A stretch of DNA of 64,000 nucleotides from Flavicella sediminum (GTDB lineage Bacteria; Bacteroidota; Bacteroidia; Flavobacteriales; Flavobacteriaceae). The notes beneath the pieces were generated by a model. It searched no databases and was not told the DNA's origin. It was given only the letters and a program-made list of their open reading frames with translations. The DNA lies in contig NZ_VDET01000002.1 of the NCBI RefSeq assembly GCF_006381105.1, forward strand, positions 965,578 to 1,029,577. Direction: 5' to 3'. Positions 1 to 64,000 of the stretch are shown here, in pieces. Numbering within the stretch: position 1 is the first letter of the stretch; every line of letters begins with the position of its first letter. A program made the position numbers and the translations under genes.

Positions 1-2
1 TG

Positions 3-200
3 TATTCTGATTACCTAAACAAATATGGTAATGTTGATTTTGATTGGGAACTTCGCTTCGATTTAAAAGTAAACAAATATGTAAAAGCCAATGTGGGTAC
101 CCATATTCTTTATGATGATGATGTAAAAGACGAAGAAACTTCTTCCCCAAAAATTCAGTTAAAACAATTATTAGGGGTCGGACTTACCTATTCTTTTTAG
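3..200 (+). CDS. Partial CDS, C-terminal 65 codons of a probable outer-membrane beta-barrel protein; 5' end lies outside the window
   Basis: Open frame from the window edge to TAG at 198-200. Translation ends ...LKQLLGVGLTYSF with a terminal aromatic residue and alternating hydrophobic pattern typical of an OMP last beta-strand. Overlaps the convergent PorP/SprF stop by 4 bp. Confidence 0.35.
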   Translation, partial: YSDYLNKYGNVDFDWELRFDLKVNKYVKANVGTHILYDDDVKDEETSSPKIQLKQLLGVGLTYSF

Positions 201-1084
201 TTGAATTTGAATCGCAATACAAATTCATGTGTGCCGTTTGACACATTGCTAAAGTCTGAAGTTGCATATTCATAGGCGTAACCAAAATGCGTATTATCTA
301 GCAGCTTAAAAAACACAGAACCTATTATTGAAGTATCTACTCTATAGGTAATTCCTGCTTCCATCTTATTCATAAAAGCCACCGTTGCTGCCATATCAAT
401 CATTGGATCTATACCTTCCACAATTCTTGCAAAAACAGAAGGAATAAAATCAACATTTCTATTAATCGCAAATCGATAATCTCCTCCGAGATACACATGT
501 AATTTTTCTTTCACGGTAGATGAAGAATTTCCGGCTTCATCCAACAAAGGCTTCTGCACACCGCTTAACAATAAGTTTGGCGTAGATAGATGGATAGAAT
601 AGCGTTCTCCTTTTAAATAAGCTCCAAAACCTACCAATGGATTGAATTCACTTACGTTTTCACCGAATACATTGTCATTTTCAATACCCAAAGAATTAAA
701 ATCAATAGCATGCATTGCCCCCCCAACTTTCATCCCAAAAAACAAATTATCTGTTCTATTCAATTGCAATTTATAACTGATATCAATGGCAACATCCGTT
801 TGTTTTACAACATGAATTTTATCATTTACCACAGACAATCCAATTCCTAAATTATTTTTTAAAGCTTTAGAATACGACAGCATTTGTGTTACCGGATCAT
901 CCTGTAAACCCAAAGAGGCTTTTCTAAATCCGATATTTAATTCAGCAGTCTCACCTGCTCCTGCATAGGCCGGATTTAAAATATTCATATTGTATTTATA
1001 CGACAAAAAACTAGGTGCCGTTTCTTGCGCTATTGCGCCCAAAGAACACATGAATACTGCGAGAAGTAATTTATATTTTTTCAT
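197..1084 (-). CDS. PorP/SprF-family type IX secretion system membrane protein
   Basis: 295 aa with a signal peptide (MKKYKLLLAVFMCSLGAIAQ), a beta-barrel-like sequence and a C-terminal ...RFKFN ending in an aromatic. Sits immediately downstream (10-bp gap) of a T9SS type-B CTD cargo gene. This cargo + PorP/SprF pairing is the known arrangement, as in SprB-SprF. Confidence 0.7.
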   Translation of the reverse strand: MKKYKLLLAVFMCSLGAIAQETAPSFLSYKYNMNILNPAYAGAGETAELNIGFRKASLGLQDDPVTQMLSYSKALKNNLGIGLSVVNDKIHVVKQTDVAIDISYKLQLNRTDNLFFGMKVGGAMHAIDFNSLGIENDNVFGENVSEFNPLVGFGAYLKGERYSIHLSTPNLLLSGVQKPLLDEAGNSSSTVKEKLHVYLGGDYRFAINRNVDFIPSVFARIVEGIDPMIDMAATVAFMNKMEAGITYRVDTSIIGSVFFKLLDNTHFGYAYEYATSDFSNVSNGTHEFVLRFKFN

Positions 1085-1093
1085 TATAACTTT

Positions 1094-4000
1094 TTAGTAC
1101 TTAATATACAACCATCCTTTTTCTTGAAACACTTCAGGATAATAAGTGGCTACAGGATTTTTTGAATGAATTACATAAACATAGGAACCTACTGTTAATT
1201 TTTTAGCCGTCCCAACATTGGCAAATCCATCCCAACCAGTGCCATCCGTAAAAGGGTCTCCTTTATAAAGTAAATTGCCCGATTTATCTAAAATTTGTAA
1301 CATATTCTCTCCAAACATTTGAGCAATTTTCGTGTTTTGCCAAGTATCATTCACCCCATCGCCATTAGGAGAAAAACCTTTGGCCATCTCAATTACTGTA
1401 TCTATAACATCATCACAAACATCACCAATTCCATCCTCATCAACATCAATTTGTTTGGGGTTACTTGTCATTGGACAATTATCAACACTGTCTAAAACCC
1501 CATCATTATCATCGTCATCATCGCAAACATCTCCAGCGCCATCATTGTCGTTATCCTCTTGATTTTCATTTGCAATAAACACACAATTATCAACCGTATT
1601 TAAAATCCCATCATTATCGGTATCACCCGCATTTGAAGCAAATAAGCCTGTATACAAGCCTCTTCCAAAAGTAGCCGCTAAAACGGTATTGTCTTCTTTT
1701 CGAAGTTGTAAATCGTTCACTTTTACGTCACTCATACCATTGTATGTTTGCACCCAATTAGGTGTATCACTATCCCAGTTTCCTGTTTTCCAAACTCCTA
1801 ATTCTGTTGCTATAATAACTTCTTGAGCAACTTCTGGATTGCTAAGTATCGCTTTGACTGGAATGTCTGGGAAATCTCCTTCTTTATTTTGCCATGAACT
1901 ACCCGCATCATTAGAATACCAGATACTAACGACACCGTAATTATGAAAACTTACAAAAATTTCATTTTCATCAGCTCCAAATTCCACATCAGAAATACTT
2001 CCTAAAAACTCGGATCCTGTAATTTTTGTCCAACTGGCATTATTCCCATTTGCGTTTGTTATGATAAACAAATCTCCTGCCTCAGTTCCTACCAACATTT
2101 TTGTACTGGTGGTGGTATAGGGCGAAACTTTGATGGCCGTAGGCGCTGCTTTTAACAACGCATCTGTTAGCGTTGCTTTGGTAGCCGAACCGTTTGCTGA
2201 AATTGTTTTTAAATTAGAATAACGATACAAACGATAAATTTCGTTTTCAAAATCAGAACCATTGGTGTATAACAAATCTAAATTTGAATCTAGGTCGGCC
2301 TGATTGATAAAATCACCATCCGATTCCTCATCTTCATTAATCGTTCGCCAATCTTCTTTTGCGAAATCATAAAGACGTATGGCATCATTATAAACATAAG
2401 ACACAATCAAAAAATCTTCTCCTACTTGATCTACAAAACAGGCAGCTCCATCTCCTCCACTAATATCTACTGAACTAGCACTAGTAGAGTTTGCAAAATA
2501 CGGCGTCCCATTGTCCTGCGTACCTCCCATAAAATATTCTTCAGCAACACTTGGAGCAATAGCAGCCGTATAAAACTGGGTTACATTATAGTCGGATACC
2601 ATATGCGTAAACACCGTTGCACTTGTTGCGGCATTGTTTAAGGAAGACGCATAGTAGACACCTCCATCATTTCCGAAAATGGCTTGATTGCTATTGACAG
2701 GTCTAAAAACCATAGCATGCTGATCGGCATGTACTTCTGAAAAATTTCCAGAAACATTGCTGTTTCTTTTCGAAATTTGTGACCAACTAGTTCCATTATT
2801 CGAAGAACGAAACAAATTGATTCCGCCAACATAGACAATCGCATCATTTGTTGGGTCACATTCTATCATTAAATTATAAAACGACTGATTTCTTGTAAAA
2901 TCATCTGCTTCAATTCCATCATCAGAATCATTTGGCAGACTTAATTCAGTAGGATCTGTTTGAAAGCCATTGCTAGTGCTATAAATGATCGGTTTGTTTT
3001 CTGTAGTTTGTGCCAATACATACAACTTATTGCTATCCGTTTCAGAAACTTCAATTTCAGTTCTTATAGCATCTGCAATTCTTGTAACTTCTGTAAAATT
3101 ACTTCCATTTGTAGAGCTTAGAATCCCACCTCCAAGTTCTCCAAAATAATTACTTGTAGTACTTAGCCATATTTTATTGTCTGCTCCAATCTCAAAATCA
3201 TTTGGCTGTTGCGGACGATCATTAAACAAAGGTATAGTAGGTTTTGACCAACTAGTTCCTCCGTTGGTTGTTTTATAAACACCATAATCCGTAGGCTCTC
3301 CTAAAAATGTTGTTATAGCACCACCATACTGCCAAAAAGAAGCACCTACAGCTATAAAAACTTCCGTTTTATTACTGTTATTCCAGGCAATAATATCTTG
3401 AATAAAATATTCGCCTTCTACTATTTTCTGAGTTGCACCTCCTGAAACCGTTCCATAATCTGCTCCAAAAACACGTGACCAATTAACACCTCCATCTACA
3501 GATTTGTATACGCCGTTTCCGGTTACAGCCCCTTGTGTATAAAGTTCGCCCGTTCCTAAATAAAATATTTTAGAATCATTTGGATCAACCGTCATGCAAT
3601 TAACCGACATATTACTCGGCACATTGATGATGCGTGTCCATTTAGATGTTGTATTTGTAATGTCTTCATTGACCCATAAACCTCCACTAACACCACCAGC
3701 AAAAACACGTTTTCCAGTTGGATCATTCGGATCAAATAATAAACTACGTGTTCTACCTCCAACATTATTCGGACCTCTTTCTACCCAAGAATTTGCTTTA
3801 GAGTCGCCAGGAGTTTTCTCTTGCAAGCCTTTTCTTTTTTTACGAAGTTCTTTTTGTAATTGCAAGGTCTTTTCAGGCTCGGGCTTTCCGGTTTCAGGAT
3901 TTAAGGTCAATTCCCACTGACGCTCGTAATATTTATTTGGTGGTAGGCCTTTACTTCTACGCTCTTTTTTGCTAAGCTTTAAAACCTCTTTTACAGGACT

Positions 4001-4123
4001 ATTTTTTAAGAAAGTCATGTGTTTATTTCTAAGTTCAAGTATTGTAGTTTTAGAAGAAGTGGTATATATTTTAACAACTAAAAGCACTAGCAAGGCAAGA
4101 ACAACAACTACTATTTTTTTCAT
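1094..4123 (-). CDS. Secreted T9SS cargo protein with a BNR/Asp-box beta-propeller, thrombospondin type-3 Ca-binding repeats and a type-B (gliding-motility-associated) C-terminal sorting domain
   Basis: 1009 aa. N-terminal hydrophobic signal anchor. Several Asp-box motifs: SVDGGVNWS, TTNGGTSWS, SSNNGTSWS, SNDAGSSWQ. Acidic D-x-D-x-D-G repeats (DTDNDGILNTVDNC, DNDNDGAGDVCDDDDDNDGVLDSVDNCP, DVDEDGIGDVCDD). C-terminus carries FSPNGDGVNDTW and ends ...GWLYIKY, matching the TIGR04131-type CTD. Confidence 0.75.
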   Translation of the reverse strand: MKKIVVVVLALLVLLVVKIYTTSSKTTILELRNKHMTFLKNSPVKEVLKLSKKERRSKGLPPNKYYERQWELTLNPETGKPEPEKTLQLQKELRKKRKGLQEKTPGDSKANSWVERGPNNVGGRTRSLLFDPNDPTGKRVFAGGVSGGLWVNEDITNTTSKWTRIINVPSNMSVNCMTVDPNDSKIFYLGTGELYTQGAVTGNGVYKSVDGGVNWSRVFGADYGTVSGGATQKIVEGEYFIQDIIAWNNSNKTEVFIAVGASFWQYGGAITTFLGEPTDYGVYKTTNGGTSWSKPTIPLFNDRPQQPNDFEIGADNKIWLSTTSNYFGELGGGILSSTNGSNFTEVTRIADAIRTEIEVSETDSNKLYVLAQTTENKPIIYSTSNGFQTDPTELSLPNDSDDGIEADDFTRNQSFYNLMIECDPTNDAIVYVGGINLFRSSNNGTSWSQISKRNSNVSGNFSEVHADQHAMVFRPVNSNQAIFGNDGGVYYASSLNNAATSATVFTHMVSDYNVTQFYTAAIAPSVAEEYFMGGTQDNGTPYFANSTSASSVDISGGDGAACFVDQVGEDFLIVSYVYNDAIRLYDFAKEDWRTINEDEESDGDFINQADLDSNLDLLYTNGSDFENEIYRLYRYSNLKTISANGSATKATLTDALLKAAPTAIKVSPYTTTSTKMLVGTEAGDLFIITNANGNNASWTKITGSEFLGSISDVEFGADENEIFVSFHNYGVVSIWYSNDAGSSWQNKEGDFPDIPVKAILSNPEVAQEVIIATELGVWKTGNWDSDTPNWVQTYNGMSDVKVNDLQLRKEDNTVLAATFGRGLYTGLFASNAGDTDNDGILNTVDNCVFIANENQEDNDNDGAGDVCDDDDDNDGVLDSVDNCPMTSNPKQIDVDEDGIGDVCDDVIDTVIEMAKGFSPNGDGVNDTWQNTKIAQMFGENMLQILDKSGNLLYKGDPFTDGTGWDGFANVGTAKKLTVGSYVYVIHSKNPVATYYPEVFQEKGWLYIKY

Positions 4124-4212
4124 AAACTTTAAATGACTTTACCTCACAATATACAATCCTTTTTCCCTACGACACTATTTCCCTTTAATTTTCTAAAAAA
4201 GAGACGGAAACA

Positions 4213-5553
4213 CTACATCATAAACCCATTAATTTTTTTATGAGTAAGAATGGCATAGCTATCCGACATACTTGCCACATGCCCGCAAACCATCATAATT
4301 CTTTGATACAAACTGGCCCTATCATTGATACAATTGTCTGGCAATAATTTAAAAATCAACTTGTCGTAATTAGAAGCGTTGTTTGTGTATTTATTATTTA
4401 CAGCATTGATAAAAACATCTAGCAAGTCGGCAATAATTTTATAACCCGCTACTTCTTTTTCAACAACGGTTTGGCTGTTGTATATTTTAGCGATACTAAT
4501 TTGAATAATATCATTTATCTGTGCTTCATATGCACATTTATCTAGCAAAGCAATTCCATAGTCACCCGACAAAATAGCTGCTTCATTTTTTAAGAAAACA
4601 TCAGCCGCCTCATTAATTAATGTACCAATAGCCAAGGCTCTTAAATAGCTAACACGGTCAGTTTTTGTTTTAAGCGTATGGTATTTTTTAGTGTCGATTG
4701 TATTTTTAACCAATTTGATCAGGTATTCCAAAGCAAATTCTTCTTCAATCAAACCTAAATTAATTCCATCTTCAAAATCGATAATTGTATAACAAATATC
4801 ATCAGCAGCTTCCACTAAAAACGACAAAGGATGACGGTTAAAAGCAATATCTTCTCCTGTTCTCATCGGTTTTAAACCTAGATCAGAAGCAACTTCTTTA
4901 AAAAAATCTTTTTCACCTTGAAAAAAACCAAATTTCTTATCGACAATATGAGGAGTTGGTTTTTTAGGAAGCGATTCTTTTGGGTATTTCATAAATGCGC
5001 CCAAAGTAGCATAAGACAATCTTAAACCACTTGTTGTACCATGATTTCCTTCTGTTAAAATTTTAAAACCGTTGGCATTTCCTTCAAAATCAATAAAATC
5101 TTGCCATTCTTTAGCCGTTAAATTCTCTTTAAACTGCAATCCCTTTCCTGATTTAAAATACTCGCCAATTGCTTTTTCTCCACTATGACCAAAAGGAGGA
5201 TTTCCGATATCATGCGACAAAGCAGCTGCCGCCACAATAGCACCAAAATCGTTAAACGTATAGCCTAAGTTTTTTAAATTTGGATACTTTTCAATAATTT
5301 TTTGACCTACAATTCTTCCCAGAGACCTACCTACCACAGAGACTTCCATACTATGCGTTAAACGAGTATGCACAAAATCGGTTTGAGAAAGCGGAATTAC
5401 CTGTGTTTTATCTTGTAGACTTCTAAAAGAAGAAGAAAAAACAATCCGATCAAAATCTACTTCAAAACCTAAACGTGTTTCATTTTGATCTTTTCTTAAC
5501 CGTTGCTCTTTATCTCCTGCTCTTCTTAATGAAAGTAATTGTTCCCAATTCAT
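4213..5553 (-). CDS. dgt: dGTP triphosphohydrolase (HD-domain dGTPase)
   Basis: 446 aa with HD motifs: RLTHSMEVSVVGRSLG and ALSHDIGNPPFGHSGE. Confidence 0.85.
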   Translation of the reverse strand: MNWEQLLSLRRAGDKEQRLRKDQNETRLGFEVDFDRIVFSSSFRSLQDKTQVIPLSQTDFVHTRLTHSMEVSVVGRSLGRIVGQKIIEKYPNLKNLGYTFNDFGAIVAAAALSHDIGNPPFGHSGEKAIGEYFKSGKGLQFKENLTAKEWQDFIDFEGNANGFKILTEGNHGTTSGLRLSYATLGAFMKYPKESLPKKPTPHIVDKKFGFFQGEKDFFKEVASDLGLKPMRTGEDIAFNRHPLSFLVEAADDICYTIIDFEDGINLGLIEEEFALEYLIKLVKNTIDTKKYHTLKTKTDRVSYLRALAIGTLINEAADVFLKNEAAILSGDYGIALLDKCAYEAQINDIIQISIAKIYNSQTVVEKEVAGYKIIADLLDVFINAVNNKYTNNASNYDKLIFKLLPDNCINDRASLYQRIMMVCGHVASMSDSYAILTHKKINGFMM

Positions 5554-5741
5554 TCTTGGTCAAATTTTTATTTTGTTAATGCATGGCAATATACAATTTT
5601 ACGCGCTTTCTATATTTTTTTACCCGTGCAATTACTCCAATAAATAAATCTTATTTTTGCCGCTAAATGTTTTATGAAATCGTTTTCTTAGATAATAATA
5701 ATTCATGACAAGTATCAAGTTCCTGAAGTATCTAATTAAAT

Positions 5742-5749
5742 ATCTTTGC
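5742..5749 (+). promoter_or_regulatory. Candidate Bacteroidota -7 promoter box (TATCTTTG) for the porin gene
   Basis: Matches the TAnnTTTG consensus. Lies 18 nt upstream of the ATG at 5767. Confidence 0.35.
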
Positions 5750-5766
5750 CCCAAAAAGAACAACTT

Positions 5767-6987
5767 ATGCGCTTATCAAAATTAATTTTATTTACCGCTT
5801 CAATTATTTTATTTGGAAATAGTTACGCACAACAAAAACAAGAACCCACAAAAATAAATTGGAAAAGTGGCCTAACTTTACAGTCGGCTGACAACAATTT
5901 TAAAGTGAAAATTGGCGGTAGAATTCAGTACGACCATGCTTTTTTCTCTCAAAATAACGAACTAGAACAAGCGACCGCACCTTTAATGACCAAAAATGGA
6001 ACTCAATTTAGACGTGTATGGCTTTCAAACACAGGAACCATTTATGGCAATGTAGATTTTGGTTTGTATGTAGCCTTTGAAAATGGTAGAGTTGGCCTTA
6101 GAGGTGCGTATGTTGGTGTAAAAGACATTCCTGTTTTAGGAAGTATACGAGTGGGACAACTAAAAGAACCTTTGCGTTTGGAGGTTTCTACCAGTAGCAA
6201 ACATACCTTATTTATGGAACGTTCTTTTTCTGTAGATTTTGCTCCTATATTTAACAGTGGTATTTTGATTAACAACGACTTTTTAAACAAAAAACTATCC
6301 GCACAATTTGGATTGTTTAGAAATGCCGATTTAAACAAGGCCAATGATATTGCTGCCAATGAGGGGTATAATATTACTCAAAGAATTACAGGACTACCTA
6401 TAAAAACAGAAAATTCATTTTTACACATTGGTGGAAGTTACAGTTATAGAAAGCCAAATTCAGGAACCTATCAACTTCGGTCTAGACCAGAATCGAATTT
6501 AACAGAAGTACGCTATGTAGATACAGAGTTAATAGAAAACGTTGACCATAGTAATTTGGTAAATATAGAAGCCTTATATGGTATTGGTGCCTTTAATATT
6601 CAAAGTGAATATTTAGTTTCTAATGTTAAAAGAACAACTGGTATTGCAGCAGAAGATTTAAATTTCTCTACTTTTTATGCACAAATGAGTTATTGCTTAA
6701 CAGGAGAAAAAAGAAGCTATAAAAGTTCCTTAGCGGGAATAGGCTCTGTAAAACCGAATCGTAATTTTGGAAAAAACAGTCCGGGAGCTTGGGAAGTCGC
6801 TGCAAAATATTCTACCGTAAACTTAAATGACGGAGCCATTGCTGGAGGAAAAGAAAACAATTTACAATTGGGTTTGAATTGGTATTTAAATCCGTTGACA
6901 AAAGTGATGATGAACCACGTATGGGCGGAGATGGAAAACCAAGGAAAATTAAACGTATTCCAAGTTCGTTTTCAAATAGGCTTTTAA
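5767..6987 (+). CDS. Outer-membrane porin, possibly phosphate-selective porin O/P-like
   Basis: Signal peptide MRLSKLILFTASIILFGNSYAQQ, beta-rich body, C-terminal ...FQVRFQIGF. The track start at 5746 is a TTG. The ATG at 5767 sits just downstream of a TAnnTTTG box, so I use it. Confidence 0.5.
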   Translation: MRLSKLILFTASIILFGNSYAQQKQEPTKINWKSGLTLQSADNNFKVKIGGRIQYDHAFFSQNNELEQATAPLMTKNGTQFRRVWLSNTGTIYGNVDFGLYVAFENGRVGLRGAYVGVKDIPVLGSIRVGQLKEPLRLEVSTSSKHTLFMERSFSVDFAPIFNSGILINNDFLNKKLSAQFGLFRNADLNKANDIAANEGYNITQRITGLPIKTENSFLHIGGSYSYRKPNSGTYQLRSRPESNLTEVRYVDTELIENVDHSNLVNIEALYGIGAFNIQSEYLVSNVKRTTGIAAEDLNFSTFYAQMSYCLTGEKRSYKSSLAGIGSVKPNRNFGKNSPGAWEVAAKYSTVNLNDGAIAGGKENNLQLGLNWYLNPLTKVMMNHVWAEMENQGKLNVFQVRFQIGF

Positions 6988-7011
6988 CAAAACAGCTTTA
7001 CTTTAAGACCT

Positions 7012-7073
7012 AAAAAAAAAAGGAACTCAAAAATGAGTTCCTTTTTTTATGCTTTCTTTTAAGTTGTCTTCAA
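7012..7073. repeat. Copy 1 of a ~60-bp direct repeat containing a bidirectional intrinsic terminator
   Basis: A9 run, then GGAACTCA-aaaa-TGAGTTCC stem-loop at 7022-7041, then T7 and ATGCTTTCTTTTAAGTTGTCTTCAA. Near-identical to 7814-7875. Confidence 0.7.
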
Positions 7074-7121
7074 AATACTAATTTTCTTCAGAGTGTTATT
7101 CCGTGCTCGTACTCATGAACT

Positions 7122-7379
7122 TTAATCATAATGAAATCTACATTTTAAAATTCTGATTTCATCCTCTGATACCTGATAAATTAATCGATGTTCTCCATCT
7201 ATTCTTCTTGACCAAAACCCTCTGTAATTATGTTTTAACGCTTCTGGTTTTCCGACTCCTTCGTAAGGTTGTCTAGAAATATTTTTGAGCAATAAATTAA
7301 TCCTTTTCAGCATTTTTTTATCAATTTTCTGCCAATAGAGATAATCTTCCCATGATTCATCTACAAATACGTATTTCAT
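7122..7379 (-). CDS. yoeB: Type II toxin YoeB (Txe/YoeB mRNA interferase)
   Basis: 85 aa, ...SWEDYLYWQ...GVGKPEALKH...GFWSRRIDGEHRLIYQV...RFHY. Close to E. coli YoeB along its whole length. ATGA overlap with the upstream antitoxin gene. Confidence 0.85.
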   Translation of the reverse strand: MKYVFVDESWEDYLYWQKIDKKMLKRINLLLKNISRQPYEGVGKPEALKHNYRGFWSRRIDGEHRLIYQVSEDEIRILKCRFHYD

Positions 7380-7630
7380 TCTTCAAGAAGCTTTTTTTCA
7401 AATGAATTATGCTCCTTAAATTTTTTAACAGCGGCATCAAGTCTCGTTCTATTTTTCTCCGATGACAATTCATGTTGCGTTGTATTTAGTGCGTTGTATT
7501 CTTCCAATGAAATGACAACCACACCAGAGTTTTTCCCTCTGTTAATAATCAATGTTTCAAAATTATCAGTGACTCTGCTTAGATACGATTTAATGTCTTT
7601 TCTAAAATCTGTTATTGTCGTAGTTATCAT
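7376..7630 (-). CDS. yefM: Type II antitoxin YefM/Phd family
   Basis: 84 aa from the internal ATG at 7628-7630 (MITTTITDFRKDIKSYL...LIINRGKNSGVVVISLEEYNAL), a Phd/YefM fold signature. Stop overlaps the yoeB start as ATGA. The track ORF begins at an upstream alternative start. Confidence 0.75.
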   Translation of the reverse strand: MITTTITDFRKDIKSYLSRVTDNFETLIINRGKNSGVVVISLEEYNALNTTQHELSSEKNRTRLDAAVKKFKEHNSFEKKLLEE

Positions 7631-7813
7631 AACTTTGTGTTTTATTCTGTACAAAATTACGTACAAAAAACAATAATACAAAATTATCTGACTTTTATTA
7701 AATGAACTAGAATGATCCTAAGCTGATACTAATCAAGGATTCACATATAAAAAATTACCCATAAAAGTGATTACTGATTACTTTTCCATAGCCTGTAATT
7801 AGCGTTAACAACT

Positions 7814-7875
7814 AAAAAAAGGAACTCAAAAATGAGTTCCTTTTTTTTATGCTTTCTTTTAAGTAGTCTTCAACA
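7814..7875. repeat. Copy 2 of the ~60-bp terminator-containing direct repeat
   Basis: A7, then GGAACTCA-aaaa-TGAGTTCC at 7821-7840, then T8 and ATGCTTTCTTTTAAGTAGTCTTCAA. Lies 28 bp beyond the nrdA stop. Confidence 0.7.
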
Positions 7876-7902
7876 AACTAGGCTATCAAATGAAATTTAT
7901 AG

Positions 7903-10317
7903 TTACGATCCACACATTTCACAATCATCAGGATTGTTTTGAGATTGTAGAATCATTTCCTTTAATTCTGCAGCAGACATGGGTGCATCTTGAACAGCTT
8001 CAGCAGCGGCCCCTTCTTTCAATACTGCTTTTTTATCGTTAGATAAAGAGAACTTAATGGCATTTACTGCCGATTTAGTTCTTAGGTAATACATTCCTGT
8101 TTTTAAACCAGACTTCCAAGCATAGAAATGCATCGATGTCAATTTAGAATAATCAGGATCTTCCATAAACAAGTTCAATGATTGAGACTGATCGATAAAG
8201 TATCCTCTTTGACGAGACATATCAATAATATCTTTCATACTCAATTCCCAAACTGTTTTGTACAAATCTTTTAAGTCTTGAGGAATAATATCAATATGCT
8301 GAATAGAACCATTGGCTCTCATGATATCTTCTTTCATGTTATTGTCCCATAGGTTCAAGGCCAATAAATCTTCCAACAAGTGTTTGTTTACAACGATAAA
8401 CTCACCAGACAATACTCTACGTGTATAAATATTAGATGTATATGGTTCAAAAGCTTCATTGTTTCCAAGAATTTGAGATGTAGATGCTGTTGGCATTGGT
8501 GCCATTAATAAAGAGTTACGCACTCCATTTTTAGCCACATCTTTACGTAATTTTTTCCAATCCCAAGTTCCACTTAAATCGTCTTCAGAAACACCCCACA
8601 TATTAAACTGGAATTCTCCTTGAGACATTGGTGAACCTTCATAGGTAGAATACGTTCCTTTTGCTTTGGCAACTTCCATAGAAGAAGTCACAGAAGCAAA
8701 ATACAAAGTTTCAAAAATATCTTGATTCAATTTTTTAGCTTCATCAGAAGTAAAAGGCATACGTAACAAAATAAAAGCATCTGCCAAACCTTGTACACCT
8801 AATCCAACAGGTCTATGACGCATGTTAGAATTTTCAGCTTCTTTAACTGGGTAGTAATTACGATCAATTACTGTATCTAAATTACGAATCACTTTTTTAG
8901 TAACATCGTATAATTTTTTATGGTTGAAATACTTCACGCCATCAGCTCCTTCAGAAACAAACATAGGAAGTGAAATAGAAGCTAGGTTACATACAGCAAC
9001 TTCATCTTTCGCAGTATATTCCATAATTTCCGTACATAAATTTGAAGAACGAATGGTTCCTAAATTCTTTTGATTCGACTTTCTATTAGCCGCATCTTTG
9101 TACAACATATACGGATTTCCTGTTTCAATTTGTGCTTCTAAGATTTTCTCCCAAAGATCACGAGCCTTAATGGTTTTACGTCCTTTATTTCTTGCTTCAT
9201 AGCTTTCGTAAAGCTCTTCAAACTCGTCTCCATAAACGTCAAATAAACCAGGACATTCGTTAGGACACATCAAAGTCCAAATTCCATCTTGCTCAACACG
9301 TTTCATAAATAAATCTGGCATCCACAACGCCAAGAACAAATCACGAGCACGTTTTTCTTCAGCTCCTGTATTTTTTCTTAAGTCTAAAAAGTCGAATACA
9401 TCAGCATGCCAAGGTTCTAAATAAATAGCGAAAGAACCCTTACGTTTTCCTCCACCTTGATCTACGTAACGAGCGGTGTCATTGTATACTTTTAACATTG
9501 GAATAATTCCATTAGAAGTACCATTTGTTCCTCTAATATAAGAACCTGTAGCTCTAACATTATGAGCAGACAAACCAATTCCACCTGCAGATTGAGAAAT
9601 TTTAGCTGTTTGTTTTAAAGTATCATAAATACCATCAATACTATCGTCTTGCATTTGCAATAAGAAACAAGAAGACATTTGAGGTTTTGGCGTTCCAGAG
9701 TTGAACAAGGTAGGTGTAGCATGTGTAAAATATTTTTTACTCATCAACTCATAGGTTTCAACAGCCGCATCCAAATCGTCCATATGAATTCCAATAGCCA
9801 CACGCATTAACATGTGCTGTGGACGTTCTGCTATTTCTCCGTTCAATTTTAACAAATAAGAACGCTCTAAAGTTTTAAACCCGAAATAATCGTAGTTAAA
9901 ATCTCTATTGTATATAAGTGTAGAATCTAAGAAATCTGCATTTTTCTTGATGATATTGTACACTTCATCCGATAACAAAGGCGCTTTTTGACCTGTACGA
10001 GGATTTATATAAGTATACAAATCGTCCATTACTTCAGAAAAAACCTTTTTCGTGTTTTTGTGTAAATTTGATACAGAAATACGAGCCGCTAACCTAGCAT
10101 AGTCAGGATGCGTAGTTGTCATAGTCGCTGCAATTTCTGAAGCTAAATTATCTAATTCAGAAGTTGTCACACCATCGTACAATCCTTCAATTACGCGCAT
10201 GGCAACTTTTACAGGATCTACTAAAGGATTCAATCCATAACAAATTTTTCTAATCCTCGCGGTAATTTTATCAAACATCACTGGCTCTTTCTTGCCATCT
10301 CTTTTTACTACAAACAT
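7903..10317 (-). CDS. nrdA: Class Ia ribonucleoside-diphosphate reductase alpha subunit
   Basis: 804 aa with an ATP-cone N-terminus ([20 protein letters not shown]), the catalytic core motifs and the C-terminal redox-active cysteine pair (...CEMCGS). Confidence 0.95.
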
Positions 10318-10449
10318 AAGTTCTCTGGTTTTGCGGTTAATCGTATTATTTGGGGGTAAAAGTCCCCATTTCAGTCAATTTAAAACTGACGTGAGTGCTT
10401 TTACTTAGTAGATCTTAATCATTTAAGACCTTAAAAATTATTTAATCGT

Positions 10450-11421
10450 TTAAAAATCAGCATCAAAGCTAATAGATCCTGTACCGCCAGATTTTACTCC
10501 CGCTTTTTGGTACTCAGAAACTCTTTTTTCGAAGAAATTTGTTTTTCCTTCTAAAGAAATCATTTCCATAAAGTCAAATGGGTTAGAAACATTATACACT
10601 TTATCACAACCAAATTCAGTTAAAAGTCTATCTGTTACATACTCTAAATACTGTATCATTAATTTTGAATTCATACCAATTAAACTAACAGGTAAAGATT
10701 CTGTAATAAATACACGTTCTATATCTAAGGCGTCCACAATAATTTCAGTGATACGTTCTTTAGGCACTTTGTTAACAATATGATTGTTATGAAGATGAAC
10801 TGCGAAGTCACAGTGCAAACCTTCATCTCTTGAAATTAATTCATTTGAAAATGTCAATCCTGGCAATAAACCTCTCTTTTTCAACCAGAAGATAGAACAA
10901 AAACTACCTGAGAAGAAAATCCCTTCAACAGCAGCAAAGGCAATTAGTCTTTCAGCAAAAGAATCAGACTCGATCCATTTTAAAGCCCAATCTGCTTTTA
11001 ATTTAATTGCAGGAAAAACTTCAATAGCTCTAAAAAGCTCATCTTTTTCAGCTTCATTCTTTACATAAGTATCAATCAATAAAGAATATACTTCTGAATG
11101 AATATTCTCCATCATAATTTGGAATCCGTAGAAAAATTTTGCTTCAGAATATTGTACTTCACTTACAAAATTTTCCGCTAAATTTTCATTTACAATTCCA
11201 TCTGAAGCTGCGAAAAATGCTAAAATATGTTTGATAAAGTATCTTTCATCATTACTCAACTTATTCTCCCAGTCTGTTACATCTTGATGTAAATCAATTT
11301 CTTCAGCTGTCCAAATACTCGCTTCTTGTTTTTTATACCATTCCCATATATCTTGGTGTTGAATTGGAAAAATAACAAATCTATTGTCATTTGGCTGTAA
11401 AATTGGTTCTATTTGGGACAT
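10450..11421 (-). CDS. nrdB: Class Ia ribonucleotide reductase beta (R2) subunit
   Basis: 323 aa with di-iron and tyrosyl-radical-site residues (...[11 protein letters not shown]..., [17 protein letters not shown]). Immediately upstream of nrdA on the same strand. Confidence 0.9.
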
Positions 11422-11796
11422 TTTTGGATGTATTTTTAGGGTGTGAAATATTTGTTGTTTTCTGCTTCACAAAGATTGTAAAAATTGCTGCTAAATGAAA
11501 GTCTTACTTATCCACAAAAAAGCAAAGTTCTTAACAATACGCTCTTTTCGGGCTAAAAACCACAAAAAACACACTTTATAACATGCTTTATTACAGTGAT
11601 TTATATTTTAAAAATCGCTAAAACCCTGATTACACATAGCATAAGGCTATGCGCTTAGGACTGTTGATTCACTTAATTTTTTCGCAAAAATGCACCCCAC
11701 AAAAACAATTACTAAAACAAAAAAGTTAGCACATTTTCTAGCAACTTATGTTTATAAAATGGAGAATTTTGCAACAATTTTCAAAAAGGAATAATT

Positions 11797-12369
11797 TTAT
11801 TTTTTCAGATGATCTTCGGCTACTTTTTCCAACTCAGTATACCAATCTTCGCCAAATTTTCGAATCAAAGCTTGCTTTACAAATTTATAAACGGGCACTT
11901 GCAATTCTTTACCCAAGCTACAAGCATCATCACAAATTTCCCATTTATCATAGTTCACTCCAGAAAATTCTGTATACTCTCGAACTCTGACAGGATACAA
12001 ATGACAAGACACTGGTTTTTTCCAAGTAATTAAACCACTATTATACGCTTCTTCAATAGCGCAAAGTGCGGTATTTTTTTCATCAAAAATCACATAAGCA
12101 CAATCGGCATTATTAATCAAAGGCGTTTCATGCTCACCAAAATCATTGGTTGTGTAAACACCTTGTTTTTCAATAGCATCAATCCCTTCCTTTCTTAAAA
12201 AAGGTTTTACCTCTGGATAAATGTCTTTCATTATTTGAAGTTCATTCTCCTCTAACGGCGCACCTGCGTCACCAGCAATACAGCAAGCTCCTTTACAAGC
12301 TGATAGATTGCAAACAAAATCTTTTTCGATAATATCTTCCGATACAATGGTTTTTCCTAGTTGAAACAT
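11797..12369 (-). CDS. DUF3109-family Cys-rich protein
   Basis: 190 aa from the ATG at 12367-12369 (the track start at 12417 is a TTG). Cys clusters: CNLSACKGACCIAG and CDDAC. Assigned to this conserved Bacteroidota family from memory only. Confidence 0.45.
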   Translation of the reverse strand: MFQLGKTIVSEDIIEKDFVCNLSACKGACCIAGDAGAPLEENELQIMKDIYPEVKPFLRKEGIDAIEKQGVYTTNDFGEHETPLINNADCAYVIFDEKNTALCAIEEAYNSGLITWKKPVSCHLYPVRVREYTEFSGVNYDKWEICDDACSLGKELQVPVYKFVKQALIRKFGEDWYTELEKVAEDHLKK

Positions 12370-12467
12370 CCAGCAAAAATAATGGAAATATTTGACTACT
12401 CGCAAAAATTTCAACAAACACTCGTAGAAATTTCACTAACTTCGATGTCAGAATAAACAACAAACGC

Positions 12468-13049
12468 ATGCAATTAAATTTAAAAGAAATACTTACCGCT
12501 TTTATGGTCTTATTTGCCGTAATTGATGTGATTGGAAACATTCCCATTGTAATTGACTTACGCAAAAAAGCAGGTCATATTCAATCTGAAAAAGCGGCAA
12601 TCATATCAGGAGTTATTATGGTTATTTTTCTTTTTTTAGGAAAAAGCCTTCTAACATTTATAGGCATTGATGTAAATTCATTTGCCGTTGCAGGTTCCTT
12701 TATCTTATTTTTTATTGCTTTAGAAATGATTTTGGGCATTACTCTTTATAAAGAGGATGAAGACACCTCCTCTTCCACTGCTTCTATATTCCCACTAGCT
12801 TTTCCTCTAATAGCCGGGCCAGGAAGCTTAACCACACTTTTATCTTTACGAGCAGAATTCCGTATAGAAAATATTATTGTGGCCGTTATTTTTAATGTCA
12901 TTGTTATTTACATTGTACTAAAGACTTCAACCAAGATTGAAAAAATTTTAGGACCAAACGGCATTAAGATAATTCGTAAAATATTTGGTGTCATCTTACT
13001 AGCCATTGCTGTAAAATTATTTACTGCCAATATAAAGGAACTATTTTAA
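12468..13049 (+). CDS. MarC/UPF0056 (NAAT-family) integral membrane protein
   Basis: 193 aa, six hydrophobic segments, family-typical N-terminus LTAFMVLFAVIDVIGNIPIV. Confidence 0.65.
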   Translation: MQLNLKEILTAFMVLFAVIDVIGNIPIVIDLRKKAGHIQSEKAAIISGVIMVIFLFLGKSLLTFIGIDVNSFAVAGSFILFFIALEMILGITLYKEDEDTSSSTASIFPLAFPLIAGPGSLTTLLSLRAEFRIENIIVAVIFNVIVIYIVLKTSTKIEKILGPNGIKIIRKIFGVILLAIAVKLFTANIKELF

Positions 13050-13140
13050 CAAAAGTAAACTCTTAACTAAATCTTTAAAACAAAAAACACCTTTTAATTC
13101 CAAAGAATCAAAAGGTGCTTACAATATTATTAATTACTGA

Positions 13141-14991
13141 CTATTCTACAGTAACAGATTTCGCTAAATTTCTAGGTTGATCTACATTACACCCTCTTAA
13201 CACAGCAACATGGTAAGACAACAACTGCAATGGAATTGTAGTTAACAAAGGACTCAAAGCCTCATCTACTTCAGGAATTTCAATGACATGATCTGCCATT
13301 TCTTTCACAATTACATCTCCTTCAGTAACAATCGCAATTATTTTCCCTTTACGAGATTTTATTTCTTGTATATTACTAACAACCTTATCATAGTGCCCTT
13401 TATTGATAGCTATAACAATAACAGGATATCCGTCTTCAATTAATGCAATAGGACCATGTTTCATTTCTGCAGCAGGATACCCTTCAGCATGGATGTAAGA
13501 AATTTCTTTCAATTTCAAAGCACCTTCTAAAGCTACTGGAAAATTATAACCTCTCCCTAAAAACAAACAACTTGGCGTTTCTAAAAAGCCGGCAGCAATT
13601 TCTTTTATTTTAGCATCCTGTTCAAGTAACTTCTCTACTTTTGAAGGAATCAACTCCATGTTTTGCAAATAAGCATGGAAATCTGAATTTGAAATTTTCC
13701 CTTTTTCCTTTCCTAATTTTAATGCAATTAGTGTTAACAAAGTAATTTGTGTAGTAAATGCCTTTGTTGAAGCCACTCCAATTTCTGGTCCAGCATGCGT
13801 ATAAGCTCCAGAATGAGACTCACGAGCAATAGAAGACCCAACAACATTACAAACACCAAACACATAAGCTCCGTTTGCCTTAGCCATTTTAATAGCTGCC
13901 AACGAATCTGCAGTTTCACCAGATTGAGAAATAGCAATCACCACATCTCTTTCCGTTATGATTGGATTTCTATATCTAAATTCAGAAGCATACTCAACTT
14001 CCACTGGAATTCTTGCAATATCTTCAAACAAATATTCAGCAACTAAACCAGCATGCCAAGACGTACCACAAGCGATGATAATAATTCTATCGGCAGATTT
14101 AAATCTTTCGATATATTCTTCAACACCGGCCATGCGAATAATTCCTTCGTTAGGCAACAACCTACCTCTATAAGTATCTTTTATAGCTTTTGGTTGCTCA
14201 TAAATTTCTTTCAACATAAAGTGATCGAAACCTTCTTTTTCTATCTGAGAAAGATCTAAATCTAAAGCATGCACCTCAGGATTTACCGCTGAATCATCAT
14301 GCACTTTTCGAACTTCTACCTCTTTTCCTATTTTTATAACAGCCAATTCTTCGTCTTCCAAATAAATTGCGTTCTTGGTATATTCAATAAATGGAGAAGC
14401 ATCAGAAGCGATAAAAAACTCTTCATTATTCTCCCCAATACCAATAGCTAAAGGACTCCCTAATTTTGCTGCAATTATTTTTTTAGGGTCATTTATATCA
14501 AAAACAGCAATGGCATACGCTCCAACAACATCATTCAATGCTAATTGAACTGCTTTCGCTAGCTTACACTTTTCTTGCTTTTGAACTTCTTCAATAAGAT
14601 TTACCAAAACCTCAGAATCCGTATCACTATGAAAAATATATCCTCTAGTTACTAATTCTTTCTTTATCTTATCATAATTCTCAATGATACCATTGTGAAC
14701 AATTGTCAAATTTCCAGAATTAGACACATGAGGATGCGAATTCACATCGTTTGGAACTCCATGAGTTGCCCAACGTGTATGCCCAATACTAATAGTACCT
14801 TTTTTATTAGCTTCTGTTACGATAGCTTCTAAATCAGCAACTTTTCCTTTAGTCTTAAATACATTTGCTTTTTCGCCATCATATACCATGATTCCGGCAC
14901 TATCGTAGCCACGATATTCTAATCTTTGTAAACCTTTTATTACTATTGGATACGCATCTCTACTTCCAATATAACCTGTAATTCCACACAT
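13141..14991 (-). CDS. glmS: Glutamine--fructose-6-phosphate aminotransferase (isomerizing)
   Basis: 616 aa. Starts MCGITGYIG (Ntn Cys). Two SIS domains. C-terminal ...KSVTVE. Confidence 0.95.
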   Translation of the reverse strand: MCGITGYIGSRDAYPIVIKGLQRLEYRGYDSAGIMVYDGEKANVFKTKGKVADLEAIVTEANKKGTISIGHTRWATHGVPNDVNSHPHVSNSGNLTIVHNGIIENYDKIKKELVTRGYIFHSDTDSEVLVNLIEEVQKQEKCKLAKAVQLALNDVVGAYAIAVFDINDPKKIIAAKLGSPLAIGIGENNEEFFIASDASPFIEYTKNAIYLEDEELAVIKIGKEVEVRKVHDDSAVNPEVHALDLDLSQIEKEGFDHFMLKEIYEQPKAIKDTYRGRLLPNEGIIRMAGVEEYIERFKSADRIIIIACGTSWHAGLVAEYLFEDIARIPVEVEYASEFRYRNPIITERDVVIAISQSGETADSLAAIKMAKANGAYVFGVCNVVGSSIARESHSGAYTHAGPEIGVASTKAFTTQITLLTLIALKLGKEKGKISNSDFHAYLQNMELIPSKVEKLLEQDAKIKEIAAGFLETPSCLFLGRGYNFPVALEGALKLKEISYIHAEGYPAAEMKHGPIALIEDGYPVIVIAINKGHYDKVVSNIQEIKSRKGKIIAIVTEGDVIVKEMADHVIEIPEVDEALSPLLTTIPLQLLSYHVAVLRGCNVDQPRNLAKSVTVE

Positions 14992-15007
14992 AACAATTAG
15001 TGATTAT

Positions 15008-16651
15008 TTATTTTGAATAATTAATTCGTAAATCTGTTTTATCAGCAGCCAACACAACACCTTTATGTTGCCAATTTCTCGTATCAACATTAACATCACT
15101 AGTCGTAGTTGGCGTGTCTCCGGGTACATAAACCTTCAACATCAATTGATCCATATTTTCTGTGCTGTCAAAATCTATTAACTCTTTTATATAATCTGTA
15201 AGATAAAACTTGTAAGAATACGTGTATGTTTCCAATCCTACTCCACTTTCATCAAGATCCTCTACTCTACTCAATAATCCTTGTACTGAAGAAAAAGAAG
15301 CGTTAAAATAGTCTTCTATCTGTAATAAAGAACCTTCCTTATTTCTATACAAAAACAAACGTGCTGGAAAAGCAATCTCTGTATCTTTATAGACATAAAC
15401 ATTAGTATCATTCAACTCAGGAGTATTCGATTCATCTACAAACACTTCCAAAACAGCTTCATTCACCAACCACTGTAAATTACCATTGTCATTATTTGCT
15501 TCATCACGCATTTTTTCAATTGTAGTTGAAGCACCTGCATCTCCAAATAAATCGATTGAGACTTCGTAACCACCCGCACCTTGCAGGTACAACTTATTAG
15601 TCTGATCATCTTCCAAGTCATGATTATGTGTATAATTACTTACAGCAATACCTCCCGACATAGACAAGCTTTCTTGTTTATAAATTGTATCCAATGCGAT
15701 ACCATCTACACCTCCAACACGTCCTGTAACGTACTCTGTATAATTAAAACTAATGAAGCCACTAGCAATAGGCAACGACAATAAAGTTTTTGTAGCTCCC
15801 GTTGGCTCTATATAAATTCCTTTAAAGAAACGTGTAAAATCGGCATTTGCTTTAAATGTATCCGACAAAGACTGCAAACTGTCTTTTGGAAACTCCTCTA
15901 AAAAAGCATCCTCAAAATATGCAATATCTTCTGACAGTGGTATGGTTATAAACGGAGAAGCATTTGTTAAAATAATTGAATCTTTCATGACCACTCCTGC
16001 TGTATTTCGATTGAAATAATACACCGTATCAATTGCATTTGGAGTTACAGATGCCGTTCCCAAAGTTCTTTCAAATGGAATATCCTGAAAATCATGGTCT
16101 GAATAATAACTATTACTTTTTGCAGGAGCATCAGGATTTAACGCAGTTAAAAACTCACCTAACTGACTTACTTTAAAATCTAAAGTTCCTGCCTTGTCTC
16201 CAAAAACAGAATCCAACTGATAAGCTCTTGTTTCAGAATCACTATCTATAGTAGAATAATAAGGCAACACTAAAAAAGCACCATCTAATTTTCGTTCCAC
16301 TTTTATATGCGTTGTATCTGCCACGTCAAAAGAAGGAAAAGTAGCAGAAAAGCCATTACCATCTAATAAAACCTGTGTAGCAATTGCCGCTTTTAGCTCT
16401 CCAAAAGTATCTTCTAGTTTTACTCCTAGTAAATACTCTGACAAATTATCTGAAGCCACTTTATCTACAGGTACCGTAGCAAGCACAGGATCGTTATCAA
16501 AGCTGTAGTCTTCTGTTACAAAATTTTTATTATCTGTAATAAAACCAGGCTGAACACTTTCTAAATCATTTTCACATGAAGTGCAAAAAAACAATAACGT
16601 TGAAAAAAGCAAGGCTCCTTTCAACGTATTTAAACTATATTTTGTCATCAA
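15008..16651 (-). CDS. Lipoprotein of unknown function, possibly DUF4270-like
   Basis: 547 aa, signal peptide and lipobox (LLFFCTSCEND). Its position between glmS and the glycogen-synthase-like gene is conserved in Flavobacteriia, as far as I recall. Confidence 0.4.
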   Translation of the reverse strand: MMTKYSLNTLKGALLFSTLLFFCTSCENDLESVQPGFITDNKNFVTEDYSFDNDPVLATVPVDKVASDNLSEYLLGVKLEDTFGELKAAIATQVLLDGNGFSATFPSFDVADTTHIKVERKLDGAFLVLPYYSTIDSDSETRAYQLDSVFGDKAGTLDFKVSQLGEFLTALNPDAPAKSNSYYSDHDFQDIPFERTLGTASVTPNAIDTVYYFNRNTAGVVMKDSIILTNASPFITIPLSEDIAYFEDAFLEEFPKDSLQSLSDTFKANADFTRFFKGIYIEPTGATKTLLSLPIASGFISFNYTEYVTGRVGGVDGIALDTIYKQESLSMSGGIAVSNYTHNHDLEDDQTNKLYLQGAGGYEVSIDLFGDAGASTTIEKMRDEANNDNGNLQWLVNEAVLEVFVDESNTPELNDTNVYVYKDTEIAFPARLFLYRNKEGSLLQIEDYFNASFSSVQGLLSRVEDLDESGVGLETYTYSYKFYLTDYIKELIDFDSTENMDQLMLKVYVPGDTPTTTSDVNVDTRNWQHKGVVLAADKTDLRINYSK

Positions 16652-16668
16652 TTTTTTTAAGGGTATAT

Positions 16669-17478
16669 TTAATTTAATACTTCGTTCGTGTAGAAGTCCA
16701 AATAAGCATCTGCAAAAGTATCTTCAGATAAAAACTCTAAAGAAGGCATGTTTTGAGCTGTAATAAACTCTGACAATTCATTTGACAAATCTTCACTTGC
16801 TTTGATAACTCCATCTGAATTTGCAATAGCGCTTTTCATGATGTTTAAATGGTTTGGCACTTTTAATATTTCTGCCTTATCGTCAGAGATATTATCAAAC
16901 TTTACCTTATCTATCAAACTAGAATTCAAAGCTCCTTCAAAATCTGAACTATACAATGAAGTAACAATTTTACTATCAGCAAACAAAGGATCGTCTTTGT
17001 AATATTCTTTTAAATACAAGGGTAATAAAGAAGCCATCCATCCATGCACGTGAATGATATCTGGTGCCCAATTTAGTTTTTTAACCGTTTCTATAACACC
17101 TTTTGCAAAAAAGATCGCTCTTTCGTCATTGTCTGTAAACAACTCAGAATTCTCATCCTTAAATGTTGCTTTTCTCTTAAAATACTCTTCGTTATCTATA
17201 AAGTACACCTGCATTCTTTCCTTCGGAATAGATGCTACTTTTATAATCAATGGCATATCCATATCATTGACAATCAAATTCATTCCAGACAAACGAATCA
17301 CTTCATGCAACTGGTATCTTCTTTCGTTAATAACTCCATATCTTGGCATAAAGATTCTAGTCTGTACTCCTTTATGATGGGCTTTTCTTGCTGCTTCAAA
17401 CGACATTGACGACATTTCTGTTTCTGGCAAGTATGGTAATACCTCAGAAGAAACGTACAAAACTCTCTTATCTTTCAT
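16669..17478 (-). CDS. Short glycogen/starch-synthase-like protein (GT5 N-terminal catalytic-domain homologue only)
   Basis: 269 aa, KRVLYVSSEVLPY...HVHGWMASLLPLYLK. Resembles only the N-terminal half of GlgA. Confidence 0.55.
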   Translation of the reverse strand: MKDKRVLYVSSEVLPYLPETEMSSMSFEAARKAHHKGVQTRIFMPRYGVINERRYQLHEVIRLSGMNLIVNDMDMPLIIKVASIPKERMQVYFIDNEEYFKRKATFKDENSELFTDNDERAIFFAKGVIETVKKLNWAPDIIHVHGWMASLLPLYLKEYYKDDPLFADSKIVTSLYSSDFEGALNSSLIDKVKFDNISDDKAEILKVPNHLNIMKSAIANSDGVIKASEDLSNELSEFITAQNMPSLEFLSEDTFADAYLDFYTNEVLN

Positions 17479-17581
17479 TTGCTAACTATTTGGGTTTTTA
17501 AAGAATCTTGCAAAAGTACGAATTTTTATGCTAATTTCATGTTAAAATACTAAGTTTGCAGTCATTTATCACGAACAAACC

Positions 17582-18424
17582 ATGAAAGTAATCTCAGAAA
17601 TTAGGGAAATAAGCAACACTCTAAGTCGCTTAAAATCATCAAACAATACCATTGGATTAATTCCTACCATGGGTGCTTTACATAAAGGTCATATTTCCTT
17701 AGTAGAAAAGTCTATTGCCGAAAATGACATTACTGTGGTAAGTATTTTTGTAAATCCTACTCAATTTGACAAGCAAGAAGACTTAACAAATTACCCTATT
17801 ACTATTGAAAAAGATTTAGAATTACTAGAAAAATCGGGGTGCGATTTTGTTTTCACACCTAAGGCTAACGAAATTTACGACAACAACATTAGCTCTCAAA
17901 AATTCTTATTTGACGGATTGGAACAACAAATGGAAGGCAAGCATAGAGCAGGTCATTTTGATGGTGTTGGCACCATTGTTAAAAAATTCTTTCTTATTAC
18001 GATGCCGAATATTGCCTATTTTGGAGAAAAAGATTTCCAACAATTACAAATCATAAAAAAATTGGTAGAACTCGAAAAATTAGACATCAAAATTATTGGC
18101 TGCCCAATTCATAGAGAAGAGGACGGACTTGCTATGAGCTCTAGAAACACTAGACTTACCGATCAACAAAGAAAGGACGCCCCGTTTATTTACAAAACAC
18201 TAAAAGAGGCACAAAATAAAATTGCCAAGCACAGTTTTACAGAAATTAACAGCTGGGTAAGCGAACAATTTAAAAAACATAAAACACTTAACCTAGAGTA
18301 CTTTGAAATTGCAGAAGAAGACACTTTAAAAACAGCTATCAAGAGAGAAAACAATAAAAAATACAGAGCTTTTATTGCCGTTTTTGCTGACAAAATCCGT
18401 CTCATAGATAATATTAGCCTTTAA
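17582..18424 (+). CDS. panC: Pantoate--beta-alanine ligase
   Basis: 280 aa with the signature GLIPTMGALHKGHISL. Confidence 0.9.
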   Translation: MKVISEIREISNTLSRLKSSNNTIGLIPTMGALHKGHISLVEKSIAENDITVVSIFVNPTQFDKQEDLTNYPITIEKDLELLEKSGCDFVFTPKANEIYDNNISSQKFLFDGLEQQMEGKHRAGHFDGVGTIVKKFFLITMPNIAYFGEKDFQQLQIIKKLVELEKLDIKIIGCPIHREEDGLAMSSRNTRLTDQQRKDAPFIYKTLKEAQNKIAKHSFTEINSWVSEQFKKHKTLNLEYFEIAEEDTLKTAIKRENNKKYRAFIAVFADKIRLIDNISL

Positions 18425-18485
18425 TTCTGAATGAAATTTATTCACTAAGAATACTCAATTCACACAAATTCACTAATTTTGCGCC

Positions 18486-18836
18486 ATGCAAATAGAAGTA
18501 GTAAAATCGAAGATACATAGAGTCAAAGTTACCGGTGCTGATTTACAGTACATTGGAAGCATTACTATTGACAAAGATTTAATGGATGCATCCAACTTAA
18601 TTGAAGGTGAAAAAGTCCAAATCGTAAATATAAACAACGGAGAACGCTTGGAAACTTATGTAATTCCTGGCGAAAGAAAAAGTGGTGAAATTACTTTAAA
18701 CGGACCTGCTGCAAGAAAAGTAGCCAAAGGAGATATTGTCATTATTATTTCTTACGCAACCATGGATTTTGAAGAAGCTAAAAACTTCACTCCCTCTTTA
18801 GTTTTCCCTAACGAATCAGACAATTCACTTACGTAA
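18486..18836 (+). CDS. panD: Aspartate 1-decarboxylase (pyruvoyl-dependent)
   Basis: 116 aa, [29 protein letters not shown]..., with the conserved G-S processing site at residues 24-25. Confidence 0.9.
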
Positions 18837-18862
18837 TTTTGGCAGTAAACATTAAAAAATTA

Positions 18863-19816
18863 ATGAAAATCACCTTACCACTTGGTATTGGTGTATTTCT
18901 AATATGGATCTCTTTGTCTAAAATGACAAATACAGAGATTGAAGAAACAAAAACTGCATTTAAAACAGCAAACTATTGGTGGGTTGCTCTTTCGCTTTTT
19001 CTTGGTGTATTAAGTCATTTTTCAAGAGCCTATCGTTGGAAGTTTATGCTAGAGCCATTAGGTTACAAACCTAAATTTTTAAATAGTGCATTCGCGGTTA
19101 TTATTGCTTACTTAGTAAATCTAGGAATTCCTAGGGCGGGAGAACTCTCTAGAGCGGCCGTTCTTGCAGAATACGAAGACGTTCCTTTTGAAAAAGGGTT
19201 TGGAACCATTGTAGCAGAAAGAGTTGCCGATTTGGTGATGTATATGTTATTTATTTTACTCGCTTTTTTAGCTCAGTACGAATTGATTAAAAATATCATT
19301 GTTTCAAAACTTCCTAAAAACCCTTTGTACTCAGCTATCATTGCTCTACTTGTAATCAGCTGTATTTACCTATTTTTAAAATGGGTTAAAAAATCTAAAA
19401 AACCTGTTTTTATAAAATTACGAACCTTTATTTCTGGTCTTGTTGACGGCGTTAAAAGTTTATTGACCATGAAAAAAAAGTGGGCTTTTATTTTCCACAC
19501 CTTCTTTATTTGGATCATGTATATTTTAATGCTGTACGCAGCAAAATTTGCCATTCCAGAAACAGCCTCTATTTCCATCAACGCAGTACTTATTAGTTTT
19601 GTTGTAGGTACATTTAGCTATGCTGCTACCAACGGTGGAATTGGAGCTTACCCAATCGCCATCCAACAAGCCTTATTGCTTTATGGAGTTTCTTATTCAG
19701 GCGGTGCAAGTTTTGGATGGATTATGTGGAGCTCTCAAACTTTAATGGTTTTAGTGTTTGGTGGACTTTCATTTCTATTATTGCCACTTTACAACAAAAA
19801 ACGTTTACAATCTTAG
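18863..19816 (+). CDS. Flippase-like polytopic membrane protein (lysylphosphatidylglycerol-synthase TM-region family)
   Basis: About 8 TM helices. Start taken at the ATG at 18863; the track start at 18839 is a TTG. Family assignment rests on size and TM pattern only. Confidence 0.45.
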   Translation: MKITLPLGIGVFLIWISLSKMTNTEIEETKTAFKTANYWWVALSLFLGVLSHFSRAYRWKFMLEPLGYKPKFLNSAFAVIIAYLVNLGIPRAGELSRAAVLAEYEDVPFEKGFGTIVAERVADLVMYMLFILLAFLAQYELIKNIIVSKLPKNPLYSAIIALLVISCIYLFLKWVKKSKKPVFIKLRTFISGLVDGVKSLLTMKKKWAFIFHTFFIWIMYILMLYAAKFAIPETASISINAVLISFVVGTFSYAATNGGIGAYPIAIQQALLLYGVSYSGGASFGWIMWSSQTLMVLVFGGLSFLLLPLYNKKRLQS

Positions 19817-19893
19817 CTATAAAAATGCAATGCTATTTCTAAGCTAAGCTCTTTAAGCATATATTTACAACTCAATTTTTCATACACCTTGAA

Positions 19894-21249
19894 ATGAGTA
19901 AAGTCAAAACAACTTTTTTTTGTCAAAATTGTGGCACCCAACACCCAAAATGGATGGGACAGTGTGGTACTTGTAGCCAATGGAACACCATTACCGAAGA
20001 AATTATTCAAAAAGAAGAAAAACGAACTTGGAAACAAAGCAGCGCTACCAAAACAATAAATAAAGCACTGCCAATTGCAGCCATTGAAATTCGAAAAGAA
20101 CAAAGAATACACACGCACAACAACGAACTAAACACCGTATTAGGTGGCGGATTAGTACCAGGCTCCGTTATTTTACTTGGTGGAGAACCAGGCATCGGAA
20201 AATCTACTTTACTACTACAAATTGCGTTGCAAATGCAGCAAAGAATATTGTATGTTTCTGGAGAAGAAAGCCAGTCGCAAATAAAAATGAGAGCTGAACG
20301 TTTGCACTCAAAAAATTCAAATTGTCTTATTCTTACAGAAACAAACACGCAAGCCATTTTCAAAAGCATTGAAGAAAATGAACCTGAAGTTTTAGTCATT
20401 GACTCCATACAAACTCTTTACACCAATCAAATAGACGCTTCTCCTGGAACGGTTTCTCAAATAAAGGAAACTACGGCAGAGCTGATAAAATTCGCCAAAG
20501 AAACAGCCACTCCTGTTCTTGTTATTGGACACATCAACAAAGAAGGAAGCATTGCCGGCCCTAAAATTTTAGAACACATGGTAGATGTTGTTTTACAATT
20601 TGAAGGAGATCGAAATCACACCTACCGTATCTTACGTTCACAAAAAAACAGATTTGGCTCAACTGCTGAATTAGGTATTTACGAAATGTTAAGCAATGGT
20701 TTAAGAGAAGTAACCAATCCTTCGGAAATACTAATCAGCGAAAAAGACGACGACCTAAGCGGAACAGCTATTGCAGCCACCCAAGAAGGCATGCGTCCGT
20801 TAATGATTGAAGTCCAAGCCTTGGTAAGCACAGCGGTTTACGGAACACCACAGAGATCGGCTACGGGCTACAACTTAAAACGCCTGAACATGATTTTAGC
20901 TGTTTTAGAAAAACGAGCAGGATTTAGATTGGGCGCCAAAGATGTATTTTTAAATATTACTGGTGGAATCCATGTAGACGACCCAGCCATCGACTTAGCT
21001 GTGGTCATTTCAATTTTATCATCCAACAATGACGAAGCCATTCCGCAAAATTATTGTTTTGCAGCAGAAATTGGTTTGTCTGGTGAAATACGCCCTGTAA
21101 ACAGAATTGAGCAACGAATCTCAGAAGCTGAAAAACTAGGTTTCGATAAAATTTTTATTTCAAAATTCAATAAATTCTCTCAAAAAGAACACAATATTGA
21201 AATCATGTCCATTTCAAAAATTGAAGAAATTTACCATTTGTTATTTTAA
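19894..21249 (+). CDS. radA: DNA repair protein RadA/Sms
   Basis: 451 aa. Zinc ribbon CQNCGTQHPKWMGQCGTCSQWNT. Walker A GGEPGIGKST. RadA KNRFG motif. Lon-like C-terminal domain. Confidence 0.9.
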   Translation: MSKVKTTFFCQNCGTQHPKWMGQCGTCSQWNTITEEIIQKEEKRTWKQSSATKTINKALPIAAIEIRKEQRIHTHNNELNTVLGGGLVPGSVILLGGEPGIGKSTLLLQIALQMQQRILYVSGEESQSQIKMRAERLHSKNSNCLILTETNTQAIFKSIEENEPEVLVIDSIQTLYTNQIDASPGTVSQIKETTAELIKFAKETATPVLVIGHINKEGSIAGPKILEHMVDVVLQFEGDRNHTYRILRSQKNRFGSTAELGIYEMLSNGLREVTNPSEILISEKDDDLSGTAIAATQEGMRPLMIEVQALVSTAVYGTPQRSATGYNLKRLNMILAVLEKRAGFRLGAKDVFLNITGGIHVDDPAIDLAVVISILSSNNDEAIPQNYCFAAEIGLSGEIRPVNRIEQRISEAEKLGFDKIFISKFNKFSQKEHNIEIMSISKIEEIYHLLF

Positions 21250-21276
21250 AATTCAAAACAAAATTAAGCACAAAAA

Positions 21277-21312
21277 AATGCCGTTTTAGGACTACTAAAA
21301 CGGCATTTATTA
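21277..21312. terminator. Bidirectional intrinsic terminator between the convergent radA and hemD-like genes
   Basis: GCCGTTTTAG-gactacta-AAACGGC stem-loop flanked by A and T runs. Confidence 0.55.
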
Positions 21313-21328
21313 TTTTGTAAGAAAAATC

Positions 21329-22072
21329 TTATTTTTTATTTTCCCCTTTGATGTACTTATCCAAAGCCATTGTCATTGACGGAGTTTCTGGAGTCGGTGC
21401 TTGAATATCAATTTTTAAACCAGCATCTGTAGCCGCTTTTACTGTTGAATTACCAAACACGGCAATTCTCGTATCGTTTTGTTTGAAATTTGGAAAGTTT
21501 TGAAACAAAGAATCTATTCCTGATGGGCTAAAGAAAACCAACACATCGTAAAATACATCTTCCAAATCAGACAAATCACTTACGACAGTTTTATACAAAT
21601 CAGCTCTTTTCCATTTTACACCTAAACTATCTAGTGTCTCAGGAATCAAGTCTTTTAGTTTATCTGAAGAAGGCAACAAGAAATTTTCTGTCTTATGCTT
21701 TTTAATTAATTTTCCTAATTCAGGAAATGTTCTTAGTCCAACATAAATTTTACGTTTTCTATACACCACATATTTCTGTAAATAGTAGGCAACCGCTTCA
21801 GATTGACAAAAATACTTCAAGTCATCCGGCACTTTAAAACGCATTTCTTCTGCTATTCTAAAAAAGTGATCTACTGCATTTCTACTGGTTAGAATAATTG
21901 CTGTAAATTCTTTTAAGTCTATTTTTTGAGCTCTTACTTCTTTGACAGAAATTCCTTCTACATGAATAAACGATCTAAAATCTATTTTTACTTTTTGTTT
22001 TTCCGACAAATCAAAATAAGGAGAATGTTCCTTAGGTTCTGGCTGAGAAACCAAAATAGTTTTCACTTTCAT
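21329..22072 (-). CDS. Uroporphyrinogen-III synthase (HemD)-family protein
   Basis: 247 aa with a two-lobed HemD-like pattern (ILTSRNAV, FFSPSGI). Moderate similarity only. Confidence 0.5.
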   Translation of the reverse strand: MKVKTILVSQPEPKEHSPYFDLSEKQKVKIDFRSFIHVEGISVKEVRAQKIDLKEFTAIILTSRNAVDHFFRIAEEMRFKVPDDLKYFCQSEAVAYYLQKYVVYRKRKIYVGLRTFPELGKLIKKHKTENFLLPSSDKLKDLIPETLDSLGVKWKRADLYKTVVSDLSDLEDVFYDVLVFFSPSGIDSLFQNFPNFKQNDTRIAVFGNSTVKAATDAGLKIDIQAPTPETPSMTMALDKYIKGENKK

Positions 22073-22077
22073 ATCAC

Positions 22078-22755
22078 TTAATTTATTTGTATCATTAGCT
22101 TTATAACTAAAACTAAGGGTACTATTTCAAGGGTGCAAATGTACAAAATAAAATAAAACGAATTCATCTTAAACAATGTTATCTTATTGATAACGATTAA
22201 AAACCACCTAGCAATCAACAATATCGACACAAAACCCACAGCAACAAAACTCATAAAACTACTCCCGGGAAAAGAATAAATCCAAAGCAATAGCACAGGT
22301 AAACTATAAATTGTAATTACTTTTAAGTAACTAAATTTCAACAAGAAAAACCCTTCATACAAATCATCTATTCGAAAAAGAAAAGCCACAAGTCTACCCA
22401 ATACCATCTGACAAAAAAGATACAATGTGAGCCCTGCTAAAATTTTAAGATAGCCTCCGAACTCGAATGCGACTGCATTGCTATCCAATTTTATCACAAA
22501 AACATAAAGAAACAAAGCCCCGATTAAATTCTGTACAAATAATAAGAAAAAATGAAATAGACTGTATTTCTCTTGCAGTTCTGTGGCATAATCCAAAAAA
22601 TAATTTTTAGAAAAAAAGCAGCCTAAAAAAGCATTGAGTCTTTTAGGATAAAGCAGTTTTAAAACAGCCAATAATCCAAAAATTAAAAAAAACACCAAAA
22701 CTATCCAATCACTACTCTGAAAGACTCTATCAACCGCAATATTCATAAACATCAA
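22078..22755 (-). CDS. Polytopic membrane protein, DUF4271-like
   Basis: 225 aa, 5-6 TM helices. The HemD-adjacent position is typical of Bacteroidota. Confidence 0.4.
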   Translation of the reverse strand: MMFMNIAVDRVFQSSDWIVLVFFLIFGLLAVLKLLYPKRLNAFLGCFFSKNYFLDYATELQEKYSLFHFFLLFVQNLIGALFLYVFVIKLDSNAVAFEFGGYLKILAGLTLYLFCQMVLGRLVAFLFRIDDLYEGFFLLKFSYLKVITIYSLPVLLLWIYSFPGSSFMSFVAVGFVSILLIARWFLIVINKITLFKMNSFYFILYICTLEIVPLVLVIKLMIQIN

Positions 22756-22814
22756 GCCTTAGGCTAAAATTAAATTAGGCAAACCTTTAACGCAAAATTA
22801 GGAATAAAATATCA

Positions 22815-22822
22815 TACATTTG
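22815..22822 (+). promoter_or_regulatory. Candidate -7 promoter box (TACATTTG) for the GT2 gene
   Basis: TAnnTTTG match 22 nt upstream of the ATG at 22844. Confidence 0.35.
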
Positions 22823-22843
22823 TAGCCAAATTTAATTAATGAG

Positions 22844-23563
22844 ATGTCAGATACACTTGTCATAATCCCTACTTTAAATGAAATTGAAAACATCAACGCC
22901 ATTATTAAGGCTGTTTTTAGTTTGGAAAAAAAATTTCATATTTTAATTGTAGATGACAATTCTAAGGACGGAACTTCAGAAGCCGTACAAGCCCTTCAAA
23001 AAGAATATCCAGACCGTTTGTTTTTAGAAAAAAGAATCGGAAAAAAAGGATTGGGCAGCGCTTATATTCATGGATTTAAATGGGCTTTACAAAGAACGTA
23101 TACCTATATTATTGAGATGGATGCTGATTTCTCTCACAACCCAAAAGACCTAATTAAATTATACGAAGCTTGTACTTTACGAAATGCCAAATTATCTATT
23201 GGATCCAGATATATCAACAACAATGTAAATGTTGTTAACTGGAATATCAAACGCTTGTTACTTTCTTATTTTGCTTCAAAATACGTTCAAATAATTACAG
23301 GAATCCCCTTGTATGACACAACAGCAGGGTTTGTTTGCTACCACAGAGAAGTATTAGAAACGATCATTCTCGACAAAATAAAATTTGTGGGGTATGCTTT
23401 TCAAATAGAAATGAAATTTAAAACCTGGAAACATAAATTTCCAATTATAGAAGTGCCAATTGTTTTTACAGACAGAACGGCCGGAACTTCAAAAATGAAC
23501 AGCTCTATTATTTCTGAAGCTATTTTTGGCGTTATAAAATTAAGATTAAGAGGATTAAAATAA
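22844..23563 (+). CDS. Family-2 glycosyltransferase, polyprenol-phosphate mannose/glucose synthase-like (DPM1-like)
   Basis: 239 aa: IIPTLNEIENI, VDDNSKDGT, EMDADFSH. Confidence 0.75.
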   Translation: MSDTLVIIPTLNEIENINAIIKAVFSLEKKFHILIVDDNSKDGTSEAVQALQKEYPDRLFLEKRIGKKGLGSAYIHGFKWALQRTYTYIIEMDADFSHNPKDLIKLYEACTLRNAKLSIGSRYINNNVNVVNWNIKRLLLSYFASKYVQIITGIPLYDTTAGFVCYHREVLETIILDKIKFVGYAFQIEMKFKTWKHKFPIIEVPIVFTDRTAGTSKMNSSIISEAIFGVIKLRLRGLK

Positions 23564-23577
23564 TAAAACTTACAGCA

Positions 23578-24915
23578 ATGAGTAGTATTCTTATAAAAAA
23601 CACAAACATCGTTAATGAAGGCAAAACCGTAGCTACGGATGTATTAATTGAAGGTGATTTTATAAAAAAAATTGGCACTAATATTACCGCTCCTGAAGGA
23701 AGTACAGTAATAGACGCTAAGGGAAAACACTTATTACCTGGAGCCATAGACGATCAAGTTCACTTTCGTGAACCTGGCCTAACGCACAAAGCAAATATTG
23801 GTACGGAAAGTAGAGCTGCTGCAGCTGGAGGGATTACCACCTTTATTGAAATGCCCAACACAGTGCCTCAAGCAACAACACAAGAAGAACTAGAAAAGAA
23901 ATTTGTTCGCGCAAGCGAGACTTCTTACGTTAACTATTCTTTTATGTTTGGTGGTACCAATGACAATTTAGAAGAATTACTTAAAACAGATCCTAGCAAG
24001 GTTGCCGGAATCAAATTATTCTTAGGCTCCTCTACAGGAAACATGTTGGTAGATGATCAAGATGTTTTAAGAAAAATATTTTCTTCCACAAAAATGCTTA
24101 TTTCTGTTCACTGTGAAGATGAAGGAACTATTAAAAGAAATTTTAAAGAATACCACGACAAGTTCGGAGATGACATTCCTATAAAGTACCATCCAATTAT
24201 TAGAAGTGAAGAAGCTTGTTATTTATCTTCTTCGAAAGCCATTCAATTAGCAAAAGAAACTGGAGCAAGATTGCATATTTTTCATCTATCTACAGCCAAA
24301 GAAACTGAGTTGTTCAGCAATGATATTCCTTTAAAGGATAAAAAAATCACTTCGGAAGTTTGCATACATCACTTAACTTTTGAAGACAAGGACTACGACG
24401 AAAAAGGAACTTTTATCAAGTGGAATCCAGCTGTAAAAACGGCAGCCGACAAAAAAGGTTTATGGGAAGCTTTGTTAGACGATAGAATTGATGTAATTGC
24501 GACAGACCATGCACCTCATACTTTAGAAGAAAAACTAAACAATTATACAAAAGCTCCAAGTGGAGGACCTTTGGTTCAACATGCACTTCCTGCAATGATC
24601 AATTATGTTAAAGAAGGTAAAATTTCTTTGGAAAAAGTGGTTGAAAAAATGTGTCACAATCCTGCTATTTTGTTTGAAATTGACAGAAGAGGATATATTA
24701 AAGAAGGTTTTTATGCCGATTTAGTTTTGGTTGACTTAGACAAATCGTGGACGGCTACTAAGGAAAATACATTGTACAAATGTGGTTGGTCTCCTTTTGA
24801 AGGAACAGAATTCAAATCGACAATTACACATACTTTTGTCAATGGAAAATTGATTTACAATGAAGGCAACTTCAACGATGAAATCAAAGGGAAAAGAATT
24901 GAATTTAACAGATAA
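23578..24915 (+). CDS. pyrC: Dihydroorotase (amidohydrolase superfamily)
   Basis: 445 aa. Metal-ligand motifs DDQVHFREPG and ATDHAPH. Confidence 0.8.
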   Translation: MSSILIKNTNIVNEGKTVATDVLIEGDFIKKIGTNITAPEGSTVIDAKGKHLLPGAIDDQVHFREPGLTHKANIGTESRAAAAGGITTFIEMPNTVPQATTQEELEKKFVRASETSYVNYSFMFGGTNDNLEELLKTDPSKVAGIKLFLGSSTGNMLVDDQDVLRKIFSSTKMLISVHCEDEGTIKRNFKEYHDKFGDDIPIKYHPIIRSEEACYLSSSKAIQLAKETGARLHIFHLSTAKETELFSNDIPLKDKKITSEVCIHHLTFEDKDYDEKGTFIKWNPAVKTAADKKGLWEALLDDRIDVIATDHAPHTLEEKLNNYTKAPSGGPLVQHALPAMINYVKEGKISLEKVVEKMCHNPAILFEIDRRGYIKEGFYADLVLVDLDKSWTATKENTLYKCGWSPFEGTEFKSTITHTFVNGKLIYNEGNFNDEIKGKRIEFNR

Positions 24916-24917
24916 AC

Positions 24918-25538
24918 ATGCGTAGCATTCTCTATTTATTTCTTTTTGTTTGTATTGCTTCCTGCACAAGTAACACTATTTTTAAAAAACCTGACGACTT
25001 AATCGGTGAAGATAAAATGGTGGACTTATTGACGGATCTATACTTAACAACCGCAGCTAAAACAAGTAAAAACACTAACGGAAAAAGAAATATAGATTAC
25101 ACTTTTTTAGTTTATGAAAAACATGGCATAGACAGCGCACAGTTTAGAAGAAGTAATTATTACTACACCACTAAAATAGACGATTACGAAATTATTTACG
25201 AACGTGTAAAAGATCGTATTGAAAAACTAAACAAAGACTTCTCTTCTTTGAAAAAAGAAAGAGATTCGATTACTAAAGACAGTATCAAACAGGTGAAATT
25301 TATAAAAGACTCCTTGATAAAAGTCACTTATACCTTGGATTCTATTTTCCTTGACAGCATTAATAAAACCATTATTGACACAACGGCTAGATACAATTTA
25401 GAAAAGATAAAAGTATTTCAAAAATCTGGAAAACTAGACAGCCTAAGAATGGTTGTTAAAGAAAATGACTCTATAAAAAATGCCGAAATATTACAAGAAA
25501 TTGACAGTTTAGCCATAAAGAAAACAGCACTAAATTAA
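24918..25538 (+). CDS. Lipoprotein of unknown function, possibly DUF4296-like
   Basis: 206 aa, lipobox FVCIASCTSN, charged helical body. Confidence 0.4.
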   Translation: MRSILYLFLFVCIASCTSNTIFKKPDDLIGEDKMVDLLTDLYLTTAAKTSKNTNGKRNIDYTFLVYEKHGIDSAQFRRSNYYYTTKIDDYEIIYERVKDRIEKLNKDFSSLKKERDSITKDSIKQVKFIKDSLIKVTYTLDSIFLDSINKTIIDTTARYNLEKIKVFQKSGKLDSLRMVVKENDSIKNAEILQEIDSLAIKKTALN

Positions 25539-26545
25539 GATTTATCGGATTGGTATTTTTCACAAATACCCGCCACCACTGTTTCCATGTTTTCAAACTC
25601 AAAACTGAAAGTCCGCTTCACTTTGCTATTGCTATAAAAAGACTTATTATTGGCTGATTTGGCCGTGTGTTTTGAAAACGTATTTACCGTACCTGTTAGT
25701 TTCGATTTTAACCAAGACAAACGCCAACCAATTCCAGCAATTAAAGAAGTCACTTTTACTTTAGGTTTTGAAACACCTAAGGATTCTGCCACATAAAACA
25801 AGATTTCTTTAAAGCTTTTATTTTCCGAAACTAGCACAAAACGTTCGTTTTTCACTTTCGAATTCATTCCTTGAATTAAAACACGAACCACATCATCAAC
25901 ACCAACAAAACCGGTAACACCTTCTGTATAAAAAGGAGAACCTTTTGCTACCATCGTAAATAACGTTCCTGAATTTTCATTCCAAAAACCAGGACCTAAA
26001 ATCACCCCTGGATTGACCACAAAAACATCCAATCCTTCCTGAGCTCCTCTCCAAACTTCCATTTCTGCTCCAAATTTTGTAATGGCATAGCTGTAATTAT
26101 TTGTCTCAATATTGAACTCATCCGTCTCATCAATAAAATTTTTGGAAACAGATTTTGCCAAAGCAGCAATGGAACTTACAAACGCTATTTTTTCAACCCC
26201 AAAAGCCACACACAAATTGACCACATTTGCTGTTCCTTCAATATTTATAGCTCGCATATGTAAATAATCAGCTTCATCAAAAGAAACCAAAGCCGCAATA
26301 TGATATACTTTTTTCACGCCAACAAAGGCTGTTTCTAAAGTTGGAACATCCGTTATATCTGCTTGAATCCAATCAATTTTAGAAAACACCGAAGCTACCT
26401 CGGAGGTATAATATCCAAAGACTTTTTTTGCCTTTGCTAATGATTTTTCAGAACGATAAATAGCTCGAACTTTTTCACCTGCTGCCACTAATTGAAACAA
26501 CAAATGTGCCCCAAGCATTCCCGTACCTCCTGTAACTAATATCAT
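25535..26545 (-). CDS. NAD(P)-dependent epimerase/dehydratase (extended SDR)
   Basis: 336 aa. Rossmann motif MILVTGGTGMLGAHL. YxxxK catalytic pair present (YAITK). Confidence 0.7.
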   Translation of the reverse strand: MILVTGGTGMLGAHLLFQLVAAGEKVRAIYRSEKSLAKAKKVFGYYTSEVASVFSKIDWIQADITDVPTLETAFVGVKKVYHIAALVSFDEADYLHMRAINIEGTANVVNLCVAFGVEKIAFVSSIAALAKSVSKNFIDETDEFNIETNNYSYAITKFGAEMEVWRGAQEGLDVFVVNPGVILGPGFWNENSGTLFTMVAKGSPFYTEGVTGFVGVDDVVRVLIQGMNSKVKNERFVLVSENKSFKEILFYVAESLGVSKPKVKVTSLIAGIGWRLSWLKSKLTGTVNTFSKHTAKSANNKSFYSNSKVKRTFSFEFENMETVVAGICEKYQSDKS

Positions 26546-26674
26546 GCAACGAAAATAAATTAAAATTACGAATTACAACCAAGGAATTATTTTATTTGTT
26601 TGCCCTTAAGCTTTGATTAGACTGTTCTTTGAAGCTTATAAACGAATCACTATATTTGCCAAAAATTAAATAAA

Positions 26675-27964
26675 ATGACAACAAATTTCGTTGAAGAATT
26701 AAAATGGAGAGGCATGTTGCACGACATGATGCCCGGAACTGATGAGTTATTAGCTAAAGAAGTTACGACAGGTTATATTGGTTTTGATCCAACAGCAGAC
26801 TCCTTGCATATTGGAAGTCTTATTCCAATCATCATTTTAATGCATTTTCAAAGATCTGGTCACAAACCTATTGCTTTGGTAGGTGGTGCTACAGGAATGA
26901 TTGGAGATCCTTCTGGGAAATCAGCAGAAAGAAATTTGCTCGACGAAGAGGCTTTAAATAAAAATATAGCAGGTGTAAAAGGTCAATTAGAACGTTTTTT
27001 AGACTTTAACAGCGACGCAGCAAATGCCGCAGAATTGGTTAACAACTACGATTGGATGAAAGAATTTTCTTTGATCGATTTTGTTAGAGATATCGGAAAA
27101 CATTTGACCGTTAATTATATGATGGCCAAAGAATCCGTAAAAAAACGTGTAAGTGGTGATGGAGACGGAATGTCTTTTACAGAATTTACCTACCAACTGT
27201 TTCAAGGATATGATTTCTTACATTTATATGAAAACAAAAACTGCAAGCTACAAATGGGTGGTTCTGACCAGTGGGGAAATATTACCACAGGAACAGAATT
27301 AGTTCGTAGAAAAGCACAAGGAAAAGCATACGCCATGACTTGCCCATTGATTACAAAAGCAGATGGAACGAAATTCGGAAAATCGGAAGGTGGAAATATT
27401 TGGCTAGACAAGGCAAGAACTTCTGTTTATAAATTTTACCAATACTGGTTAAATTCTTCTGACGAAGACTCTAAAGATTTTATTAAAAAATTCACTTTTT
27501 TAGACAAAGAAACCGTTGAGCAATTAATAGCAGAACATGCTGAAGCTCCTCATACACGTTTGTTGCAAAAAACAATTGCAAAAGAAGTTACCGTTTTAGT
27601 TCATTCTGAAGAAGATTACGAAAACGCCTTAAAAGCTTCTAATATTTTATTTGGAAAATCTACGGCAGACGATTTGAAATCGTTAGATGAACAAACATTT
27701 TTAGATGTCTTTTCTGGAGTACCACAAACAGAAATTTCAAAATCTCAAATTGAAGAAGGATTTGATATTGTAGCTGCTTTTGCAGATACAGGTTTCTTAA
27801 AATCTAATGGGGAAGTAAGAAGAGCTTTAAAAGAAAATTCTATTTCTGTAAACAAAGAAAAAGTAAAAGATGATTTTTCTATCACAAGCAACGATTTGAT
27901 TGCTAACAAATATGTGCTTTTACAAAGAGGTAAAAAAAGTTATTTCCTATTGAAAGTAAACTAA
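26675..27964 (+). CDS. tyrS: Tyrosine--tRNA ligase
   Basis: 429 aa. HIGH-class motif (DSLHIGSL). KMSKS-type KFGKSEGG. C-terminal S4 domain. Confidence 0.9.
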
Positions 27965-28020
27965 GCTTTTGGCTATTAGCCTTTAGCATTTTAAAAACAT
28001 TAACCAACCATTTAAACTTT

Positions 28021-28057
28021 AGACCTAACAGGTTTTGAAAACCTGTTAGGTTTTTAT
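28021..28057. terminator. Bidirectional intrinsic terminator (tyrS / XRE regulator, convergent)
   Basis: AGACCTAACAGGTTTT-gaaa-ACCTGTTAGGT followed by a T5 run. Confidence 0.6.
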
Positions 28058-28058
28058 A

Positions 28059-28802
28059 TTATTTAGACGACAAACGTCTTAATTTTGCATCTATCTGATC
28101 CATTCTATCTTCTAGCTTCGAAACAAATTTTGGATACCTTTTCAACAACACACAAGAGACTTTCCAAAAATAAATTTCAGAATCTAAAGCCACGGTTATT
28201 GGCGCAATACGAATATGGTCCGCCAATAATTCGTAATTCTCCGTCGACTTGCGATATCTTCTAATAAATAAATTAGCATTTGCCAAAACAACAACAACAT
28301 CGTCTTCCTCCAACTCACTAGGCAAACTTTTTTCACCAATCACAACATCACCAGGAAACAATCCTTCTTCATTAGAAACCATATTTAAATCTTGTACCGC
28401 AAAGGCCAACAATTCAGAACCACCTTCTAAAGGAATCGTAATTTTAGGCAAAGAACCGTAACTCTTCGACCCGATAAAATCGTCTATAAACATTTTACCA
28501 TTCAAGTCATTTACAAAAGGGACTTCTGCAAAACCCGCTTTTACTACATGATTTACATCCGTTGTAATCCCACCATTAAAACTCAGCAATTGATTGACGG
28601 TAATCTCTTTTGTTAAAATATCGTCTATAGATATGCTAAAATAATTAGCAACCTTTATAATCGTATCTATCTTCGGCTCACTTCTACCCTCTTCATACGC
28701 ACCTAAAGTCGCTCTCTTTAAAGAGAATAAGTCGGCAAAAGCCTGCTGACTCAATTTTTTTACACCTCTAATTTTTTTAACATTTTTTCCGAAAAAAGAC
28801 AT
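28059..28802 (-). CDS. XRE-family HTH regulator with a C-terminal LexA/CI-like (S24-fold) domain; catalytic Ser-Lys dyad not evident
   Basis: 247 aa. N-terminal HTH: KLSQQAFADLFSLKRATLGAYEEGRSEPKIDTIIKVANYFSISIDDIL. C-terminal beta-rich domain (GDVVIGEKS...VVVVLANANLFIRRY) resembles the S24 fold. Divergent from the pspA-containing block. Confidence 0.55.
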   Translation of the reverse strand: MSFFGKNVKKIRGVKKLSQQAFADLFSLKRATLGAYEEGRSEPKIDTIIKVANYFSISIDDILTKEITVNQLLSFNGGITTDVNHVVKAGFAEVPFVNDLNGKMFIDDFIGSKSYGSLPKITIPLEGGSELLAFAVQDLNMVSNEEGLFPGDVVIGEKSLPSELEEDDVVVVLANANLFIRRYRKSTENYELLADHIRIAPITVALDSEIYFWKVSCVLLKRYPKFVSKLEDRMDQIDAKLRRLSSK

Positions 28803-28840
28803 ATTTTGCTAATTTTATTTGCAATTTAATTAATATTGTC

Positions 28841-28848
28841 TATATTTG
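28841..28848 (+). promoter_or_regulatory. Candidate promoter for the ybjN-pspA block: -7 box TATATTTG with TTG 19 nt upstream (28819-28821)
   Basis: TAnnTTTG consensus with a correctly spaced upstream TTG. About 155 nt upstream of the ATG at 29004. Only 39 nt from the divergent regulator start codon. Confidence 0.35.
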
Positions 28849-28863
28849 ACACATCAATAAGAT

Positions 28864-28871
28864 CAAAAGTA
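28864..28871 (-). promoter_or_regulatory. Candidate -7 box (TACTTTTG on the minus strand) for the XRE/S24 regulator gene
   Basis: Reverse complement of CAAAAGTA matches TAnnTTTG. The two divergent -7 boxes are back-to-back, about 20 bp apart. Confidence 0.3.
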
Positions 28872-29003
28872 ACAAAAATAGAGAAGTAAATCCACTGAAA
28901 ACACTGATAGTTCTAAAAAAATTAGCAATAACCAAAAAAAACTAAAAAACAGCACTCTCCTAGGTTCAAAAGATTTCGTAATATTAAAATCAAAATAAAA
29001 TAT

Positions 29004-29399
29004 ATGAAAGACCAATTTAACACCATTAAAAATTACTTGCTAGAGTTGAACTACAACATCACTCATGAAGACGAACAAGAAGGAATCCTGATGATTCAAA
29101 ATCGCAATGAAGGGATTGACAATTTAATTATAGGTATTGCCAGTCCAATTTTAATTATTGAACAATATATTTTCAAAATCAACAAGCCTAGCGAAAATAT
29201 CTTCCAGCAATTACTTCAAAAAAACAGAGACATAGTCCACGGAGCATTTGTACTTGACGAAACAGGAGAGAAAGTCATTTTTAGAGACACTTTACAAATT
29301 GAAAACATCGACTTGAACGAATTAGAAGGATCTATAAATTCATTGAGTTTATTACTAAGTGAATATTCCGAAAACATCATCCAGTTTTCCAAAGCCTAA
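29004..29399 (+). CDS. YbjN-domain protein (CesT/Tir-chaperone-like putative sensory transduction regulator)
   Basis: 131 aa, acidic, with an alpha/beta pattern typical of YbjN. Known as a recurrent PspA neighbour. Confidence 0.55.
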   Translation: MKDQFNTIKNYLLELNYNITHEDEQEGILMIQNRNEGIDNLIIGIASPILIIEQYIFKINKPSENIFQQLLQKNRDIVHGAFVLDETGEKVIFRDTLQIENIDLNELEGSINSLSLLLSEYSENIIQFSKA

Positions 29400-29471
29400 A
29401 TAAAATCCCTCAAAGCAATTCTTAGAGCCATTAAACCCACTAGCGGAAACAACCCTTATAAAACACATATC

Positions 29472-30170
29472 ATGAACATATTTAGAAGATTATTTAACGT
29501 AAGTAAAGCCGAAGCCCATTCTGCAATTGACAAAATGGAAGACCCAATCAAAATGACTGAACAAGGGATTCGCGACATGAAAAACGACTTAACACAAGCC
29601 CTTGAAGGACTTGCCCAAGTAAAAGCCATGTTGATCCGTTCTCAAAACGACAAAACGCAGTTTGAAACCAAAGCAAAAGATTATCAAAACAAAGCCATGC
29701 TTATTTTACAAAAAGCACAAAAAGGAGATCTTTCTGCTGAAAATGGAGATCGCTTAGCAAAAGAAGCTTTGATCAAGAAAGAAGAAAACACAGAACATGT
29801 AAATCGTTGCTCCATTGAAATAGACAAATTTTCAAAATCTGTTTCTCAATTAGAAACCAACGTAAACAGCCTGAAAAATAATATTAGCAAATGGGAAAAT
29901 GAATTAAAAACCCTTAAAGCTCGTGTAAAAGTATCTACCGCTACCAAGAATTTAAACAAACAAATGGCAGCCATTGATAGTTCTAGTACGGTAAACATGC
30001 TAGAAAAAATGAAAGAAAAAGTAACACAAGAAGAAGCTTTAGCAGAAGCCTATGGTGATATTGCCAATGACTCGAAAAGTATTGACGAAGAACTTGACAA
30101 AGCCTTAGACGGTAAAAGTACCAACGCCGATAACGATCTAGAAGCCCTAAAAAAACAAATGGGATTGTAA
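29472..30170 (+). CDS. pspA: Phage-shock protein A / IM30 (Vipp1) family, ESCRT-III-like
   Basis: 232 aa. MNIFRRLFNVSKAEAHSAIDKMEDPIKMTEQGIRDM... aligns with E. coli PspA (MGIFSRF...EDP...) over the whole coiled-coil length. Confidence 0.85.
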   Translation: MNIFRRLFNVSKAEAHSAIDKMEDPIKMTEQGIRDMKNDLTQALEGLAQVKAMLIRSQNDKTQFETKAKDYQNKAMLILQKAQKGDLSAENGDRLAKEALIKKEENTEHVNRCSIEIDKFSKSVSQLETNVNSLKNNISKWENELKTLKARVKVSTATKNLNKQMAAIDSSSTVNMLEKMKEKVTQEEALAEAYGDIANDSKSIDEELDKALDGKSTNADNDLEALKKQMGL

Positions 30171-30230
30171 AATTATTTCCCTAAGTTTAACCCTCGTTAG
30201 ACTTAGGGTTTAACAAAAAATTGCTACGAA

Positions 30231-30941
30231 ATGACCTTATACGAATTAGTGTTTTCACCCATAAACACACCACTGACATTATTATTAATTGCACTAACCG
30301 TATACAGAGTTGTTACCATGCTTTTTGGCCTTGACTTCGATTTTGACATTGATGTAGATCTTGATATCGATGTGGATGTTGACATAGACAACGACTTATC
30401 TATAGACAGCAGCGGTATGGATTTAGAAGATATTGCGAACCTTGAATTGAAAAACGAAACCATCGTAAAAGACAAAACTAAATCTTTAAAATGGTGGCAA
30501 GTCGTTTTAATTTACTTCAACTTCGCCGAGCTTCCCTTTATGTTTACCCTAACTTCTTGGGTGTTTTTTTGGTGGTTTATTACCGTTCTCGGAACCTACA
30601 TCACCTTAAGTCATCATAATGCTTTCGGACTTATAATTTTCTTAGCAGCTATATTGCCTTCATTAATTGTAAACAAAATATTTACCACACCTTTTAAAAG
30701 TATTTTTAAAAAACTAGAACGAAAAGGTGTCACTTCTATAGACTTACTTGGAAGAGAAGCAATTCTAGATTCAAATTTAACAGGTGATAAACTAGGACGC
30801 GTAAAAGTAAAAGTAGGATCCGATCCAATGATTATTTACGCAAAATCTATAGACGGAAAAACACTAAAAGTGGGTGAAAAAGTCTTAATCATTGACCAAT
30901 CAAAGGACAAAAAATATTACTATATCAAAAATAACTATTAA
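30231..30941 (+). CDS. NfeD/YqiJ-like membrane protein with a C-terminal OB-fold domain and an Asp-hydrophobic alternating repeat
   Basis: 236 aa. N-terminal TM helix, then DFDFDIDVDLDIDVDVDIDNDLSID (nt 30333-30407), 3-4 TM helices, and a C-terminal soluble beta domain (GDKLGRVKVKVGSDPMIIYAKSIDGKTLKVGEKVLIID) like the NfeD short-form OB fold. Sits directly upstream of flotillin with an 11-bp gap, as yqiJ sits before yqiK in E. coli. Confidence 0.6.
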   Translation: MTLYELVFSPINTPLTLLLIALTVYRVVTMLFGLDFDFDIDVDLDIDVDVDIDNDLSIDSSGMDLEDIANLELKNETIVKDKTKSLKWWQVVLIYFNFAELPFMFTLTSWVFFWWFITVLGTYITLSHHNAFGLIIFLAAILPSLIVNKIFTTPFKSIFKKLERKGVTSIDLLGREAILDSNLTGDKLGRVKVKVGSDPMIIYAKSIDGKTLKVGEKVLIIDQSKDKKYYYIKNNY

Positions 30942-30952
30942 AAAAAATTACT

Positions 30953-33049
30953 ATGAATTTAACTATGATTTCCCTTTCACTAACAGACATTGCCTCTTCC
31001 ATGATTGGAATTGCCATTGGCGGACTAGCAGGACTGGTATTACTATTCGTGCTTTTTGTAGCCATGTTCTACAAAAAAATTCCTCAAGGGGAAGCTATTA
31101 TCAAAACAGGTTTCGGAGGAACGCATGTAGCATTTGACAAAGGAATGTATGTTATTCCTGTTCTTCATAAAGTGGAAATCATGGACATTTCCGTAAAAAA
31201 GATTGAAGTCGAGCGTATGTTAGAAGATGGTCTTATTTGTAAAGACAATATGCGAGCAGACATAAAAGTAGCTTTCTTTGTAAGAGTAAACAAATCGAAA
31301 GATGCTATTATAGAAGTAGCTCAAACCATTGGTTGCGAAAGAGCTTCTGCAGAAGAAACTTTGTACGAATTGTTCGAAGCAAAATTTTCTGAAGCCTTAA
31401 AAACCGTTGGTAAAAAATTCATGTTTACAGAATTGTACGAAGCTCGTAGAGAATTTAGAGATGAAATTATCAACATTATTGGTACCGATTTAAACGGCTA
31501 CACACTGGAAGACTGTGCGATTGATTACCTGGAACAAACTCCGATTAAATACTTAAAAGCAGATAATATTTTAGATGCGGAGGGGATTAAAAAAATCACA
31601 GAGCTTACAGCAATTCAAAACATGAAGTCTAACTTGATCAAACGTGATGAAGAAAAAGTCATTCGCAAACAAGATGTAGAAGCACGTGAAGCAATTTTAG
31701 AATTAGACAAACAATTGGCTGAAAAAGAAGAGCAACAAAAAAGAGAAATTGCCAATATAAAAGCCAGAGAAGGAGCTGAAATTGCTAAAGTTGGTGAAGA
31801 AGAACGTTTAAAATCTGAAACAGCCAGAATTGCTACAGAAGAAAAAGTAAAAATTGCAGAAGAAAACAAAGACCGTCAAATTATTGTTGCTGCTAAAAAC
31901 AAAGAACGTACGGAAGTTGTTGAAACGGAAAGAGTATTAAAAGACCAACAACTAGAGGCTACTGAAAGAGTAAAAGTTGTGGCACTTGCCGATATTGAAA
32001 AAGAGAAAGCCGTTGAAGTGGAGAAAAAGAACATTCAAGATGTTATTCGCGAACGTGTTGCCTTAGAAAAAGGTGTGGTAGAAGAACAAGAATTAACAAA
32101 AGATATTGAAGCATTTAAAACAGCAGATCGTGACAAACAAGTAGCGATTACCATTGCCGAACAAGATGCCGAAGCTCAATTGATTAGAATTACCAAAGCT
32201 GCCGAAGCGCAAAAAGAAGCTGCCAAACAAAAAGCAGAAGAAATCAACATTGACGCACAGGCCAAAAAAGAAGCTTCGACTAAAGAAGCGGAAGCTAGAA
32301 AAATATTAGCCGATGCTCAAGCCAAAGAAGAAGCAACCATCGGTCTTTCTGAAGCACAAGTACTGCATGCCAAAGCAGATGCTCACGAACGTGAAGGAAT
32401 TGTAGAAGCAAGCATTATTGAAAAAACCGCACTTGCCGAAGCTGTAGGAATTGAAGCAAAAGCAGAAGCTGTTAAAAAACAAGGTTTAGCTGAAGCTGAA
32501 GTTATTAGAGAAAAAGCCATTGCAGATGCTGCCGGTATTGAAGAAAAAGCAGAAGCAATGAAAAAACTTGATGGTGTTGGAAAAGACCACGAAGAGTTTA
32601 AACTAAGACTGGATAAAGAATTACAAGTAGACTTAGCTGAAATAAACATCCAAAAAGAAATTGCAGATGCACAAGCTGACGTAATTGGAGAAGCATTGAA
32701 AGCTGCAAATATTGATATTGTTGGTGGTGAAACAATGTTCTTCGATCAAATTATTGGGCAAATTACACGCTCTAAAGGTATCGACAGATTGGTCAATCAT
32801 TCTGAAAACATCACCGAAGTAAAAGATGCTATCTTAGGTTCTAACGACGTAAAAGGAAATCTATTAGAAAAAGTAAAAGGTTTTGCTCAAGACTACGGAA
32901 TTGGCTCTGAGGATATCAAAAACTTAACAATCTCTAGCTTATTATTGAAACTTCAAGGTGAAGCAGACTCTAACGATCAAAGAAATTTATTTTCTAATCT
33001 ATCCAACCTTTCCAAAGCACTTGGCTTAAGTGATAAGAAATTAAGTTAA
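30953..33049 (+). CDS. Flotillin (SPFH/band-7) family protein with an extended Glu/Ala-rich coiled-coil tail
   Basis: 698 aa. N-terminal TM anchor. SPFH core (KTGFGGTHVAFDKGMYVIPVLHKVEIMDISVKKIEV). About 350 aa of EA-repeat coiled coil with internal near-duplications: AEAVGIEAKAEAVKK / ADAAGIEEKAEAMKK. Confidence 0.85.
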   Translation: MNLTMISLSLTDIASSMIGIAIGGLAGLVLLFVLFVAMFYKKIPQGEAIIKTGFGGTHVAFDKGMYVIPVLHKVEIMDISVKKIEVERMLEDGLICKDNMRADIKVAFFVRVNKSKDAIIEVAQTIGCERASAEETLYELFEAKFSEALKTVGKKFMFTELYEARREFRDEIINIIGTDLNGYTLEDCAIDYLEQTPIKYLKADNILDAEGIKKITELTAIQNMKSNLIKRDEEKVIRKQDVEAREAILELDKQLAEKEEQQKREIANIKAREGAEIAKVGEEERLKSETARIATEEKVKIAEENKDRQIIVAAKNKERTEVVETERVLKDQQLEATERVKVVALADIEKEKAVEVEKKNIQDVIRERVALEKGVVEEQELTKDIEAFKTADRDKQVAITIAEQDAEAQLIRITKAAEAQKEAAKQKAEEINIDAQAKKEASTKEAEARKILADAQAKEEATIGLSEAQVLHAKADAHEREGIVEASIIEKTALAEAVGIEAKAEAVKKQGLAEAEVIREKAIADAAGIEEKAEAMKKLDGVGKDHEEFKLRLDKELQVDLAEINIQKEIADAQADVIGEALKAANIDIVGGETMFFDQIIGQITRSKGIDRLVNHSENITEVKDAILGSNDVKGNLLEKVKGFAQDYGIGSEDIKNLTISSLLLKLQGEADSNDQRNLFSNLSNLSKALGLSDKKLS

Positions 33050-33062
33050 AAATACAAACTGC

Positions 33063-33095
33063 TCTATGCTTCCTTAAAACATAGAGCAGTTATTC
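33063..33095 (+). terminator. Perfect 10-bp stem-loop after the flotillin gene; possible partial terminator or attenuator
   Basis: CTGCTCTATG-cttccttaaaa-CATAGAGCAG followed by a moderately T-rich tract. Lies in the 256-bp gap before the giant ORF. Confidence 0.4.
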
Positions 33096-33305
33096 TATAA
33101 AATCATTATTCGTCAATTGGCTACCGACCAAAAACAACACTTTTATCAAAGTCATTAACTATAGACTTCAAAACACATAGTTCTGGGGCGTCCATTAGAA
33201 ATTCTCGAAGAAACAAAAACTGTCCATTTGAATAATTTCAAAACATAAAGACCTCACAAAGAGCATAAAAAAACTGCTACAAGGAATAAAGAAGACCGCA
33301 ACAAA

Positions 33306-36300
33306 ATGAAAAAAAACGCTATAACACTTGAAGGAGGAACTTATGAAATCATCCAAAACAGACTGCAAAATCATAAAAGTGACTTGGTGGAACGTTTGCA
33401 AGTTTTAAACACCGACAGAAAAGACATTTTTGGAGCCGTTGAAACCAAATTAATTGCGAATGACAGAATAAACACCGAGAATTCTTGTATTGCCAGAGAT
33501 ATAGTTTCTTTTGGGAATATTTGTTTATTTGGATACAATGTCCATTTTGGTTTGCGTTCAGAAATAAAATTAGCCGATGTATTCAGTGTTTATAAATTTC
33601 ATGAAAACAGATTTCAGCTACAAGACTTAACTTTTATCAACCAAGAAGCATTTGTCACTGATTTTAAAAATTTATACAAATACTATAGAAATACTTTTTT
33701 CACAAAATTCATGCTTACCGAGCAATACCTATACATGGTATTTCAAATTGGTGAAGAAATCAGCGATATCAAAGCTTTTAAATGGCTGGTAAAAAACAAC
33801 CAAATAAGCTACATCGACAATAGAAGTGATCATGAATACAAATTCCCTAACCAACACGAATTTAATTGGCAGGAAGTTAATTATGACAATTTCAGAAAAG
33901 GCGCACATCCTCATGTTTCTATTTTAGACAAGGTTTTTGTTGAAACTATTGGCGGTGATTTAACCATTAAAATAGAAGACAATTCTCAATCGGGCTTAGG
34001 AATTTATGCCGAACCTGTTGATAACAAAGACCAGACTTTAGATGACGGACAGTACAGATATGCCGACTTAGGTAACTTGACGGTTTTAGAAATTACACCT
34101 TACCTAGAGGAAGCACGTTATTTTGTGTACAACCATAAAGTACAAGAGGTAGCCCGAATTCAAAGCATAAAAGATACCGCAGTATTGTTGCCAGACGACC
34201 AAGGATTAATTTTTCCGGAAGGTTATTATTTACAGACAGGTACATTAAAAAAATTCGACAGAACTGTCAACAACGTAAAATTTCAGAAAAAAGTAGCCTC
34301 TCCTAATGGAGAAGATTTCTTATATGTTTTTTATGAAGAAACAGCTGGAGATTATGTGCTAATGCACTACAATATTATTGAGCAAAATATTCACCCACCC
34401 ATAATTTGCAACGGTTTTACACTTTTAGAAAACGGAGAACTCTCCTATTTTAAATCGGAAAATGAAGCGAATAAACATCATGTTATTCAAATTTGGCAAA
34501 CGCCATTTTCCAAAAAAATTAAATCCAATCCTGCCCATAGCGATTCACTTTTATACAAAATTGGAAACAAAGACATTGTAAAGGCCATGGCGGAATGCCA
34601 GGAACTAATTACACTTCTAAACAAAGAAGATAATTATGATGGTTTGTACAACGACATCGCCAAACAAAGCATTGATATAGTCGATTCTTATTATTGGATT
34701 TCAGAAAAAGAAACATCCAACTTAAGCGAACCCCTTACAGAAATAAACAGCACGGCAAATTCTGCCATTGATGAATTTGAGAAAGTAGTTCAGTTAAAGA
34801 AAATCGCCGCAGAGGTCACTGAAAATTTAGAAGCCGAAATTCAGAAACTTTTTGACAACATTAAACACAGCACCTTTAATTCTATTGATGATTTTGTTCA
34901 ACTTTTAACCCGATTAAGAGGCTCTCAAGGAAATTCAATTTCGCTAAAAGAAACACGCTATATAAACATAGAGCGCTTAGACGAAATCAATGAAACTATA
35001 AAGGAAGAAACGGAACGAATTTCAAGAAGATGTATTACTTTTTTACTGAATAAAAAGGCTTTAGACCCCTATCAAAAAAGAATTCAAGAGAAAAATAAAG
35101 TCTTAACCGAGTTAACAAAAGTAATTGAAGGAAAAGACTTAGAAGCAAGCATCAATCAGATAAGTGCCGACCTTGAATTACTAATAGATATTGTCAATAA
35201 TTTAGATATTGAAGACACCTCACATTCCACCACTATAATTGATAATATTTCTTTATTATTTGCAGAAATAAATCAATTAAAAGCAGGTGTAAAAAGAAAA
35301 GTTCAAAGCTTAAATGCCAAAGAAAGCAAAGCTGATTTTATTGCCCAATTAAAATTATTTGACCAAAGTATCATCAATTTTATTGATATAGCCAACACTC
35401 CTGAAAAATGTGAAGAATACCTTACCAAACTTTCGGTACAACTGGAAGAATTGGAAGGGAAATTTGCCGATTTCGATGAATACATTACAGAAATCATCAA
35501 CAAAAGAGAGGAAGTTTATAGCGCTTTTGAAAACAGAAAAAACACCTTAGTTGAAGCCAGAAACAAAAAAGGAATCGCCCTTCAAAATGCTTCTGAAAGA
35601 ATTTTAAAAAGCATTCATAAAAAAGCGGCAACTTTTAAAACAGAAGAAGAAATCCACGGTTATTTTGCTTCCGATATTATGGTGAATAAATTGCACAATA
35701 TTATTGAGCAATTACAAGAGCTAGAGGAAACAGGAAAAGCAGAAACCCTGCAAACCAATTTAAAATCGGCAAAAGAAGAGGTTCTTAGAAAATTAAAAGA
35801 CAGCTTAGATTTATACGAAGATGGCGATTCTGTCATCAAACTAGGAAAGCACAAATTTGGTGTTAACAAACAAGCCCTAGACTTAAATATTGTCAATAAA
35901 AACGGAGACTTATTTTTCCATTTGTCAGGAACCGATTTTCATGAAAAAATTGAAAATGAAGTTTTAAACTTATCCAAAGATATATGGAATCAAGATTTGA
36001 TTTCTGAAAATGAACATGTTTATCGATCTGAATTTTTAGCTTATAAAATATATCAAAAATACCCCCTTGCTTTCTTACTAGAAAAAACGACTGAAAACCT
36101 TGTGGAGCTAGTCAAACAAGAAAGCAGTGAAAACTATTCTGAAGGCTATGTAAAAGGTGTACACGATTTAGATGCGGCAGTCATTTTAAAACTTCTTATT
36201 CAAACAGAAAACGATTTACAATTATTGCGATTTACTCCAGTTACAAGGGCCAATGCGCAATTGTTTTGGAATCAATTAGAAAACGAAACAAAACAAGCTT

Positions 36301-38120
36301 TAAACCATAAAATAAAAGCAACAGGTGCAATTTTAAACATCTTTCCAGCATCCAAAGAATACCAAAGTTGTTTAGAAGCTATTTTAGATTTATTGCCAAG
36401 AAAAGAAAATTCTATTGCCAATTACCTATTTCAAGAAATAAAACAAAACGATCATTTTATTGTAAGTCAACAAGCCTTTGACTTAAAAACTGAATTTGTC
36501 AACTTTTTAAAAACAAAAGAAGTCTGGTCTAATTTTGAAAAATCATTGAATAATTTTACATCAGTCACCGACAGACTAGAATTGTGTACCCAATGGTTAA
36601 AATCGTATTGCAATACAACAGCTAGCAACTATGAATTTTACATTGCAGAAAGCGTTGTGCTGTTATTATTTAACAACCTACAACTACCTTATACTGCAAA
36701 TGAAACCCTGGAATCAAAAGAATTAAGAGGAGCACATTCACAAATTGTAGACGGCCTATACAGCTTTAACTATTTCGACTTTATTACTCGATTGTCAGAA
36801 TTTAACAACACTGTTGTAAAGCGATTTACAGACTACAAAGAGACTAAAAAAGAAATCATAGCAAACAAAAAAAGAAAATTAAAACTGAATGAGTTCAAAC
36901 CAAAAGTGCTTTCTTCTTTTGTTAGAAATAAATTGATCAATCAGGTTTACTTACCTCTTTTTGGAGATAACTTATCAAAACAATTGGGAACTGTTGGTCA
37001 CAACAAACGTACCGACCGTATGGGAATGCTATTGCTGATATCTCCACCAGGATATGGAAAAACAACCTTAATGGAATATATTTCAGAAAGATTGGGCTTG
37101 GTGTTTATGAAAATAAACGGTCCTGCTATCGGACATGAAATTACATCTGTAGACCCAATGGCAGCGAATAATTCTGCCACCAAACAGGAATTGGAAAAAC
37201 TAAATCTTGCTTTTGAAATGGGAAACAATGTGATGTTGTACCTAGATGATATTCAACATTGCAACCCAGAGTTTTTACAAAAATTTATATCGCTTGCAGA
37301 TGGACAGCGAAAAATAGAAGGCGTTTACAAAGGGGAAACAAAAACCTACGATTTTAAGGATAAAAAATTCTGTGTAATCATGGCCGGAAACCCTTATACA
37401 GAAAGCGGTGATAAATTCCGAATTCCAGATATGTTAACCAACCGTGCAGATATTTACAATTTAGGAGATGAAATTGGAGAAACGGAAAACTTATTCAAAT
37501 TAAGTTTGATAGAAAATGCACTGACATCCAACGATACTTTACGTCAATTAAGCAGTAAAAATTTCGATGATCTTTATACTTTAATAAACCATATTGAACA
37601 AAAAAGTACAGAAAGTATTGATTTAAAAGGAAACCATTCGCCACAAGAAATTAACGATTATATTTCTGTTTTAGAAAAAGTAATTAGCCTAAGAAACACG
37701 GTAGTAAAAGTAAATGAACAGTATATAAAATCTGCGGCAACAGAAGACGCCTACCGAACTGAACCAGCATTTAAACTACAAGGATCGTATAGAGACATGG
37801 GAAAATTGACGTCTAAAATTGTTCCTATTATGAATGCCAATGAGCTAGACAGTTTGTTATTGAGTCACTATGAAAGTGAATCACAAACACTAACCTCAGC
37901 AGCAGAAGCCAATTTATTAAAATACAAGGAAATGACTTCTTCTTTAACAAATGAAGAAGCCCTAAGATGGGAAAATATTAAAGAAACCTTTGTAAAAAAC
38001 AACAAGTTAAAAGGTTTTGGAAATCAAAATGAAATGGCACAGGTTTTACAACAACTGATGGATTTTTCTGAAAATTTAGAAGGCATCAAAGATGTTCTAA
38101 AAAACGGATTTGAAAAGTAA
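33306..38120 (+). CDS. Giant (1604-aa) cytoplasmic protein of unknown function with a C-terminal AAA+/P-loop NTPase module
   Basis: Uninterrupted ORF with no signal peptide or TM segment. Walker A LLLISPPGYGKTTL (nt 37026-37070). Walker B VMLYLDDIQ (nt 37230-37256). Sensor-1-like CVIMAGNPYT (nt 37371-37400). The first ~1200 aa have no motif I recognise; the central part is E/K/L/I-rich and looks helical or coiled-coil. Confidence 0.7.
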   Translation: MKKNAITLEGGTYEIIQNRLQNHKSDLVERLQVLNTDRKDIFGAVETKLIANDRINTENSCIARDIVSFGNICLFGYNVHFGLRSEIKLADVFSVYKFHENRFQLQDLTFINQEAFVTDFKNLYKYYRNTFFTKFMLTEQYLYMVFQIGEEISDIKAFKWLVKNNQISYIDNRSDHEYKFPNQHEFNWQEVNYDNFRKGAHPHVSILDKVFVETIGGDLTIKIEDNSQSGLGIYAEPVDNKDQTLDDGQYRYADLGNLTVLEITPYLEEARYFVYNHKVQEVARIQSIKDTAVLLPDDQGLIFPEGYYLQTGTLKKFDRTVNNVKFQKKVASPNGEDFLYVFYEETAGDYVLMHYNIIEQNIHPPIICNGFTLLENGELSYFKSENEANKHHVIQIWQTPFSKKIKSNPAHSDSLLYKIGNKDIVKAMAECQELITLLNKEDNYDGLYNDIAKQSIDIVDSYYWISEKETSNLSEPLTEINSTANSAIDEFEKVVQLKKIAAEVTENLEAEIQKLFDNIKHSTFNSIDDFVQLLTRLRGSQGNSISLKETRYINIERLDEINETIKEETERISRRCITFLLNKKALDPYQKRIQEKNKVLTELTKVIEGKDLEASINQISADLELLIDIVNNLDIEDTSHSTTIIDNISLLFAEINQLKAGVKRKVQSLNAKESKADFIAQLKLFDQSIINFIDIANTPEKCEEYLTKLSVQLEELEGKFADFDEYITEIINKREEVYSAFENRKNTLVEARNKKGIALQNASERILKSIHKKAATFKTEEEIHGYFASDIMVNKLHNIIEQLQELEETGKAETLQTNLKSAKEEVLRKLKDSLDLYEDGDSVIKLGKHKFGVNKQALDLNIVNKNGDLFFHLSGTDFHEKIENEVLNLSKDIWNQDLISENEHVYRSEFLAYKIYQKYPLAFLLEKTTENLVELVKQESSENYSEGYVKGVHDLDAAVILKLLIQTENDLQLLRFTPVTRANAQLFWNQLENETKQALNHKIKATGAILNIFPASKEYQSCLEAILDLLPRKENSIANYLFQEIKQNDHFIVSQQAFDLKTEFVNFLKTKEVWSNFEKSLNNFTSVTDRLELCTQWLKSYCNTTASNYEFYIAESVVLLLFNNLQLPYTANETLESKELRGAHSQIVDGLYSFNYFDFITRLSEFNNTVVKRFTDYKETKKEIIANKKRKLKLNEFKPKVLSSFVRNKLINQVYLPLFGDNLSKQLGTVGHNKRTDRMGMLLLISPPGYGKTTLMEYISERLGLVFMKINGPAIGHEITSVDPMAANNSATKQELEKLNLAFEMGNNVMLYLDDIQHCNPEFLQKFISLADGQRKIEGVYKGETKTYDFKDKKFCVIMAGNPYTESGDKFRIPDMLTNRADIYNLGDEIGETENLFKLSLIENALTSNDTLRQLSSKNFDDLYTLINHIEQKSTESIDLKGNHSPQEINDYISVLEKVISLRNTVVKVNEQYIKSAATEDAYRTEPAFKLQGSYRDMGKLTSKIVPIMNANELDSLLLSHYESESQTLTSAAEANLLKYKEMTSSLTNEEALRWENIKETFVKNNKLKGFGNQNEMAQVLQQLMDFSENLEGIKDVLKNGFEK

Positions 38121-38532
38121 TCGTATGCAAATTAAATCGCCAGCCAGCTTCTTTAATTACTATAAAGATTGTTACAAGTTAGACTATAAATACATTGAAA
38201 AACTAGAAAACAAACTATTTTATCGACCTTATTGGGTATCCTGGCCAATTTAATAACGCTTTTACTACAGAACGTTACAAAACCTTTGCTCGAGTTGGAA
38301 TAAGCACCATACCTTTACATTACCGATTTTGGAATGAAAACAAAACACAAGCAAAACAAAAACTAATACATCTCATAAATAAATAAATAAAGTACAAGTA
38401 TTAATTATACACCCCATCAATTTCAATTGAAGGTTAAGTACAACAAAAGAATAAAATAAAGTCTCGACTCCGCTCGACCTGACATAGAAACAAATTTGAT
38501 AATTATTATCAACTACTAAAAAGAAAACACAC

Positions 38533-39084
38533 ATGGGAATATTTGATTTTTTCAAGAAAAAAGAAAAAGAAAGACATTTTGATCCGACCAACATTACTGT
38601 AAGAGACTTAGGCAAAGGATACATTTTTGAATACATAATAGAAACTTGGACCGTTACCGCTTTGTTTGAATACGACTGGGGCGACAATTATTTTACCCGA
38701 GAGTTTATCATTAAAAACGGTACTATTGAAAAGTATTTAGAACTTGAGGATGATGGTGGCTTGGTTGTTACCATTTCCGAAAAAGTAAAACTGAGAAAAT
38801 TAGGTGACGAGGTGTGTGATTATATAGACAAACACGAAAAACCGCCTAAAAAAATAAACTTCGAAGGCGTTCAATATTTCCTTGATGAAAAATCTCCTGG
38901 CTTCTCTAAAGAAATTGATGCTGCCAACTGGGAAGAACTTATTTCCTACGACTACCTAGACAAAGAAGAAGAAAAAACACTTTGCATAGTTCAGTATGGC
39001 GACGAAGAATTTGAAGTAAGCAAAGGAACGATTATTAGTGAACTGGCTATTTCTAATATATTACCTGTGGCAGACAATTATTAG
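38533..39084 (+). CDS. DUF4178-like (B. subtilis YdjI-like) protein
   Basis: 183 aa, soluble and acidic, with conserved aromatic and acidic blocks (YDWGDNYF, FEGVQYF, CIVQYGDEEFEV). Family assigned from memory. YdjI is encoded in the B. subtilis pspA-ydjGHI operon. Confidence 0.5.
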   Translation: MGIFDFFKKKEKERHFDPTNITVRDLGKGYIFEYIIETWTVTALFEYDWGDNYFTREFIIKNGTIEKYLELEDDGGLVVTISEKVKLRKLGDEVCDYIDKHEKPPKKINFEGVQYFLDEKSPGFSKEIDAANWEELISYDYLDKEEEKTLCIVQYGDEEFEVSKGTIISELAISNILPVADNY

Positions 39085-39121
39085 TCTTCAAAACTCTAAC
39101 TTTGATTTTAAATTAATTCGA

Positions 39122-39919
39122 ATGAAAACACTCAAAACACTACTCTTCACAAGCGTACTACTTCTCGTAATTTCTTGCGGAAAAGAAGTCCGTAAAAAGT
39201 ATCTTAAATCGCCTTTAGACAACATCATCACTACATATATTGATGTACAAAACTACAGCGTTATCCTAGCGGATATGGATTATAAAGAGGCTACCGACAA
39301 GTATTTTCACAAGTACAAAATCATACTAGAAAAAAACAATGCTACAAAATCTACCGAAGATGATTTTGACATAACTACAACAGATTGGAAGGAAGTTTCT
39401 GCCATTACTTTTGAAGAGCACCAGCAAGATTTAGGAATGACCGTACTTTCTAAAAAAGACGGTGTGTTAGACAAAAAAGCAACACCCGCTGGCTACAACA
39501 ACTATGTAGGTAACAACAAATACGGAAACTGGCAAAGACAAAGCAACGGTACTTCTTTTTGGGTATTTTATGGGCAATACCATTTTATGAGATCTATGTT
39601 CTATGGTTCTAGCCATAGGTACTACAGAAATGATTATGATTATTACAGAACCAACCATTACGGAAGAAGTAATTACTATGGTAGAACTAATAATTTTGGA
39701 ACCTCTACGTATAAAAACACAAGTTCTAGCTGGACTGCCAAACCCAAAACATTTAAAGACAAGGTAAGAAGCAATGTAAAAAGAAGTTCTTCCGCTCTAA
39801 AATCAAAAGGGTACAGCTCTAGTAAAAGTTACAAAAGCTCAAACCAAACAACAAGAAACACAAACAGATACAGCAGCTCAAGTTCTTCACGCTCTCGTAG
39901 TGGCGGATTTGGTAAATAA
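39122..39919 (+). CDS. Lipoprotein with a Tyr/Arg/Ser/Asn/Gly-rich low-complexity C-terminal half
   Basis: Start at the ATG at 39122 (MKTLKTLLFTSVLLLVISCGKE, signal peptide plus lipobox Cys). The track ORF begins upstream at 39038. C-terminus reads ...YYRNDYDYYRTNHYGRSNYYGRTNNFG...SSSSSSRSRSGGFGK. Confidence 0.5.
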   Translation: MKTLKTLLFTSVLLLVISCGKEVRKKYLKSPLDNIITTYIDVQNYSVILADMDYKEATDKYFHKYKIILEKNNATKSTEDDFDITTTDWKEVSAITFEEHQQDLGMTVLSKKDGVLDKKATPAGYNNYVGNNKYGNWQRQSNGTSFWVFYGQYHFMRSMFYGSSHRYYRNDYDYYRTNHYGRSNYYGRTNNFGTSTYKNTSSSWTAKPKTFKDKVRSNVKRSSSALKSKGYSSSKSYKSSNQTTRNTNRYSSSSSSRSRSGGFGK

Positions 39920-39937
39920 TATAAAAGCTAGAAAAAC

Positions 39938-40807
39938 ATGGACAAATACATCAATATTATCGAGTTATCACATTCCCTTGGATACATCGTCAGCGGCTTT
40001 ATCATTTTTATCATTGGAAAAATTGCCTACAAATTACTTCACCCAAATATCAACATTCAACACGAACTAGTTGAAAAAGATAATTTTGCTTTTATCCTTT
40101 CGTATGTCGGTTATTTTGCCGCTTTAATAACAGCCATTGGTGGCGCTATTGTTGGCGAAAGTTATGATTTTGTAACTGACATCCTGCATATTTTTATGTA
40201 CGGAGGTATCGCTATTGTATTGTTATTATTGGCCGCATGGATTAGCAATAAAGTTATTCTAAATAAATTCGATCTTAAAAAAGAAATTATTACAGATAAA
40301 AACGAAGGTTCAGGAGTTATTGAAGCGGCTATTTATATGGCAAACGGACTTATTTTATACGGTGCTTTGGTGGGCGAATCTGAAACTTTAGTAGAAGGAA
40401 TTACCACTTTTATTATTTATTGGCTGATTGGAAATACAGTTCTTATTCTAGCTTCCAAACTATTTATTACTTGGATGAGCTACGACATTCATGCTGAAGT
40501 AGAAAAAGACAATGTAGCGGCTGGAATTAGTTTTTCTGGGGCTATACTCGCTATAGGAATTATTACCATGAATGCTATTTTAGATCCTTTTATTGATTGG
40601 ACTACAACAATTATAGACATCAGTTTGCAAACAATACTAGGTTGTTTACTACTGCCTATTATGCGTGTTTTTGCAGATAAAATTTTATTACCTGGAAGAA
40701 AACTTACCGATGAAATTATCAACCAAGAAAAACCAAATATTGGTGCCGGTTTGATTGAAGCCTTCGCCTATATCGCTTCTGCAATATTAATTACATGGAG
40801 TATCTAA
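39938..40807 (+). CDS. DUF350-like (E. coli YjfL-like) polytopic membrane protein with a repeated unit
   Basis: 289 aa. Four copies of an [ED]K[DPN]N-plus-hydrophobic-helix unit: EKDNFAFILSYVGYFAALITAIGG, DKNEGSGVIEAAIYMANGLILYG, EKDNVAAGISFSGAILAIGIITMN, EKPNIGAGLIEAFAYIASAILITW. Stop overlaps the next gene by 13 bp. Confidence 0.6.
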   Translation: MDKYINIIELSHSLGYIVSGFIIFIIGKIAYKLLHPNINIQHELVEKDNFAFILSYVGYFAALITAIGGAIVGESYDFVTDILHIFMYGGIAIVLLLLAAWISNKVILNKFDLKKEIITDKNEGSGVIEAAIYMANGLILYGALVGESETLVEGITTFIIYWLIGNTVLILASKLFITWMSYDIHAEVEKDNVAAGISFSGAILAIGIITMNAILDPFIDWTTTIIDISLQTILGCLLLPIMRVFADKILLPGRKLTDEIINQEKPNIGAGLIEAFAYIASAILITWSI

Positions 40808-42351
40808 AACAAAATTCTTTTGTATTAAAAGCCGCTATTTTTGCAACAGGTTTTGCAGGAATAGTAGCTGAATATACTCTTTCTACACTGGCCACCTATT
40901 TTATTGGAAATTCAATTTTTCAATGGACCATGATTGTCTCCTTGATGCTATTTTGCATGGGACTGGGAAGTAGATTGAGTAAATTAATTACAAAAAATTT
41001 AATTCAGAATTTTTTAATTCTAGAAACCACACTTTCGCTAATTGTTGCTTTTTCTTCGGTTTTGGTGTACACCCTTGCTTCGGTTAGTGAATACTACGGA
41101 ATTGTAATTTATTCCTTGAGTATGATTATCGGATTGCTGATTGGTTTAGAAATTCCATTGGTGGTTAGAATTAATAAAGAATACGAAGACTTAAAAAGCA
41201 ACATCTCTTCCATTTTAGAAAAAGACTATTATGGAAGTTTAATTGGCGGTGTATTTTTTGCCTTTATCGGCTTACCAATATTGGGCTTATCGTATACGCC
41301 TTTTGTCCTTGGAATTATTAATTTCTTAGTCGCACTCATTGTATTTTATCGTTTTAAAGACAAAATCAACAAGCAGCATACCTTTCGATTAAAAGCTGTT
41401 TTAACGGTGGTTTTTGCTATTTTAATTACAGGGATTGCCTTTACTGAACCTATTATTCAGTGGGGAGAACAGAAAAAATTCAAAGACAAAGTCATTTATT
41501 CTGCACAAACCAAATACCAAAATATTGTTTTAACCGAATGGAAAAAGGAACACTGGTTGTACTTAAATGGAAATTTACAATTCTGCTCCATTGATGAAAA
41601 AATGTATCACGAACCTTTGGTACACCCCATCATGCAATTGCACCCAAATCCGCAACGAATTTTAATTTTAGGTGGTGGCGATGGTTGTGCGGTTCGTGAG
41701 ATACTAAAATACCCAAGTGTTGAAAAAATTGACATGGTTGATTTAGATCCAAAAATGACAGATTTAGGAACACAGCACCCTGTTCTTATAAACATCAACC
41801 AAGGCAGCATGAACAGTGAAAAATTGAGTGTAATTAACAAGGATGCCTACATTCATTTGGAACAAAACACAAGTGACTTTTACGACATTATTATTGCCGA
41901 TTTACCTGACCCAAGAAACATTGAGCTTGGAAGGTTGTATTCTCATGAATTTTATTCGCTTTGCAATAGAAAACTAAGACCCAACGGCTTTATCATTACC
42001 CAAGCCGGAAGTCCGTATTTTGCTACAAAAGCTTATCACTGTATTGGAAAAACAATGCAATCAGCTGGTTTTACAACCGTAAACTTACACAATCAAGTAT
42101 TGTCTATGGGCGAGTGGGGTTGGATATTAGGAACAAAGAACACAGCGACAAACGCAAAGCAACTCAAGGAAAAATTACAAAGTATTGATTTCAAAAATGT
42201 AGAAACAAATTGGATCAACAACGAAGCTATGCAACTAATTACTTCTTTTGGAAAAGATTTTTTTAAACTAAATGATACTAGTGAAATTAATAAAGTCCAC
42301 AACCCTGTACTTTATCAATATTATTTAGATGGAAACTGGGATTTATATTAA
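40795..42351 (+). CDS. speE: Membrane-anchored polyamine aminopropyltransferase (spermidine/spermine synthase with an N-terminal ~7-TM domain)
   Basis: 518 aa. Residues 1-215 are polytopic. The C-terminal domain has ILILGGGDGCAVREILKY...VDLDPKMTDL...IIIADLPDP...FYS, the spermidine-synthase GGGDGG and D-L-D/ADLPDP signature. Confidence 0.8.
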   Translation: MEYLKQNSFVLKAAIFATGFAGIVAEYTLSTLATYFIGNSIFQWTMIVSLMLFCMGLGSRLSKLITKNLIQNFLILETTLSLIVAFSSVLVYTLASVSEYYGIVIYSLSMIIGLLIGLEIPLVVRINKEYEDLKSNISSILEKDYYGSLIGGVFFAFIGLPILGLSYTPFVLGIINFLVALIVFYRFKDKINKQHTFRLKAVLTVVFAILITGIAFTEPIIQWGEQKKFKDKVIYSAQTKYQNIVLTEWKKEHWLYLNGNLQFCSIDEKMYHEPLVHPIMQLHPNPQRILILGGGDGCAVREILKYPSVEKIDMVDLDPKMTDLGTQHPVLININQGSMNSEKLSVINKDAYIHLEQNTSDFYDIIIADLPDPRNIELGRLYSHEFYSLCNRKLRPNGFIITQAGSPYFATKAYHCIGKTMQSAGFTTVNLHNQVLSMGEWGWILGTKNTATNAKQLKEKLQSIDFKNVETNWINNEAMQLITSFGKDFFKLNDTSEINKVHNPVLYQYYLDGNWDLY

Positions 42352-42353
42352 GT

Positions 42354-42662
42354 ATGAAGACAACCTACAAACATATTGAAGCAAATATTTACAGTCATAA
42401 AATTTGGTCTGCTTGCACCGAGCCTTCAGCACTTAAAGAAACTTATGGCGGTTTATTAAAGGAAGTCGATTTTACGATTATTCTCTTTAATGAACATCAT
42501 TTTCCAGAACAAGGCTACACCTGTTTTTGGTTATTAGGTGAAAGTCATTTGGCCATACATACCTTTCCAGAAAGTGGCAAAAGTTATATTGAATTGAGCA
42601 GTTGCAATAAAGAAAAATTAGACTTATTCGTTGACAAGGAAAAAAGTATAAACCTGAAATAA
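42354..42662 (+). CDS. Small pyruvoyl-dependent S-adenosylmethionine decarboxylase proenzyme (SpeH/class-1-like)
   Basis: 102 aa. LLGESHLAIHTFPESG matches the AdoMetDC self-cleavage (E-S) and catalytic-site signature. Starts 2 bp after the speE stop. Confidence 0.65.
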   Translation: MKTTYKHIEANIYSHKIWSACTEPSALKETYGGLLKEVDFTIILFNEHHFPEQGYTCFWLLGESHLAIHTFPESGKSYIELSSCNKEKLDLFVDKEKSINLK

Positions 42663-42663
42663 A

Positions 42664-43440
42664 ATGAAAAAAAAAGTTAGAGATTTTATCAACCACAACA
42701 AAACCTTTATCAAATTCATTTATGCGCTAATTGTCTTAAATATCATTGCCTTAATTCTAGAGTCTTATGAGGAATTAAATGCCCAATACAGCCATATTTT
42801 TTATTATTTCGAACTGTTTTCAGTTGCTATTTTTACCGTGGAATACTTTATCCGAATTTGGGTTTCTGACAAAACAAAAGAAGACAAAAAAGAACGACTC
42901 AACTTTGCTTTCTCTACCTTAGGAATCATCGATTTGATTGCCATACTTCCCTTTTACCTTCCCTTTATTTTTCCTATCGATTTAAGAATTGTTCGTATAC
43001 TTCGCTTGTTTCGTTTGTTAAGAATTTTTAAACTAAGTCGCTATTCAAAATCACTAAAAACCATCCAGTATATTTTTAAAGAAGTAAAAGGAGAACTTTC
43101 CATCACCGTATTTGTCACTTTTGTTTTGATGATTTTATCTTCAACACTTATGTACTATATAGAACATGACGACCAACCAGAGCAATTTGCAAGTATTGGC
43201 GATGCTTTTTGGTGGTCTGTAGCAACACTAACAACCGTTGGCTATGGAGATGTTTACCCTGTAACCGGCCTAGGAAAATTATTAAGTGGAATTATTGCCT
43301 TGATCGGAATTGGTTTTGTAGCACTACCTACAGGAATTATCAGTTCTGCCTTTATTGCAAAAATACAAGCAGAAAAAAAACAGAAAAAGAAGAAAACCAT
43401 GTGTAACTGTCCACATTGTGGGAAAAATTTCGACTTATGA
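42664..43440 (+). CDS. Voltage-gated K+ channel (6-TM Kv-like) with a C-terminal CxCxxC zinc-ribbon-like tail
   Basis: 258 aa. S4 voltage sensor RIVRILRLFRLLRIFKLSRYSK. Selectivity filter TTVGYGDVYP. C-terminal ...KKKKTMCNCPHCGKNFDL. Starts 1 bp after the AdoMetDC stop. Confidence 0.8.
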   Translation: MKKKVRDFINHNKTFIKFIYALIVLNIIALILESYEELNAQYSHIFYYFELFSVAIFTVEYFIRIWVSDKTKEDKKERLNFAFSTLGIIDLIAILPFYLPFIFPIDLRIVRILRLFRLLRIFKLSRYSKSLKTIQYIFKEVKGELSITVFVTFVLMILSSTLMYYIEHDDQPEQFASIGDAFWWSVATLTTVGYGDVYPVTGLGKLLSGIIALIGIGFVALPTGIISSAFIAKIQAEKKQKKKKTMCNCPHCGKNFDL

Positions 43441-43976
43441 TTCCTAACAAATACATCATACAGTTTGTCATCTTATTATATGTTATCTATATAGTGAGCC
43501 TTGTTTTTCCCATAACAAAATTTGGAATTGTTCCAAGAACAACACAAGGACTTGCAGGAATTTTTACGGCTCCATTTTTACATGGCGGAATTTGGCACCT
43601 TGTTTCCAATACCATTCCTTTGCTTGTGTTACTTACTGTATTAAATCATTTTTATCCTAAAAAAACCATAGCGGTTGTGCTATTTATTATTGTTGCTAGC
43701 GGAATACTGGTATGGATTTTTGCAAGAAAAGCAAACCACATAGGGGCTAGCGGACTTATATACGGACTTGCCACATTTTTAATTTTAAATGGATTTTTGG
43801 AACAGAAATTTGTTTCCATACTTGTTTCATTAGCCGTAGCCTTACTCTATGGTGGATTGATCTGGGGAATTTTTCCTTCAGTCAGATCCTATATATCTTG
43901 GGAAGGACATTTATTTGGAGCCGCATCAGGTGTGTTTATTGCCTTTTTATTAAAAAACAAAGCTTTGTACACCTAA
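43437..43976 (+). CDS. Rhomboid-family intramembrane serine protease
   Basis: 179 aa from the ATG at 43437 (ATGA overlap with the K+ channel stop; the track start at 43416 is a TTG). TM2 HxxxN (WHLVSN). Catalytic GASGLIYG. TM6 His in EGHLFGAASG. Confidence 0.75.
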   Translation: MIPNKYIIQFVILLYVIYIVSLVFPITKFGIVPRTTQGLAGIFTAPFLHGGIWHLVSNTIPLLVLLTVLNHFYPKKTIAVVLFIIVASGILVWIFARKANHIGASGLIYGLATFLILNGFLEQKFVSILVSLAVALLYGGLIWGIFPSVRSYISWEGHLFGAASGVFIAFLLKNKALYT

Positions 43977-44000
43977 CTTTTAAGGAGTTGGCGAAGCATA

Positions 44001-44036
44001 AAAAAAGGCTGTAAAATAATTTTACAGCCTTTTTTA
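44001..44036. terminator. Bidirectional intrinsic terminator closing the + strand block and the convergent minus-strand gene
   Basis: A6-GGCTGTAAAAT-aa-ATTTTACAGCC-T6. Confidence 0.6.
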
Positions 44037-44051
44037 CTTTTAATCTTGCTA

Positions 44052-44525
44052 TTAAAAACTCATAGACAATCCAAAACCTTTTTCGTTCGCAACCAAATTA
44101 AATTTGGGTTGAAAATTAATTGAGGAAGTGGCCTCCAATGAATTGTTGTACATAGAAATAGCTTCATTCGTTTTTTTCACGACTTTAGAATTGATTGGCA
44201 AAGCAATAGCTATTAATCCCGCACCAATACCCGCCATGGTCCAATTGGCATCGCCACCAGCAATGGCACCTCCAATAGGATACCCCACTAAAAAGCCTCC
44301 AGCTCCACCTAAAATATTAGACCAAATACTTTTCGATTTCGCCTTCTTTACCAACTCAAAAGCCTGAGCATTCGATTCCATTGCCGTAACCAAATTTTTC
44401 ATACTAAGATTGCTTCCATTTTGGCTGTATTTATAACCACCAAATACTTTTGTCATTTCAATTTTTTGGGCATTGCAAAAACTAAATGACAATACAAATA
44501 CAAAGACTGCTACTATATTTTTCAT
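44052..44525 (-). CDS. Secreted or membrane glycine-zipper protein of unknown function
   Basis: 157 aa, signal peptide, GGAGGFLVGYPIGGAIAGG...AGIGAGLIAIALP. Confidence 0.4.
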   Translation of the reverse strand: MKNIVAVFVFVLSFSFCNAQKIEMTKVFGGYKYSQNGSNLSMKNLVTAMESNAQAFELVKKAKSKSIWSNILGGAGGFLVGYPIGGAIAGGDANWTMAGIGAGLIAIALPINSKVVKKTNEAISMYNNSLEATSSINFQPKFNLVANEKGFGLSMSF

Positions 44526-44581
44526 AAACTATTTTTTAGCTGTGCAAAATAATAATTTTCCACTAAAAAAGAATTCTTTCT

Positions 44582-45025
44582 TTATAATTTACGCCAGTTT
44601 TCATCTGCCTTCTTTTTCAAAACCTCTGCCCCTTCCTCATTCCATAGCTTTAAGGTATTTATTCCCCATGAATTGTAAAACAAATACAATTTACCATCTC
44701 TAATTTCAAAAGTTTTAGGATTTATATCTACTTTTTCATTTTTCGCCCCTATTGCATAGCCACACCAACCACCATACTGAGGTTGGTATTTTTTAGGATT
44801 GGCTTTAAATTTCTTTAAATTTTCAGCCGAAGAAAACTTGTATTTTACACCTTCAATTTCCGTTACAAAAGCTTTTTCACCTTCGGTAGCCTTGTCCTCA
44901 AAATAAGCCACCACATCATAGCCATCTGCAGCAAAACCTTTTTTATTTGTGTTCGTAGTTTGTTGTGCAAAAAGGGATGACGCCCCCAATACAACTAACA
45001 AAATAAATATTCTTTTTTTCCACAT
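44582..45025 (-). CDS. YHS-domain (TRASH-like metal-binding) secreted protein
   Basis: 147 aa, signal peptide, YDVVAYF...YQPQYGGWCGYAIG, the YHS-domain pattern. Confidence 0.5.
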   Translation of the reverse strand: MWKKRIFILLVVLGASSLFAQQTTNTNKKGFAADGYDVVAYFEDKATEGEKAFVTEIEGVKYKFSSAENLKKFKANPKKYQPQYGGWCGYAIGAKNEKVDINPKTFEIRDGKLYLFYNSWGINTLKLWNEEGAEVLKKKADENWRKL

Positions 45026-45111
45026 ATCAATATACCATTTAGGCTTGCATAGTCGAAAAAAAAGAGTTCAAATTACAAAAGTAAGAGAACAACACTAAAA
45101 AATTAATTACT

Positions 45112-46107
45112 TTAAGATATCAAAAGATTGCATCCTCTAATATCAGAATTGTCAAAACGTCCTAAAATTTCAAAGCTTTTATCTGCATGAATTTTCCCTA
45201 AATCTTGGGTCGCAATAAAAGCACACGAATTTTGATTTGCCAAATCGATAACATTGATTCCTCCTGTTTTTCCAGTTGGTAAAAGACTTAAAGGATCTTC
45301 AGTGTCTCTAATTAAGATTTTCATCCAAGGGGGTGTTTCAAAAATTCCGTGCCCTTTGGAATAGGCCTGACTCAACAATTCTGTCATTCCATATTCTGAA
45401 TGAATTTCAGTCAAACCAAAACCTGCTTTTAATTCCGCATGCAATTCCTCACGAATCATTTCTTTACGCTTTCCTTTCATACCACCTGTTTCCATAACAA
45501 GCGTATTTTTTAATGAAAACTGGTGTTTTTCAATTAAGTCTAACAAAGCAAAAGAAACGCCTATCAATAAAACTTTCTCTCCACGCGCATCCAATTCCTC
45601 CAAAGTTGCAATCAGTTCGTCTAAATTATGCAGGTAAAAACCACTTTCCTTTTTCTTCGATTTTTGAATCAAATCATCCACCATATAAATTAGTGAAGAT
45701 CCTTCACGTTCTAAATACGAAGGCAAGAGTGCCAAAACCACATATTCTTCAATATTTCCGTAAAAATGCGAAAAGCCTAGTCGGTAACTTTCTTCGTACA
45801 AAGACAAATCTGTGACATGATGTTTGCTTTGCTGCATGCCTGTAGTACCACTACTTAAAAACGTTTGCACAATCTTATTTTTATCAGAAAGTATGGTATG
45901 ACTTTTAAAAAACTGTATTGGCAAAAAAGGAATATCAGCCAAACAACGCACCTCAGCAATAGAAATATTTAGGTGTGCTAAATATTCGCTATAAACAGGA
46001 TTGTTTACTGCTTGAAATTGAAAAGTAGCCAAAGCCAAATCTTCAAATTCTTGTTCCGTTTTTAATGCAAATAGTTGTGCGTTCATTTTTAAAAGTAAGC
46101 AACACAA
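45112..46107 (-). CDS. LuxE-like acyl-protein synthetase / acyl-CoA reductase-associated adenylating enzyme family
   Basis: 331 aa. SSGTTG adenylation motif near residue 85. LuxE-like overall layout. Assignment tentative. Confidence 0.45.
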   Translation of the reverse strand: MCCLLLKMNAQLFALKTEQEFEDLALATFQFQAVNNPVYSEYLAHLNISIAEVRCLADIPFLPIQFFKSHTILSDKNKIVQTFLSSGTTGMQQSKHHVTDLSLYEESYRLGFSHFYGNIEEYVVLALLPSYLEREGSSLIYMVDDLIQKSKKKESGFYLHNLDELIATLEELDARGEKVLLIGVSFALLDLIEKHQFSLKNTLVMETGGMKGKRKEMIREELHAELKAGFGLTEIHSEYGMTELLSQAYSKGHGIFETPPWMKILIRDTEDPLSLLPTGKTGGINVIDLANQNSCAFIATQDLGKIHADKSFEILGRFDNSDIRGCNLLIS

Positions 46108-46223
46108 AAATACTTCAAATTTATAGAACGCTCGAAAAGAAATACCGCAAAAAAAATAAACTTACCACGCAACCAATTCTACTTTTCTGTGTCTTACTAG
46201 TAAGAATCAAAAAATTTATACTC

Positions 46224-46649
46224 ATGAAACGAATTTTATACTTTGCCTTATTCACCCTGTTATTCACTTCTTGTCAAAACGACAATGACGATTATCCGGA
46301 TTTTCATTTTGCAGTTTTACCCATTGAAGAGGCCACAATTCCTAGCTCTTTTGAATTGGGGGAAACTTATGAAATTACCTTAAAATATTCTTTACCAAAC
46401 AGCTGTCATAGTTTTTATAGCTTGTATTACAAATACGATGAAGCCAATAGAATTGTGGCCATAAATTCATTTGTCGACGATGAATCGGAATGTACAGAAG
46501 CCTTAATTTCTAAAGAATACAGTTTTGACGTAAAAGTAACTCAAGAAGAAGATTATGTATTTAAACTTTGGAAAGGCGTAGATGACGATGATGAAGATAT
46601 TTTTGAAGAAATAACTGTTCCGGTAACAGACCCAAATGACCCTCAATAA
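46224..46649 (+). CDS. Small acidic lipoprotein (1 of 3 upstream of the serpin)
   Basis: ATG at 46224, MKRILYFALFTLLFTSCQND. Two further Cys. Acidic tail DDDDEDIFEE. Stop overlaps the next start (TAATG). Confidence 0.5.
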   Translation: MKRILYFALFTLLFTSCQNDNDDYPDFHFAVLPIEEATIPSSFELGETYEITLKYSLPNSCHSFYSLYYKYDEANRIVAINSFVDDESECTEALISKEYSFDVKVTQEEDYVFKLWKGVDDDDEDIFEEITVPVTDPNDPQ

Positions 46650-47053
46650 TGAAAAAAGCTGCTGTTTTTATTTTTTCCTTACTGCTTTTTATTAGTTGTA
46701 CTGAAAATGAAATTTTCCAATTGGACAAAGAATTTTCGCTTCAACTAAAAGAAAGTGCCCTAATTTCTACAAACACAAACAATAGTGAAAATTTAAAAAT
46801 AGAGTTTCACGAATTGCTAGAGTATTCTGTTTGCCCAGAAAACGTGAATTGTATTTGGGCAGGTAGAGCCATAGTAAACTTAAAAATAAACGACAGCGAA
46901 ATCCTTCAATTGGCATTACTTGATAACGATATTCCTTCTAAAAAAATGCAAGACGGCTATGAAATCACTTTGGTAGATGTAACTTTCATCAAAACAAATT
47001 CTACTGAAAACAGCTATTCCGTTCACCTCATCATAAAAAAAACGACTCCATGA
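46649..47053 (+). CDS. Small lipoprotein (2 of 3)
   Basis: 134 aa, lipobox LLFISCTEN. Cys pair CPENVNC. Block similarity to the preceding gene (YEITL...). Overlaps the next gene by 4 bp. Confidence 0.5.
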   Translation: MKKAAVFIFSLLLFISCTENEIFQLDKEFSLQLKESALISTNTNNSENLKIEFHELLEYSVCPENVNCIWAGRAIVNLKINDSEILQLALLDNDIPSKKMQDGYEITLVDVTFIKTNSTENSYSVHLIIKKTTP

Positions 47054-47454
47054 AAAAATTACTCATTCTTTTCAGCTTTCTAAGTGTTTTAACCAGTGCT
47101 TGCAACGAACAAGAAACTTTGGAGATAGACTCGGATAATTTACTGATAGGTTCTTGGTCGCATCCTCAGTATACCGACAATCAAGTTCGCTATACGCGAG
47201 TTGCGAACACCGTGCAAAATGAATACACCTGTACTTTTAAAAATGATGGTACCTTAGTTGAAAATAAAAATGCAGGTTGGTGCGGCACCCCTCCCATTAC
47301 TTACGATGAATTTACAGGAAAATGGAATTTAGAAAACGAAGAGACTGTCAATTTAGAATCGACCTACTGGGGAGGTTCTCATACAGTCAAATGGGAAATT
47401 ATTTCTCTTACAGATGACAGCTTGATTGTTGAAATAAACTATCCAAACTTATAA
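47050..47454 (+). CDS. Lipocalin-like lipoprotein (3 of 3)
   Basis: 134 aa, lipobox LTSACNEQ, then GSWSHP..., a beta-rich body and a Cys pair. Confidence 0.45.
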   Translation: MKKLLILFSFLSVLTSACNEQETLEIDSDNLLIGSWSHPQYTDNQVRYTRVANTVQNEYTCTFKNDGTLVENKNAGWCGTPPITYDEFTGKWNLENEETVNLESTYWGGSHTVKWEIISLTDDSLIVEINYPNL

Positions 47455-47456
47455 GC

Positions 47457-48671
47457 ATGAAAAAAATACTTTTACACACTATAGCCCTTGTGCTTCTAAT
47501 AGCAATAACAGCCTGTACTAGTTCAAACGGACTGACCTCCAACCCCGTTATTTTTAAAAAGACGGCTAAAAAAACACAGCTCATCGAATCAAATAATGAG
47601 TTTGCTTTTTCTTTCTTTAAAGAAGTGGCTATTGCCGATGAAGAAAACTATATGGTGTCACCCGTTAGTTTATCTCTAGCTTTAGGAATGCTGTACAACG
47701 GCGCCGAAACAAGTACAAAAAGCATTATGGGAAATGTTTTAGGCTACCAGGACTTTACTTCAGATGAATTGAGTTTGGTCAATCAAGAAATTATGCAAAC
47801 CTTAGAAGGTGATGTTTTGCAAATTGCCAATTCTAACTGGATCAAAGAAGGTTTTCCTATAAAAGAAACCTTTACAAATTTGAATCAAACCTATTACGAT
47901 GCGGAAATTAGAACTGAGAATTTTAGCGACCCAAATACGGTAGCCCTCATCAATAATTGGGTAGCCAACAAAACCAATAACAAAATAACGGAAATTATAA
48001 AAACCATTTCGCCGGAAGCCGTACTGTATTTAATCAACGCTATTTATTTCAATGCCAATTGGGAATACGAATTCAAAACAGAAAACACAATACAAGCTCC
48101 TTTTTATACTGATGCGAACAACAGTAGCCAAGTGGCTATGATGCAACTGCAATCAGATAAGTTGGCTTTTTATAAAAACGAATTGTTTTCATCACTGATA
48201 CTTCCTTATAAAAATAACAAATACAGCATGACCTTGCTCCTTCCTAACGAAGGAAAAAACATAGCCGATCTTGTTGAAAATATAGATGGAACTATATGGA
48301 ATACCTGGCAAAGCAAGTACCAAATCCAAAAAACAAGTCTGAGTTTACCCAAATTTAAATTTGAATATCAAAACACCTTAAATGACGAGTTGGCAAAATT
48401 AGGTTTGGAAACACTTTTTGGCAATCCTGATCTTTCTGGAATTGCCGAGGCTCGATTGAAAGTTTCTAAAGTTCTTCAAAAAACATTTATTGACGTAAAC
48501 GAAAAAGGTACAGAAGCAGCCGCCGTAACTGTTATTGGAATAGAAACAACCTCTGCCAGTCCACGACCACATGTAAACTGTAACAAACCTTTTTTATTTG
48601 CTATTACAGAAAGGGAAACCGGCGCTATTTGTTTTATTGGAAAAGTAGGGAAACCTGAATATTCGAAATAG
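47457..48671 (+). CDS. Serpin (serine protease inhibitor) lipoprotein
   Basis: 404 aa. Lipobox IAITACTSS. Serpin core (MVSPVSLSLALGMLYNGA, NAIYFNANWEYEF). Hinge GTEAAAVT, reactive-centre loop ...IGIETTSASPRPHV, then NKPFLFAI. Confidence 0.85.
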   Translation: MKKILLHTIALVLLIAITACTSSNGLTSNPVIFKKTAKKTQLIESNNEFAFSFFKEVAIADEENYMVSPVSLSLALGMLYNGAETSTKSIMGNVLGYQDFTSDELSLVNQEIMQTLEGDVLQIANSNWIKEGFPIKETFTNLNQTYYDAEIRTENFSDPNTVALINNWVANKTNNKITEIIKTISPEAVLYLINAIYFNANWEYEFKTENTIQAPFYTDANNSSQVAMMQLQSDKLAFYKNELFSSLILPYKNNKYSMTLLLPNEGKNIADLVENIDGTIWNTWQSKYQIQKTSLSLPKFKFEYQNTLNDELAKLGLETLFGNPDLSGIAEARLKVSKVLQKTFIDVNEKGTEAAAVTVIGIETTSASPRPHVNCNKPFLFAITERETGAICFIGKVGKPEYSK

Positions 48672-48708
48672 GTTTAGTAAGTTTGTTATAAGCCGTTCTA
48701 CCAGATAA

Positions 48709-49248
48709 ATGAATACACAAAAGCTCATAGAAGACTGTCAGAAAAACAAACCCAAAGCGCAAGCTATGGTGTATGAGTTGTTTGCTAGTAAATTGTTTGC
48801 TGTTTCTTTTAAATACTCTAGAAACCGACAAGAAGCTGAGGACAATTTACATGACGGATTTATGACCATCTTCAATAAAATTGATCAGTTTAAAGGAACT
48901 GGATCTTTTGAAGGTTGGATGAAACGAATCATTATAAACACCGCTTTGCTTACTTATAGAAAGGACAAAGTTTTTCATTTGGTAAATGACGAAATACCAG
49001 AAGAAGTAAGCGTAGAAATAGAAGAAGAAAATATAAGTATTGATGATTTATTAAACTTGATACAAGAATTACCTAACCGCTATAGACTGGTATTTAATCT
49101 ATATGTATTGGATGGTTATTCTCATAAAGAAATCGCAGAAATGTTAGCCATCTCTGAAGGAACCTCAAAATCGAACTTGTCAAGAGCAAGACAAATTTTG
49201 AAACAAAAATTAGAAGAATCAGAACAAAAAATCCAAAATAATTTTTAG
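48709..49248 (+). CDS. ECF-type RNA polymerase sigma-70 factor
   Basis: 179 aa. Region 2 (FKYSRNRQEAEDNLHDGFMTIF) and region 4 (YVLDGYSHKEIAEMLAISEGTSKSNLSRAR). Confidence 0.85.
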   Translation: MNTQKLIEDCQKNKPKAQAMVYELFASKLFAVSFKYSRNRQEAEDNLHDGFMTIFNKIDQFKGTGSFEGWMKRIIINTALLTYRKDKVFHLVNDEIPEEVSVEIEEENISIDDLLNLIQELPNRYRLVFNLYVLDGYSHKEIAEMLAISEGTSKSNLSRARQILKQKLEESEQKIQNNF

Positions 49249-49250
49249 AG

Positions 49251-50600
49251 ATGGATACTAAAAATATAGATCGATTATTTCAAGAAAAACTAAAGGATTT
49301 AGAAATGAGTCCAAGCCCTGCTGTGTGGTCCTCAATTGAAAGTTCCTTGGCTGCCAAAAAGAAAAAAAGAGTTGTTTTTTGGTGGTGGAGAACAGGAGCC
49401 GCTATTGCTGCGGTACTATTAATTGGTGTTTTATGGACCAAAATTCCCTACAATGACTCAAAAATAACTGCACCCAATTTTGAAAATACGATCACAGATT
49501 CTGAAGAAACAAAAATTGAATTAAAAACAATCTCTTCTCCTGCTTCTATAAAATCAACAATCGATACAGAACGAAAAACTGAAGAATTTAAAAGACCGAA
49601 AGCTGTTTCAGAAACGCTTGTTGCAACTGAAGAAATTCCTGAAATTAAAAAATCAGAAAACCCAAGTTTCACAAAATCAAAAACGAATTCTATCGCGGAA
49701 ACACCTCAAAAGGAAACCAACACAATCCTCTTAAAAAACAAGCAAGAAAAAAACATTTTTGAAACACTTGAAGCACAAAATCAAATAGAAGAAAAAACGG
49801 CTGTTGCAAATACGACAAAATTGCCTAACACGAAAAAGCTTACAAACATTGCTAAAATTGACTTAGAAGAAGCATTGAAAAAAAACGAACTACTTCCAAA
49901 GAAAAAAAACAACTGGATCATTGCGCCGAGTATTTCACAGCTTCGTCCAAGTAGTTTTTCTAACAATTCCTCTATTGATGAAAGTTTAGATGCCGCCACC
50001 AAAAAAGGAAATAACGGTTCTTCTTTTGGTGTCAAAATTGCTTTTCAAGCTTCCAACAAATGGCAATTACAATCAGGAATTCATCGTTTACAACTAGGGC
50101 AAACAACACAAAACATTGCCCTAAACAACAATTCACAAATTTCTTCCTTAGCCAACCTAAGTTTTAATGCTCCAAAATTTAGCGAAATAGCAAGTGATGT
50201 AGGAAAAACGGAGGAAAACTCGAAAGAGTTTGCTTCAAATAGTAATTCTGACTTAAAACAAACTTACGGATATATCGAGGTTCCTTTAGAAGTCAAATAC
50301 GCACTTCTTCAGTCTAAAAAATTAGAATTTCATTTGGTCAGCGGAATTAGTACTTTATTTTTAACCTCCAATAATTTACAAGTACAAAATGAAAACCTAT
50401 CGTACTCTATTGGAGAAGCTTCCAATTTAAACTCTGTAGATTTTAGCGTGAATTTTGGTACCGATTTAGAGTATCATTTTTCAAACAGATGGTTTTTTAA
50501 CATGGCGCCTATGCTAAAATTACAAACCAACACTTTTAACAGTTCATCCAACAAACCCTATTTCTTTGGGGTTTATACTGGCTTAAATTATAAGTTTTAA
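49251..50600 (+). CDS. Putative anti-sigma factor: cytoplasmic N-domain, single TM helix, and a long extracytoplasmic region ending in an OMP-like beta-barrel
   Basis: 449 aa. Starts 3 bp after the ECF gene. TM at VVFWWWRTGAAIAAVLLIGVLW. C-terminal alternating-hydrophobic strands ending ...YFFGVYTGLNYKF. Confidence 0.5.
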   Translation: MDTKNIDRLFQEKLKDLEMSPSPAVWSSIESSLAAKKKKRVVFWWWRTGAAIAAVLLIGVLWTKIPYNDSKITAPNFENTITDSEETKIELKTISSPASIKSTIDTERKTEEFKRPKAVSETLVATEEIPEIKKSENPSFTKSKTNSIAETPQKETNTILLKNKQEKNIFETLEAQNQIEEKTAVANTTKLPNTKKLTNIAKIDLEEALKKNELLPKKKNNWIIAPSISQLRPSSFSNNSSIDESLDAATKKGNNGSSFGVKIAFQASNKWQLQSGIHRLQLGQTTQNIALNNNSQISSLANLSFNAPKFSEIASDVGKTEENSKEFASNSNSDLKQTYGYIEVPLEVKYALLQSKKLEFHLVSGISTLFLTSNNLQVQNENLSYSIGEASNLNSVDFSVNFGTDLEYHFSNRWFFNMAPMLKLQTNTFNSSSNKPYFFGVYTGLNYKF

Positions 50601-50673
50601 ATCAAAAAAAAATGCATTGCGTTTCTCTTAACAGAAATTCACAATGCATTTTTTGAAACTTTTGGTTTACAAA

Positions 50674-53541
50674 CTATTTTGGCTGATAATTTTTATCCTT
50701 CGTCAAAATAAATTTATCAAACTCAAAACCATCTTCTCTCATAGAAAACGATACAATATACGTTCCTCTATTTTTAAACTCTAAATAAATTGAATTTGGT
50801 GTTCCACAGTGATTTTCAGGCACTCGTTGCGCAGAAGTCCAAGTCCATTTATTTTTACCAGCACATAACTGAATTCTAGCGCCACTTTCAGGCCAAGTTC
50901 CATTTACACCAACATGCAAACCATTGTCTTCCGGACCGCTTGAGTAGGCTTTTGTCCAAACATAATATTTTCCTGGTGACGTAATTTTTACTTTGTAAGA
51001 AACCACACCTCCAAAACCTGGTAATGGAAAGAAATTACCCCCTTTAATTAGCGGGTCTGCATGTGTTACACGGGTATCAGGCAAAGCCTCAATATAACTG
51101 TTTCCACTAGCCGTATCATAATGTTTTTCCAAATTTTCAAACGCCAATTTTTCGTTTTTAGAGCGCACAAACCATTCTCTTTCGGTACCATTTTTAGAAC
51201 TAAATTGAAAATTTTCTGCTTCTACTTCAATCACCCCATTTTTAGCGGTAAATGCTTTGGCGTTTTCTAATTTGCTACGCAATTGCAAACCTTCACCAGG
51301 CATTAAAATTAGACTACCCCATCTACCTCTAGACCATGCTGTTTCGTCATTTTCAGGAATTTTTCCATTGGTAACTGCTTTCGACAAAACTTCTATAATA
51401 TCATTTTTCGCCAAATAAAAAGCATCTACCTTAAGGTCCACTCTTTCAAAATCTTTTGACGTTTCAGGATTGGTAAATGTACCTACCTTATTTCCATTTA
51501 CTCTAATTTCGTAAACCGATTCTCCGTCGTTTTCCGTCATTGACTGAAACATGCCTTTGTACACCCCACTTTCTCCTTTAAAAACAGTGTAGGCCGCTGC
51601 AAACTTTGCTCGTTGATCTTTAGCACCTGCATTTATCGCCAAAGCCTTATTTCTATTGTCGACATAATACAAAGCCTCTGCATCTTTAGCAATGGTAAAA
51701 TCTTCTAGAGCCGACAAAACCACTCGTTTTGCAGGTCCACTCGTACTTTTTTGCGTCTTGGTATTTGTAATCAAGGCTACCCAATCTTTTTCTTTAGAAG
51801 GAGGAAATCCGATAGAAACTTTAGCACCTCCTCTGATGTATTTTACAGAACCTTTTTGAAGTTTACCACCAGTTCTAGGGTTGTACCACTTTACAGCAAA
51901 TTTCGCTTTTGTCCCTATTAAATTTAATTTTGTTTCTTTCACTTCTGGCAAATACACCAAATAGGTCGCACCATTTTCAGCAAGCACATAATCCTTCGGA
52001 TTGTCAGTCAATCCATCGGCAGATTTCATTTGTGCAAACGGTACATTATTTTGAAAGAATTCCAAAGCATAACGTGTCTGATCCCATAAAATATCTCTCG
52101 ATCTCCAATCTTCACATTTCAAATCGTTGTGTGCATATTTATAACCAAAATACCATTCTACTCCAGCACCACCTGCCATTAAATTCCCCCACAACACTTC
52201 ATGTCTAATTTCATTATGCTCTGGATCATCCGCGTCTGGTTTTGCTCCAGTTCCTGCAGGTCCTATTTCATCTTGACAAACCACCCAAGGTCTACCTGCA
52301 ACTTGCGAATCATTGATCCATTTTACAATTAAGCGGTGTACATCTTCTGGATGATGTGTTTGCATAGAAGGTCCATCTAAATAAGCATAGCCCAATAACG
52401 GATCTAAAAATAAATCTTGTGCTTTTGGATCGGCATGTGTATGTAAAACAACCAAATTCTTATAAGGATCGTGCGTTTTTATATATTTAGCCATGTCTTC
52501 TCTGTCTTTATCTGACTGTCCTTTAGGCGTCCAACTTAACGGTCCATTTTCTTCTCCTAAATTCCAAGTAACACCTAAATGATGTGCATAACGAGCTATC
52601 AATTCACGATAATATAATTTTCGTTGCACCCCAAGCTCACCAATGTCCAACAGCAATTCATTTTCTGTTTCCTGAGTAACAATATGCATCATTAACCCCA
52701 ATGTTTCCATATGATCAAAAACAACTTCCCATTGATCTAATTTACTACAGTCAAAACGATAGCGCTCATTCATATCTGTCCAAGGCCAAACATCTTTTCC
52801 ATCACCTTGCACATTCATTGTTAAGAAATAAACGGCATTCATTCCTTTAGAACTTAAATAATTTAAAGCCCCAATCATATTTTTTCCTTTGCCATTTTTC
52901 CAAGTCGGATCACCATTTTTCCAATCTTGAGCATGTGCAGCGTATTTATGTGAAGGTTTTGTTTGGTCAAATTCGTAGTATCCCAAAAAACTTTCCGGGC
53001 TATCGGCTCCACCTTTTAAGAAATATTCTTTGGTTTCTTCAAACTGAAGATATCTTTTGTTTACATAATTCAAACGCCCTTTGGCTCTAAAGTCCTTTCC
53101 TTTTTTATCAGATTTTCCAATAGAAATTTTTCCAGAAGCACCATCAAACATAGCAGGTTCACCGGCATTTTTATCATCACTAATAGCTATTTGTTTTCCT
53201 TTTCTAAAAGAAGTCGTATAGGTCCATTCTCCAATTTTATCAGGTGTAAAGCGTACTTGCCATACTTTTCCTGAGTTGGCACTTGACTCTGCGGCATTCC
53301 CATCTGCAGCATAAAAACCAGGAATTACATAGGTCTTTTCTCCATTTGTAAAGGTTACATTCAAACGATAATTTAAAAAAGGATTTTCTTCCGAATACTC
53401 AGCAATTTCATCACCAGAAAAACTAAGTGTTACCTTATGCCATTTTTTTAATTCACCGTTTATTTGAACTGTACTATTTTGTGCAAAAAGATTCAAGGAG
53501 GAAAAGAAGACCAAGCCTAAAATCAAACCAATTTTTTTCAT
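50674..53541 (-). CDS. Secreted multidomain glycoside hydrolase (N-terminal DUF5060-like beta-sandwich, GH-A-clan TIM barrel, C-terminal carbohydrate-binding-like domains)
   Basis: 955 aa, signal peptide. The TIM-barrel region contains NE and E catalytic-pair candidates (WNLGEENGP...). Domain assignment is approximate. Confidence 0.45.
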   Translation of the reverse strand: MKKIGLILGLVFFSSLNLFAQNSTVQINGELKKWHKVTLSFSGDEIAEYSEENPFLNYRLNVTFTNGEKTYVIPGFYAADGNAAESSANSGKVWQVRFTPDKIGEWTYTTSFRKGKQIAISDDKNAGEPAMFDGASGKISIGKSDKKGKDFRAKGRLNYVNKRYLQFEETKEYFLKGGADSPESFLGYYEFDQTKPSHKYAAHAQDWKNGDPTWKNGKGKNMIGALNYLSSKGMNAVYFLTMNVQGDGKDVWPWTDMNERYRFDCSKLDQWEVVFDHMETLGLMMHIVTQETENELLLDIGELGVQRKLYYRELIARYAHHLGVTWNLGEENGPLSWTPKGQSDKDREDMAKYIKTHDPYKNLVVLHTHADPKAQDLFLDPLLGYAYLDGPSMQTHHPEDVHRLIVKWINDSQVAGRPWVVCQDEIGPAGTGAKPDADDPEHNEIRHEVLWGNLMAGGAGVEWYFGYKYAHNDLKCEDWRSRDILWDQTRYALEFFQNNVPFAQMKSADGLTDNPKDYVLAENGATYLVYLPEVKETKLNLIGTKAKFAVKWYNPRTGGKLQKGSVKYIRGGAKVSIGFPPSKEKDWVALITNTKTQKSTSGPAKRVVLSALEDFTIAKDAEALYYVDNRNKALAINAGAKDQRAKFAAAYTVFKGESGVYKGMFQSMTENDGESVYEIRVNGNKVGTFTNPETSKDFERVDLKVDAFYLAKNDIIEVLSKAVTNGKIPENDETAWSRGRWGSLILMPGEGLQLRSKLENAKAFTAKNGVIEVEAENFQFSSKNGTEREWFVRSKNEKLAFENLEKHYDTASGNSYIEALPDTRVTHADPLIKGGNFFPLPGFGGVVSYKVKITSPGKYYVWTKAYSSGPEDNGLHVGVNGTWPESGARIQLCAGKNKWTWTSAQRVPENHCGTPNSIYLEFKNRGTYIVSFSMREDGFEFDKFILTKDKNYQPK

Positions 53542-53666
53542 ACTTTCTACTATATTTAAGGTTTAAGAGCTGCAAAATACTAAAAAGTTAGAGCTCATTC
53601 CCCCTATCTTAAAAAGAAAAAGAGCGCAATAAATTGCACTCTTTTTACTATTCGGTTGGTTAAAAA

Positions 53667-54026
53667 TTATTTTTCAGCTCCCAAAACGTCTTTAATCAAT
53701 CTTTCTAATTCTTGTTTTGGCAATGCACCTTGCGCCATTTGAGGTTCTGTACCTACAGGGCAAAACAACATAGAAGGAATGCTTCTAATACCAAAAGCAG
53801 CAGACAATTCTTGCTCTGCTTCTGTATCTACTTTATAAATATTTATTTTTCCTGCATATTCTTCACTTAAAACTTCTAAAACTGGAGCAATTGACTTGCA
53901 TGGGCCACACCAATCTGCATAAAAATCTATGATACAAGGTATTTCTCCTTTGAAATTCCAATCTTTACTTTCTTCGAAATTAAAAACCTTTTCAAAAAAA
54001 GATTCTTTTGTCAATAATTCTGTCAT
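53667..54026 (-). CDS. Thioredoxin
   Basis: 119 aa from the ATG at 54024-54026. WCGPC active site. Confidence 0.8.
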   Translation of the reverse strand: MTELLTKESFFEKVFNFEESKDWNFKGEIPCIIDFYADWCGPCKSIAPVLEVLSEEYAGKINIYKVDTEAEQELSAAFGIRSIPSMLFCPVGTEPQMAQGALPKQELERLIKDVLGAEK

Positions 54027-54153
54027 TTTTCTTTGATTTAATTTAGCATTTGGTCGTAAAATTACCGCAATCTTACAGCGCACAAATATGATATTTATCA
54101 GTATAATAAACTATCTTTGTTGCCTAAAAATTAGAATCTTTTAGTTCGCAATT

Positions 54154-55509
54154 ATGAATAGAGCAAAAACTATAAAACATTCAGAATTTGTATTGATTGG
54201 TGGAGGTATCATGAGTGCTACTTTGGCCATTTTATTGTATGAAAAATTCCCTGGAAAAAAAATTACTGTTATTGAAAAATTGCCTAAAATGGCAGAAGAG
54301 AGCTCTGAAGCTTGGAACAATGCAGGTACAGGACACGCAGGAAACTGTGAGTTGAATTATACTCCGGAAAAAAAGGGGGTTATAGATACTAGTAAAGCTG
54401 TTAAAACAGCGGAACAATTTAATGAAACTTTGCAATTTTGGAAAGATTGTGCCGAAAAAGGATACATCCATAGCTTGTCTAAATGTATTTCAAAAGTACC
54501 GCATATTAGTTTTGTTGAAGGAAAAAAAGATGTGGCTTTCTTAGAAAAAAGACACAAACTTTTGAAAGAGATTTCTCATTACAAAGAAATGATCTTTAGC
54601 AAGGACATTGATGAAATTAAAAAATGGATTCCTTTGATGATGGAAGGCAGGGATAAAAAAGATCCTATTGCTGCTACCTATATGGAAGAAGGCTACGATG
54701 TGAATTTTGGTGAAATTGCAGAACAAATATTTCGCTTTTTAGGAAGACAAGAACATGTTGAGTTGGTTAACCATAGCAATGTATACAATCTTCAAAAAAC
54801 AAAAAATAAACGTTGGTTACTTACTATTAAAGGACAAAATGTTGGAAAACATTGGAATTTAGTAGCCAATTATTTATTTATTGGTGCTGGTGGTGGCGCT
54901 TTATCTTTATTAGAGAAATCTAAAATTAAAGAAGCTAGAGGTTATGGAGGTTTTCCTATTAGTGGCTTATGGTTGCGTTGTACAAATCCTGAAATTATTG
55001 ACCAACACCATGCAAAAGTTTATGGTAAAGCAAAAAAAGGAGCACCCCCAATGTCTGTTCCACACATGGATACCAGAATGATCAACGGTCGTAAAGAATT
55101 GCTTTTTGGACCGTATGCTGGATTTACAACTAAATTCTTAAAACATGGTTCTATGTTCGACTTACCTAAGTCGGTAGAATTTGACAATATTATGAGTTTA
55201 TTAGGAGCTGGATACCACAATTTACCTTTGGTAGGTTATTTGGTAAAACAAGTCAGCTTAAAATTTAAAGATCGTATGGACATGCTTCGTGAATTTTATC
55301 CAGATGCACAAGACGATGATTGGAAATTAGTGGTTGCCGGACAGAGAGTTCAGATTATTAAAAAAGATAAAAAAGGTTTTGGTAAATTGGAATTTGGTAC
55401 AGAAATAATTGTTTCAAAAGACAAAACCATTGCTGCTTTATTAGGAGCCTCACCTGGCGCTTCAACATCTTATTCCGTAATGCAAAAAGTGATCAAAAAA
55501 TGCTTTTAA
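54154..55509 (+). CDS. mqo: Malate:quinone oxidoreductase
   Basis: 451 aa. FAD-binding fold FVLIGGGIMSATLAILL. Mqo-typical ...GASPGASTS near the C-terminus. Confidence 0.8.
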   Translation: MNRAKTIKHSEFVLIGGGIMSATLAILLYEKFPGKKITVIEKLPKMAEESSEAWNNAGTGHAGNCELNYTPEKKGVIDTSKAVKTAEQFNETLQFWKDCAEKGYIHSLSKCISKVPHISFVEGKKDVAFLEKRHKLLKEISHYKEMIFSKDIDEIKKWIPLMMEGRDKKDPIAATYMEEGYDVNFGEIAEQIFRFLGRQEHVELVNHSNVYNLQKTKNKRWLLTIKGQNVGKHWNLVANYLFIGAGGGALSLLEKSKIKEARGYGGFPISGLWLRCTNPEIIDQHHAKVYGKAKKGAPPMSVPHMDTRMINGRKELLFGPYAGFTTKFLKHGSMFDLPKSVEFDNIMSLLGAGYHNLPLVGYLVKQVSLKFKDRMDMLREFYPDAQDDDWKLVVAGQRVQIIKKDKKGFGKLEFGTEIIVSKDKTIAALLGASPGASTSYSVMQKVIKKCF

Positions 55510-55530
55510 ACGAGTACTAAATAGACAACA

Positions 55531-55568
55531 AAAAGACCTAACAGATTTTATACTGTTAGGTCTTTTTT
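55531..55568. terminator. Bidirectional intrinsic terminator (mqo / greA-like, convergent)
   Basis: A4-AGACCTAACAG-attttatac-CTGTTAGGTCT-T6. Shares the 11-nt stem AGACCTAACAG with the terminator at 28021. Confidence 0.6.
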
Positions 55569-55570
55569 AT

Positions 55571-56029
55571 TTAGAGCAAAGATTCAATAACAAAATTTCT
55601 TCCTTGAAACAAAAAGCTTTCTTTATTCTTTTTACCCAATAACAACCTACCAATTGGTGAACTTGGAGATATGGCATAATAGGCTTCCCCTTCTACAGAA
55701 ATTTTTCCTGAACTGATGGCCATAAAATAATTGGCTACATTTGTTTTTACTACAGAACCCAAGCGGACTAACGCTGTATTTTCTTCCAAATTTACGCGTT
55801 CCAATAACAGCTTCATTTGCTGAACCTCTTTAAGCTGTTGCCCTGCTTTTTCCATTTCTAATTGCAACATGGCTCTTCCTGTTTCATGCTTATCACCAGC
55901 AGAGCTTTTTGTTTCAGAATTCAGGTCTTCTTGATTTGATTTAATCGTACTTTCTATAGTGTACAACTTCTGTGTTACAAAATCTTTACAACTCCTGTAA
56001 AGGACTTCTTTTAAGGTTTTACTACTCAT
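55571..56029 (-). CDS. GreA/GreB-family transcript-cleavage-factor-like protein
   Basis: 152 aa. The C-terminal FKBP-like domain carries the Gre signature ISPSSPIGRLLLGKKNKE. The N-terminal part looks coiled-coil. Confidence 0.5.
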   Translation of the reverse strand: MSSKTLKEVLYRSCKDFVTQKLYTIESTIKSNQEDLNSETKSSAGDKHETGRAMLQLEMEKAGQQLKEVQQMKLLLERVNLEENTALVRLGSVVKTNVANYFMAISSGKISVEGEAYYAISPSSPIGRLLLGKKNKESFLFQGRNFVIESLL

Positions 56030-56064
56030 CTTTTTTTTATTGTAAATTCAGAATTAGAACTAGA

Positions 56065-57180
56065 TTACGAATTAAAATCAAATTTTAATTGAACATCCAT
56101 TATTTTTTCTTTTTCCTGTGAATTGATATTCAAATTGGTGACTGAAATTCCTAACAAACGTACAGAATTATTCATTTCATCTTGAAATAGCAATTCTTTT
56201 ACGGTTTCTAAAAGCATGGATTTATCTTTGACAAAATACGGCAAAGTTCTACTTCTGGTTTGCTGGGTAAAATCGCTGTATTTAATTTTTAAGGTAATGG
56301 TTTTGGCAGCAACATTGGTTTTCAGCAATCTTCTTTCTAATTCTTCTGCAATTTTTTCTAGCTTTTCTAGCATATAAATTTCCGAAGTTAGGTTTTCTGT
56401 AAAAGTATGCTCCGCTGCTACCGACTTTCGAATTCGATGCGACTTTACCTCACTGTTATGAATTCCTCGAACAATCTGATAATAATAGCTTCCTGAATTT
56501 TTAAAATGCTTTGTCAAAAACTCTTCCGATTTACTTTTTAAATCCTTTCCCGTAAAAACACCCAAACTGTACATTTTCTTTTGGGTAACTTTTCCTATTC
56601 CATAAAATTTTTCAATGGCCAGATCTTCTAAAAACTCAAGAATTTCTTCTTGGGGAATTGTTTTTTGACCGTTAGGCTTATTAATATCTGAAGCTATTTT
56701 GGCTACAAATTTATTTACTGAAATACCCGCAGAAGCCGTTAAACCGACTTCTTTAAAAATTCGTTGTCGAATTTCTTCTGCAATTAAAGTCGCCGATGGA
56801 TTGTTTTTTTTATTATTTGTAACATCCAAATACGCCTCATCTAAGGAAAGTGGCTCTACCAGATCGGTATACTCAAAAAATATTTTTTTTATTTGGGAAG
56901 AAATTTCTTTGTAGCGCGCAAAATTAGCAGGCACAAAAATTAATTCTGGACATAATTTTTTTGCTAGCGCACCAGCCATTGCTGAGCGTACTCCAAATTT
57001 ACGAGCCTCATAACTAGCCGCCGAAACGACACCACGAATTTCACCTCCACTTACAGCAATAGGCTTTCCTCTTAAATCAGGATTGTCTAACTGCTCAACA
57101 GAAGCGAAAAAAGCATCCATATCTACATGGATAATTTTTCTTGAATTTATATCAGTCGTTTGCAAAAAAATATTTTTCAC
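56065..57180 (-). CDS. dinB: DNA polymerase IV (Y-family)
   Basis: 371 aa, KIIHVDMDAFFASVEQLDNPDLRGKPIAV. The track start is a GTG. An ATG (MDAFF) at 57118-57120 is the alternative start. Confidence 0.85.
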   Translation of the reverse strand: MKNIFLQTTDINSRKIIHVDMDAFFASVEQLDNPDLRGKPIAVSGGEIRGVVSAASYEARKFGVRSAMAGALAKKLCPELIFVPANFARYKEISSQIKKIFFEYTDLVEPLSLDEAYLDVTNNKKNNPSATLIAEEIRQRIFKEVGLTASAGISVNKFVAKIASDINKPNGQKTIPQEEILEFLEDLAIEKFYGIGKVTQKKMYSLGVFTGKDLKSKSEEFLTKHFKNSGSYYYQIVRGIHNSEVKSHRIRKSVAAEHTFTENLTSEIYMLEKLEKIAEELERRLLKTNVAAKTITLKIKYSDFTQQTRSRTLPYFVKDKSMLLETVKELLFQDEMNNSVRLLGISVTNLNINSQEKEKIMDVQLKFDFNS

Positions 57181-57245
57181 AAAGCTAAAACAAAAAAGGC
57201 TGTCTTTGCAGACAGCCTTCTTCCTAATTCAGATAATTTAAACAA

Positions 57246-58868
57246 TTATACATGATCTAAATGATGGTGCTCATCAATTAGGGGACCTCCTTCAATAATT
57301 ACATCTGAAGCTTGCTCAGAGAATTTTTCGAAGTTTAAGTGGAATGAATGCGCTAATTGAATTGATTTACTAATGTAGGCTCCTTTTTGCAACCAAGTAT
57401 TCATTGGATCCAAAATTTCTGTAGGTACATTAGGACAATATTTAGGCATATTCAATCCGAATATAGGGTGTTGATCGTAATCTACTTTGTCTAATTCTCC
57501 TTGAAGAATTGCAGTAATCATTGCTCTTGTGTATTTCAATTTAATACGAGAACCTACGCCGTGAGGACCTCCACTCCATCCAGTATTGATCAACCAAACA
57601 TTCACACCTGCTTCCTGCATTTTTTTACTCAACATTTCAGCATAAACAGTTGGGTGTAATGGCATAAATGGCGATCCAAAACAAGCTGAGAAGGATGGTA
57701 CTGGCTCTGTAATTCCTGCTTCTGTACCCGCAACTTTAGCCGTATAACCAGATATAAAGTGATATGCTGCTTGACCTGGAGTTAATTTTGACACTGGAGG
57801 TAAAACACCAAAAGCATCACACGTTAAAAAGAAAATATTTTTAGGATTGTTTGCATAAGAAGGAACTGCAATATTGTCAATATGATCAATTGGGTAACTT
57901 ACACGAGTATTTTGCGTGATAGATCCATCCATATAGTCAACAGTACCGTCTTCTTTAAAAACAACATTTTCTAACAAAGCACCTGGCTTAATTGCTCTAA
58001 AAATATCTGGTTCTTTTTCTTCACTTAAATCAATAACCTTGGCATAGCAACCTCCCTCAAAATTAAAAATATTATTTTCTGAAGTCCAACCATGCTCATC
58101 ATCACCAATTAATTTACGACTTGGATCGGCAGATAAAGTTGTTTTACCAGTTCCTGAAAGTCCGAAGAAAATAGCGGTATCTCCATCTTCACCAACATTT
58201 GCTGAACAGTGCATTGGCAACACATCTTTCTCTGTAGGTAAAATCATATTCAAGGCAGAGAAAATACCTTTTTTCATTTCACCTGTATAAGCTGAACCAC
58301 CAATTAAGGCAATCTTTTTTGTAAAGTTTAAAATAGAAAAATTTGCCTGACGTGTTCCATGAACCGCTGGATCAGCTTCAAATCCTGGTGCGCATAAAAT
58401 CAACCACTCTTCTTTAAAATTTTGTTTTTCAGATTCTTCTAATCTAAGAAACATGCTATTTACAAAGAAATTAGACCAAGGATATTCTGTAACGGAACGT
58501 ACATTCATTTTGTATTTAGGATCTGCACAAACATATCCGTCTCTTGCATATATTTCTTTACCTGATAAATAGTCTACAATCGCTTCTTGTAATACATCAA
58601 ATTTTTCTGGCGCGAAAGGTTTGTTTACTTTTCCCCACCAAACTCTATCAGCTGTATATTCATCTTTTACTAAGTATCGATCTTGAGGAGATCTTCCTGT
58701 AAATTTACCTGTATTAACCGCTAAAGTGCCGTTCAATGTTTCTTTACCCATTCCCTTTTCAACAGTAATTTTCTGAAGTTCTGCAGGAGAAAGATTCCAT
58801 TGTACAGTTGCATTTTTAATACCGTACTGTTCTAAACTTGCGCTTTGTTTTTCTAATAAATCTTGCAT
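57246..58868 (-). CDS. pckA: Phosphoenolpyruvate carboxykinase (ATP)
   Basis: 540 aa. Kinase-1a P-loop GLSGTGKTTLS. PCK-specific motifs. Confidence 0.95.
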   Translation of the reverse strand: MQDLLEKQSASLEQYGIKNATVQWNLSPAELQKITVEKGMGKETLNGTLAVNTGKFTGRSPQDRYLVKDEYTADRVWWGKVNKPFAPEKFDVLQEAIVDYLSGKEIYARDGYVCADPKYKMNVRSVTEYPWSNFFVNSMFLRLEESEKQNFKEEWLILCAPGFEADPAVHGTRQANFSILNFTKKIALIGGSAYTGEMKKGIFSALNMILPTEKDVLPMHCSANVGEDGDTAIFFGLSGTGKTTLSADPSRKLIGDDEHGWTSENNIFNFEGGCYAKVIDLSEEKEPDIFRAIKPGALLENVVFKEDGTVDYMDGSITQNTRVSYPIDHIDNIAVPSYANNPKNIFFLTCDAFGVLPPVSKLTPGQAAYHFISGYTAKVAGTEAGITEPVPSFSACFGSPFMPLHPTVYAEMLSKKMQEAGVNVWLINTGWSGGPHGVGSRIKLKYTRAMITAILQGELDKVDYDQHPIFGLNMPKYCPNVPTEILDPMNTWLQKGAYISKSIQLAHSFHLNFEKFSEQASDVIIEGGPLIDEHHHLDHV

Positions 58869-59317
58869 AATATTTAAATTAATATTCTATAATTAGGAAG
58901 ATCTGAGACTTCAAGCTTATAGAATTGGTTATAAAACTTATGTAAATTTACAACCACATTGCCCCCATAAACATGACAATTATCAGTCTAAAAAAAAAAC
59001 TACGAAACGGTTTTAGTAACTAATTATCAATAACTTACAAAAATCACATTAGGTTTTGTATTTTTAATTCTTGTTCTATTTTTTTTAGAAAAAAACTAAT
59101 GGATTTACACTTACTTAACCACAAGACTAGATGCTCTATTTACTTATCGAATTATATTCCTGTAGCAACTTCGCATAGAATAAAGCGAACAAAAAATTCC
59201 TAAGAAAAACTATACACTACCTCTACATTAATGTTTTTATCAAACATTCTGATTTAAAATCATTATATTTAGTTTATCAACAAAACCAGTAGATAACTAA
59301 ACTTTAAAGATTTTATT

Positions 59318-62116
59318 TTGAAAAAACATCTTAGCATATTCACCCTACTTTTTATCTACACTTGTATTAATTTAGTTGCACAAGAGATACCTCCTATTCA
59401 AAATTTTACATCTAACCTCTACAAAGCCGAAAATCAAAATTGGGCGATTACACAAACAGAAGACAAACATATCATTGTTGCAAACAACAAAGGACTCTTA
59501 GAGTATGACGGAGCACGTTGGAATTTATCTCCATCTCCCAACAACAGTATCATAAGATCTGTTTATTCAATAGACTCTTTAATTTATTCAGGAAGCAATA
59601 AAGAATTTGGCGTTTGGCAAAAAAACAAATTTGGCCTTTTAAAATACACAAGCTTAAGTCATAAAATTGAATCTAAACTACTAGAAGATGAGGAGTTTTG
59701 GAACATCCTAAAGTTTGAACATTGGATCTTATTTCAATCACTTAATAGAATCTATATTTATGACACCTTAAAAGATGAGTTTAACATAATCGATTCTAAA
59801 ACCATTTTACAAAAAGCTTTTAACGTAAATGGAAATATCTATTTTCAAAAAGTAAACGACGGCTTATACAAAATAGAAAATGGGAAACCCATGTTATTGT
59901 CAGATGACCAAATAATCAAACAAAATGTTTTGGTTGACATTTATGGTATCGGAAAAAAAACACTACTATTAACCCAAGAAAATGGCTTTTTCGAATTAAG
60001 CTCTGAAGGGAAATTAAACAAATGGACAACGCCAAATGAGTCTTTATTTTCATCCATTAGTATCTATAGCAGTCACTTAAAAAAAGACGGAACCTTTCTA
60101 TTAGGTACCATAGCCAAAGGAATATATCATATTGACAAAAACGGAGCACTTCTATCTAATTTAAACCAAGAAAACGGATTAAACAACAACACCGTATTGA
60201 CCATATTTGAAGATACAGAAAACAATATTTGGTTAGGCCTAGATAACGGAATTAGTGTTGTAAACTTAAACTCTCCTATCAAGGTTTACAACGATCCTTT
60301 TGGAAAATTAGGTACCGTTTATGCATCTGCTATTAAACACGATATTCTTTACCTAGGCACAAATCAGGGACTATTTTACAAACCCGTAAACGCCAACTCC
60401 TCATTTAAATTAATTGCAGGAACAAAGGGACAAGTTTGGTGTTTAAAAGAAATAGATACCACTTTGTTTTGCGGCCATAATCAAGGAACGTTTATTATAA
60501 ACGACACAATCGCTAACAAAATATCTGACACACCTGGAACATGGGATTTAAAAAAAGTTCCTTCCTCAAACTCTTTAATAATTCAAGGGAATTATACGGG
60601 ATTAACCGTCCTAGAAAAAACAGGAGGTTACTGGAAGTTTAAAAACAAAATTGAAGGATTTACAAACTCAGCTAGATATTTTGAATTTTTAGATAAAAAT
60701 AAAATCATCATAAACCATGAACTAAAAGGAATATTTGAAGTAACAACAGACAACCATTACAACAAAATAAAAAGCACCAAACTAAATGACAAATTCAAAG
60801 GTCACAAATCCGGGCTTATAAGCTACAACAACGAATTACTTTACTTTTACCCAGATGGAATTTACAAATATGACCCAACAGAAAACGCTTTCAAAAAACA
60901 TGAGCAATATTCAAAAAACGTTTTAGATAATGAAAATTACATTTCTGGAAAACTTATAAAAACAGACAACAAATTATGGGTGTTTACTGACAAAAGTATC
61001 GGGTACTTTTCTCCAGGAAACCTAAATAACATTCCACAGTTCACGAAAATTTCTTTCCCTGCATCTGCCAGAAGAGACTTCGCGGGTTTTGAAAGCGTAA
61101 CACACATAAAAAACCAACGCTATTTATTCGGAAACTCTACAGGTTATTTAGTCATTGATCTTGATAAATACGGATCACACGAATTCTATATCCAATTAAA
61201 TAGTTTTCATAAAATTGGAAAACAAGTAGAGCACCTTGAATTAAAAAACAACCAACTATTAAAATCTACTGAAAACCATATCGATTTTAGCTACAGTATT
61301 CCAACCTATAACAAGTACACAGAAATAACCTACCAATACAAGTTAAAAGGAATTTATGAGAATTGGAGCAACTGGACAACCAGCCCAAAAACTAAATTTG
61401 AAAACCTTCCTTTTGGAGAATATGAATTTATTGTTAGAGCCAAAGTAGGCAACAAACTGACAAAAAATATGGTCAGCCTAAGCTTTACTATTGACCGACC
61501 TTGGTACCTGTCAAACAGAATGCTTGGCCTTTACTTATTTGCAATCACTATCTTATTTATAGGAATTCATAATATTTACAAGCAATATTTTAAACGACAA
61601 AAAAAGAGTTTGCTTGATAAAAAACAAAGAGAACTTGAAAGGGTTCAGCTAGAGAATGAACGAGAAATAATGAAGCTTCGAAACGATAAGTTAAGAGGTG
61701 ACATTGATAGTAAAAACAGAGAACTAGCAGCCTCTACGATGAGCATCATTAAGAAAAATGAATTTCTAAACACGATTAAGAAAGAACTTTCAGACGTCAA
61801 AAACAATGAATTGGTAAAACCGGTAATCAAAATTATTGACAAAAACCTAAATCATACTAGTGACTGGGAGTACTTCCAAGAAGCTTTCAACAATGCCGAC
61901 AAAGATTTCTTAAAGAAAGTAAAAACGAAACATGACAACCTAACACCAAACGATTTACGATTGTGTGCCTACTTAAGACTTAATTTATCTTCAAAAGAAA
62001 TTGCTCCGCTTCTAAATATTTCACATAAAAGCGTTGAAATAAAACGTTACCGACTAAGAAAAAAGATGGGACTGACTACAAAAGACAATTTAATTCATCA
62101 TATACTAGAAATATAG
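59318..62116 (+). CDS. One-component regulator: periplasmic two-component-regulator beta-propellers plus Y_Y_Y domain, a TM helix, and a cytoplasmic LuxR-type HTH
   Basis: 932 aa. Signal peptide, then propeller repeats (NNIWLGLDNGISVV...). TM at LGLYLFAITILFIGIHNIY. Coiled coil, then C-terminal LTPNDLRLCAYLRLNLSSKEIAPLLNISHKSVEIKRYRLRKKMGL. Apparent TTG start with no in-frame ATG nearby. Confidence 0.7.
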   Translation: MKKHLSIFTLLFIYTCINLVAQEIPPIQNFTSNLYKAENQNWAITQTEDKHIIVANNKGLLEYDGARWNLSPSPNNSIIRSVYSIDSLIYSGSNKEFGVWQKNKFGLLKYTSLSHKIESKLLEDEEFWNILKFEHWILFQSLNRIYIYDTLKDEFNIIDSKTILQKAFNVNGNIYFQKVNDGLYKIENGKPMLLSDDQIIKQNVLVDIYGIGKKTLLLTQENGFFELSSEGKLNKWTTPNESLFSSISIYSSHLKKDGTFLLGTIAKGIYHIDKNGALLSNLNQENGLNNNTVLTIFEDTENNIWLGLDNGISVVNLNSPIKVYNDPFGKLGTVYASAIKHDILYLGTNQGLFYKPVNANSSFKLIAGTKGQVWCLKEIDTTLFCGHNQGTFIINDTIANKISDTPGTWDLKKVPSSNSLIIQGNYTGLTVLEKTGGYWKFKNKIEGFTNSARYFEFLDKNKIIINHELKGIFEVTTDNHYNKIKSTKLNDKFKGHKSGLISYNNELLYFYPDGIYKYDPTENAFKKHEQYSKNVLDNENYISGKLIKTDNKLWVFTDKSIGYFSPGNLNNIPQFTKISFPASARRDFAGFESVTHIKNQRYLFGNSTGYLVIDLDKYGSHEFYIQLNSFHKIGKQVEHLELKNNQLLKSTENHIDFSYSIPTYNKYTEITYQYKLKGIYENWSNWTTSPKTKFENLPFGEYEFIVRAKVGNKLTKNMVSLSFTIDRPWYLSNRMLGLYLFAITILFIGIHNIYKQYFKRQKKSLLDKKQRELERVQLENEREIMKLRNDKLRGDIDSKNRELAASTMSIIKKNEFLNTIKKELSDVKNNELVKPVIKIIDKNLNHTSDWEYFQEAFNNADKDFLKKVKTKHDNLTPNDLRLCAYLRLNLSSKEIAPLLNISHKSVEIKRYRLRKKMGLTTKDNLIHHILEI

Positions 62117-62461
62117 GTCTATAAATTATCCTACAAGACCTTAACATAAGAGCTAATACTCATAAGTGTATTATTTACACTAAAAACATTAACATACGTT
62201 AATAACAACACGGACCCACTGTAAACAAAGAACCTATCAGCCAAAAAGAACTGCTAAAAAAATAATTTTATTCTTTTGTAGTGCTTATGTATAGGTGATT
62301 TAATAGAAAAAAACACACTACAGTTGTAACTTGGTTTAACAGAAGTGGCCGTGATAGAGTTACAACCAAACTTAACACATTTGATCACACTATGAAACAG
62401 TAATGTTTTCTAAAAACGACCTCCTCTTATTATTAAAAACTAACTTAAATAAATTTGAATT

Positions 62462-64000
62462 ATGAAAAAAAATTTTCTAACATTCGTCTTATTTCTGCTT
62501 ACAACAATTGTATTTGCCCAATCAAATGTATCTGTAGTAAATACAGAGCAAGGAACAAAATTAGTTGTGGACGGAAAAGACTTTATGGTAAATGGAGTGA
62601 ATTGGGATTATTTCCCAATTGGAACAAATTACACCTATAGCCTGTGGAAGCAATCAGATGACATCATTAAAGCAGCTTTGGATGCAGAAATGGGATTACT
62701 GAAAAACATGGGCGTAAATACAATTAGATTGTATACGGGTATTCAACCTAAATGGGTTCAATATATCTATGAAAAGTACGGTATTTACACAATGTTAAAC
62801 CATTCTTTTGGGCGCTATGGACTTACCATAAACGGCGCATGGGTAGCCGTTACAGATTACTCGAATCCCGAAACTCAAAAACTTCTGATTTCTGAAGTAA
62901 CTAAAATGGCGAATGAATATAAAAACACGCCTGGAATACTGCTTTACTTATTAGGTAACGAAAATAATTACGGACTTTTTTGGGCAGGAGCTGACACAGA
63001 AGACTTTCCTGATGATGAAGATGAAAAAAAATTCATTGGAGAAACACGTGGTAGAGCCATGTACAAACTAATGAATGACGCTACTCTTAAAATGAAATCA
63101 ATTAGCAAATCAAAGCCAATTGCTATCTGTAACGGTGACGTATTGTTTATTGACGTTATTGCAGAGGAATGTAAAGATGTAGACATTTATGGCGTTAATA
63201 TGTATAGAGGTATTTCTTTTGGAGATGCTTTTAAAACCATAAAAGAAAAATTAAACAAACCTGTTTTATTTACAGAATTTGGTGCAGATGCCTTCAACGC
63301 AATCACCAATATGGAAGATCAAAAATCACAAGCGCAATATATGGTTGGTAACTGGAAAGAGATCTATCAAAATGCAGAAGGACTTGGAAAATCAGGAAAT
63401 TCAATTGGAGGTTTTACTTTTCAATTTAGTGATGGCTGGTGGAAATACGGTCAGACAAAAAACTTAGAGGTTCATGACAATAATGCTTCTTGGTCTAACG
63501 GAGGGTATTATATAGATTTTAAGAATGGGCAAAACAACATGAATGAGGAATGGTTTGGTATTTGTGCAAAAGGGCCTACAAACGAAAGAGGACTCTATGA
63601 CCTTTATCCAAGAGCTGCTTATTACGCGCTAAAAGAAGTACATAACTTAAACCCGTACCAAGAAAACCTTACTCAAAAGTCTGTTGATGATCATTTCAAC
63701 AAGATTCAATTAATGGAAGCTGTTTTAAAAGCGAGAGGAGACAAAGCTGCTTTAGGTGGAAATGAAAAAATTAAATTAAGCAATTTAAGAGCAGAATTCA
63801 CAACATTTAATACAGGCGGATCTTTACTTACAACTCCTAAAGACGCTGACCCAGATAACCCTACATATCCTGACCAACTTGGTTTTGACTATATGGAATC
63901 TTACTACATAGGTGTTGAAGCAAATCCTTCTCCAAATATGAGTGCAAATGTAAACTTCAATATTTTAGGTAATGTTGCAAAAAATCCTATTGATGAAATT
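62462..64000 (+). CDS. Secreted GH-A-clan (GH5/GH2-like TIM-barrel) glycoside hydrolase, 5' partial (runs off the window end)
   Basis: Open frame from the ATG at 62462 to the window end. Not in the ORF track because it has no stop. Signal peptide MKKNFLTFVLFLLTTIVFAQ. Candidate acid/base and nucleophile motifs LLGNENN and FTEFGAD. Confidence 0.5.
   Translation, partial: MKKNFLTFVLFLLTTIVFAQSNVSVVNTEQGTKLVVDGKDFMVNGVNWDYFPIGTNYTYSLWKQSDDIIKAALDAEMGLLKNMGVNTIRLYTGIQPKWVQYIYEKYGIYTMLNHSFGRYGLTINGAWVAVTDYSNPETQKLLISEVTKMANEYKNTPGILLYLLGNENNYGLFWAGADTEDFPDDEDEKKFIGETRGRAMYKLMNDATLKMKSISKSKPIAICNGDVLFIDVIAEECKDVDIYGVNMYRGISFGDAFKTIKEKLNKPVLFTEFGADAFNAITNMEDQKSQAQYMVGNWKEIYQNAEGLGKSGNSIGGFTFQFSDGWWKYGQTKNLEVHDNNASWSNGGYYIDFKNGQNNMNEEWFGICAKGPTNERGLYDLYPRAAYYALKEVHNLNPYQENLTQKSVDDHFNKIQLMEAVLKARGDKAALGGNEKIKLSNLRAEFTTFNTGGSLLTTPKDADPDNPTYPDQLGFDYMESYYIGVEANPSPNMSANVNFNILGNVAKNPIDEI

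Follow-up and report, generated by a model that had tools for sequence, protein, structure and literature searches.

Two gene sets attached to a CesT/Tir-PspA pair have been described by Ravi et al. in 2024 (PMC11237479). The first, cassette A, adds a YqiJ/YuaF protein, a band-7 flotillin and a beta-propeller/coiled-coil AAA+ protein, and its archetype is ANH61663.1 of Dokdonia donghaensis DSW-1, with a divergent cHTH regulator. The second, cassette B, adds DUF4178, a lipoprotein, DUF350 and a 7TM spermidine-synthase-like enzyme. The cassettes and archetype appear in section 19 and Table S3 of that paper, which also reports the same PspA partners from other phyla; cassette B corresponds there to a group-2 operon (archetype Shewanella oneidensis SO_3765), with a Ctha_1186 lipoprotein and YjfL/DUF350. 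Related observations on PspA-linked gene sets were made by Popp et al. in 2022 (PMC9239133).

Other known systems share parts of this inventory. In the pspA-ydjGHI operon of Bacillus subtilis, PspA is encoded with the SPFH/band-7 protein YdjI, which links PspA to the membrane (PMC9239133; PMC7619361, reference 11), and this operon is the experimental precedent for SPFH-dependent PspA recruitment. The Pseudomonas aeruginosa bac cluster (PA3732-PA3729) and Escherichia coli yjfIJ both pair a CesT/Tir-like chaperone gene with a following PspA homologue; phenotypes of the bac genes concern biofilm, rhamnolipid and virulence, and a crystal structure of BacA is available (PMC10948618).

The window analysed here is a stretch of 64,000 nt from Flavicella sediminum (contig NZ_VDET01000002.1). 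It contains an island of 12 plus-strand genes with a divergent regulator, the features of which are as follows.

28021-28053, no strand: terminator hairpin at the upstream boundary, where tyrS and the regulator gene converge, a 15-bp stem and then a T run
28059-28802, minus strand: divergent regulator, Cro/C1-type HTH and a LexA/CI-like S24 domain without the catalytic dyad
28806-28824, no strand: candidate operator for the HTH regulator, imperfect palindrome TTGCTAAT-TTT-ATTTGCAA
28818-28848, plus strand: Bacteroidetes-type promoter, -33 TTTG, 19-nt spacer, -7 TATATTTG, its -33 box within the operator
29004-29399, plus strand: CesT/Tir-like chaperone, opening the conserved dyad (PF22550 CesT_Tir_1, 193 bits, E 2e-57)
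29472-30170, plus strand: PspA/IM30, ESCRT-III-like (PF04012 PspA_IM30, E 9e-43)
30179-30208, plus strand: hairpin directly 3' of pspA (13-bp stem, dG -17.7, z -4.7)
30231-30941, plus strand: NfeD/YqiJ/YuaF-like membrane protein, 236 aa, acidic linker and C-terminal OB fold
30953-33049, plus strand: YqiK-type flotillin, 698 aa, TM segment, SPFH domain and long coiled coil
33057-33091, plus strand: hairpin directly 3' of the flotillin gene, candidate attenuator/terminator (dG -16.8, z -7.0)
33306-38120, plus strand: 1604-aa AAA+ protein (Pfam DUF3686, DUF7902 and AAA_5)
38125-38383, plus strand: relic of a gene for a 903-aa SF1 helicase-like protein, with an internal deletion of about 2.3 kb
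38533-39084, plus strand: DUF4178 protein, first gene of cassette B (PF13785, E 2e-15)
39119-39919, plus strand: lipoprotein whose low-complexity tail is rich in Ser, Tyr and Arg; a signal peptide and the lipobox LVISC were read from the sequence
39938-40807, plus strand: YjfL-type membrane protein, two DUF350 domains (PF03994, E 2e-47, two matched stretches)
40795-42351, plus strand: multi-TM aminopropyltransferase, spermidine-synthase-like (NCBIfam NF002956, 580 bits against a cut-off of 472; Spermine_synth, E 1.5e-36)
42354-42662, plus strand: class 1b pyruvoyl decarboxylase of the AdoMetDC/SpeD family (PF02675 AdoMet_dc, 51.7 bits)
42664-43440, plus strand: 6-TM voltage-gated-type K+ channel (Ion_trans, E 5e-37)
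43437-43976, plus strand: rhomboid intramembrane protease (PF01694, E 2e-20; the matched ORF is listed from 43416)
44001-44035, no strand: downstream boundary terminator, 16-bp stem, bidirectional (A run, stem, T run)

The 12 genes, regulator, two boundary terminators and post-flotillin hairpin all lie where the first-pass annotation had placed them; its ORFs coincide exactly with those found here, and each of its family calls was verified or refined. Terminators claimed at 28021 and 44001 correspond to the two bounding hairpins, the upstream one with a calculated dG of -19.5 kcal/mol and z of -6.0. The junctions of the 12-gene block are, in order, 72, 60, 11, 256, 412, 34, 18, -13, 2, 1 and -4 bp. 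Tiny gaps of 11, 2 and 1 bp had thus been read correctly, whilst a reported 13-bp gap is a 13-nt overlap; of two ATGA overlaps claimed, that between the channel stop codon and the rhomboid ATG at 43437 exists and the second does not. The base composition of the island is that of its flanks, and no integrase or transposase domain was found among the scanned ORFs of the island and its immediate flanks.

The window matches the Dokdonia archetype in the same five genes, in the same order, and in the same divergent cHTH and 'protease' regulator; in other Dokdonia genomes (the compared loci do not include D. donghaensis) the proteins are 60-79% identical to those of the window. However, the archetype neighbourhood, as quoted in PMC11237479, ends at the AAA+ gene, whereas cassette B follows on the same strand in the window. 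The DUF4178, low-complexity lipoprotein, DUF350 and TM-aminopropyltransferase genes are shared with the group-2 operon. Compared with SO_3765 as presented in that source, the window has a different gene order, a CesT_Tir_1 chaperone rather than DUF2170, cassette A splitting the dyad from the block, additional genes for a SpeD-like decarboxylase, a K+ channel and a rhomboid, and no RHH gene. DUF2170 is also the chaperone type of the bac cluster and yjfIJ, which differ further from the window in downstream genes and regulation, a sigma-54 site having been proposed there. B. subtilis has YdjG and YdjH (zinc ribbon, TPM) as partners where the window has a chaperone, NfeD and AAA+ protein, and the equation of YdjI with DUF4178 in the first-pass annotation was mistaken, YdjI being the SPFH protein (PMC9239133).

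The conserved core consists of the regulator, a near-invariant operator over the -33 box and the CesT-PspA dyad. The first gene, annotated initially as YbjN-like, is refined by its profile match to CesT_Tir_1; YbjN is, we presume, a member of the same chaperone-like superfamily as CesT/Tir. The divergent position of the regulator relative to cesT is conserved in 65 of the 74 AAA+-anchored loci. Its HTH_3 match is clear (E 3e-10) and its Peptidase_S24 match weak (20.6 bits, under the cut-off). Aligned with E. coli LexA by hhalign, the regulator has V142 at Ser119 and R181 at Lys156, and among 80 homologues a conserved 'RR' motif spans the aligned Lys position, with Val, Thr or Ile at the aligned Ser position as read from motif patterns rather than a per-column tabulation. 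The S24-like domain, named as a 'protease' in the text of PMC11237479, thus lacks its catalytic residues and is catalytically dead. The candidate operator, TTGCTAATnnnATTTGCAA, overlaps the -33 box and is unique within the window. One exact match per locus was found in 64 related loci, including L004, L006, L075, L106 and L125, which carry both cassettes, and it lies in the regulator-cesT spacer at every locus with compared coordinates. The promoter is the sole full-consensus match within the island (tyrS is preceded by a similar one) and is conserved across a 14-locus alignment. At the post-pspA position, a stem of at least 8 bp occurs in 42% of relatives.

Cassette A comprises the NfeD/YqiJ protein, the YqiK-type flotillin and the 1604-aa beta-rich/coiled-coil AAA+ protein. 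The 236-aa protein has no full-length Pfam match, but its modelled C-terminal OB fold matches NfeD structures (YuaF 2K14, E 1e-4; the SPFH-NfeD complex QmcA-YbbJ, PDB 8Z5G; 3WWV), and its homologues carry the name 'DUF1449 family', the family of YqiJ. The flotillin likewise lacks a full-length Pfam match; its N-terminal fragment matches Band_7 (56.5 bits), and over 451 aa the protein shares 31% identity with E. coli YqiK (E 1e-53). In E. coli yqiJ-yqiK, as in the window, NfeD-like and flotillin genes adjoin, but no PspA, chaperone or AAA+ gene adjoins the E. coli pair. The AAA+ protein has an N-terminal beta-rich DUF3686 region, a helical/coiled-coil middle with DUF7902 and a C-terminal AAA+ module, its secondary structure being taken from a low-confidence model (N-terminal pLDDT 57). 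Profile matches are to AAA_5/RuvB-like proteins and limited to the P-loop region; Walker A (SPPGYGKTT), Walker B (LYLDD, thus DD and not DE) and a sensor-1 N were read from the sequence.

SPFH cages with an AAA+ partner are known from HflK/C-FtsH. The window resembles these and the ESCRT-III/Vps4 systems of archaea and eukaryotes in encoding an ESCRT-III-like polymer and an SPFH scaffold beside an AAA+ ATPase, an arrangement that suggests ATP-driven remodelling. The ATPase is not Vps4-like and lacks an MIT domain; no TM segment was evident on reading its sequence, and the Pfam scan returned no protease domain. A 2025 review notes that a Vps4-like ATPase appears to be absent in bacteria (PMC7619361).

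The hairpin after the flotillin gene is conserved in position and not in sequence: across 85 loci, the 60 nt past the flotillin stop have a mean dG of -17.9 (-7.2 in shuffles), and 79% reach -12 or lower. It is not repeated in the rest of the window. A -7 motif is present in the 200 nt preceding the AAA+ gene in just four of 86 loci, which fits predicted read-through into that gene; so strong a hairpin could equally terminate transcription, leaving the AAA+ protein poorly expressed.

The 412-bp interval downstream, previously listed as a gap, is largely filled by the decayed SF1 helicase-like gene. Two segments of the helicase are recovered by tblastn, residues 6-27 at 38125-38190 (91% identity) and residues 847-903 at 38213-38383 (89%), and DNA alignment to L124 and L083 agrees. 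The gene is intact in L083 and called as two pieces in L124. L083 retains about 75 nt from the 3' end of the AAA+ gene as a relic, with a local score of 28 (shuffled sequence gives 10.7 +/- 1.9, and 0/2000 shuffles reach 28). Deletion therefore accounts for the absence of cassette A there.

Cassette B comprises DUF4178, the lipoprotein, the double DUF350 protein, the multi-TM aminopropyltransferase, the SpeD-like decarboxylase and the K+ channel, with the rhomboid added in this clade. The lipoprotein has no Pfam match; its position is that of the 'LipoSIG+Ctha_1186+Low-comp' gene in the material of Ravi et al. (PMC11237479). The channel has a TVGYGD filter and an Arg-repeat S4 segment, and the rhomboid GASG and a GHL-type His motif. 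At the channel position, L004 and L075 encode a 2-TM protein with TrkA_N/C, and the use of different channel types at one position argues that K+ flux is important for cassette B. The aminopropyltransferase carries GGGDG and DLPDP motifs, and the SpeD-like protein has HTFPE along with LGES-H, the motif for self-processing. Li, Kurihara, Kim, Liang and Michael (2019, Biochem J 476:2579) reportedly made related observations on these gene sets, in clusters of an MFS/TM-SpdSyn fusion, class 1b AdoMetDC and DUF350; the AdoMetDC is said to have been active, with no spermidine produced and an E. coli speE mutant not complemented. The window shares with those clusters a membrane-fused aminopropyltransferase beside a small SpeD homologue and a DUF350 protein. 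Citing that study as reference 89, Ravi et al. raise aminopropylation of other substrates in the text concerned (PMC11237479), which makes the local spermidine synthesis proposed in the first-pass annotation doubtful. Class 1b SpeD homologues include some that actually decarboxylate arginine or ornithine (PMC10407285).

Both cassettes sit on one dyad in this lineage, joined across the helicase-like relic. The comparison set comprised 125 related loci, among them 74 anchored on the AAA+ gene and 25 informative loci anchored on the SpeE-like gene, and covered local neighbourhoods only. The AAA+ gene was accompanied by YqiJ and flotillin genes in 74/74 anchored loci, and by CesT-PspA and the divergent regulator in 65/74. 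Cassette B lay downstream of A in just three of the 68 AAA+ loci with enough downstream sequence, the other 65 having A without B; most Flavobacteriaceae thus have cassette A as the only one of the two behind the core. Among SpeE-anchored loci, 16/25 had CesT-PspA upstream and no cassette A (13/25 directly, 3/25 with an insert), and 8/25 had the AAA+ cassette upstream, the stored flank reaching CesT-PspA only in L106; the remaining locus, L117, was too short to classify. Close relatives (L081, L093 and others) have cassette B genes directly after the dyad, and L093 has the same flanking genes as the island in the window (tyrS, 90%; YHS gene) without YqiJ-flotillin-AAA+. Composites with the same gene order occur in Wenyingzhuangia (L006), the metagenomic relatives L124 and L125 (AAA+ identity to the window protein 96% and 82%), the L004 group, L075 and L106. 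Because this order recurs in several lineages, the arrangement is not due to chance. The claim that the giant ATPase is flanked on both sides by PspA-linked genes stands. These linkages support a PspA-centred membrane-stress locus, which is probably best explained as a hub with cassettes, in which a core carries two separable, already described gene sets.

The first-pass annotation had proposed a single, undescribed system. That the 12 genes form one obligate machine, all parts mutually required, draws on their shared direction, tight junctions within each block, the single consensus promoter and operator at the head, the single terminator at the tail and the repeated composite order, but it is unlikely: A occurs without B (65/68) and B without A (16/25), L093 occupies the same chromosomal site but lacks cassette A, just 12/25 relatives have the rhomboid, the channel is TrkA-type instead of Kv-type in others, and between the blocks lie a hairpin conserved in position, a pseudogene relic and, in L006, an IS200-like transposase. 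Nor are the halves undescribed, since the published account (PMC11237479) already covers the two gene sets and connects them with PspA, polyamine genes and K+ channels.

Alternatively, A and B could be functionally unrelated operons at a permissive PspA integration spot, their composite having no joint function. The junction between them varies: the blocks abut directly or are parted by a helicase gene, by an additional pair of genes or by others, which is also compatible with mere neighbours. Inserts after pspA or the AAA+ gene include the helicase-like gene and a gene pair (147/335 aa), as well as unrelated genes in L075 and the IS200-like gene in L006, and the composite is rare among species representatives (3/68). 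We nevertheless regard this account as possible but doubtful. Each cassette alone is repeatedly and tightly linked to the same orthologous dyad and operator; cassette B has no operator copy of its own in composites, since each locus has one match, and no full-consensus promoter in the window; gene order is unchanged across 62% to 96% AAA+ identity; and the same PspA partners are reported from other phyla (PMC11237479, in the part cited). It is very improbable that the PspA link is incidental, with the giant protein a 'DNA repair ATPase', as its source name and the Pfam DUF3686 description have it, or the block an anti-phage defence or mobile island. A helicase-like gene resembling helicase modules of defence proteins does recur nearby in relatives, but it is dispensable in the window, where the relic alone remains. 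The Pfam scan found no nuclease or DNA-binding domain, the only PADLOC matches of the island proteins are trivial ones to P-loops and coiled coils, the ATPase always adjoins NfeD and flotillin, the flanking genes are syntenic in L093, and base composition and the absence of integrase and transposase domains from the scanned ORFs do not set the island apart.

For the preferred hub with separable cassettes, we infer every mechanistic step beyond the gene identities. Membrane stress would relieve repression through binding of a ligand or partner to the beta-barrel domain of the regulator, not through self-cleavage. The chaperone would maintain PspA in an assembly-competent state, and PspA would polymerize on damaged membrane. 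By analogy with YdjI in B. subtilis, the NfeD-flotillin pair may form an SPFH scaffold that recruits or organizes PspA, and the AAA+ protein most likely remodels or recycles flotillin and PspA coiled-coil polymers using ATP. The linkage of the AAA+ gene is invariable with flotillin and slightly rarer with PspA. The hairpins after pspA and the flotillin gene would lower expression stepwise along the transcript. Cassette B would make decarboxylated AdoMet for aminopropyl transfer at the membrane, to an acceptor that is perhaps not putrescine, and the K+ channel may tie the response to membrane potential or ion balance. Because both cassettes have already been described and relatives carry either one alone, their union here represents a lineage-specific combination, found in few lineages, rather than a new kind of system.

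The ORF list of the island exactly reproduced the gene coordinates of the first-pass annotation, with a regulator gene on the minus strand and twelve plus-strand genes between 29004 and 43976, separated by successive junctions of 72, 60, 11, 256, 412, 34, 18, -13, 2, 1 and -4 bp. Flavicella sediminum is the probable source organism, since an entry from this species matches one of the proteins at 100% identity. The following family assignments were obtained.

Genes of the island and their family matches
28059-28802, minus strand: regulator, HTH_3, with a sub-threshold match to Peptidase_S24
29004, plus strand: CesT_Tir_1 gene (PF22550, 193 bits)
29472, plus strand: PspA_IM30 gene (PF04012, 147 bits)
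33306, plus strand: giant ATPase gene, DUF3686, DUF7902 and AAA_5
38533, plus strand: DUF4178 gene, from profile search
39938, plus strand: DUF350 gene, two DUF350 domains
40795, plus strand: multi-TM Spermine_synth gene (NCBIfam PRK03612-type, 580 bits)
42354, plus strand: AdoMet_dc gene, from profile search
42664-43440, plus strand: Ion_trans channel gene, from profile search
43416 (ORF), plus strand: Rhomboid gene, from profile search

The CesT/Tir-like gene is positioned directly upstream of the PspA_IM30 gene, with 72 bp between them, and we refer to the two as the dyad. The next three genes (NfeD/YqiJ-like, flotillin and the 1604-aa AAA+ protein) are termed cassette A, and the seven genes from DUF4178 to the rhomboid cassette B. 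Two proteins of cassette A, of 698 and 236 aa, gave no full-length match in Pfam and NCBIfam scans, and a phmmer search of PDB sequences with the flotillin returned no match. Pairwise comparison aligned the 698-aa protein with the Escherichia coli flotillin YqiK (31% identity over 451 residues, E 1e-53), and its N-terminal fragment matched Band_7 at 56.5 bits (cut-off 23.6). Homologues of the 236-aa protein bear the name 'DUF1449 family', the family to which YqiJ belongs. The C-terminal OB fold of its structural model gave top Foldseek matches to the NfeD proteins YuaF (2K14), QmcA-YbbJ (8Z5G) and 3WWV, and we classify the product as a multi-TM protein of the YqiJ/YuaF type that carries an OB domain like that of NfeD. 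The AAA+ protein has an intact Walker A motif, a Walker B of the DD type and an intact sensor 1. In an AlphaFold model of its residues 1-700, residues 63-381 form beta strands and residues 467-696 long helices, but the model is poor (pLDDT 57, pTM 0.31) and a propeller fold in this region is no more than a possibility.

In cassette B, genes for DUF4178, an 8-TM DUF350 protein and a TM-fused Spermine_synth protein co-occur, with Pfam/NCBIfam scores above the cut-offs. The best start of a 293-aa ORF is the ATG at 39119, which yields a lipoprotein with the lipobox LVISC and a low-complexity tail, for which Pfam gives no match. Catalytic and functional motifs are intact in several other proteins of the cassette: GGGDG and DLPDP in the aminopropyltransferase (dcSAM binding and catalytic Asp), the pyruvoyl self-processing site LGES-H and HTFPE in the SpeD homologue, the TVGYGD filter and Arg-rich S4 segment in the K+ channel, and GASG and His motifs in the rhomboid. 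The Kv-type channel (42664-43440) ends in a C-terminal CNCPHCGKNF motif, resembling half a zinc ribbon.

The first-pass annotation regarded the island as an undescribed system, but the association of both cassettes with PspA had already been reported. Ravi et al. 2024 (PMC11237479; preprint 2020) described 'two novel overlapping genomic associations' of the CesT/Tir-PspA dyad. Their group-1 association combines the dyad with YqiJ, flotillin and a large AAA+ protein carrying an N-terminal beta-propeller and coiled coil, and their group-2 association joins it to DUF4178, the Ctha_1186 lipoprotein, YjfL/DUF350 and a spermidine-synthase-like enzyme fused to a 7TM region. In a third group, ATP-grasp polyamine ligases and a K+ channel come on top (PMC11237479). 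The group-1 archetype in their Table S3, Dokdonia donghaensis, belongs to the same family as our organism and includes a divergent 'cHTH+Protease' gene (PMC11237479); the AAA+ protein of the window shares 62% identity with its counterparts in other Dokdonia genomes. The same authors credited the AdoMetDC linkage to Li et al. 2019 and suggested aminopropylation of 'other substrates' (PMC11237479), and Popp et al. 2022 noted that band-7 and NfeD proteins adjoin pspA in Bacteroidota (PMC9239133). The DUF4178 protein had also been equated with Bacillus subtilis YdjI, which is incorrect because YdjI is a band-7 protein (PMC9239133).

The window shares CesT/Tir-PspA, a YqiJ/YuaF-type protein and a band-7 flotillin with the group-1 operon, whose large AAA+ protein has a counterpart here that may carry the same N-terminal architecture. 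It shares DUF4178, DUF350 and TM-SpeE with the group-2 operon, the lipobox and low-complexity tail being seen on its lipoprotein. In the window, the dyad lies 8.4 kb upstream of cassette B, from which cassette A separates it together with a hairpin and the relic of a gene. A PspA system with either cassette is not itself new, having been predicted by comparative genomics between 2020 and 2024. The island is a lineage-specific union of two published PspA-associated cassettes, and what is new lies in how it is regulated and how it evolved.

We examined the linkage of the cassettes from two anchors. With the AAA+ protein as anchor, species-representative genomes yielded at least 571 relatives, of which the closest 80, mostly Flavobacteriaceae, were kept. 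Among these best 80, YqiJ and flotillin preceded the AAA+ gene in all 74 loci with enough upstream sequence, and the dyad and divergent regulator were present in 65 of the 74. Within the same best 80 of at least 571 relatives, cassette B followed the AAA+ gene in only 3 of 68 loci, plus two further short contigs. The second anchor was the TM-aminopropyltransferase in metagenomes, with 25 informative loci. The PspA gene lay directly upstream of DUF4178 in 13/25 loci, and upstream with an insert in 3/25; flotillin-AAA+ genes were upstream in 8/25, and one locus was too short for assignment.

The closest relatives by aminopropyltransferase (85-95% identity) carry no cassette A. Locus L093 has the tyrS and YHS flanks of the window, and its pspA is followed directly by DUF4178. 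Composite loci with the gene order of the window were found in Wenyingzhuangia (L006), in L125 (82%) and L124 (96%), in the L004/L099-L105 group (70%), in L106 and in L075, an Aquimarina MAG (62%). PspA identity to the window was 89-90% in relatives with cassette B only, 83% in Wenyingzhuangia with both cassettes and 60-73% in loci with cassette A only. These values follow how far the remaining shared genes have diverged, and not which cassettes a locus carries; the dyads of all three locus types are thus probably orthologous. The two cassettes thus occur separately, and the earlier reading of one single system gives way to modular linkage with one dyad and operator: the PspA-centred view of the locus is supported, the unity and novelty claimed for it are not.

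The history of the union is recorded at the AAA+/DUF4178 junction. The 412-bp gap noted there has the reported length, but is not empty: the two ends of a 903-aa SF1 helicase-like gene lie within it. This relic (38125-38383) retains residues 6-27 and 847-903 at ~90% identity, with ~2.3 kb deleted between them. The helicase-like gene (AAA_11/AAA_12 type) is present as two called pieces at the same junction in L124 (6998-9665); L082 and L083 have an intact copy, which follows pspA and precedes cassette B (L083 3539-6250). The ~75 nt that lead up to the helicase start in L083 resemble the last AAA+ codons (local score 28, compared with 10.7 +/- 1.9 for 2000 shuffles). This putative AAA+ 3'-end remnant indicates that the L083 lineage lost cassette A by deletion, and that the composite is the older state in the clade.

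Many Flavobacteriaceae also have helicase-like homologues near their PspA loci, at varying positions: behind pspA, the AAA+ gene or the K+ channel gene, or next to the regulator on the opposite strand. A gene pair that the window does not carry, encoding proteins of 133-147 and 335-352 aa, likewise takes variable positions around PspA loci. It lies directly upstream of DUF4178 in L004 (14842-16318), L083 (6254-7711), L092, L117, L099, L104, L105 and L121, and between pspA and yqiJ in L020 (5243-6614). The small protein terminates in CG(A/S)CHN, and the larger has an acidic/Ser-rich region and ends CSSCSSCSSCGGD. Pfam and PADLOC gave no match to either protein.

The spacer between the regulator and cesT contains a candidate operator at 28806-28824, TTGCTAAT-TTT-ATTTGCAA. 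The exact sequence occurs once per locus in 64 loci, and composites contain only one copy; TTGCTAATTTTATTTGCAA is a candidate binding site of the HTH regulator. A sigma-70 promoter scan of the window gave 55 sites against 58.6 expected and was uninformative here, so the Bacteroidetes -33/-7 consensus was used. The island has a single full Bacteroidetes-type promoter. Its -33 TTTG falls in the right half of the candidate operator, and its -7 box TATATTTG lies at 28841-28848 after a 19-nt spacer. The full consensus was also seen at 26628-26658, shortly before tyrS (start 26675), where it served incidentally as a positive control of the pattern. Two more conserved blocks, TTCTAAAAAAATTAGCAA and TTTCGTAATATTAAA, lie in the cesT 5' leader (28913-28930 and 28975-28990); TTCTAAAAAAATTAGCAA includes the half-site ATTAGCAA, which is the left half of the operator in reverse complement, and the blocks may represent a second operator or leader element. 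A -7-like TAnnTTTG at 39097-39104, ~20 nt upstream of the lipoprotein start and at the same distance in 16/33 relatives, may act as an internal promoter of the lipoprotein, DUF350 and SpeE genes.

The regulator scored below the Pfam cut-off for S24, and its C-terminal domain aligned with the LexA catalytic core (hhalign, E 6.6e-5, probability 64%), with V142 at Ser119 and R181 at Lys156. In the motif patterns of 80 regulator homologues, the residue aligned with Lys156 falls within a conserved RR motif, and Val/Thr/Ile stand at the position of Ser119. Unlike LexA/CI-type self-cleaving S24 repressors, the regulator has no Ser-Lys catalytic dyad in the hhalign alignment; LexA-style self-cleavage is therefore unlikely, and the S24-like domain is predicted to be a pseudo-peptidase sensor or dimerization domain.

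Both boundary terminators and the hairpin after flotillin are strong and lie where the first reading placed them, and a further hairpin is found directly 3' of pspA. Rfam gave only sub-threshold matches to the terminator hairpin, and the flotillin hairpin was not found as a dispersed repeat within the window. The hairpin after the flotillin stop is conserved in position rather than sequence, with a mean dG of -17.9 versus -7.2 for shuffles and values <=-12 in 79% of 85 loci. The flotillin-AAA+ spacer ranges from 106 to 1432 bp in relatives, and a -7 motif ahead of the AAA+ gene is seen in few loci. The conserved hairpin and the scarcity of such motifs would fit graded expression by partial termination. 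In L006 (Wenyingzhuangia sp.), an IS200-like (Y1_Tnp) transposase gene lies between this hairpin and the AAA+ gene (9337-9834).

Could the island be something other than a PspA locus? PADLOC made no defence-system assignment and reported nothing specific for the island proteins, so the idea of a defence island was dropped; a mobile island is similarly unlikely, given that the base composition does not differ from the flanks and the flanking genes are syntenic. The label 'DNA repair ATPase', which stems from the Pfam description of DUF3686, is backed by neither the domain content nor the gene context of the giant ATPase. Chance adjacency of the two cassettes is a less probable explanation, weakened by the strict dependence of both on the same dyad and operator. 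The PspA-linked locus also differs from known machineries. Unlike the classical proteobacterial Psp system (PspF-PspABC), its regulator is an HTH_3 protein and not a PspF sigma-54 activator, and no Sigma54_activat, PspB or PspC domains were found in the ORFs scanned from 25.5 to 46.1 kb. In contrast to ESCRT-III/Vps4, its AAA+ protein has no MIT or Vps4 domain, and its matches to AAA families are weak and confined to the P-loop region.

For the PspA-centred locus, we propose that the SPFH/NfeD scaffold would recruit or organize PspA, by analogy with the SPFH protein YdjI of B. subtilis. The AAA+ protein, linked invariably to flotillin and to PspA in 88% of loci, would most likely remodel flotillin/PspA coiled-coil polymers. 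Cassette B would make decarboxylated AdoMet and aminopropylate a membrane-proximal acceptor. The SpeD processing site and SpeE motifs match those of the AdoMetDC/SpeE spermidine pathway, although the acceptor may be other than putrescine and the decarboxylase substrate other than AdoMet (PMC11237479; PMC10407285). Such TM-aminopropyltransferase fusions reportedly made no spermidine in the work of Li et al. 2019. Some class 1b SpeD homologues are arginine or ornithine decarboxylases, and the homologue here could be one as well (PMC10407285). The channel slot of cassette B holds a 6-TM Kv channel in the window and a 2-TM Ion_trans_2 channel with TrkA_N/C in L004 and L075; because two unrelated channel types fill the same slot, K+ flux would be integral to the cassette. 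The rhomboid, found in 12/25 relatives, is probably clade-specific. Improbable as we judge it in this form, one dyad and operator might serve two effector arms in this lineage, with the DUF3686 AAA+ protein as a functional equivalent of Vps4, which bacteria seem to lack, that takes apart or recycles polymers of PspA and/or flotillin, the aminopropyltransferase modifying a non-polyamine acceptor (such as a lipid head group or envelope component) for membrane repair, and the K+ channel coupling this chemistry to membrane voltage.

Our analysis adds to the published associations a hub-and-cassette picture, a conserved operator, a predicted inactive S24 domain, a conserved post-flotillin hairpin and the swap of K+ channel type. 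The locus bears on two questions about bacterial PspA/ESCRT-III proteins: what regulates polymer turnover without Vps4, and why PspA genes accompany SPFH proteins and polyamine-type enzymes. The island places PspA, SPFH, AAA+ and polyamine-type candidates behind one promoter/operator in culturable marine Flavobacteriaceae (Flavicella, Wenyingzhuangia), and the natural variants with cassette A only, cassette B only or both represent a ready-made set for genetic dissection.

Follow-up and report, generated by a model that had tools for sequence, protein, structure and literature searches.

A conserved alternating aspartate-hydrophobic tract in a YqiJ/NfeD-type flotillin partner from Flavicella sediminum

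Described NfeD and YqiJ systems and the Flavicella locus

The SPFH/flotillin scaffolds of bacteria almost universally have an NfeD/YqiJ protein as partner, whose function is obscure. The NfeD proteins compared here (B. subtilis YuaF/NfeD2, P. horikoshii PH1510-C and PH0471, E. coli YbbJ and S. aureus NfeD) carry a membrane-anchored C-terminal OB-fold and have an SPFH protein as partner. The OB-fold of S. aureus NfeD is cytosolic and binds flotillin (PMC11222466). SPFH-NfeD cages face the cytoplasm, and NfeD proteins have been proposed as promoters of SPFH oligomerisation (PMC13086221); a passage of that paper, citing other work, gives the QmcA-YbbJ cage as an assembly of 26 heterodimers. B. 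subtilis YdjH interacts with itself and binds YdjI and PspA (PMC8581546). No description of an alternating acidic tract in NfeD proteins was found in the papers searched.

An operon class combining CesT/Tir, PspA, flotillin, AAA+ and YqiJ/YuaF proteins was described by Ravi, Aravind and co-workers (mSystems 2024, PMC11237479), together with a second PSP-linked class containing DUF4178, DUF350/YjfL and a TM-spermine synthase. In the passages of that paper on YqiJ, flotillin, NfeD, DUF1449 and spermine, the '3TM YqiJ/YuaF protein' is named merely as a component, an acidic tract does not appear, and monitoring of polyamines by PspA-CesT operons is proposed.

E. coli YqiJ, the operon partner of YqiK, is composed of an N-out TM1, loop 1, an FFN/YLN-x-G-x-x-P motif, TM2-TM3 and a C-terminal OB-fold, and its gene lies immediately 5' of the YqiK-type flotillin gene. 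The same gene order and the same arrangement of segments, with a predicted N-out TM1, were found in the window, which is the whole 64,000-nt stretch of Flavicella sediminum DNA that was analysed. The genes of the locus are listed below. Counts refer to 80 related loci obtained from a motif-based alignment, which returned loci from Bacteroidota only.

29004..29399, + strand: CesT/Tir-like chaperone, a facultative partner (Pfam PF22550, E 2e-57; in 31/80 loci)
29472..30170, + strand: PspA/IM30, a facultative partner (Pfam PF04012, E 9e-43; in 32/80 loci)
30231..30941, + strand: host gene of the tract, encoding a YqiJ/DUF1449-type NfeD-family membrane protein of 236 aa (hhalign to YqiJ)
30953..33049, + strand: YqiK-type flotillin of 698 aa, the constant operon partner (adjoining in 79/80 loci)
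33306..38120, + strand: DUF3686-DUF7902-AAA+ ATPase of 1604 aa, a frequent partner (Pfam; in 55/80 loci)
38533..42662, + strand: YjfL/polyamine module (Pfam; in only about 8/80 loci)

The domains matched in Pfam at this locus are CesT_Tir_1, PspA_IM30 and DUF3686+DUF7902+AAA_5. The window thus contains, in one direction, CesT/Tir, PspA, a YqiJ/YuaF-type TM protein, a band-7/flotillin protein and an AAA+ protein with an N-terminal beta-propeller region, and the gene set at 29004-38120 corresponds to the first operon class as it is set out in the passages of PMC11237479 named above. The stretch at 38533-42351 corresponds to the second, so that the window differs from the classes in those passages by having both concatenated. 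The YjfL/polyamine module contains genes for DUF4178, orf293, DUF350, a TM-fused spermine/spermidine synthase and AdoMet decarboxylase. The DUF3686-DUF7902-AAA+ gene also adjoins P0254 and P0249. The flotillin is separated from the host gene, which lies directly upstream, by an 11-nt gap, and it shows 31% identity to E. coli YqiK over 451 aa (E 1e-53).

The host protein as a divergent YqiJ relative

The host protein is 100% identical to a Flavicella sediminum protein entered in the database as 'OB-fold-containig protein' (spelling as there). It contains the following segments.

30267..30329, + strand: TM1, aa 13-33 (AF2 helix 13-32, pLDDT above 90)
30333..30407, + strand: alternating (Asp-x)n tract, aa 35-59, DFDFDIDVDLDIDVDVDIDNDLSID (window sequence)
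30408..30491, + strand: linker, aa 60-87, which completes loop 1 (sequence; pLDDT below 50 at aa 70-79)
30492..30536, + strand: short interfacial helix and motif WWQVVLIYFNFAELP (family alignment and YqiJ alignment)
30537..30713, + strand: TM2-TM3 helical hairpin, aa 103-161 (AF2 helices 103-125 and 131-164)
30741..30938, + strand: C-terminal NfeD-type OB-fold beta-barrel, aa 171-236 (Foldseek, hmmsearch)

The tract begins two residues past the end of TM1, and in the AF2 models it lies between TM1 and the remaining TM helices, where the first-pass annotation had placed it. The linker consists of an acidic part, SSGMDLEDIANLE, followed by a Lys-rich part, KNETIVKDKTKSLK, and is confined to the Flavobacteriia subfamily. 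The motif WWQVVLIYFNFAELP is the most conserved of the family, with the equivalents FFNxGxxP and, in E. coli YqiJ, YLNIGRLP; P102 is invariant across the family.

Family membership was established from a comparison of profiles, a fold search and BLASTP run directly against YqiJ and YqiK of E. coli. A 61-sequence family profile aligned with E. coli YqiJ by hhalign at a probability of 93.3% (E 2.7e-7) over 129 columns (aa 79-221 against 51-197). The AF2 model (mean pLDDT 83.8) shows strands at 176-234 and an overall order of TM1, loop, TM2, TM3 and C-terminal small beta-barrel, which is the YqiJ architecture. The top three Foldseek matches of the C-terminal domain were YuaF (2k14, E 5.3e-4), PH1510-C (3wwv, rmsd 1.4 A, TM 0.83) and MTH693 (2k5h), and a profile match to YuaF was obtained with hmmsearch at E 0.028. 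Sequence identity between NfeD proteins and the window protein is below 20-25%. The hhalign result, the YuaF and PH1510-C fold matches and the YqiK-like next gene bear out the earlier description of the protein as an NfeD/YqiJ-like flotillin partner.

E. coli YqiJ itself matches YqiJ_N and YqiJ_OB in Pfam, whereas the window protein reaches neither domain threshold: no match to PF21001 (YqiJ_N) or PF07290 (YqiJ_OB) was obtained even at E<=10, and the NCBIfam and Pfam scans returned nothing for the host protein and nothing for the flotillin. For P0224, a relative that has the tract, the YqiJ_N score of 26.7 bits lies above the cut-off of 23 bits; a precomputed PF21001.3 assignment exists for several relatives, and database entries for close relatives are named 'DUF1449 family protein'. 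The host is therefore a divergent member of the family that is reachable only via intermediates.

The alternating tract and its conservation

Every second position of the tract (35, 37 ... 59; 13 in all) is Asp except 57, which is Ser, so that there are 12 Asp. The tract is made up of 11 strictly alternating D-x dipeptides, 10 with a hydrophobic x and one D-N, followed by S-I-D. The alternation of Asp and hydrophobic residues at 30333-30407 that had been reported is thus present. Its description as a perfect 12-unit repeat holds for the 12 Asp residues in alternating register, but not for the units, which number 11 and include the D-N, nor for position 57. With 10 D-hydrophobic units among 11 D-x units, the tract belongs to the (Asp-hydrophobic)n type, defined by strict alternation over at least five repeats. 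When the host protein was shuffled 200,000 times with its composition preserved, a run of at least six D-x units arose only 11 times, which places the tract far above chance. Six-frame translation of the window gave no second long tract; the other runs of at least four units were two four-unit runs.

The tract could in principle be a neutral low-complexity expansion that arose by replication slippage and is merely tolerated. TRF reports a weak 18-nt periodicity (a 2.6-copy array, 79%, and no other), and length differs among close relatives in steps of two residues, as expected from 6-nt slippage. However, Asp is encoded by six GAC and six GAT codons, and the intervening residues, among them F, I, V, L and N, are likewise encoded by varied codons. 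At period 6 the nucleotide self-identity within the tract is 0.67, and simulated random-codon D-Phi tracts give 0.68 +/- 0.04; at period 18 the corresponding values are 0.72 and 0.68 +/- 0.05. The periodicity of the DNA therefore equals the random-codon expectation, which indicates selection at the protein level and agrees with the initial remark that the codons are varied and the repeat is not one of slippage.

(GAYNTN)n microsatellites are common in metagenomes, and genuine ones are monotonous, for example (DL)n or (DI)n. Their abundance would lend slippage some support, but the monotony separates them from the present tract. A metagenome scan for (GAYNTN)8GAY was dominated by microsatellites (107 of 126 in-frame matches) and is little informative on other protein families; heterogeneous tracts with at least four hydrophobic residue types were found only in YqiJ-like proteins (L114 and L172). 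Among 916,895 six-frame ORF residues, 63 strict tracts were located in YqiJ ORFs and none elsewhere.

The tract is present in 120/120 close homologues, so the alternative that it is a strain-specific expansion absent from close orthologues does not apply. In 129 distant relatives gathered with a query lacking the tract, at least four acidic residues in register were found in 118 and at least eight in 90. The tract holds its position down to 22-30% identity of the remaining protein. The alignment that had been suggested as a check thus shows a conserved, length-variable tract in both close and distant homologues. Acidic residues in register number 3-20 in the 80 Bacteroidota loci, and the span of tract length in the family runs from almost nothing to about 80 aa. 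The loop between two conserved anchors is of even length in 115/119 close homologues, and the register is therefore kept despite the variation in length. Periodicity, distant conservation and register together largely refute slippage, which is left with a very small probability. The tract is a conserved family feature kept by selection on the protein.

The acidic residues of family tracts are Asp and Glu at about 10:1. The positions alternating with Asp are mostly occupied by V/I/F/L, and their hydrophobicity declines with distance from TM1. Other lineages carry different residues in the same loop. E. coli YqiJ has at the equivalent position only a short mixed Asp/His vestige, LDAHLDHYD, in place of the 12 alternating Asp of the window protein, which is in line with the earlier statement that it lacks the segment. 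The loop is D/H/G-rich in P0249 and poly(His-Gly) in Kitasatospora (Actinomycetota), and P0172 is nearly without a tract, yet its gene context is unchanged. Near-absence in P0172 and the 0-80 aa span indicate that some lineages can do without the tract or replace it. The Asp/His, D/H/G and His-Gly loops are probably metal or proton binders, judging from their composition, and they favour metal or proton binding over polyamine binding. The His-rich loops of other phyla suggest that the type of ligand is tuned by lineage.

No earlier description of the tract was found in the literature searched, which consisted chiefly of open-access papers. To that extent the tract is a previously unreported trait of a family that is itself known. 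The tract is a concrete candidate for a sensing or assembly element of PspA-flotillin systems; if it were a mere spacer, it would remain a useful hallmark for annotating a clade that is now missed by Pfam.

Partner genes, topology, candidate functions and an antisense reading frame

The first-pass annotation proposed a polyamine sensor because spermidine is made at the same locus, and a fuller form of this reading has the Asp ladder binding spermidine or spermine from the downstream synthase and reporting their levels to PspA/flotillin. Pfam assignments place the genes for spermidine synthesis in the same co-directional cluster, the TM-fused synthase and the AdoMet decarboxylase lying 10-12 kb downstream on the same strand. 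Polyanions bind polyamines, as a matter of general chemistry. The proposal on polyamine monitoring in PMC11237479, as far as the passages cited above go, points the same way. Against it, genes of the polyamine/YjfL module lie within 10 kb in only 6/45 full-length related loci, the tract occurs without them in 39/45, and its median is 10 in either case. His-rich and His-Gly versions of the loop are unfit for polycation binding, and the carboxylate spacing of a strand confers no particular polyamine selectivity. The argument from co-occurrence is weakened, and a polyamine sensor is improbable.

Tract length is likewise independent of PspA and AAA+ genes at the locus, and flotillin alone is constant. 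This constancy (79/80 loci) would suit a strand that docks onto a partner and works in assembly or oligomerisation instead of ion sensing, with the flotillin SPFH domain, the AAA+ beta-propeller, PspA or another YqiJ as candidate partners. V/I/F/L are strong beta-formers. Their alternation with Asp suits strand addition, and a docking role is also in keeping with the proposed aid of NfeD to SPFH oligomerisation (PMC13086221) and with the binding of YdjH to itself, YdjI and PspA (PMC8581546). A fixed docking site should, however, mean a fixed length, while the tract varies more than tenfold, and its length is at most weakly related to that of the flotillin (rho -0.23, p 0.07). A complementary alternating basic strand was not noticed in the partners in an unsystematic look. 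Docking of this kind is unlikely.

In two AF2 monomer runs the tract had pLDDT below 50 and formed no strand, in contrast to values above 90 in the rest of the protein. A beta-strand, which the first-pass annotation raised as a possibility, is plausible on chemical grounds, but these two runs do not support it. A transmembrane beta-hairpin or Asp-lined pore was also considered and set aside, on account of the more than tenfold variation in length and the lack of a conserved turn.

The predicted disorder, the highly elastic length (0 to about 80 aa) and the lack of covariation with partner genes are all compatible with a non-specific acidic disordered spacer, in which a polyanionic brush with no defined ligand or fold would give charge or distance. 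Such a brush might separate TM1 from TM2-3, repel anionic lipids or nucleic acids, or fill the flotillin lumen. A spacer should tolerate Glu and odd indels, though, and it has no need for alternate hydrophobics, whereas the observed Asp:Glu ratio, the even loops and the V/I/F/L gradient are of another kind; the Actinomycetota His-Gly replacements, moreover, are not anionic. This explanation is accordingly doubtful.

The side of the membrane on which the tract lies was estimated from the neighbouring segments. Two TM helices lie between the tract and the OB-fold, and the OB-fold domain is cytosolic in NfeD (PMC11222466), which would place the tract on the cytoplasmic side. The N-terminus of the flotillin is a TM segment followed by YKK, and the bulk of the flotillin is therefore placed in the cytoplasm. 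Family means of K+R are 0.05 in the TM1 segment, 1.6 in loop 1, 0.10 in loop 2 and 4.25 after TM3, a distribution that fits a predicted topology of N-out, loop-1-in and C-in.

An alternative is a periplasmic or topogenic element. The pmf can drive the export of segments rich in acidic residues, and the tract follows directly after TM1, so that electrophoretic translocation of acidic flanks might carry it across; many carriers are marine, where Ca2+ and Mg2+ are abundant. The exported tract would bind periplasmic Mg2+/Ca2+, or else the acidic stretch would merely help to orient TM1. This reading conflicts with the presence of just two TM helices before a domain that is cytosolic in NfeD proteins, with the flotillin N-terminus and with the K+R counts. 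Tracts of 40-80 aa far exceed any topological need, and the His-Gly variants have no negative charge. It is decidedly improbable.

The reading tentatively preferred here, short of being probable, is that the tract is a cytoplasmic, membrane-adjacent, cation-triggered coil-to-sheet element that acts as a local ionic sensor or switch. Starting at the cytoplasmic end of TM1 and tethered at its far end to the interfacial helix and TM2, it would lie against the inner face of the membrane, beneath the flotillin assembly or at its rim. The fully charged tract would be disordered; neutralisation of the carboxylates by protons or divalent metal ions would allow an amphipathic beta-strand, which the alternation makes possible. 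One face of the strand would carry carboxylates and the other aliphatic or aromatic residues that may pack against the membrane or against adjacent copies of the tract. Candidate ligands are Mg2+/Ca2+ for the Asp versions and transition metals or protons for the His versions. Should the assembly resemble other SPFH-NfeD cages, such as QmcA-YbbJ with its 26 heterodimers, each flotillin assembly would gather YqiJ in many copies and the response would be multivalent and cooperative. A shift in ions at the membrane, for instance when damage lets in protons or cations, might in this reading be sensed and passed to the flotillin, AAA+ and PspA machinery.

A described parallel is the synthetic peptide FD, likewise an (Asp-hydrophobic)n sequence; DFDFD are even the first residues of the window tract. 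FD is a random coil when charged and turns to beta-sheet on addition of Ca2+, and its assembly is favoured at low pH, in the presence of cations and when the local concentration is high. The charged coil of FD parallels the disordered AF2 tract and the proposed switch. FD differs in being synthetic, 13 residues long and free in solution, whereas the natural tract has both ends tethered to a membrane protein and contains mixed aliphatic residues. Designed beta-sheet peptides that respond to cations would have a counterpart in nature in this tract.

Classical Ca2+-binding Asp motifs include the DxDxDG loops of the EF-hand, the RTX nonapeptide GGxGxDxUx and the (Asp-Y)n of mollusc shell matrix proteins, the last being modelled as a beta-strand with a single carboxylate face toward Ca2+. 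Regularly spaced Asp carboxylates are common to these motifs and the tract. On inspection of the sequence, the tract contained neither the DxDxDG/EF-hand nor the RTX consensus and no Gly; it lacks Gly-containing turns and flanking helices, and a Pfam scan matched no calcium-binding family in the host protein. It differs from the mollusc (Asp-Y)n in that Y is hydrophobic rather than Ser or Gly and in its predicted cytoplasmic rather than extracellular location. Cation binding by the tract is plausible.

Several points weigh against a cation-triggered switch. AF2 shows no strand in the tract; anionic lipids would repel an acidic face that is not neutralised; and length spans almost nothing to about 80 aa, P0172 being nearly tract-less. 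The predicted topology also leaves room for doubt, since K+R in loop 1 averages 1.6 and acidic segments are exportable with pmf. Free cytoplasmic Ca2+ is normally very low, and Ca2+ would therefore be effective only upon influx.

A more specific and rather improbable version makes the tract a membrane-damage sensor. Tens of copies held by flotillin on one membrane patch would stay disordered until protons or divalent cations enter through a breach, and would then collapse cooperatively to an inner-leaflet sheet that recruits or activates PspA and the giant AAA+ ATPase, the ligand being tuned by lineage through Asp, Asp/His or His-Gly loops. If true, this would amount to a prokaryotic version of the Ca2+-triggered repair of membranes by ESCRT-III, to which PspA is related.

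One further reading frame overlaps the tract.

30224..30475, - strand: antisense ORF of 83 aa, initiated at TTG and most likely spurious (enclosed within a + strand gene that is strongly conserved)

In the frame of this ORF, the strand opposite (GAY NTN)n reads TCN-ANR, in which no stop is possible, and this accounts for 25 of the 83 codons of the ORF. The view that the ORF is an artefact of the repeat is consistent with this count.

The alternating Asp tract and its host gene

An alternating Asp-x tract was identified in a YqiJ/NfeD-type membrane protein encoded next to a flotillin gene. The features discussed are listed below.

Features of the window (coordinates, strand, description)
28059-28802, -, HTH_3 protein with weak Peptidase_S24-like (LexA/CI-type) similarity; divergent, just upstream of the CesT-PspA operon
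30224..30475, -, antisense ORF inside the strongly conserved sense gene
30231..30941, +, host gene, 236 aa, YqiJ/NfeD-type membrane protein
30333..30407, +, Asp-x tract DFDFDIDVDLDIDVDVDIDNDLSID, residues 35-59 of the host ORF
30953..33049, +, flotillin gene with YqiK homology, starting 11 nt after the host ORF
39038-39919, +, orf293, 293 aa, GTG start, 47-nt overlap with the DUF4178 gene end
40795..42351, +, TM-fused spermine/spermidine synthase, same strand as host gene
42354..42662, +, AdoMet decarboxylase, same strand as host gene
42664-43440, +, voltage-gated-type ion channel (K+/cation-channel-type), after the polyamine module
43416-43976, +, rhomboid protease, after the ion-channel gene
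44582-45025, -, YHS-domain (metal-binding type) protein flanking the cluster end

The tract DFDFDIDVDLDIDVDVDIDNDLSID is composed of 11 strictly alternating Asp-x dipeptides followed by S-I-D, with Asp at 12 of 13 alternate positions; x is F, I, V or L in 10 dipeptides and N in one. The first-pass annotation observed this repeat correctly, but calling it a perfect 12-unit repeat was a slight overstatement. Its statement that this is not a nucleotide slippage repeat was confirmed: nucleotide self-identity equals that of simulated random-codon Asp-hydrophobic tracts (0.67 versus 0.68 ± 0.04 at period 6; 0.72 versus 0.68 ± 0.05 at period 18), and Tandem Repeats Finder detects no more than a weak 18-nt array. 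The Asp codons are GAC (six) and GAT (six). Composition-preserving shuffling of the host protein produced a run of at least six D-x units in 11 of 200,000 trials, and six-frame translation of the window revealed no second long tract, the other matches of at least four units being two four-unit runs.

The host ORF is 100% identical to the Flavicella sediminum 'OB-fold-containig protein', and its relatives are annotated 'DUF1449 family protein'; Pfam and NCBIfam scans gave no direct match. Profile-profile alignment of E. coli YqiJ with a 61-sequence family profile (93% probability, E 2.7e-7) covers the conserved FFN-x-G-x-x-P motif, TM2-TM3 and the C-terminal domain. The AlphaFold2 model (mean pLDDT 83.8 with a diverse alignment) contains helices 13-32, 88-95, 103-125 and 131-164 and a beta-barrel at 176-234, and its top structural matches are the NfeD OB-folds YuaF (2k14) and PH1510-C (3wwv, rmsd 1.4 Å, TM 0.83). 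The flotillin shares 31% identity with E. coli YqiK over 451 aa (E 1e-53) and has no Pfam Band_7 or Flot match even at E<=10. Counterparts of ~690 aa at two metagenomic loci (L082:4501-6582 and L083:8750-10822) carry no precomputed Pfam domains, and this flotillin clade as a whole appears invisible to Pfam.

The protein family, OB-fold, flotillin partnership and operon class are already known. The operon class corresponds to one described in PMC11237479, in passages that treat the YqiJ/YuaF-type protein as a mere component and do not mention the acidic tract. No prior description of the tract as a conserved, register-preserving hallmark was found in the searchable literature, which misses most subscription-journal papers.

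Conservation and selection signatures

The tract is present in all 120 homologues among the matches listed (49-100% identity), at residues 35-37 and with a length of 14-32 aa; the absence from close orthologues that would have suggested a strain-specific expansion was not observed. Because circularity was to be avoided, the query for distant homologues was the C-terminal 152 aa, which lack the tract, and the database comprised 1.84 billion representative proteins. Among 129 near-full-length matches (22-56% identity), 118 have at least four acidic residues in alternating register, 90 at least eight and 62 at least ten, the tract usually starting at residue 41 behind a conserved G-x-x-D-x-x-x-[FL]. 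In 80 reference-genome loci of Saprospiraceae, Cytophagales, Bacteroidales and Flavobacteriales, 3-20 in-register acidic positions are found. The tract, conserved and length-variable, characterises a large part of the YqiJ-type family. In an extreme metagenomic member (P0254, L082:3598-4497) it reaches ~80 aa, and the gene context is unchanged (YqiJ, a 693-aa flotillin-like protein, DUF3686 AAA+ ATPase).

The loop between two conserved anchors has an even length (28, 30, 32 ... 42) in 115 of 119 close homologues; therefore, residues are gained or lost in pairs and the alternation stays in phase. In these proteins Asp exceeds Glu ~10:1 and partner positions are chiefly V, I, F, L, M and A, strongly hydrophobic beside TM1 (mean Kyte-Doolittle 3.1-4.0) with A, T and S taking over farther from it. 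The 80 loci contain 63 strict (D/E-x) tracts of at least six units, every one in a YqiJ ORF; the remaining ~917,000 ORF residues contain none. In a metagenome scan for exact (GAYNTN)8GAY, 107 of 126 matches (~85%) were monotonous hexanucleotide microsatellites, and, of the heterogeneous rest, only two tracts had at least four kinds of hydrophobic residue, both matching a YqiJ C-terminal HMM. The microsatellites among the scanned loci (L085-L204) encode, for example, (DL)n, (DI)n, (DM)n or (DF)n in one frame; they lie mostly on short non-genic fragments and are unrelated to the YqiJ tract. Register, Asp preference, partner residues, restriction to YqiJ and the scan result argue against neutral low-complexity expansion and a generic disordered spacer; a neutral slippage product is scarcely credible, and a non-specific acidic spacer is unlikely.

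Topology and a putative cation response

As first noted, the tract lies between the first and the remaining TM helices of the model, two of which separate it from the OB-fold. The NfeD OB-fold is cytosolic and binds flotillin (PMC11222466); SPFH-NfeD cages are oriented towards the cytoplasm (PMC13086221). Across the family, K+R number 0.23 for the N-tail, 1.57 for loop 1 and 0.10 for loop 2, against 4.25 immediately past TM3, and the flotillin N-terminus is a TM segment followed by YKK. These data point to an N-out, loop-1-in, C-in topology, in which the tract would lie on the cytoplasmic face, membrane-tethered at both ends; a periplasmic or topogenic element is highly improbable.

The beta-strand first suggested for the tract is not predicted: both AlphaFold2 runs give it pLDDT <50 and no secondary structure, even when the rest of the protein exceeds 90. 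That it serves as a partner-docking strand is quite unlikely. FD, a synthetic 13-residue (Asp-hydrophobic)n peptide, is a random coil in solution, gives a strong beta-sheet signal upon Ca2+ addition, and assembles more readily at low pH, with cations and at high concentration (PMC9078708). The QmcA-YbbJ cage contains 26 SPFH-NfeD heterodimers, as cited in a passage of PMC13086221; if YqiJ-flotillin resembles it, tens of tracts would be gathered on one membrane patch. On the favoured reading, which is tentative, the tract may be a multivalent element at the inner surface of the membrane: neutralised by protons or divalent cations, the coil would become an amphipathic sheet, and local ionic change could thereby be relayed to the flotillin, AAA+ and PspA machinery. 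Its function is putative, and it offers a concrete, cheaply testable handle on the role of YqiJ/NfeD proteins.

Other lineages differ in loop content. E. coli YqiJ, correctly said to lack such a segment, has 'LDAHLDHYD' there; Cyclobacteriaceae and Marivirga have short versions (e.g., 'DFDFADADADIDA'), P0249 and P0347/P0348 have D/H/G-rich loops, and in two Kitasatospora (Actinomycetota) proteins (P0352, P0353) poly(His-Gly), 'HGGHGVGHHPGHVGHGG', replaces poly(Asp-x) after TM1. Judged from sequence, the shared trait is metal-binding or near-neutral-titrating residues alternating with small or hydrophobic ones, a pattern more in keeping with binding of metals or protons than of polyamines. The replacement of one loop type by another suggests a ligand tuned by lineage.

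Gene neighbourhood and the polyamine module

The host gene is preceded by genes for a CesT/Tir-like chaperone and PspA, and downstream lies a 1604-aa DUF3686-DUF7902-AAA+ ATPase gene. Near homologues in the 80 loci, an adjacent flotillin occurs in 79, the AAA+ ATPase in 55, PspA in 32 and CesT in 31. The first-pass annotation linked the tract to spermidine made by the same locus. The synthase and AdoMet decarboxylase genes do lie on the same strand, but the link is not general: the DUF4178/DUF350/spermine-synthase module occurs in ~8 of 80 loci, and median tract length is 10 with and without it (10 versus 11 for PspA; 10 versus 12 for the AAA+ ATPase). Together with the loop residues of other lineages, this makes a polyamine sensor improbable.

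In the window (29004-43976, +) two PSP-linked operon classes, treated separately in the relevant passages of PMC11237479, are joined end to end and co-directional (CesT-PspA-YqiJ-flotillin-AAA+, then DUF4178-orf293-DUF350/YjfL-TM::spermine synthase-AdoMet decarboxylase), as also at L014, L019, L021, L023 and L044. The orf293 product has no Pfam match, is kept in the DUF4178-DUF350 module of seven related loci and may be the uncharacterised lipoprotein component to which PMC11237479 refers; its start may be called too far upstream. The HTH_3/S24-like protein could be a repressor of the cluster that is cleaved under stress, and the YHS and cation-channel-type proteins might have a bearing on an ion-related role. 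The antisense ORF is, as initially proposed, best regarded as an artefact, given its location and the frame opposite (GAY NTN)n, TCN-ANR, in which a stop codon is impossible.

Follow-up and report, generated by a model that had tools for sequence, protein, structure and literature searches.

A DUF3686-Family ATPase with a Predicted MoxR-Class Motor, Encoded beside Flotillin and an NfeD-like Protein, as a Candidate Remodeller of Bacterial Membrane Scaffolds

Introduction

The closest described system to the locus considered here is the operon reported by Ravi et al. [quoted passage not shown] Two of the component types have been placed in a functional setting elsewhere. S. aureus FloA-NfeD has been described as an ATP-independent holdase of unfolded proteins (PMC11222466), and the B. 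subtilis SPFH protein YdjI brings PspA to the membrane (PMC8581546). A 2025 review notes that a Vps4-like ATPase appears to be absent in bacteria. The opening, recycling or regulation of bacterial flotillin/SPFH cages and PspA polymers is the wider question here. Our analysis shifts the hypothesis from PspA to flotillin-NfeD, identifies the motor of the operon, from its predicted structure, as MoxR-class, and flags as unsupported the name 'DNA repair ATPase' that is carried by most of the named homologues listed. A literature search for DUF3686, for 'DNA repair ATPase' together with flotillin, and for flotillin together with MoxR returned no relevant paper.

Results and Discussion

The window is a 64,000-nucleotide stretch of the Flavicella sediminum genome. 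The ATPase gene and the neighbouring features on which the argument draws are as follows.

28059-28802, minus strand: divergent HTH_3 plus Peptidase_S24 (cI/LexA-like) repressor candidate (Pfam)
29004-29399, plus strand: CesT/Tir-like chaperone, 131 aa, paired with PspA (Pfam CesT_Tir_1, E=2.1e-57)
29472-30170, plus strand: PspA/IM30, 232 aa (Pfam PspA_IM30, E=8.9e-43)
30231-30941, plus strand: NfeD/YqiJ/YuaF-like membrane protein, 236 aa (TM segments, small C-terminal beta domain)
30953-33049, plus strand: flotillin-type protein, 698 aa (Band_7 match of the excised N-terminus; near-invariant upstream partner)
33057-33091, no strand assigned: 16-bp perfect stem-loop, 8 nt past the flotillin stop codon (terminator scan)
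33306-38120, plus strand: DUF3686-family AAA+ ATPase, 1604 aa (ORF and translation; Pfam DUF3686, DUF7902, AAA_5 and AAA)
39938-40807: DUF350/YjfL gene, downstream of the ATPase

A first-pass annotation of this DNA, made from the letters alone, had named PspA, flotillin and YjfL-like neighbours and a single uninterrupted ATPase frame, and all of these are found where listed. The flotillin comprises an N-terminal TM segment (the one TM-like segment in the protein), an SPFH/Band_7 domain, a long E/A/K-rich coiled coil and a C-terminal domain; its excised N-terminus matches Pfam Band_7 with E=3.7e-15, and searches of Pfam with the full-length flotillin and the full-length NfeD-like protein gave no match even at E=10. 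The match of the NfeD-like protein to Pfam NfeD is weak and below threshold (E=0.11), and its counterpart is named YqiJ-YuaF in Table S3 of Ravi et al. 2024 (mSystems 9:e00847-23). The Peptidase_S24 match of the divergent gene, at 20.6 bits, lies under the Pfam cut-off of 23.3 bits; an operator search of the divergent promoter region, 28803-29003, yielded just AT-rich imperfect repeats, none of them convincing, and Rfam gave nothing over the entire window. Downstream of the ATPase lie genes for DUF4178, a lipoprotein, DUF350, a 7TM spermine synthase and AdoMetDC, which constitute a second published operon type, and the flanking genes of the window include TyrRS.

The ATPase had been called an orphan with some 1200 unrecognisable N-terminal residues, a description that does not survive comparison with the databases. 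Pfam DUF3686 (PF12458) covers aa 26-463 over its whole profile (E=1.4e-178; 594.4 bits, cut-off 25), DUF7902 (PF25472) covers aa 584-667 (E=2.9e-23; 82.3 bits, cut-off 26), and more than 4600 homologues are found in at least 6 phyla, those with E<=1e-30 forming 399 clusters at 50% identity. The family is already known and large, and the present ATPase adds one member and some refinement. The 120 best matches, mainly from Flavobacteriaceae, are 61-82% identical (Dokdonia orthologues, 62%), and the entire architecture of 1600-1900 aa is retained, colinear and at full length, in homologues as low as 25% in identity. Within the F. sediminum protein the following regions can be delineated, all on the plus strand.

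33381-34694: N-terminal DUF3686 domain, aa 26-463 (long helix, divergent beta-propeller-like beta-rich body, helical cap)
35055-35306: DUF7902, aa 584-667, within the central Pro/Gly-poor region (Pfam, composition)
36141-36176: conserved motif EGYxKGVHDxDA, aa 946-957, in the central region (invariant columns, alignment A1)
37026-37463: AAA+ alpha/beta core, aa 1241-1386 (Walker A, Walker B, sensor-1, candidate arginine finger)
37311-37352: predicted beta-hairpin between helix alpha3 and strand beta4, aa 1336-1349, at the pre-sensor-1 beta-hairpin position (model)
37464-38117: C-terminal helical region, aa 1387-1604 (all-helical in the model; invariant columns)

The DUF3686 N-terminus is predicted with high confidence to form a divergent beta-propeller, the confident model being new, and a PDB search with the N-terminal profile returned zero matches. 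Between aa ~400 and 1200 there are just 3-6 Pro+Gly per 100 residues, a composition that fits the mainly helical central region suggested initially, and the region is probably so organised. In alignment A1 (19 sequences at 28-48% identity) G951, H953 and D956 of the EGYxKGVHDxDA motif are invariant. A scan for TM segments found none that is TM-like, the maximum Kyte-Doolittle 19-residue mean being 1.07, in agreement with the earlier description.

The motifs of the AAA+ module lie at exactly the coordinates first proposed for them. Walker A, SPPGYGKT, occupies aa 1246-1253 with K1252 (GYGKTT, nt 37050-37067, aa 1249-1254); Walker B, VMLYLDDIQ, spans nt 37230-37256 (aa 1309-1317) with the acidic pair D1314-D1315; the sensor-1 motif, MAGNP, is at nt 37380-37394 (aa 1359-1363) with N1362 as the Asn; and R1380 is the candidate arginine finger. 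Because the Walker A Lys, the Walker B DD pair, the sensor-1 Asn and R1380 are invariant across members that are 28% to 86% identical, ATPase activity appears to be under selection, and from its intact, invariant motifs we judge the enzyme to be catalytically competent. Further toward the C-terminus a QGSYR motif is likewise invariant (aa 1492-1496, nt 37779-37793); it is preceded in the AF2 model by a helical insertion of ~100 residues and could provide a sensor-2 arginine.

Assignment of the motor to an AAA+ clade relies on an AF2 model of the module, of moderate confidence (pLDDT 76.6, pTM 0.57), in which residue numbers equal those of the protein minus 1159. The predicted hairpin at aa 1336-1349 corresponds to model strands 177-182 and 185-190, with a local pLDDT of about 76-83, and the beta2-alpha2 interval is an invariant loop, GPxxGxxxTSxDP, with neither a hairpin nor a clear helix-2 insert in the model. 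The closest structures are the MoxR proteins NorQ and CbbQ, at a sequence identity of only 13-16%, and Pfam AAA_5 matches all 18 of the 18 family members tested. The model thus places the motor in the MoxR class. Characterised MoxR ATPases (NorQ-NorD, CbbQ-CbbO) act via a VWA-domain partner; a cognate partner of this type, sought among the conserved neighbours by all-against-all clustering, is absent.

Two other placements can be set against this one. Likeness to initiator-type ATPases (DnaA, DnaC, IstB), suggested at the outset for Walker B, is contradicted by the structure comparison, since neither the specific helical insert of that clade nor initiator proteins as closest structures were found. 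The MoxR-class motor is likewise not homologous to Vps4: a search for traits of the Vps4/classical (meiotic) AAA group, whose members lack a pre-sensor-1 hairpin, revealed no MIT domain (Pfam), no canonical pore loop and no double Arg fingers. A PDB sequence search with the full-length ATPase gave a single marginal match, VAT, with E=0.007, and a search with the AAA+ profile matched NVL, Rix7 and p97 along their Walker A stretch alone; the classical AAA clade hinted at by these last matches was overruled by both structure comparisons.

To place the gene in its wider context 80 loci were fetched, of which 61 were informative and span Bacteroidota, Planctomycetota, Verrucomicrobiota, Desulfobacterota and Clostridia, together with 6 further actinobacterial or very distant loci (L081-L086). 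A flotillin gene lies upstream of the ATPase in 59 of the 61 and an NfeD-like gene upstream of the flotillin in 58; flotillin is upstream in all six of the additional loci as well, and the NfeD-like gene is present in L081-L085, the order NfeD-like, flotillin, ATPase reaching Actinobacteria and members only 25% identical. Two loci (L062 and L066) carry the ATPase without an adjacent flotillin. The flotillins have a median length of 697 aa (64 loci) and their columns are 60-75% identical across phyla. Since the gap between flotillin and ATPase falls to between -11 and 33 bp in Clostridia, Verrucomicrobiota, Planctomycetota and two Bacteroidota, the two genes can be taken to form one operon.

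PspA behaves differently. It is found in 32 of the 61 loci, all from Bacteroidota, with CesT in 31, and the HTH-S24 repressor candidate accompanies the PspA module in 31; the full order of the window cassette is shared by 31 relatives. No PspA gene lies within 10 kb of the ATPase in any of the sampled Planctomycetota, Verrucomicrobiota, Clostridia or Desulfobacterota loci, nor in the three loci from named Actinobacteria. Other arrangements of PspA occur in L024 and in L084, where the ATPase is only 25% identical and PspA is convergent and directly downstream. All-against-all clustering of the neighbouring ORFs revealed no conserved neighbour beyond the six cassette genes, the remaining clusters being antisense shadow ORFs. 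The conserved partner of the ATPase is, therefore, flotillin-NfeD rather than PspA. That flotillin and NfeD are its invariant partners, and that PspA and CesT accompany it in about half of the loci, essentially in Bacteroidota, is new. Gene neighbourhood indicates functional coupling and is silent on both substrate and direction, be it assembly or disassembly.

The initial proposal of an AAA+ mechanoenzyme tied to the PspA and flotillin genes gains strong support from the conserved order, in which flotillin is upstream in 59/61 and 6/6 loci, and an unrelated ATPase that had landed here by chance is difficult to reconcile with that order; the weight shifts from PspA (32/61) to flotillin-NfeD. 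The YdjI/YjfL-side genes, offered as context, are not a general feature, as YjfL, DUF4178 and spermine-synthase genes lie downstream in just 4 of the 80 fetched loci.

Two unusual gene models were also encountered. An apparent NfeD1b_N::DUF3686 fusion (P0156) was rejected as a frameshift artefact: its residues ~230-490 are Arg/Ala/Pro-rich and look out of frame, it lies on a '5x' long-read contig, and two separate genes carry the ATPase there. In the second model, P0202, residues 205-600 of flotillin are fused to the ATPase from its residue 203 on; this model is unvalidated and is given no weight.

The stem-loop at 33057-33091 is a candidate partial terminator or mRNA-stabilising hairpin. A 75-nt segment across the flotillin stop codon folds with z < -2.5 in 36 of 65 loci, the sequences being unrelated, and a strong post-flotillin hairpin thus recurs in relatives, an observation that is also new. 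The first-pass annotation had correctly noted this hairpin and the 256- and 412-bp gaps that flank the ATPase gene, from which it had proposed a separately controlled dosage. Recurrence of the hairpin makes such control plausible; the length of the flotillin-ATPase gap, on the other hand, is not conserved (-11 to 2360 bp, median 124). A sigma-70 promoter scan gave 51 sites against 52.5 expected in shuffled sequence, the sigma-70 model being inappropriate for Bacteroidota.

Proposed Function

The explanation that we favour, and to which we give an even chance, is that a soluble, catalytically competent MoxR-class DUF3686 ATPase, encoded by the third gene of the cassette, works on flotillin-NfeD, with PspA as a lineage-specific accessory. 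By analogy with the NorQ hexamer among MoxR proteins we infer that the C-terminal AAA+ modules would form a ring, and that the N-terminal beta-propeller, carried on a long helical arm, would dock with the cytoplasmic portion of flotillin-NfeD. Hydrolysis of ATP may then serve to take the flotillin oligomer apart, to open it or to reset it, or else to extract clients from it, so that an otherwise ATP-independent scaffold would gain an ATP-driven step, and the post-flotillin hairpin probably keeps the level of the ATPase below that of the scaffold. In most of the sampled Bacteroidota, the window included, CesT-PspA and the divergent HTH-S24 repressor candidate are added at the upstream end of the cassette, an extension that would link the module to stress-controlled membrane repair of the PspA type. 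To our knowledge the well-studied flotillin-NfeD pairs YqiJK of E. coli and YuaFG of B. subtilis function with no ATPase of this kind, which argues for an accessory and against a general need. The two loci without an adjacent flotillin (L062 and L066) and the missing VWA partner also count against the favoured explanation.

Much of the same evidence can be read with the scaffold not as target but as platform, the ATPase being an ATP-dependent chaperone that extracts, refolds or hands over membrane-associated proteins held by flotillin-NfeD. The closest structural matches, NorQ and CbbQ, mature or reactivate enzymes, the Bacteroidota cassette carries a CesT/Tir-type chaperone, and S. aureus FloA-NfeD is itself an ATP-independent holdase for unfolded proteins (PMC11222466). 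Sequence evidence is unable to separate this explanation from scaffold remodelling; with neither a conserved client nor a protease gene in the cassette, and with the VWA adaptor missing, we consider it rather unlikely.

A functional analogue of Vps4, in which the ATPase disassembles or recycles ESCRT-III-like PspA polymers and flotillin-NfeD is only a membrane platform, would account for the presence of CesT-PspA within the operon in 32/61 loci, and the differing PspA arrangements of L024 and L084 suggest repeated association. Recruitment of PspA by a B. subtilis SPFH protein (PMC8581546), the Snf7/Vps4 parallel drawn by Ravi et al. 2024 (mSystems 9:e00847-23) and the apparent absence of a Vps4-like ATPase from bacteria noted in the 2025 review all point the same way. 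The distribution argues otherwise, as about half of the loci, including all sampled non-Bacteroidota phyla among the 61, and the three named-Actinobacteria loci, have no PspA within 10 kb; Pfam, moreover, finds no MIT domain in the ATPase, and we regard this explanation as unlikely.

That a large NTPase acts as the sensor of an anti-phage or conflict system and sets off a membrane effector is, we think, very improbable. A large multidomain P-loop protein does adjoin membrane proteins, with a cI-like repressor upstream, the stand-alone copy in L062 adjoins STAND/TPR genes, and PADLOC gives weak P-loop matches to IetA and mad8 (E about 1e-4). These matches, however, cover the Walker A region only or score very low (IetA, 19.2 bits over 30 residues; mad8, 18.4 bits), with no significant defence match in PADLOC-DB, and the high, vertical-looking conservation (61-82% identity in the 120 best matches, 60-75% in flotillin columns) and synteny fixed across phyla amid varied flanking genes, largely metabolic or housekeeping such as TyrRS, speak against a defence role.

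Finally, a DNA repair ATPase is scarcely credible, as only the database names (Pfam DUF3686 'ATPase involved in DNA repair', NCBI 'DNA repair ATPase') and the LexA/cI-like HTH-S24 repressor gene adjoining the operon in Bacteroidota favour it, whereas searches of Pfam, NCBIfam and PADLOC revealed in the ATPase no domain of DNA-binding, nuclease or SMC/ABC type, its sole P-loop belongs to the C-terminal MoxR-type AAA+ module, its invariant neighbours both encode membrane proteins and the literature search found no paper mentioning DUF3686. An SMC/SbcC/RecN-type test gave no SMC_N, AAA_23 or ABC matches, the only P-loop, aa 1246-1253, being part of one contiguous AAA+ fold; the name probably stems from old coiled-coil matches to SbcC-like COGs.

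Returning to remodelling of flotillin-NfeD, a widespread ATPase whose catalytic motifs appear intact, encoded nearly always beside flotillin-NfeD, is a concrete candidate for an energy-dependent step. In a bolder form, which we advance tentatively as possible, the DUF3686 ATPase would be the missing energy-consuming part of membrane-scaffold dynamics, a Vps4-independent MoxR-type motor that resets or disassembles flotillin/SPFH cages and that in Bacteroidota is coupled to PspA polymers. If true, it would be the first dedicated ATP-driven remodeller of flotillin/SPFH cages or PspA polymers in bacteria.

Comparison with Known Systems

The window reproduces the operon of Ravi et al. 2024 in the same order, CesT/Tir-PspA-YqiJ/YuaF-Band7/flotillin-AAA+, plus the divergent 'cHTH+Protease' gene, and the domain description of the ATPase, beta-propeller, coiled coil and AAA+, is the same. 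It differs in that the DUF4178-to-AdoMetDC operon type follows directly downstream, and the motor, listed there under 'classical AAA+ ATPases', is MoxR-class in the present, model-based analysis.

Relative to MoxR proteins (NorQ and CbbQ; Pfam AAA_5, which also includes dynein and midasin) the DUF3686 ATPase is ~1350 residues larger, adding an N-terminal propeller and helical arm, and it has DD in place of DE at Walker B. The MoxR proteins have a VWA partner nearby and it does not; identity is 13-16%, and its model is without a clear helix-2 insert. The upstream genes of the cassette are a pair of the same type as E. coli YqiK-YqiJ, B. subtilis FloT-YuaF and S. aureus FloA-NfeD, operons in which we know of no ATPase gene. 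FloT and YqiK are about 150-190 aa shorter than the ~700-aa flotillin of the cassette, which has an extra C-terminal region.

With Vps4/CdvC and ESCRT-III the locus shares an analogous logic, an AAA+ enzyme encoded beside a polymer-forming membrane remodeller, PspA being an ESCRT-III homologue. Vps4/CdvC belong to another AAA+ clade, the DUF3686 ATPase having no MIT domain, canonical pore loop or double Arg fingers, and PspA is missing from about half of the DUF3686 loci. Whereas FtsH is a membrane-anchored, classical-clade AAA+ protease inside its cage, and the DUF3686 ATPase is soluble, protease-free and, as modelled, MoxR-class, HflK/C-FtsH and prohibitin-m-AAA provide precedents for an SPFH assembly and an AAA+ machine that act jointly at the membrane.

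A Conserved Family of ATPases

The ATPase is encoded by a single ORF of 1604 codons, free of internal stops in both an ORF check and the translation, and it is flanked by gaps of 256 and 412 bp, as the first-pass annotation had claimed.

Genes around the ATPase in the window
26675-27964, +, TyrRS
28059-28802, -, divergent HTH_3 + Peptidase_S24 repressor-like gene
29004-29399, +, CesT_Tir_1
29472-30170, +, PspA_IM30
30231-30941, +, multi-TM protein of 236 aa, C-terminus weakly NfeD-like
30953-33049, +, flotillin-type protein of 698 aa with one TM, SPFH and a long E/A/K coiled coil
33306-38120, +, ATPase
38533-39084, +, DUF4178
39038-39919, +, lipoprotein-like ORF
39938-40807, +, DUF350/YjfL
40795-42351, +, protein with a spermine-synthase domain in its C-terminal half
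42354-42662, +, AdoMet decarboxylase
42664-43440, +, K+ channel
43416-43976, +, rhomboid

The protein had been regarded as an orphan with an unrecognizable N-terminal 1200 aa, a description that does not survive database searches. More than 4600 homologues are returned by a word-indexed search, the best 120 of which are all ∼1600 aa long with identical Pfam architecture; many of these 120 carry the NCBI name 'DNA repair ATPase', and the closest named homologue among the matches listed, from Wenyingzhuangia, is 79% identical, which points to a Flavobacteriaceae origin of the window. In Pfam, DUF3686 (PF12458, described there as 'ATPase involved in DNA repair') spans aa 26-463 end to end (E=1.4e-178), DUF7902 is matched at aa 584-667 (E=2.9e-23) and both AAA_5 and AAA at aa 1242-1365. 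With aa 1-1200 as query HMMER recovers 1309 clusters at 50% identity, 399 of them at E<=1e-30, and colinear full-length matches persist down to 25% identity in an exhaustive HMMER search. The ATPase belongs to a known, computationally described kind; it is no orphan, and the idea behind it is not new.

No TM segment is evident, the highest 19-residue Kyte-Doolittle mean over the whole protein being 1.07, in agreement with the first reading. The center (aa ∼480-1160), where DUF7902 is located, contains few Pro and Gly residues, and a short β-looking stretch (aa ∼840-880) breaks up the probably helical region. Amid the supposed coiled coil lies an EGYxKGVHDxDA motif (aa 946-957, nt 36141-36176) whose G951, H953 and D956 are invariant in an alignment of 19 members with 28-48% identity, which suggests a functional site there. 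Members of a Streptacidiphilus/Kitasatospora/Streptomyces sub-branch (proteins P0263-P0329) have no precomputed AAA Pfam match and a C-terminus ∼20-40 aa shorter, with all catalytic motifs kept, and in Nonomuraea sp. NBC_00507 two paralogues (P0337/P0338) reside on one chromosome.

Genomic Context

With each species represented by a single genome, at least 578 related loci were obtained. The best 80 of these, from Bacteroidota, Planctomycetota, Verrucomicrobiota, Desulfobacterota and Clostridia, were fetched and all of their ORFs searched with the window proteins as jackhmmer seeds. Counts are based on 61 loci, those whose sequence extends 6.5 kb or more upstream. The operon linkage of the ATPase to flotillin and NfeD is near-obligatory: flotillin lies directly upstream on the same strand in 59/61 loci and an NfeD-like gene precedes it in 58. 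PspA, by comparison, is found near the ATPase in only 32 loci and CesT and the HTH-S24 gene in 31 each, the PspA-module loci among the 61 being exclusively from Bacteroidota. YjfL-like genes, also named as neighbors, are present 3' of the ATPase in the window, but the DUF4178/DUF350/spermine-synthase block recurs in that position in only 4 of the 80 loci, all from Bacteroidota (L001, L002, L037, L077). Unbiased all-against-all clustering of neighboring ORFs revealed no further conserved neighbor gene.

The NfeD-like, flotillin, ATPase order is found as well in Actinobacteria (Streptomyces, Streptacidiphilus, Nonomuraea) and in two members of just 25% identity, homology of the neighbors in these loci having been confirmed by profile searches. 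In one of the distant loci (L084, ATPase 25% identical to that of the window) a convergent PspA_IM30 gene, 12902-13648 (-), immediately follows the ATPase, an arrangement unlike that of Bacteroidota and without CesT; in L024 PspA lies 6 kb 3' on the opposite strand. An association with PspA has therefore turned up in more than one arrangement, yet is not obligatory. The conserved unit is the three-gene cassette, with PspA, CesT and the repressor a lineage-specific extension.

Variants include two loci, L062 and L066, where the ATPase stands alone without cassette partners; in the former (Desulfobacteraceae; 4351-6996) a STAND/NACHT-like NTPase and a TPR protein precede it, a context unlike that of all other loci. 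In L086, a low-coverage long-read metagenome contig where the ATPase occurs as two separate genes, flotillin is followed by a long NfeD1b-type gene, and an apparent fusion of the ATPase to NfeD1b_N (long, protease-type NfeD; 8001-15100) was dismissed as probably a frameshift artefact.

Cassette flotillins will often escape automated annotation. The full-length window flotillin has no Pfam match even at E=10, while its excised N-terminal 254 aa match Band_7 (E=3.7e-15); the long coiled coil presumably triggers the HMMER bias filter. The precomputed Pfam column is likewise empty for ∼690-aa relatives in L081, L083 and L085.

The stem-loop noted 5' of the ATPase gene is a perfect 16-bp one (33057-33091), 8 nt past the flotillin stop codon. 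The 75-nt segment around this codon folds at z < -2.5 relative to shuffles in 36/65 loci, with long stems unrelated in sequence from locus to locus, so that structure, and not sequence, is conserved. The hairpin is absent where the flotillin-ATPase gap is tiny (Clostridia, some Verrucomicrobiota and Planctomycetota), loci that look translationally coupled. It may act as a partial terminator or a stabilizing 3' hairpin, making the scaffold more abundant than the enzyme.

Ravi et al. 2024 (PMC11237479) describe a CesT/Tir-PspA dyad combined with three more genes, one a '3TM protein prototyped by YqiJ/YuaF', and shorter, more widespread operons of band-7/flotillin and YqiJ/YuaF, sometimes with the ATPase; for these associations ATP-dependent membrane remodeling is suggested, cf. 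Snf7/Vps4. The remodeler hypothesis of the first-pass annotation is therefore an already published comparative-genomics prediction. An example in their Table S3, the flavobacteriaceal Dokdonia donghaensis, has an order identical to that of the window, divergent cHTH+protease gene included, and Dokdonia orthologues are 62% identical to the window ATPase. The DUF4178, lipoprotein, DUF350 and spermine-synthase genes correspond to their second PspA-associated operon type and, since this follows the ATPase directly, one CesT-PspA dyad is shared by both types in the window. The family of the 40795-42351 protein is described there as a 7TM fusion. The mechanically called lipoprotein-like ORF has a GTG start overlapping the DUF4178 gene; its true start is probably Met29 (nt 39122), opening the lipoprotein-type signal MKTLKTLLFTSVLLLVISC, and its C-terminal ∼110 aa are of unusual Y/R/S/N/G-rich low complexity. 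The run 38533-43976 ends at a strong terminator-like hairpin (44001-44035).

Class of the AAA+ Motor

The motifs originally reported are all in place: GYGKTT at aa 1249-1254 (nt 37050-37067), VMLYLDDIQ at aa 1309-1317 (nt 37230-37256) and MAGNP at aa 1359-1363 (nt 37380-37394). Invariant in the 19-member alignment are Walker A SPPGYGKT, Walker B D1314-D1315 followed by Q-H, AGNP with N1362, R1380 inside NRAD, a GPxxGxxxTSxDP loop following strand β2 and a C-terminal QGSYR (aa 1492-1496); the AAA+ active site is intact and conserved.

Modeling of aa 1160-1604 with AlphaFold2 (alignment of 18 sequences, pLDDT 76.6) yields a standard AAA+ core, with a β-hairpin (aa 1336-1349) between helix α3 and the sensor-1 strand, the position of a pre-sensor-1 hairpin, and all-helical regions thereafter. 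When the model is compared with PDB structures by Foldseek, the top rank goes to NorQ and the fourth to CbbQ, two MoxR proteins, with MCM interleaved and after, then Lon and RuvB. The best AAA-type Pfam model is AAA_5 (dynein-related), with PF00004 nearly equal, and in the PDB a sequence profile picks up NVL, Rix7 and p97 over Walker A only. We conclude that the motor is MoxR-class; it belongs neither to the Vps4/classical clade nor to the initiator type (DnaA, DnaC, IstB), to which its Walker B form had at first been likened.

Proposed Mechanism and Comparison with Known Systems

The original observation is partly confirmed and its interpretation, anticipated in the literature, partly supported; it needs re-centering on flotillin-NfeD as partners and a MoxR-type motor. 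By its sequence the ATPase is soluble, and the modeled propeller and the motor occupy opposite ends. The motor would assemble as a ring and the propeller, carried on a helical arm, would dock onto flotillin-NfeD, with ATP hydrolysis opening, disassembling or resetting the flotillin oligomer, or extracting clients. In Bacteroidota PspA would take part, controlled by the S24-type repressor.

That the ATPase is instead a client chaperone seems to us unlikely, and a Vps4 analogue specific to PspA somewhat more so. Participation in a defense system is very doubtful. A DNA repair enzyme is the least credible, the label being its sole support, with no DNA-related domains detected by Pfam, NCBIfam or PADLOC and membrane proteins as invariant partners. 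A literature search found no experimental work on any family member, and a 2025 review still states that bacteria seem to lack a Vps4-like ATPase; the flotillin-linked ATPase bears on a real open question, as a directly testable candidate.

The ATPase differs from typical MoxR proteins in that it is ∼1350 residues larger, its Walker B is DD, a helix-2 insert is not evident and a VWA partner is lacking. For the proposed mechanism there are precedents in the literature: SPFH cages are paired with AAA+ machines, as in HflK/C-FtsH, FloA-NfeD is an ATP-independent holdase (PMC11222466), and PspA is recruited by the SPFH protein YdjI (PMC8581546).
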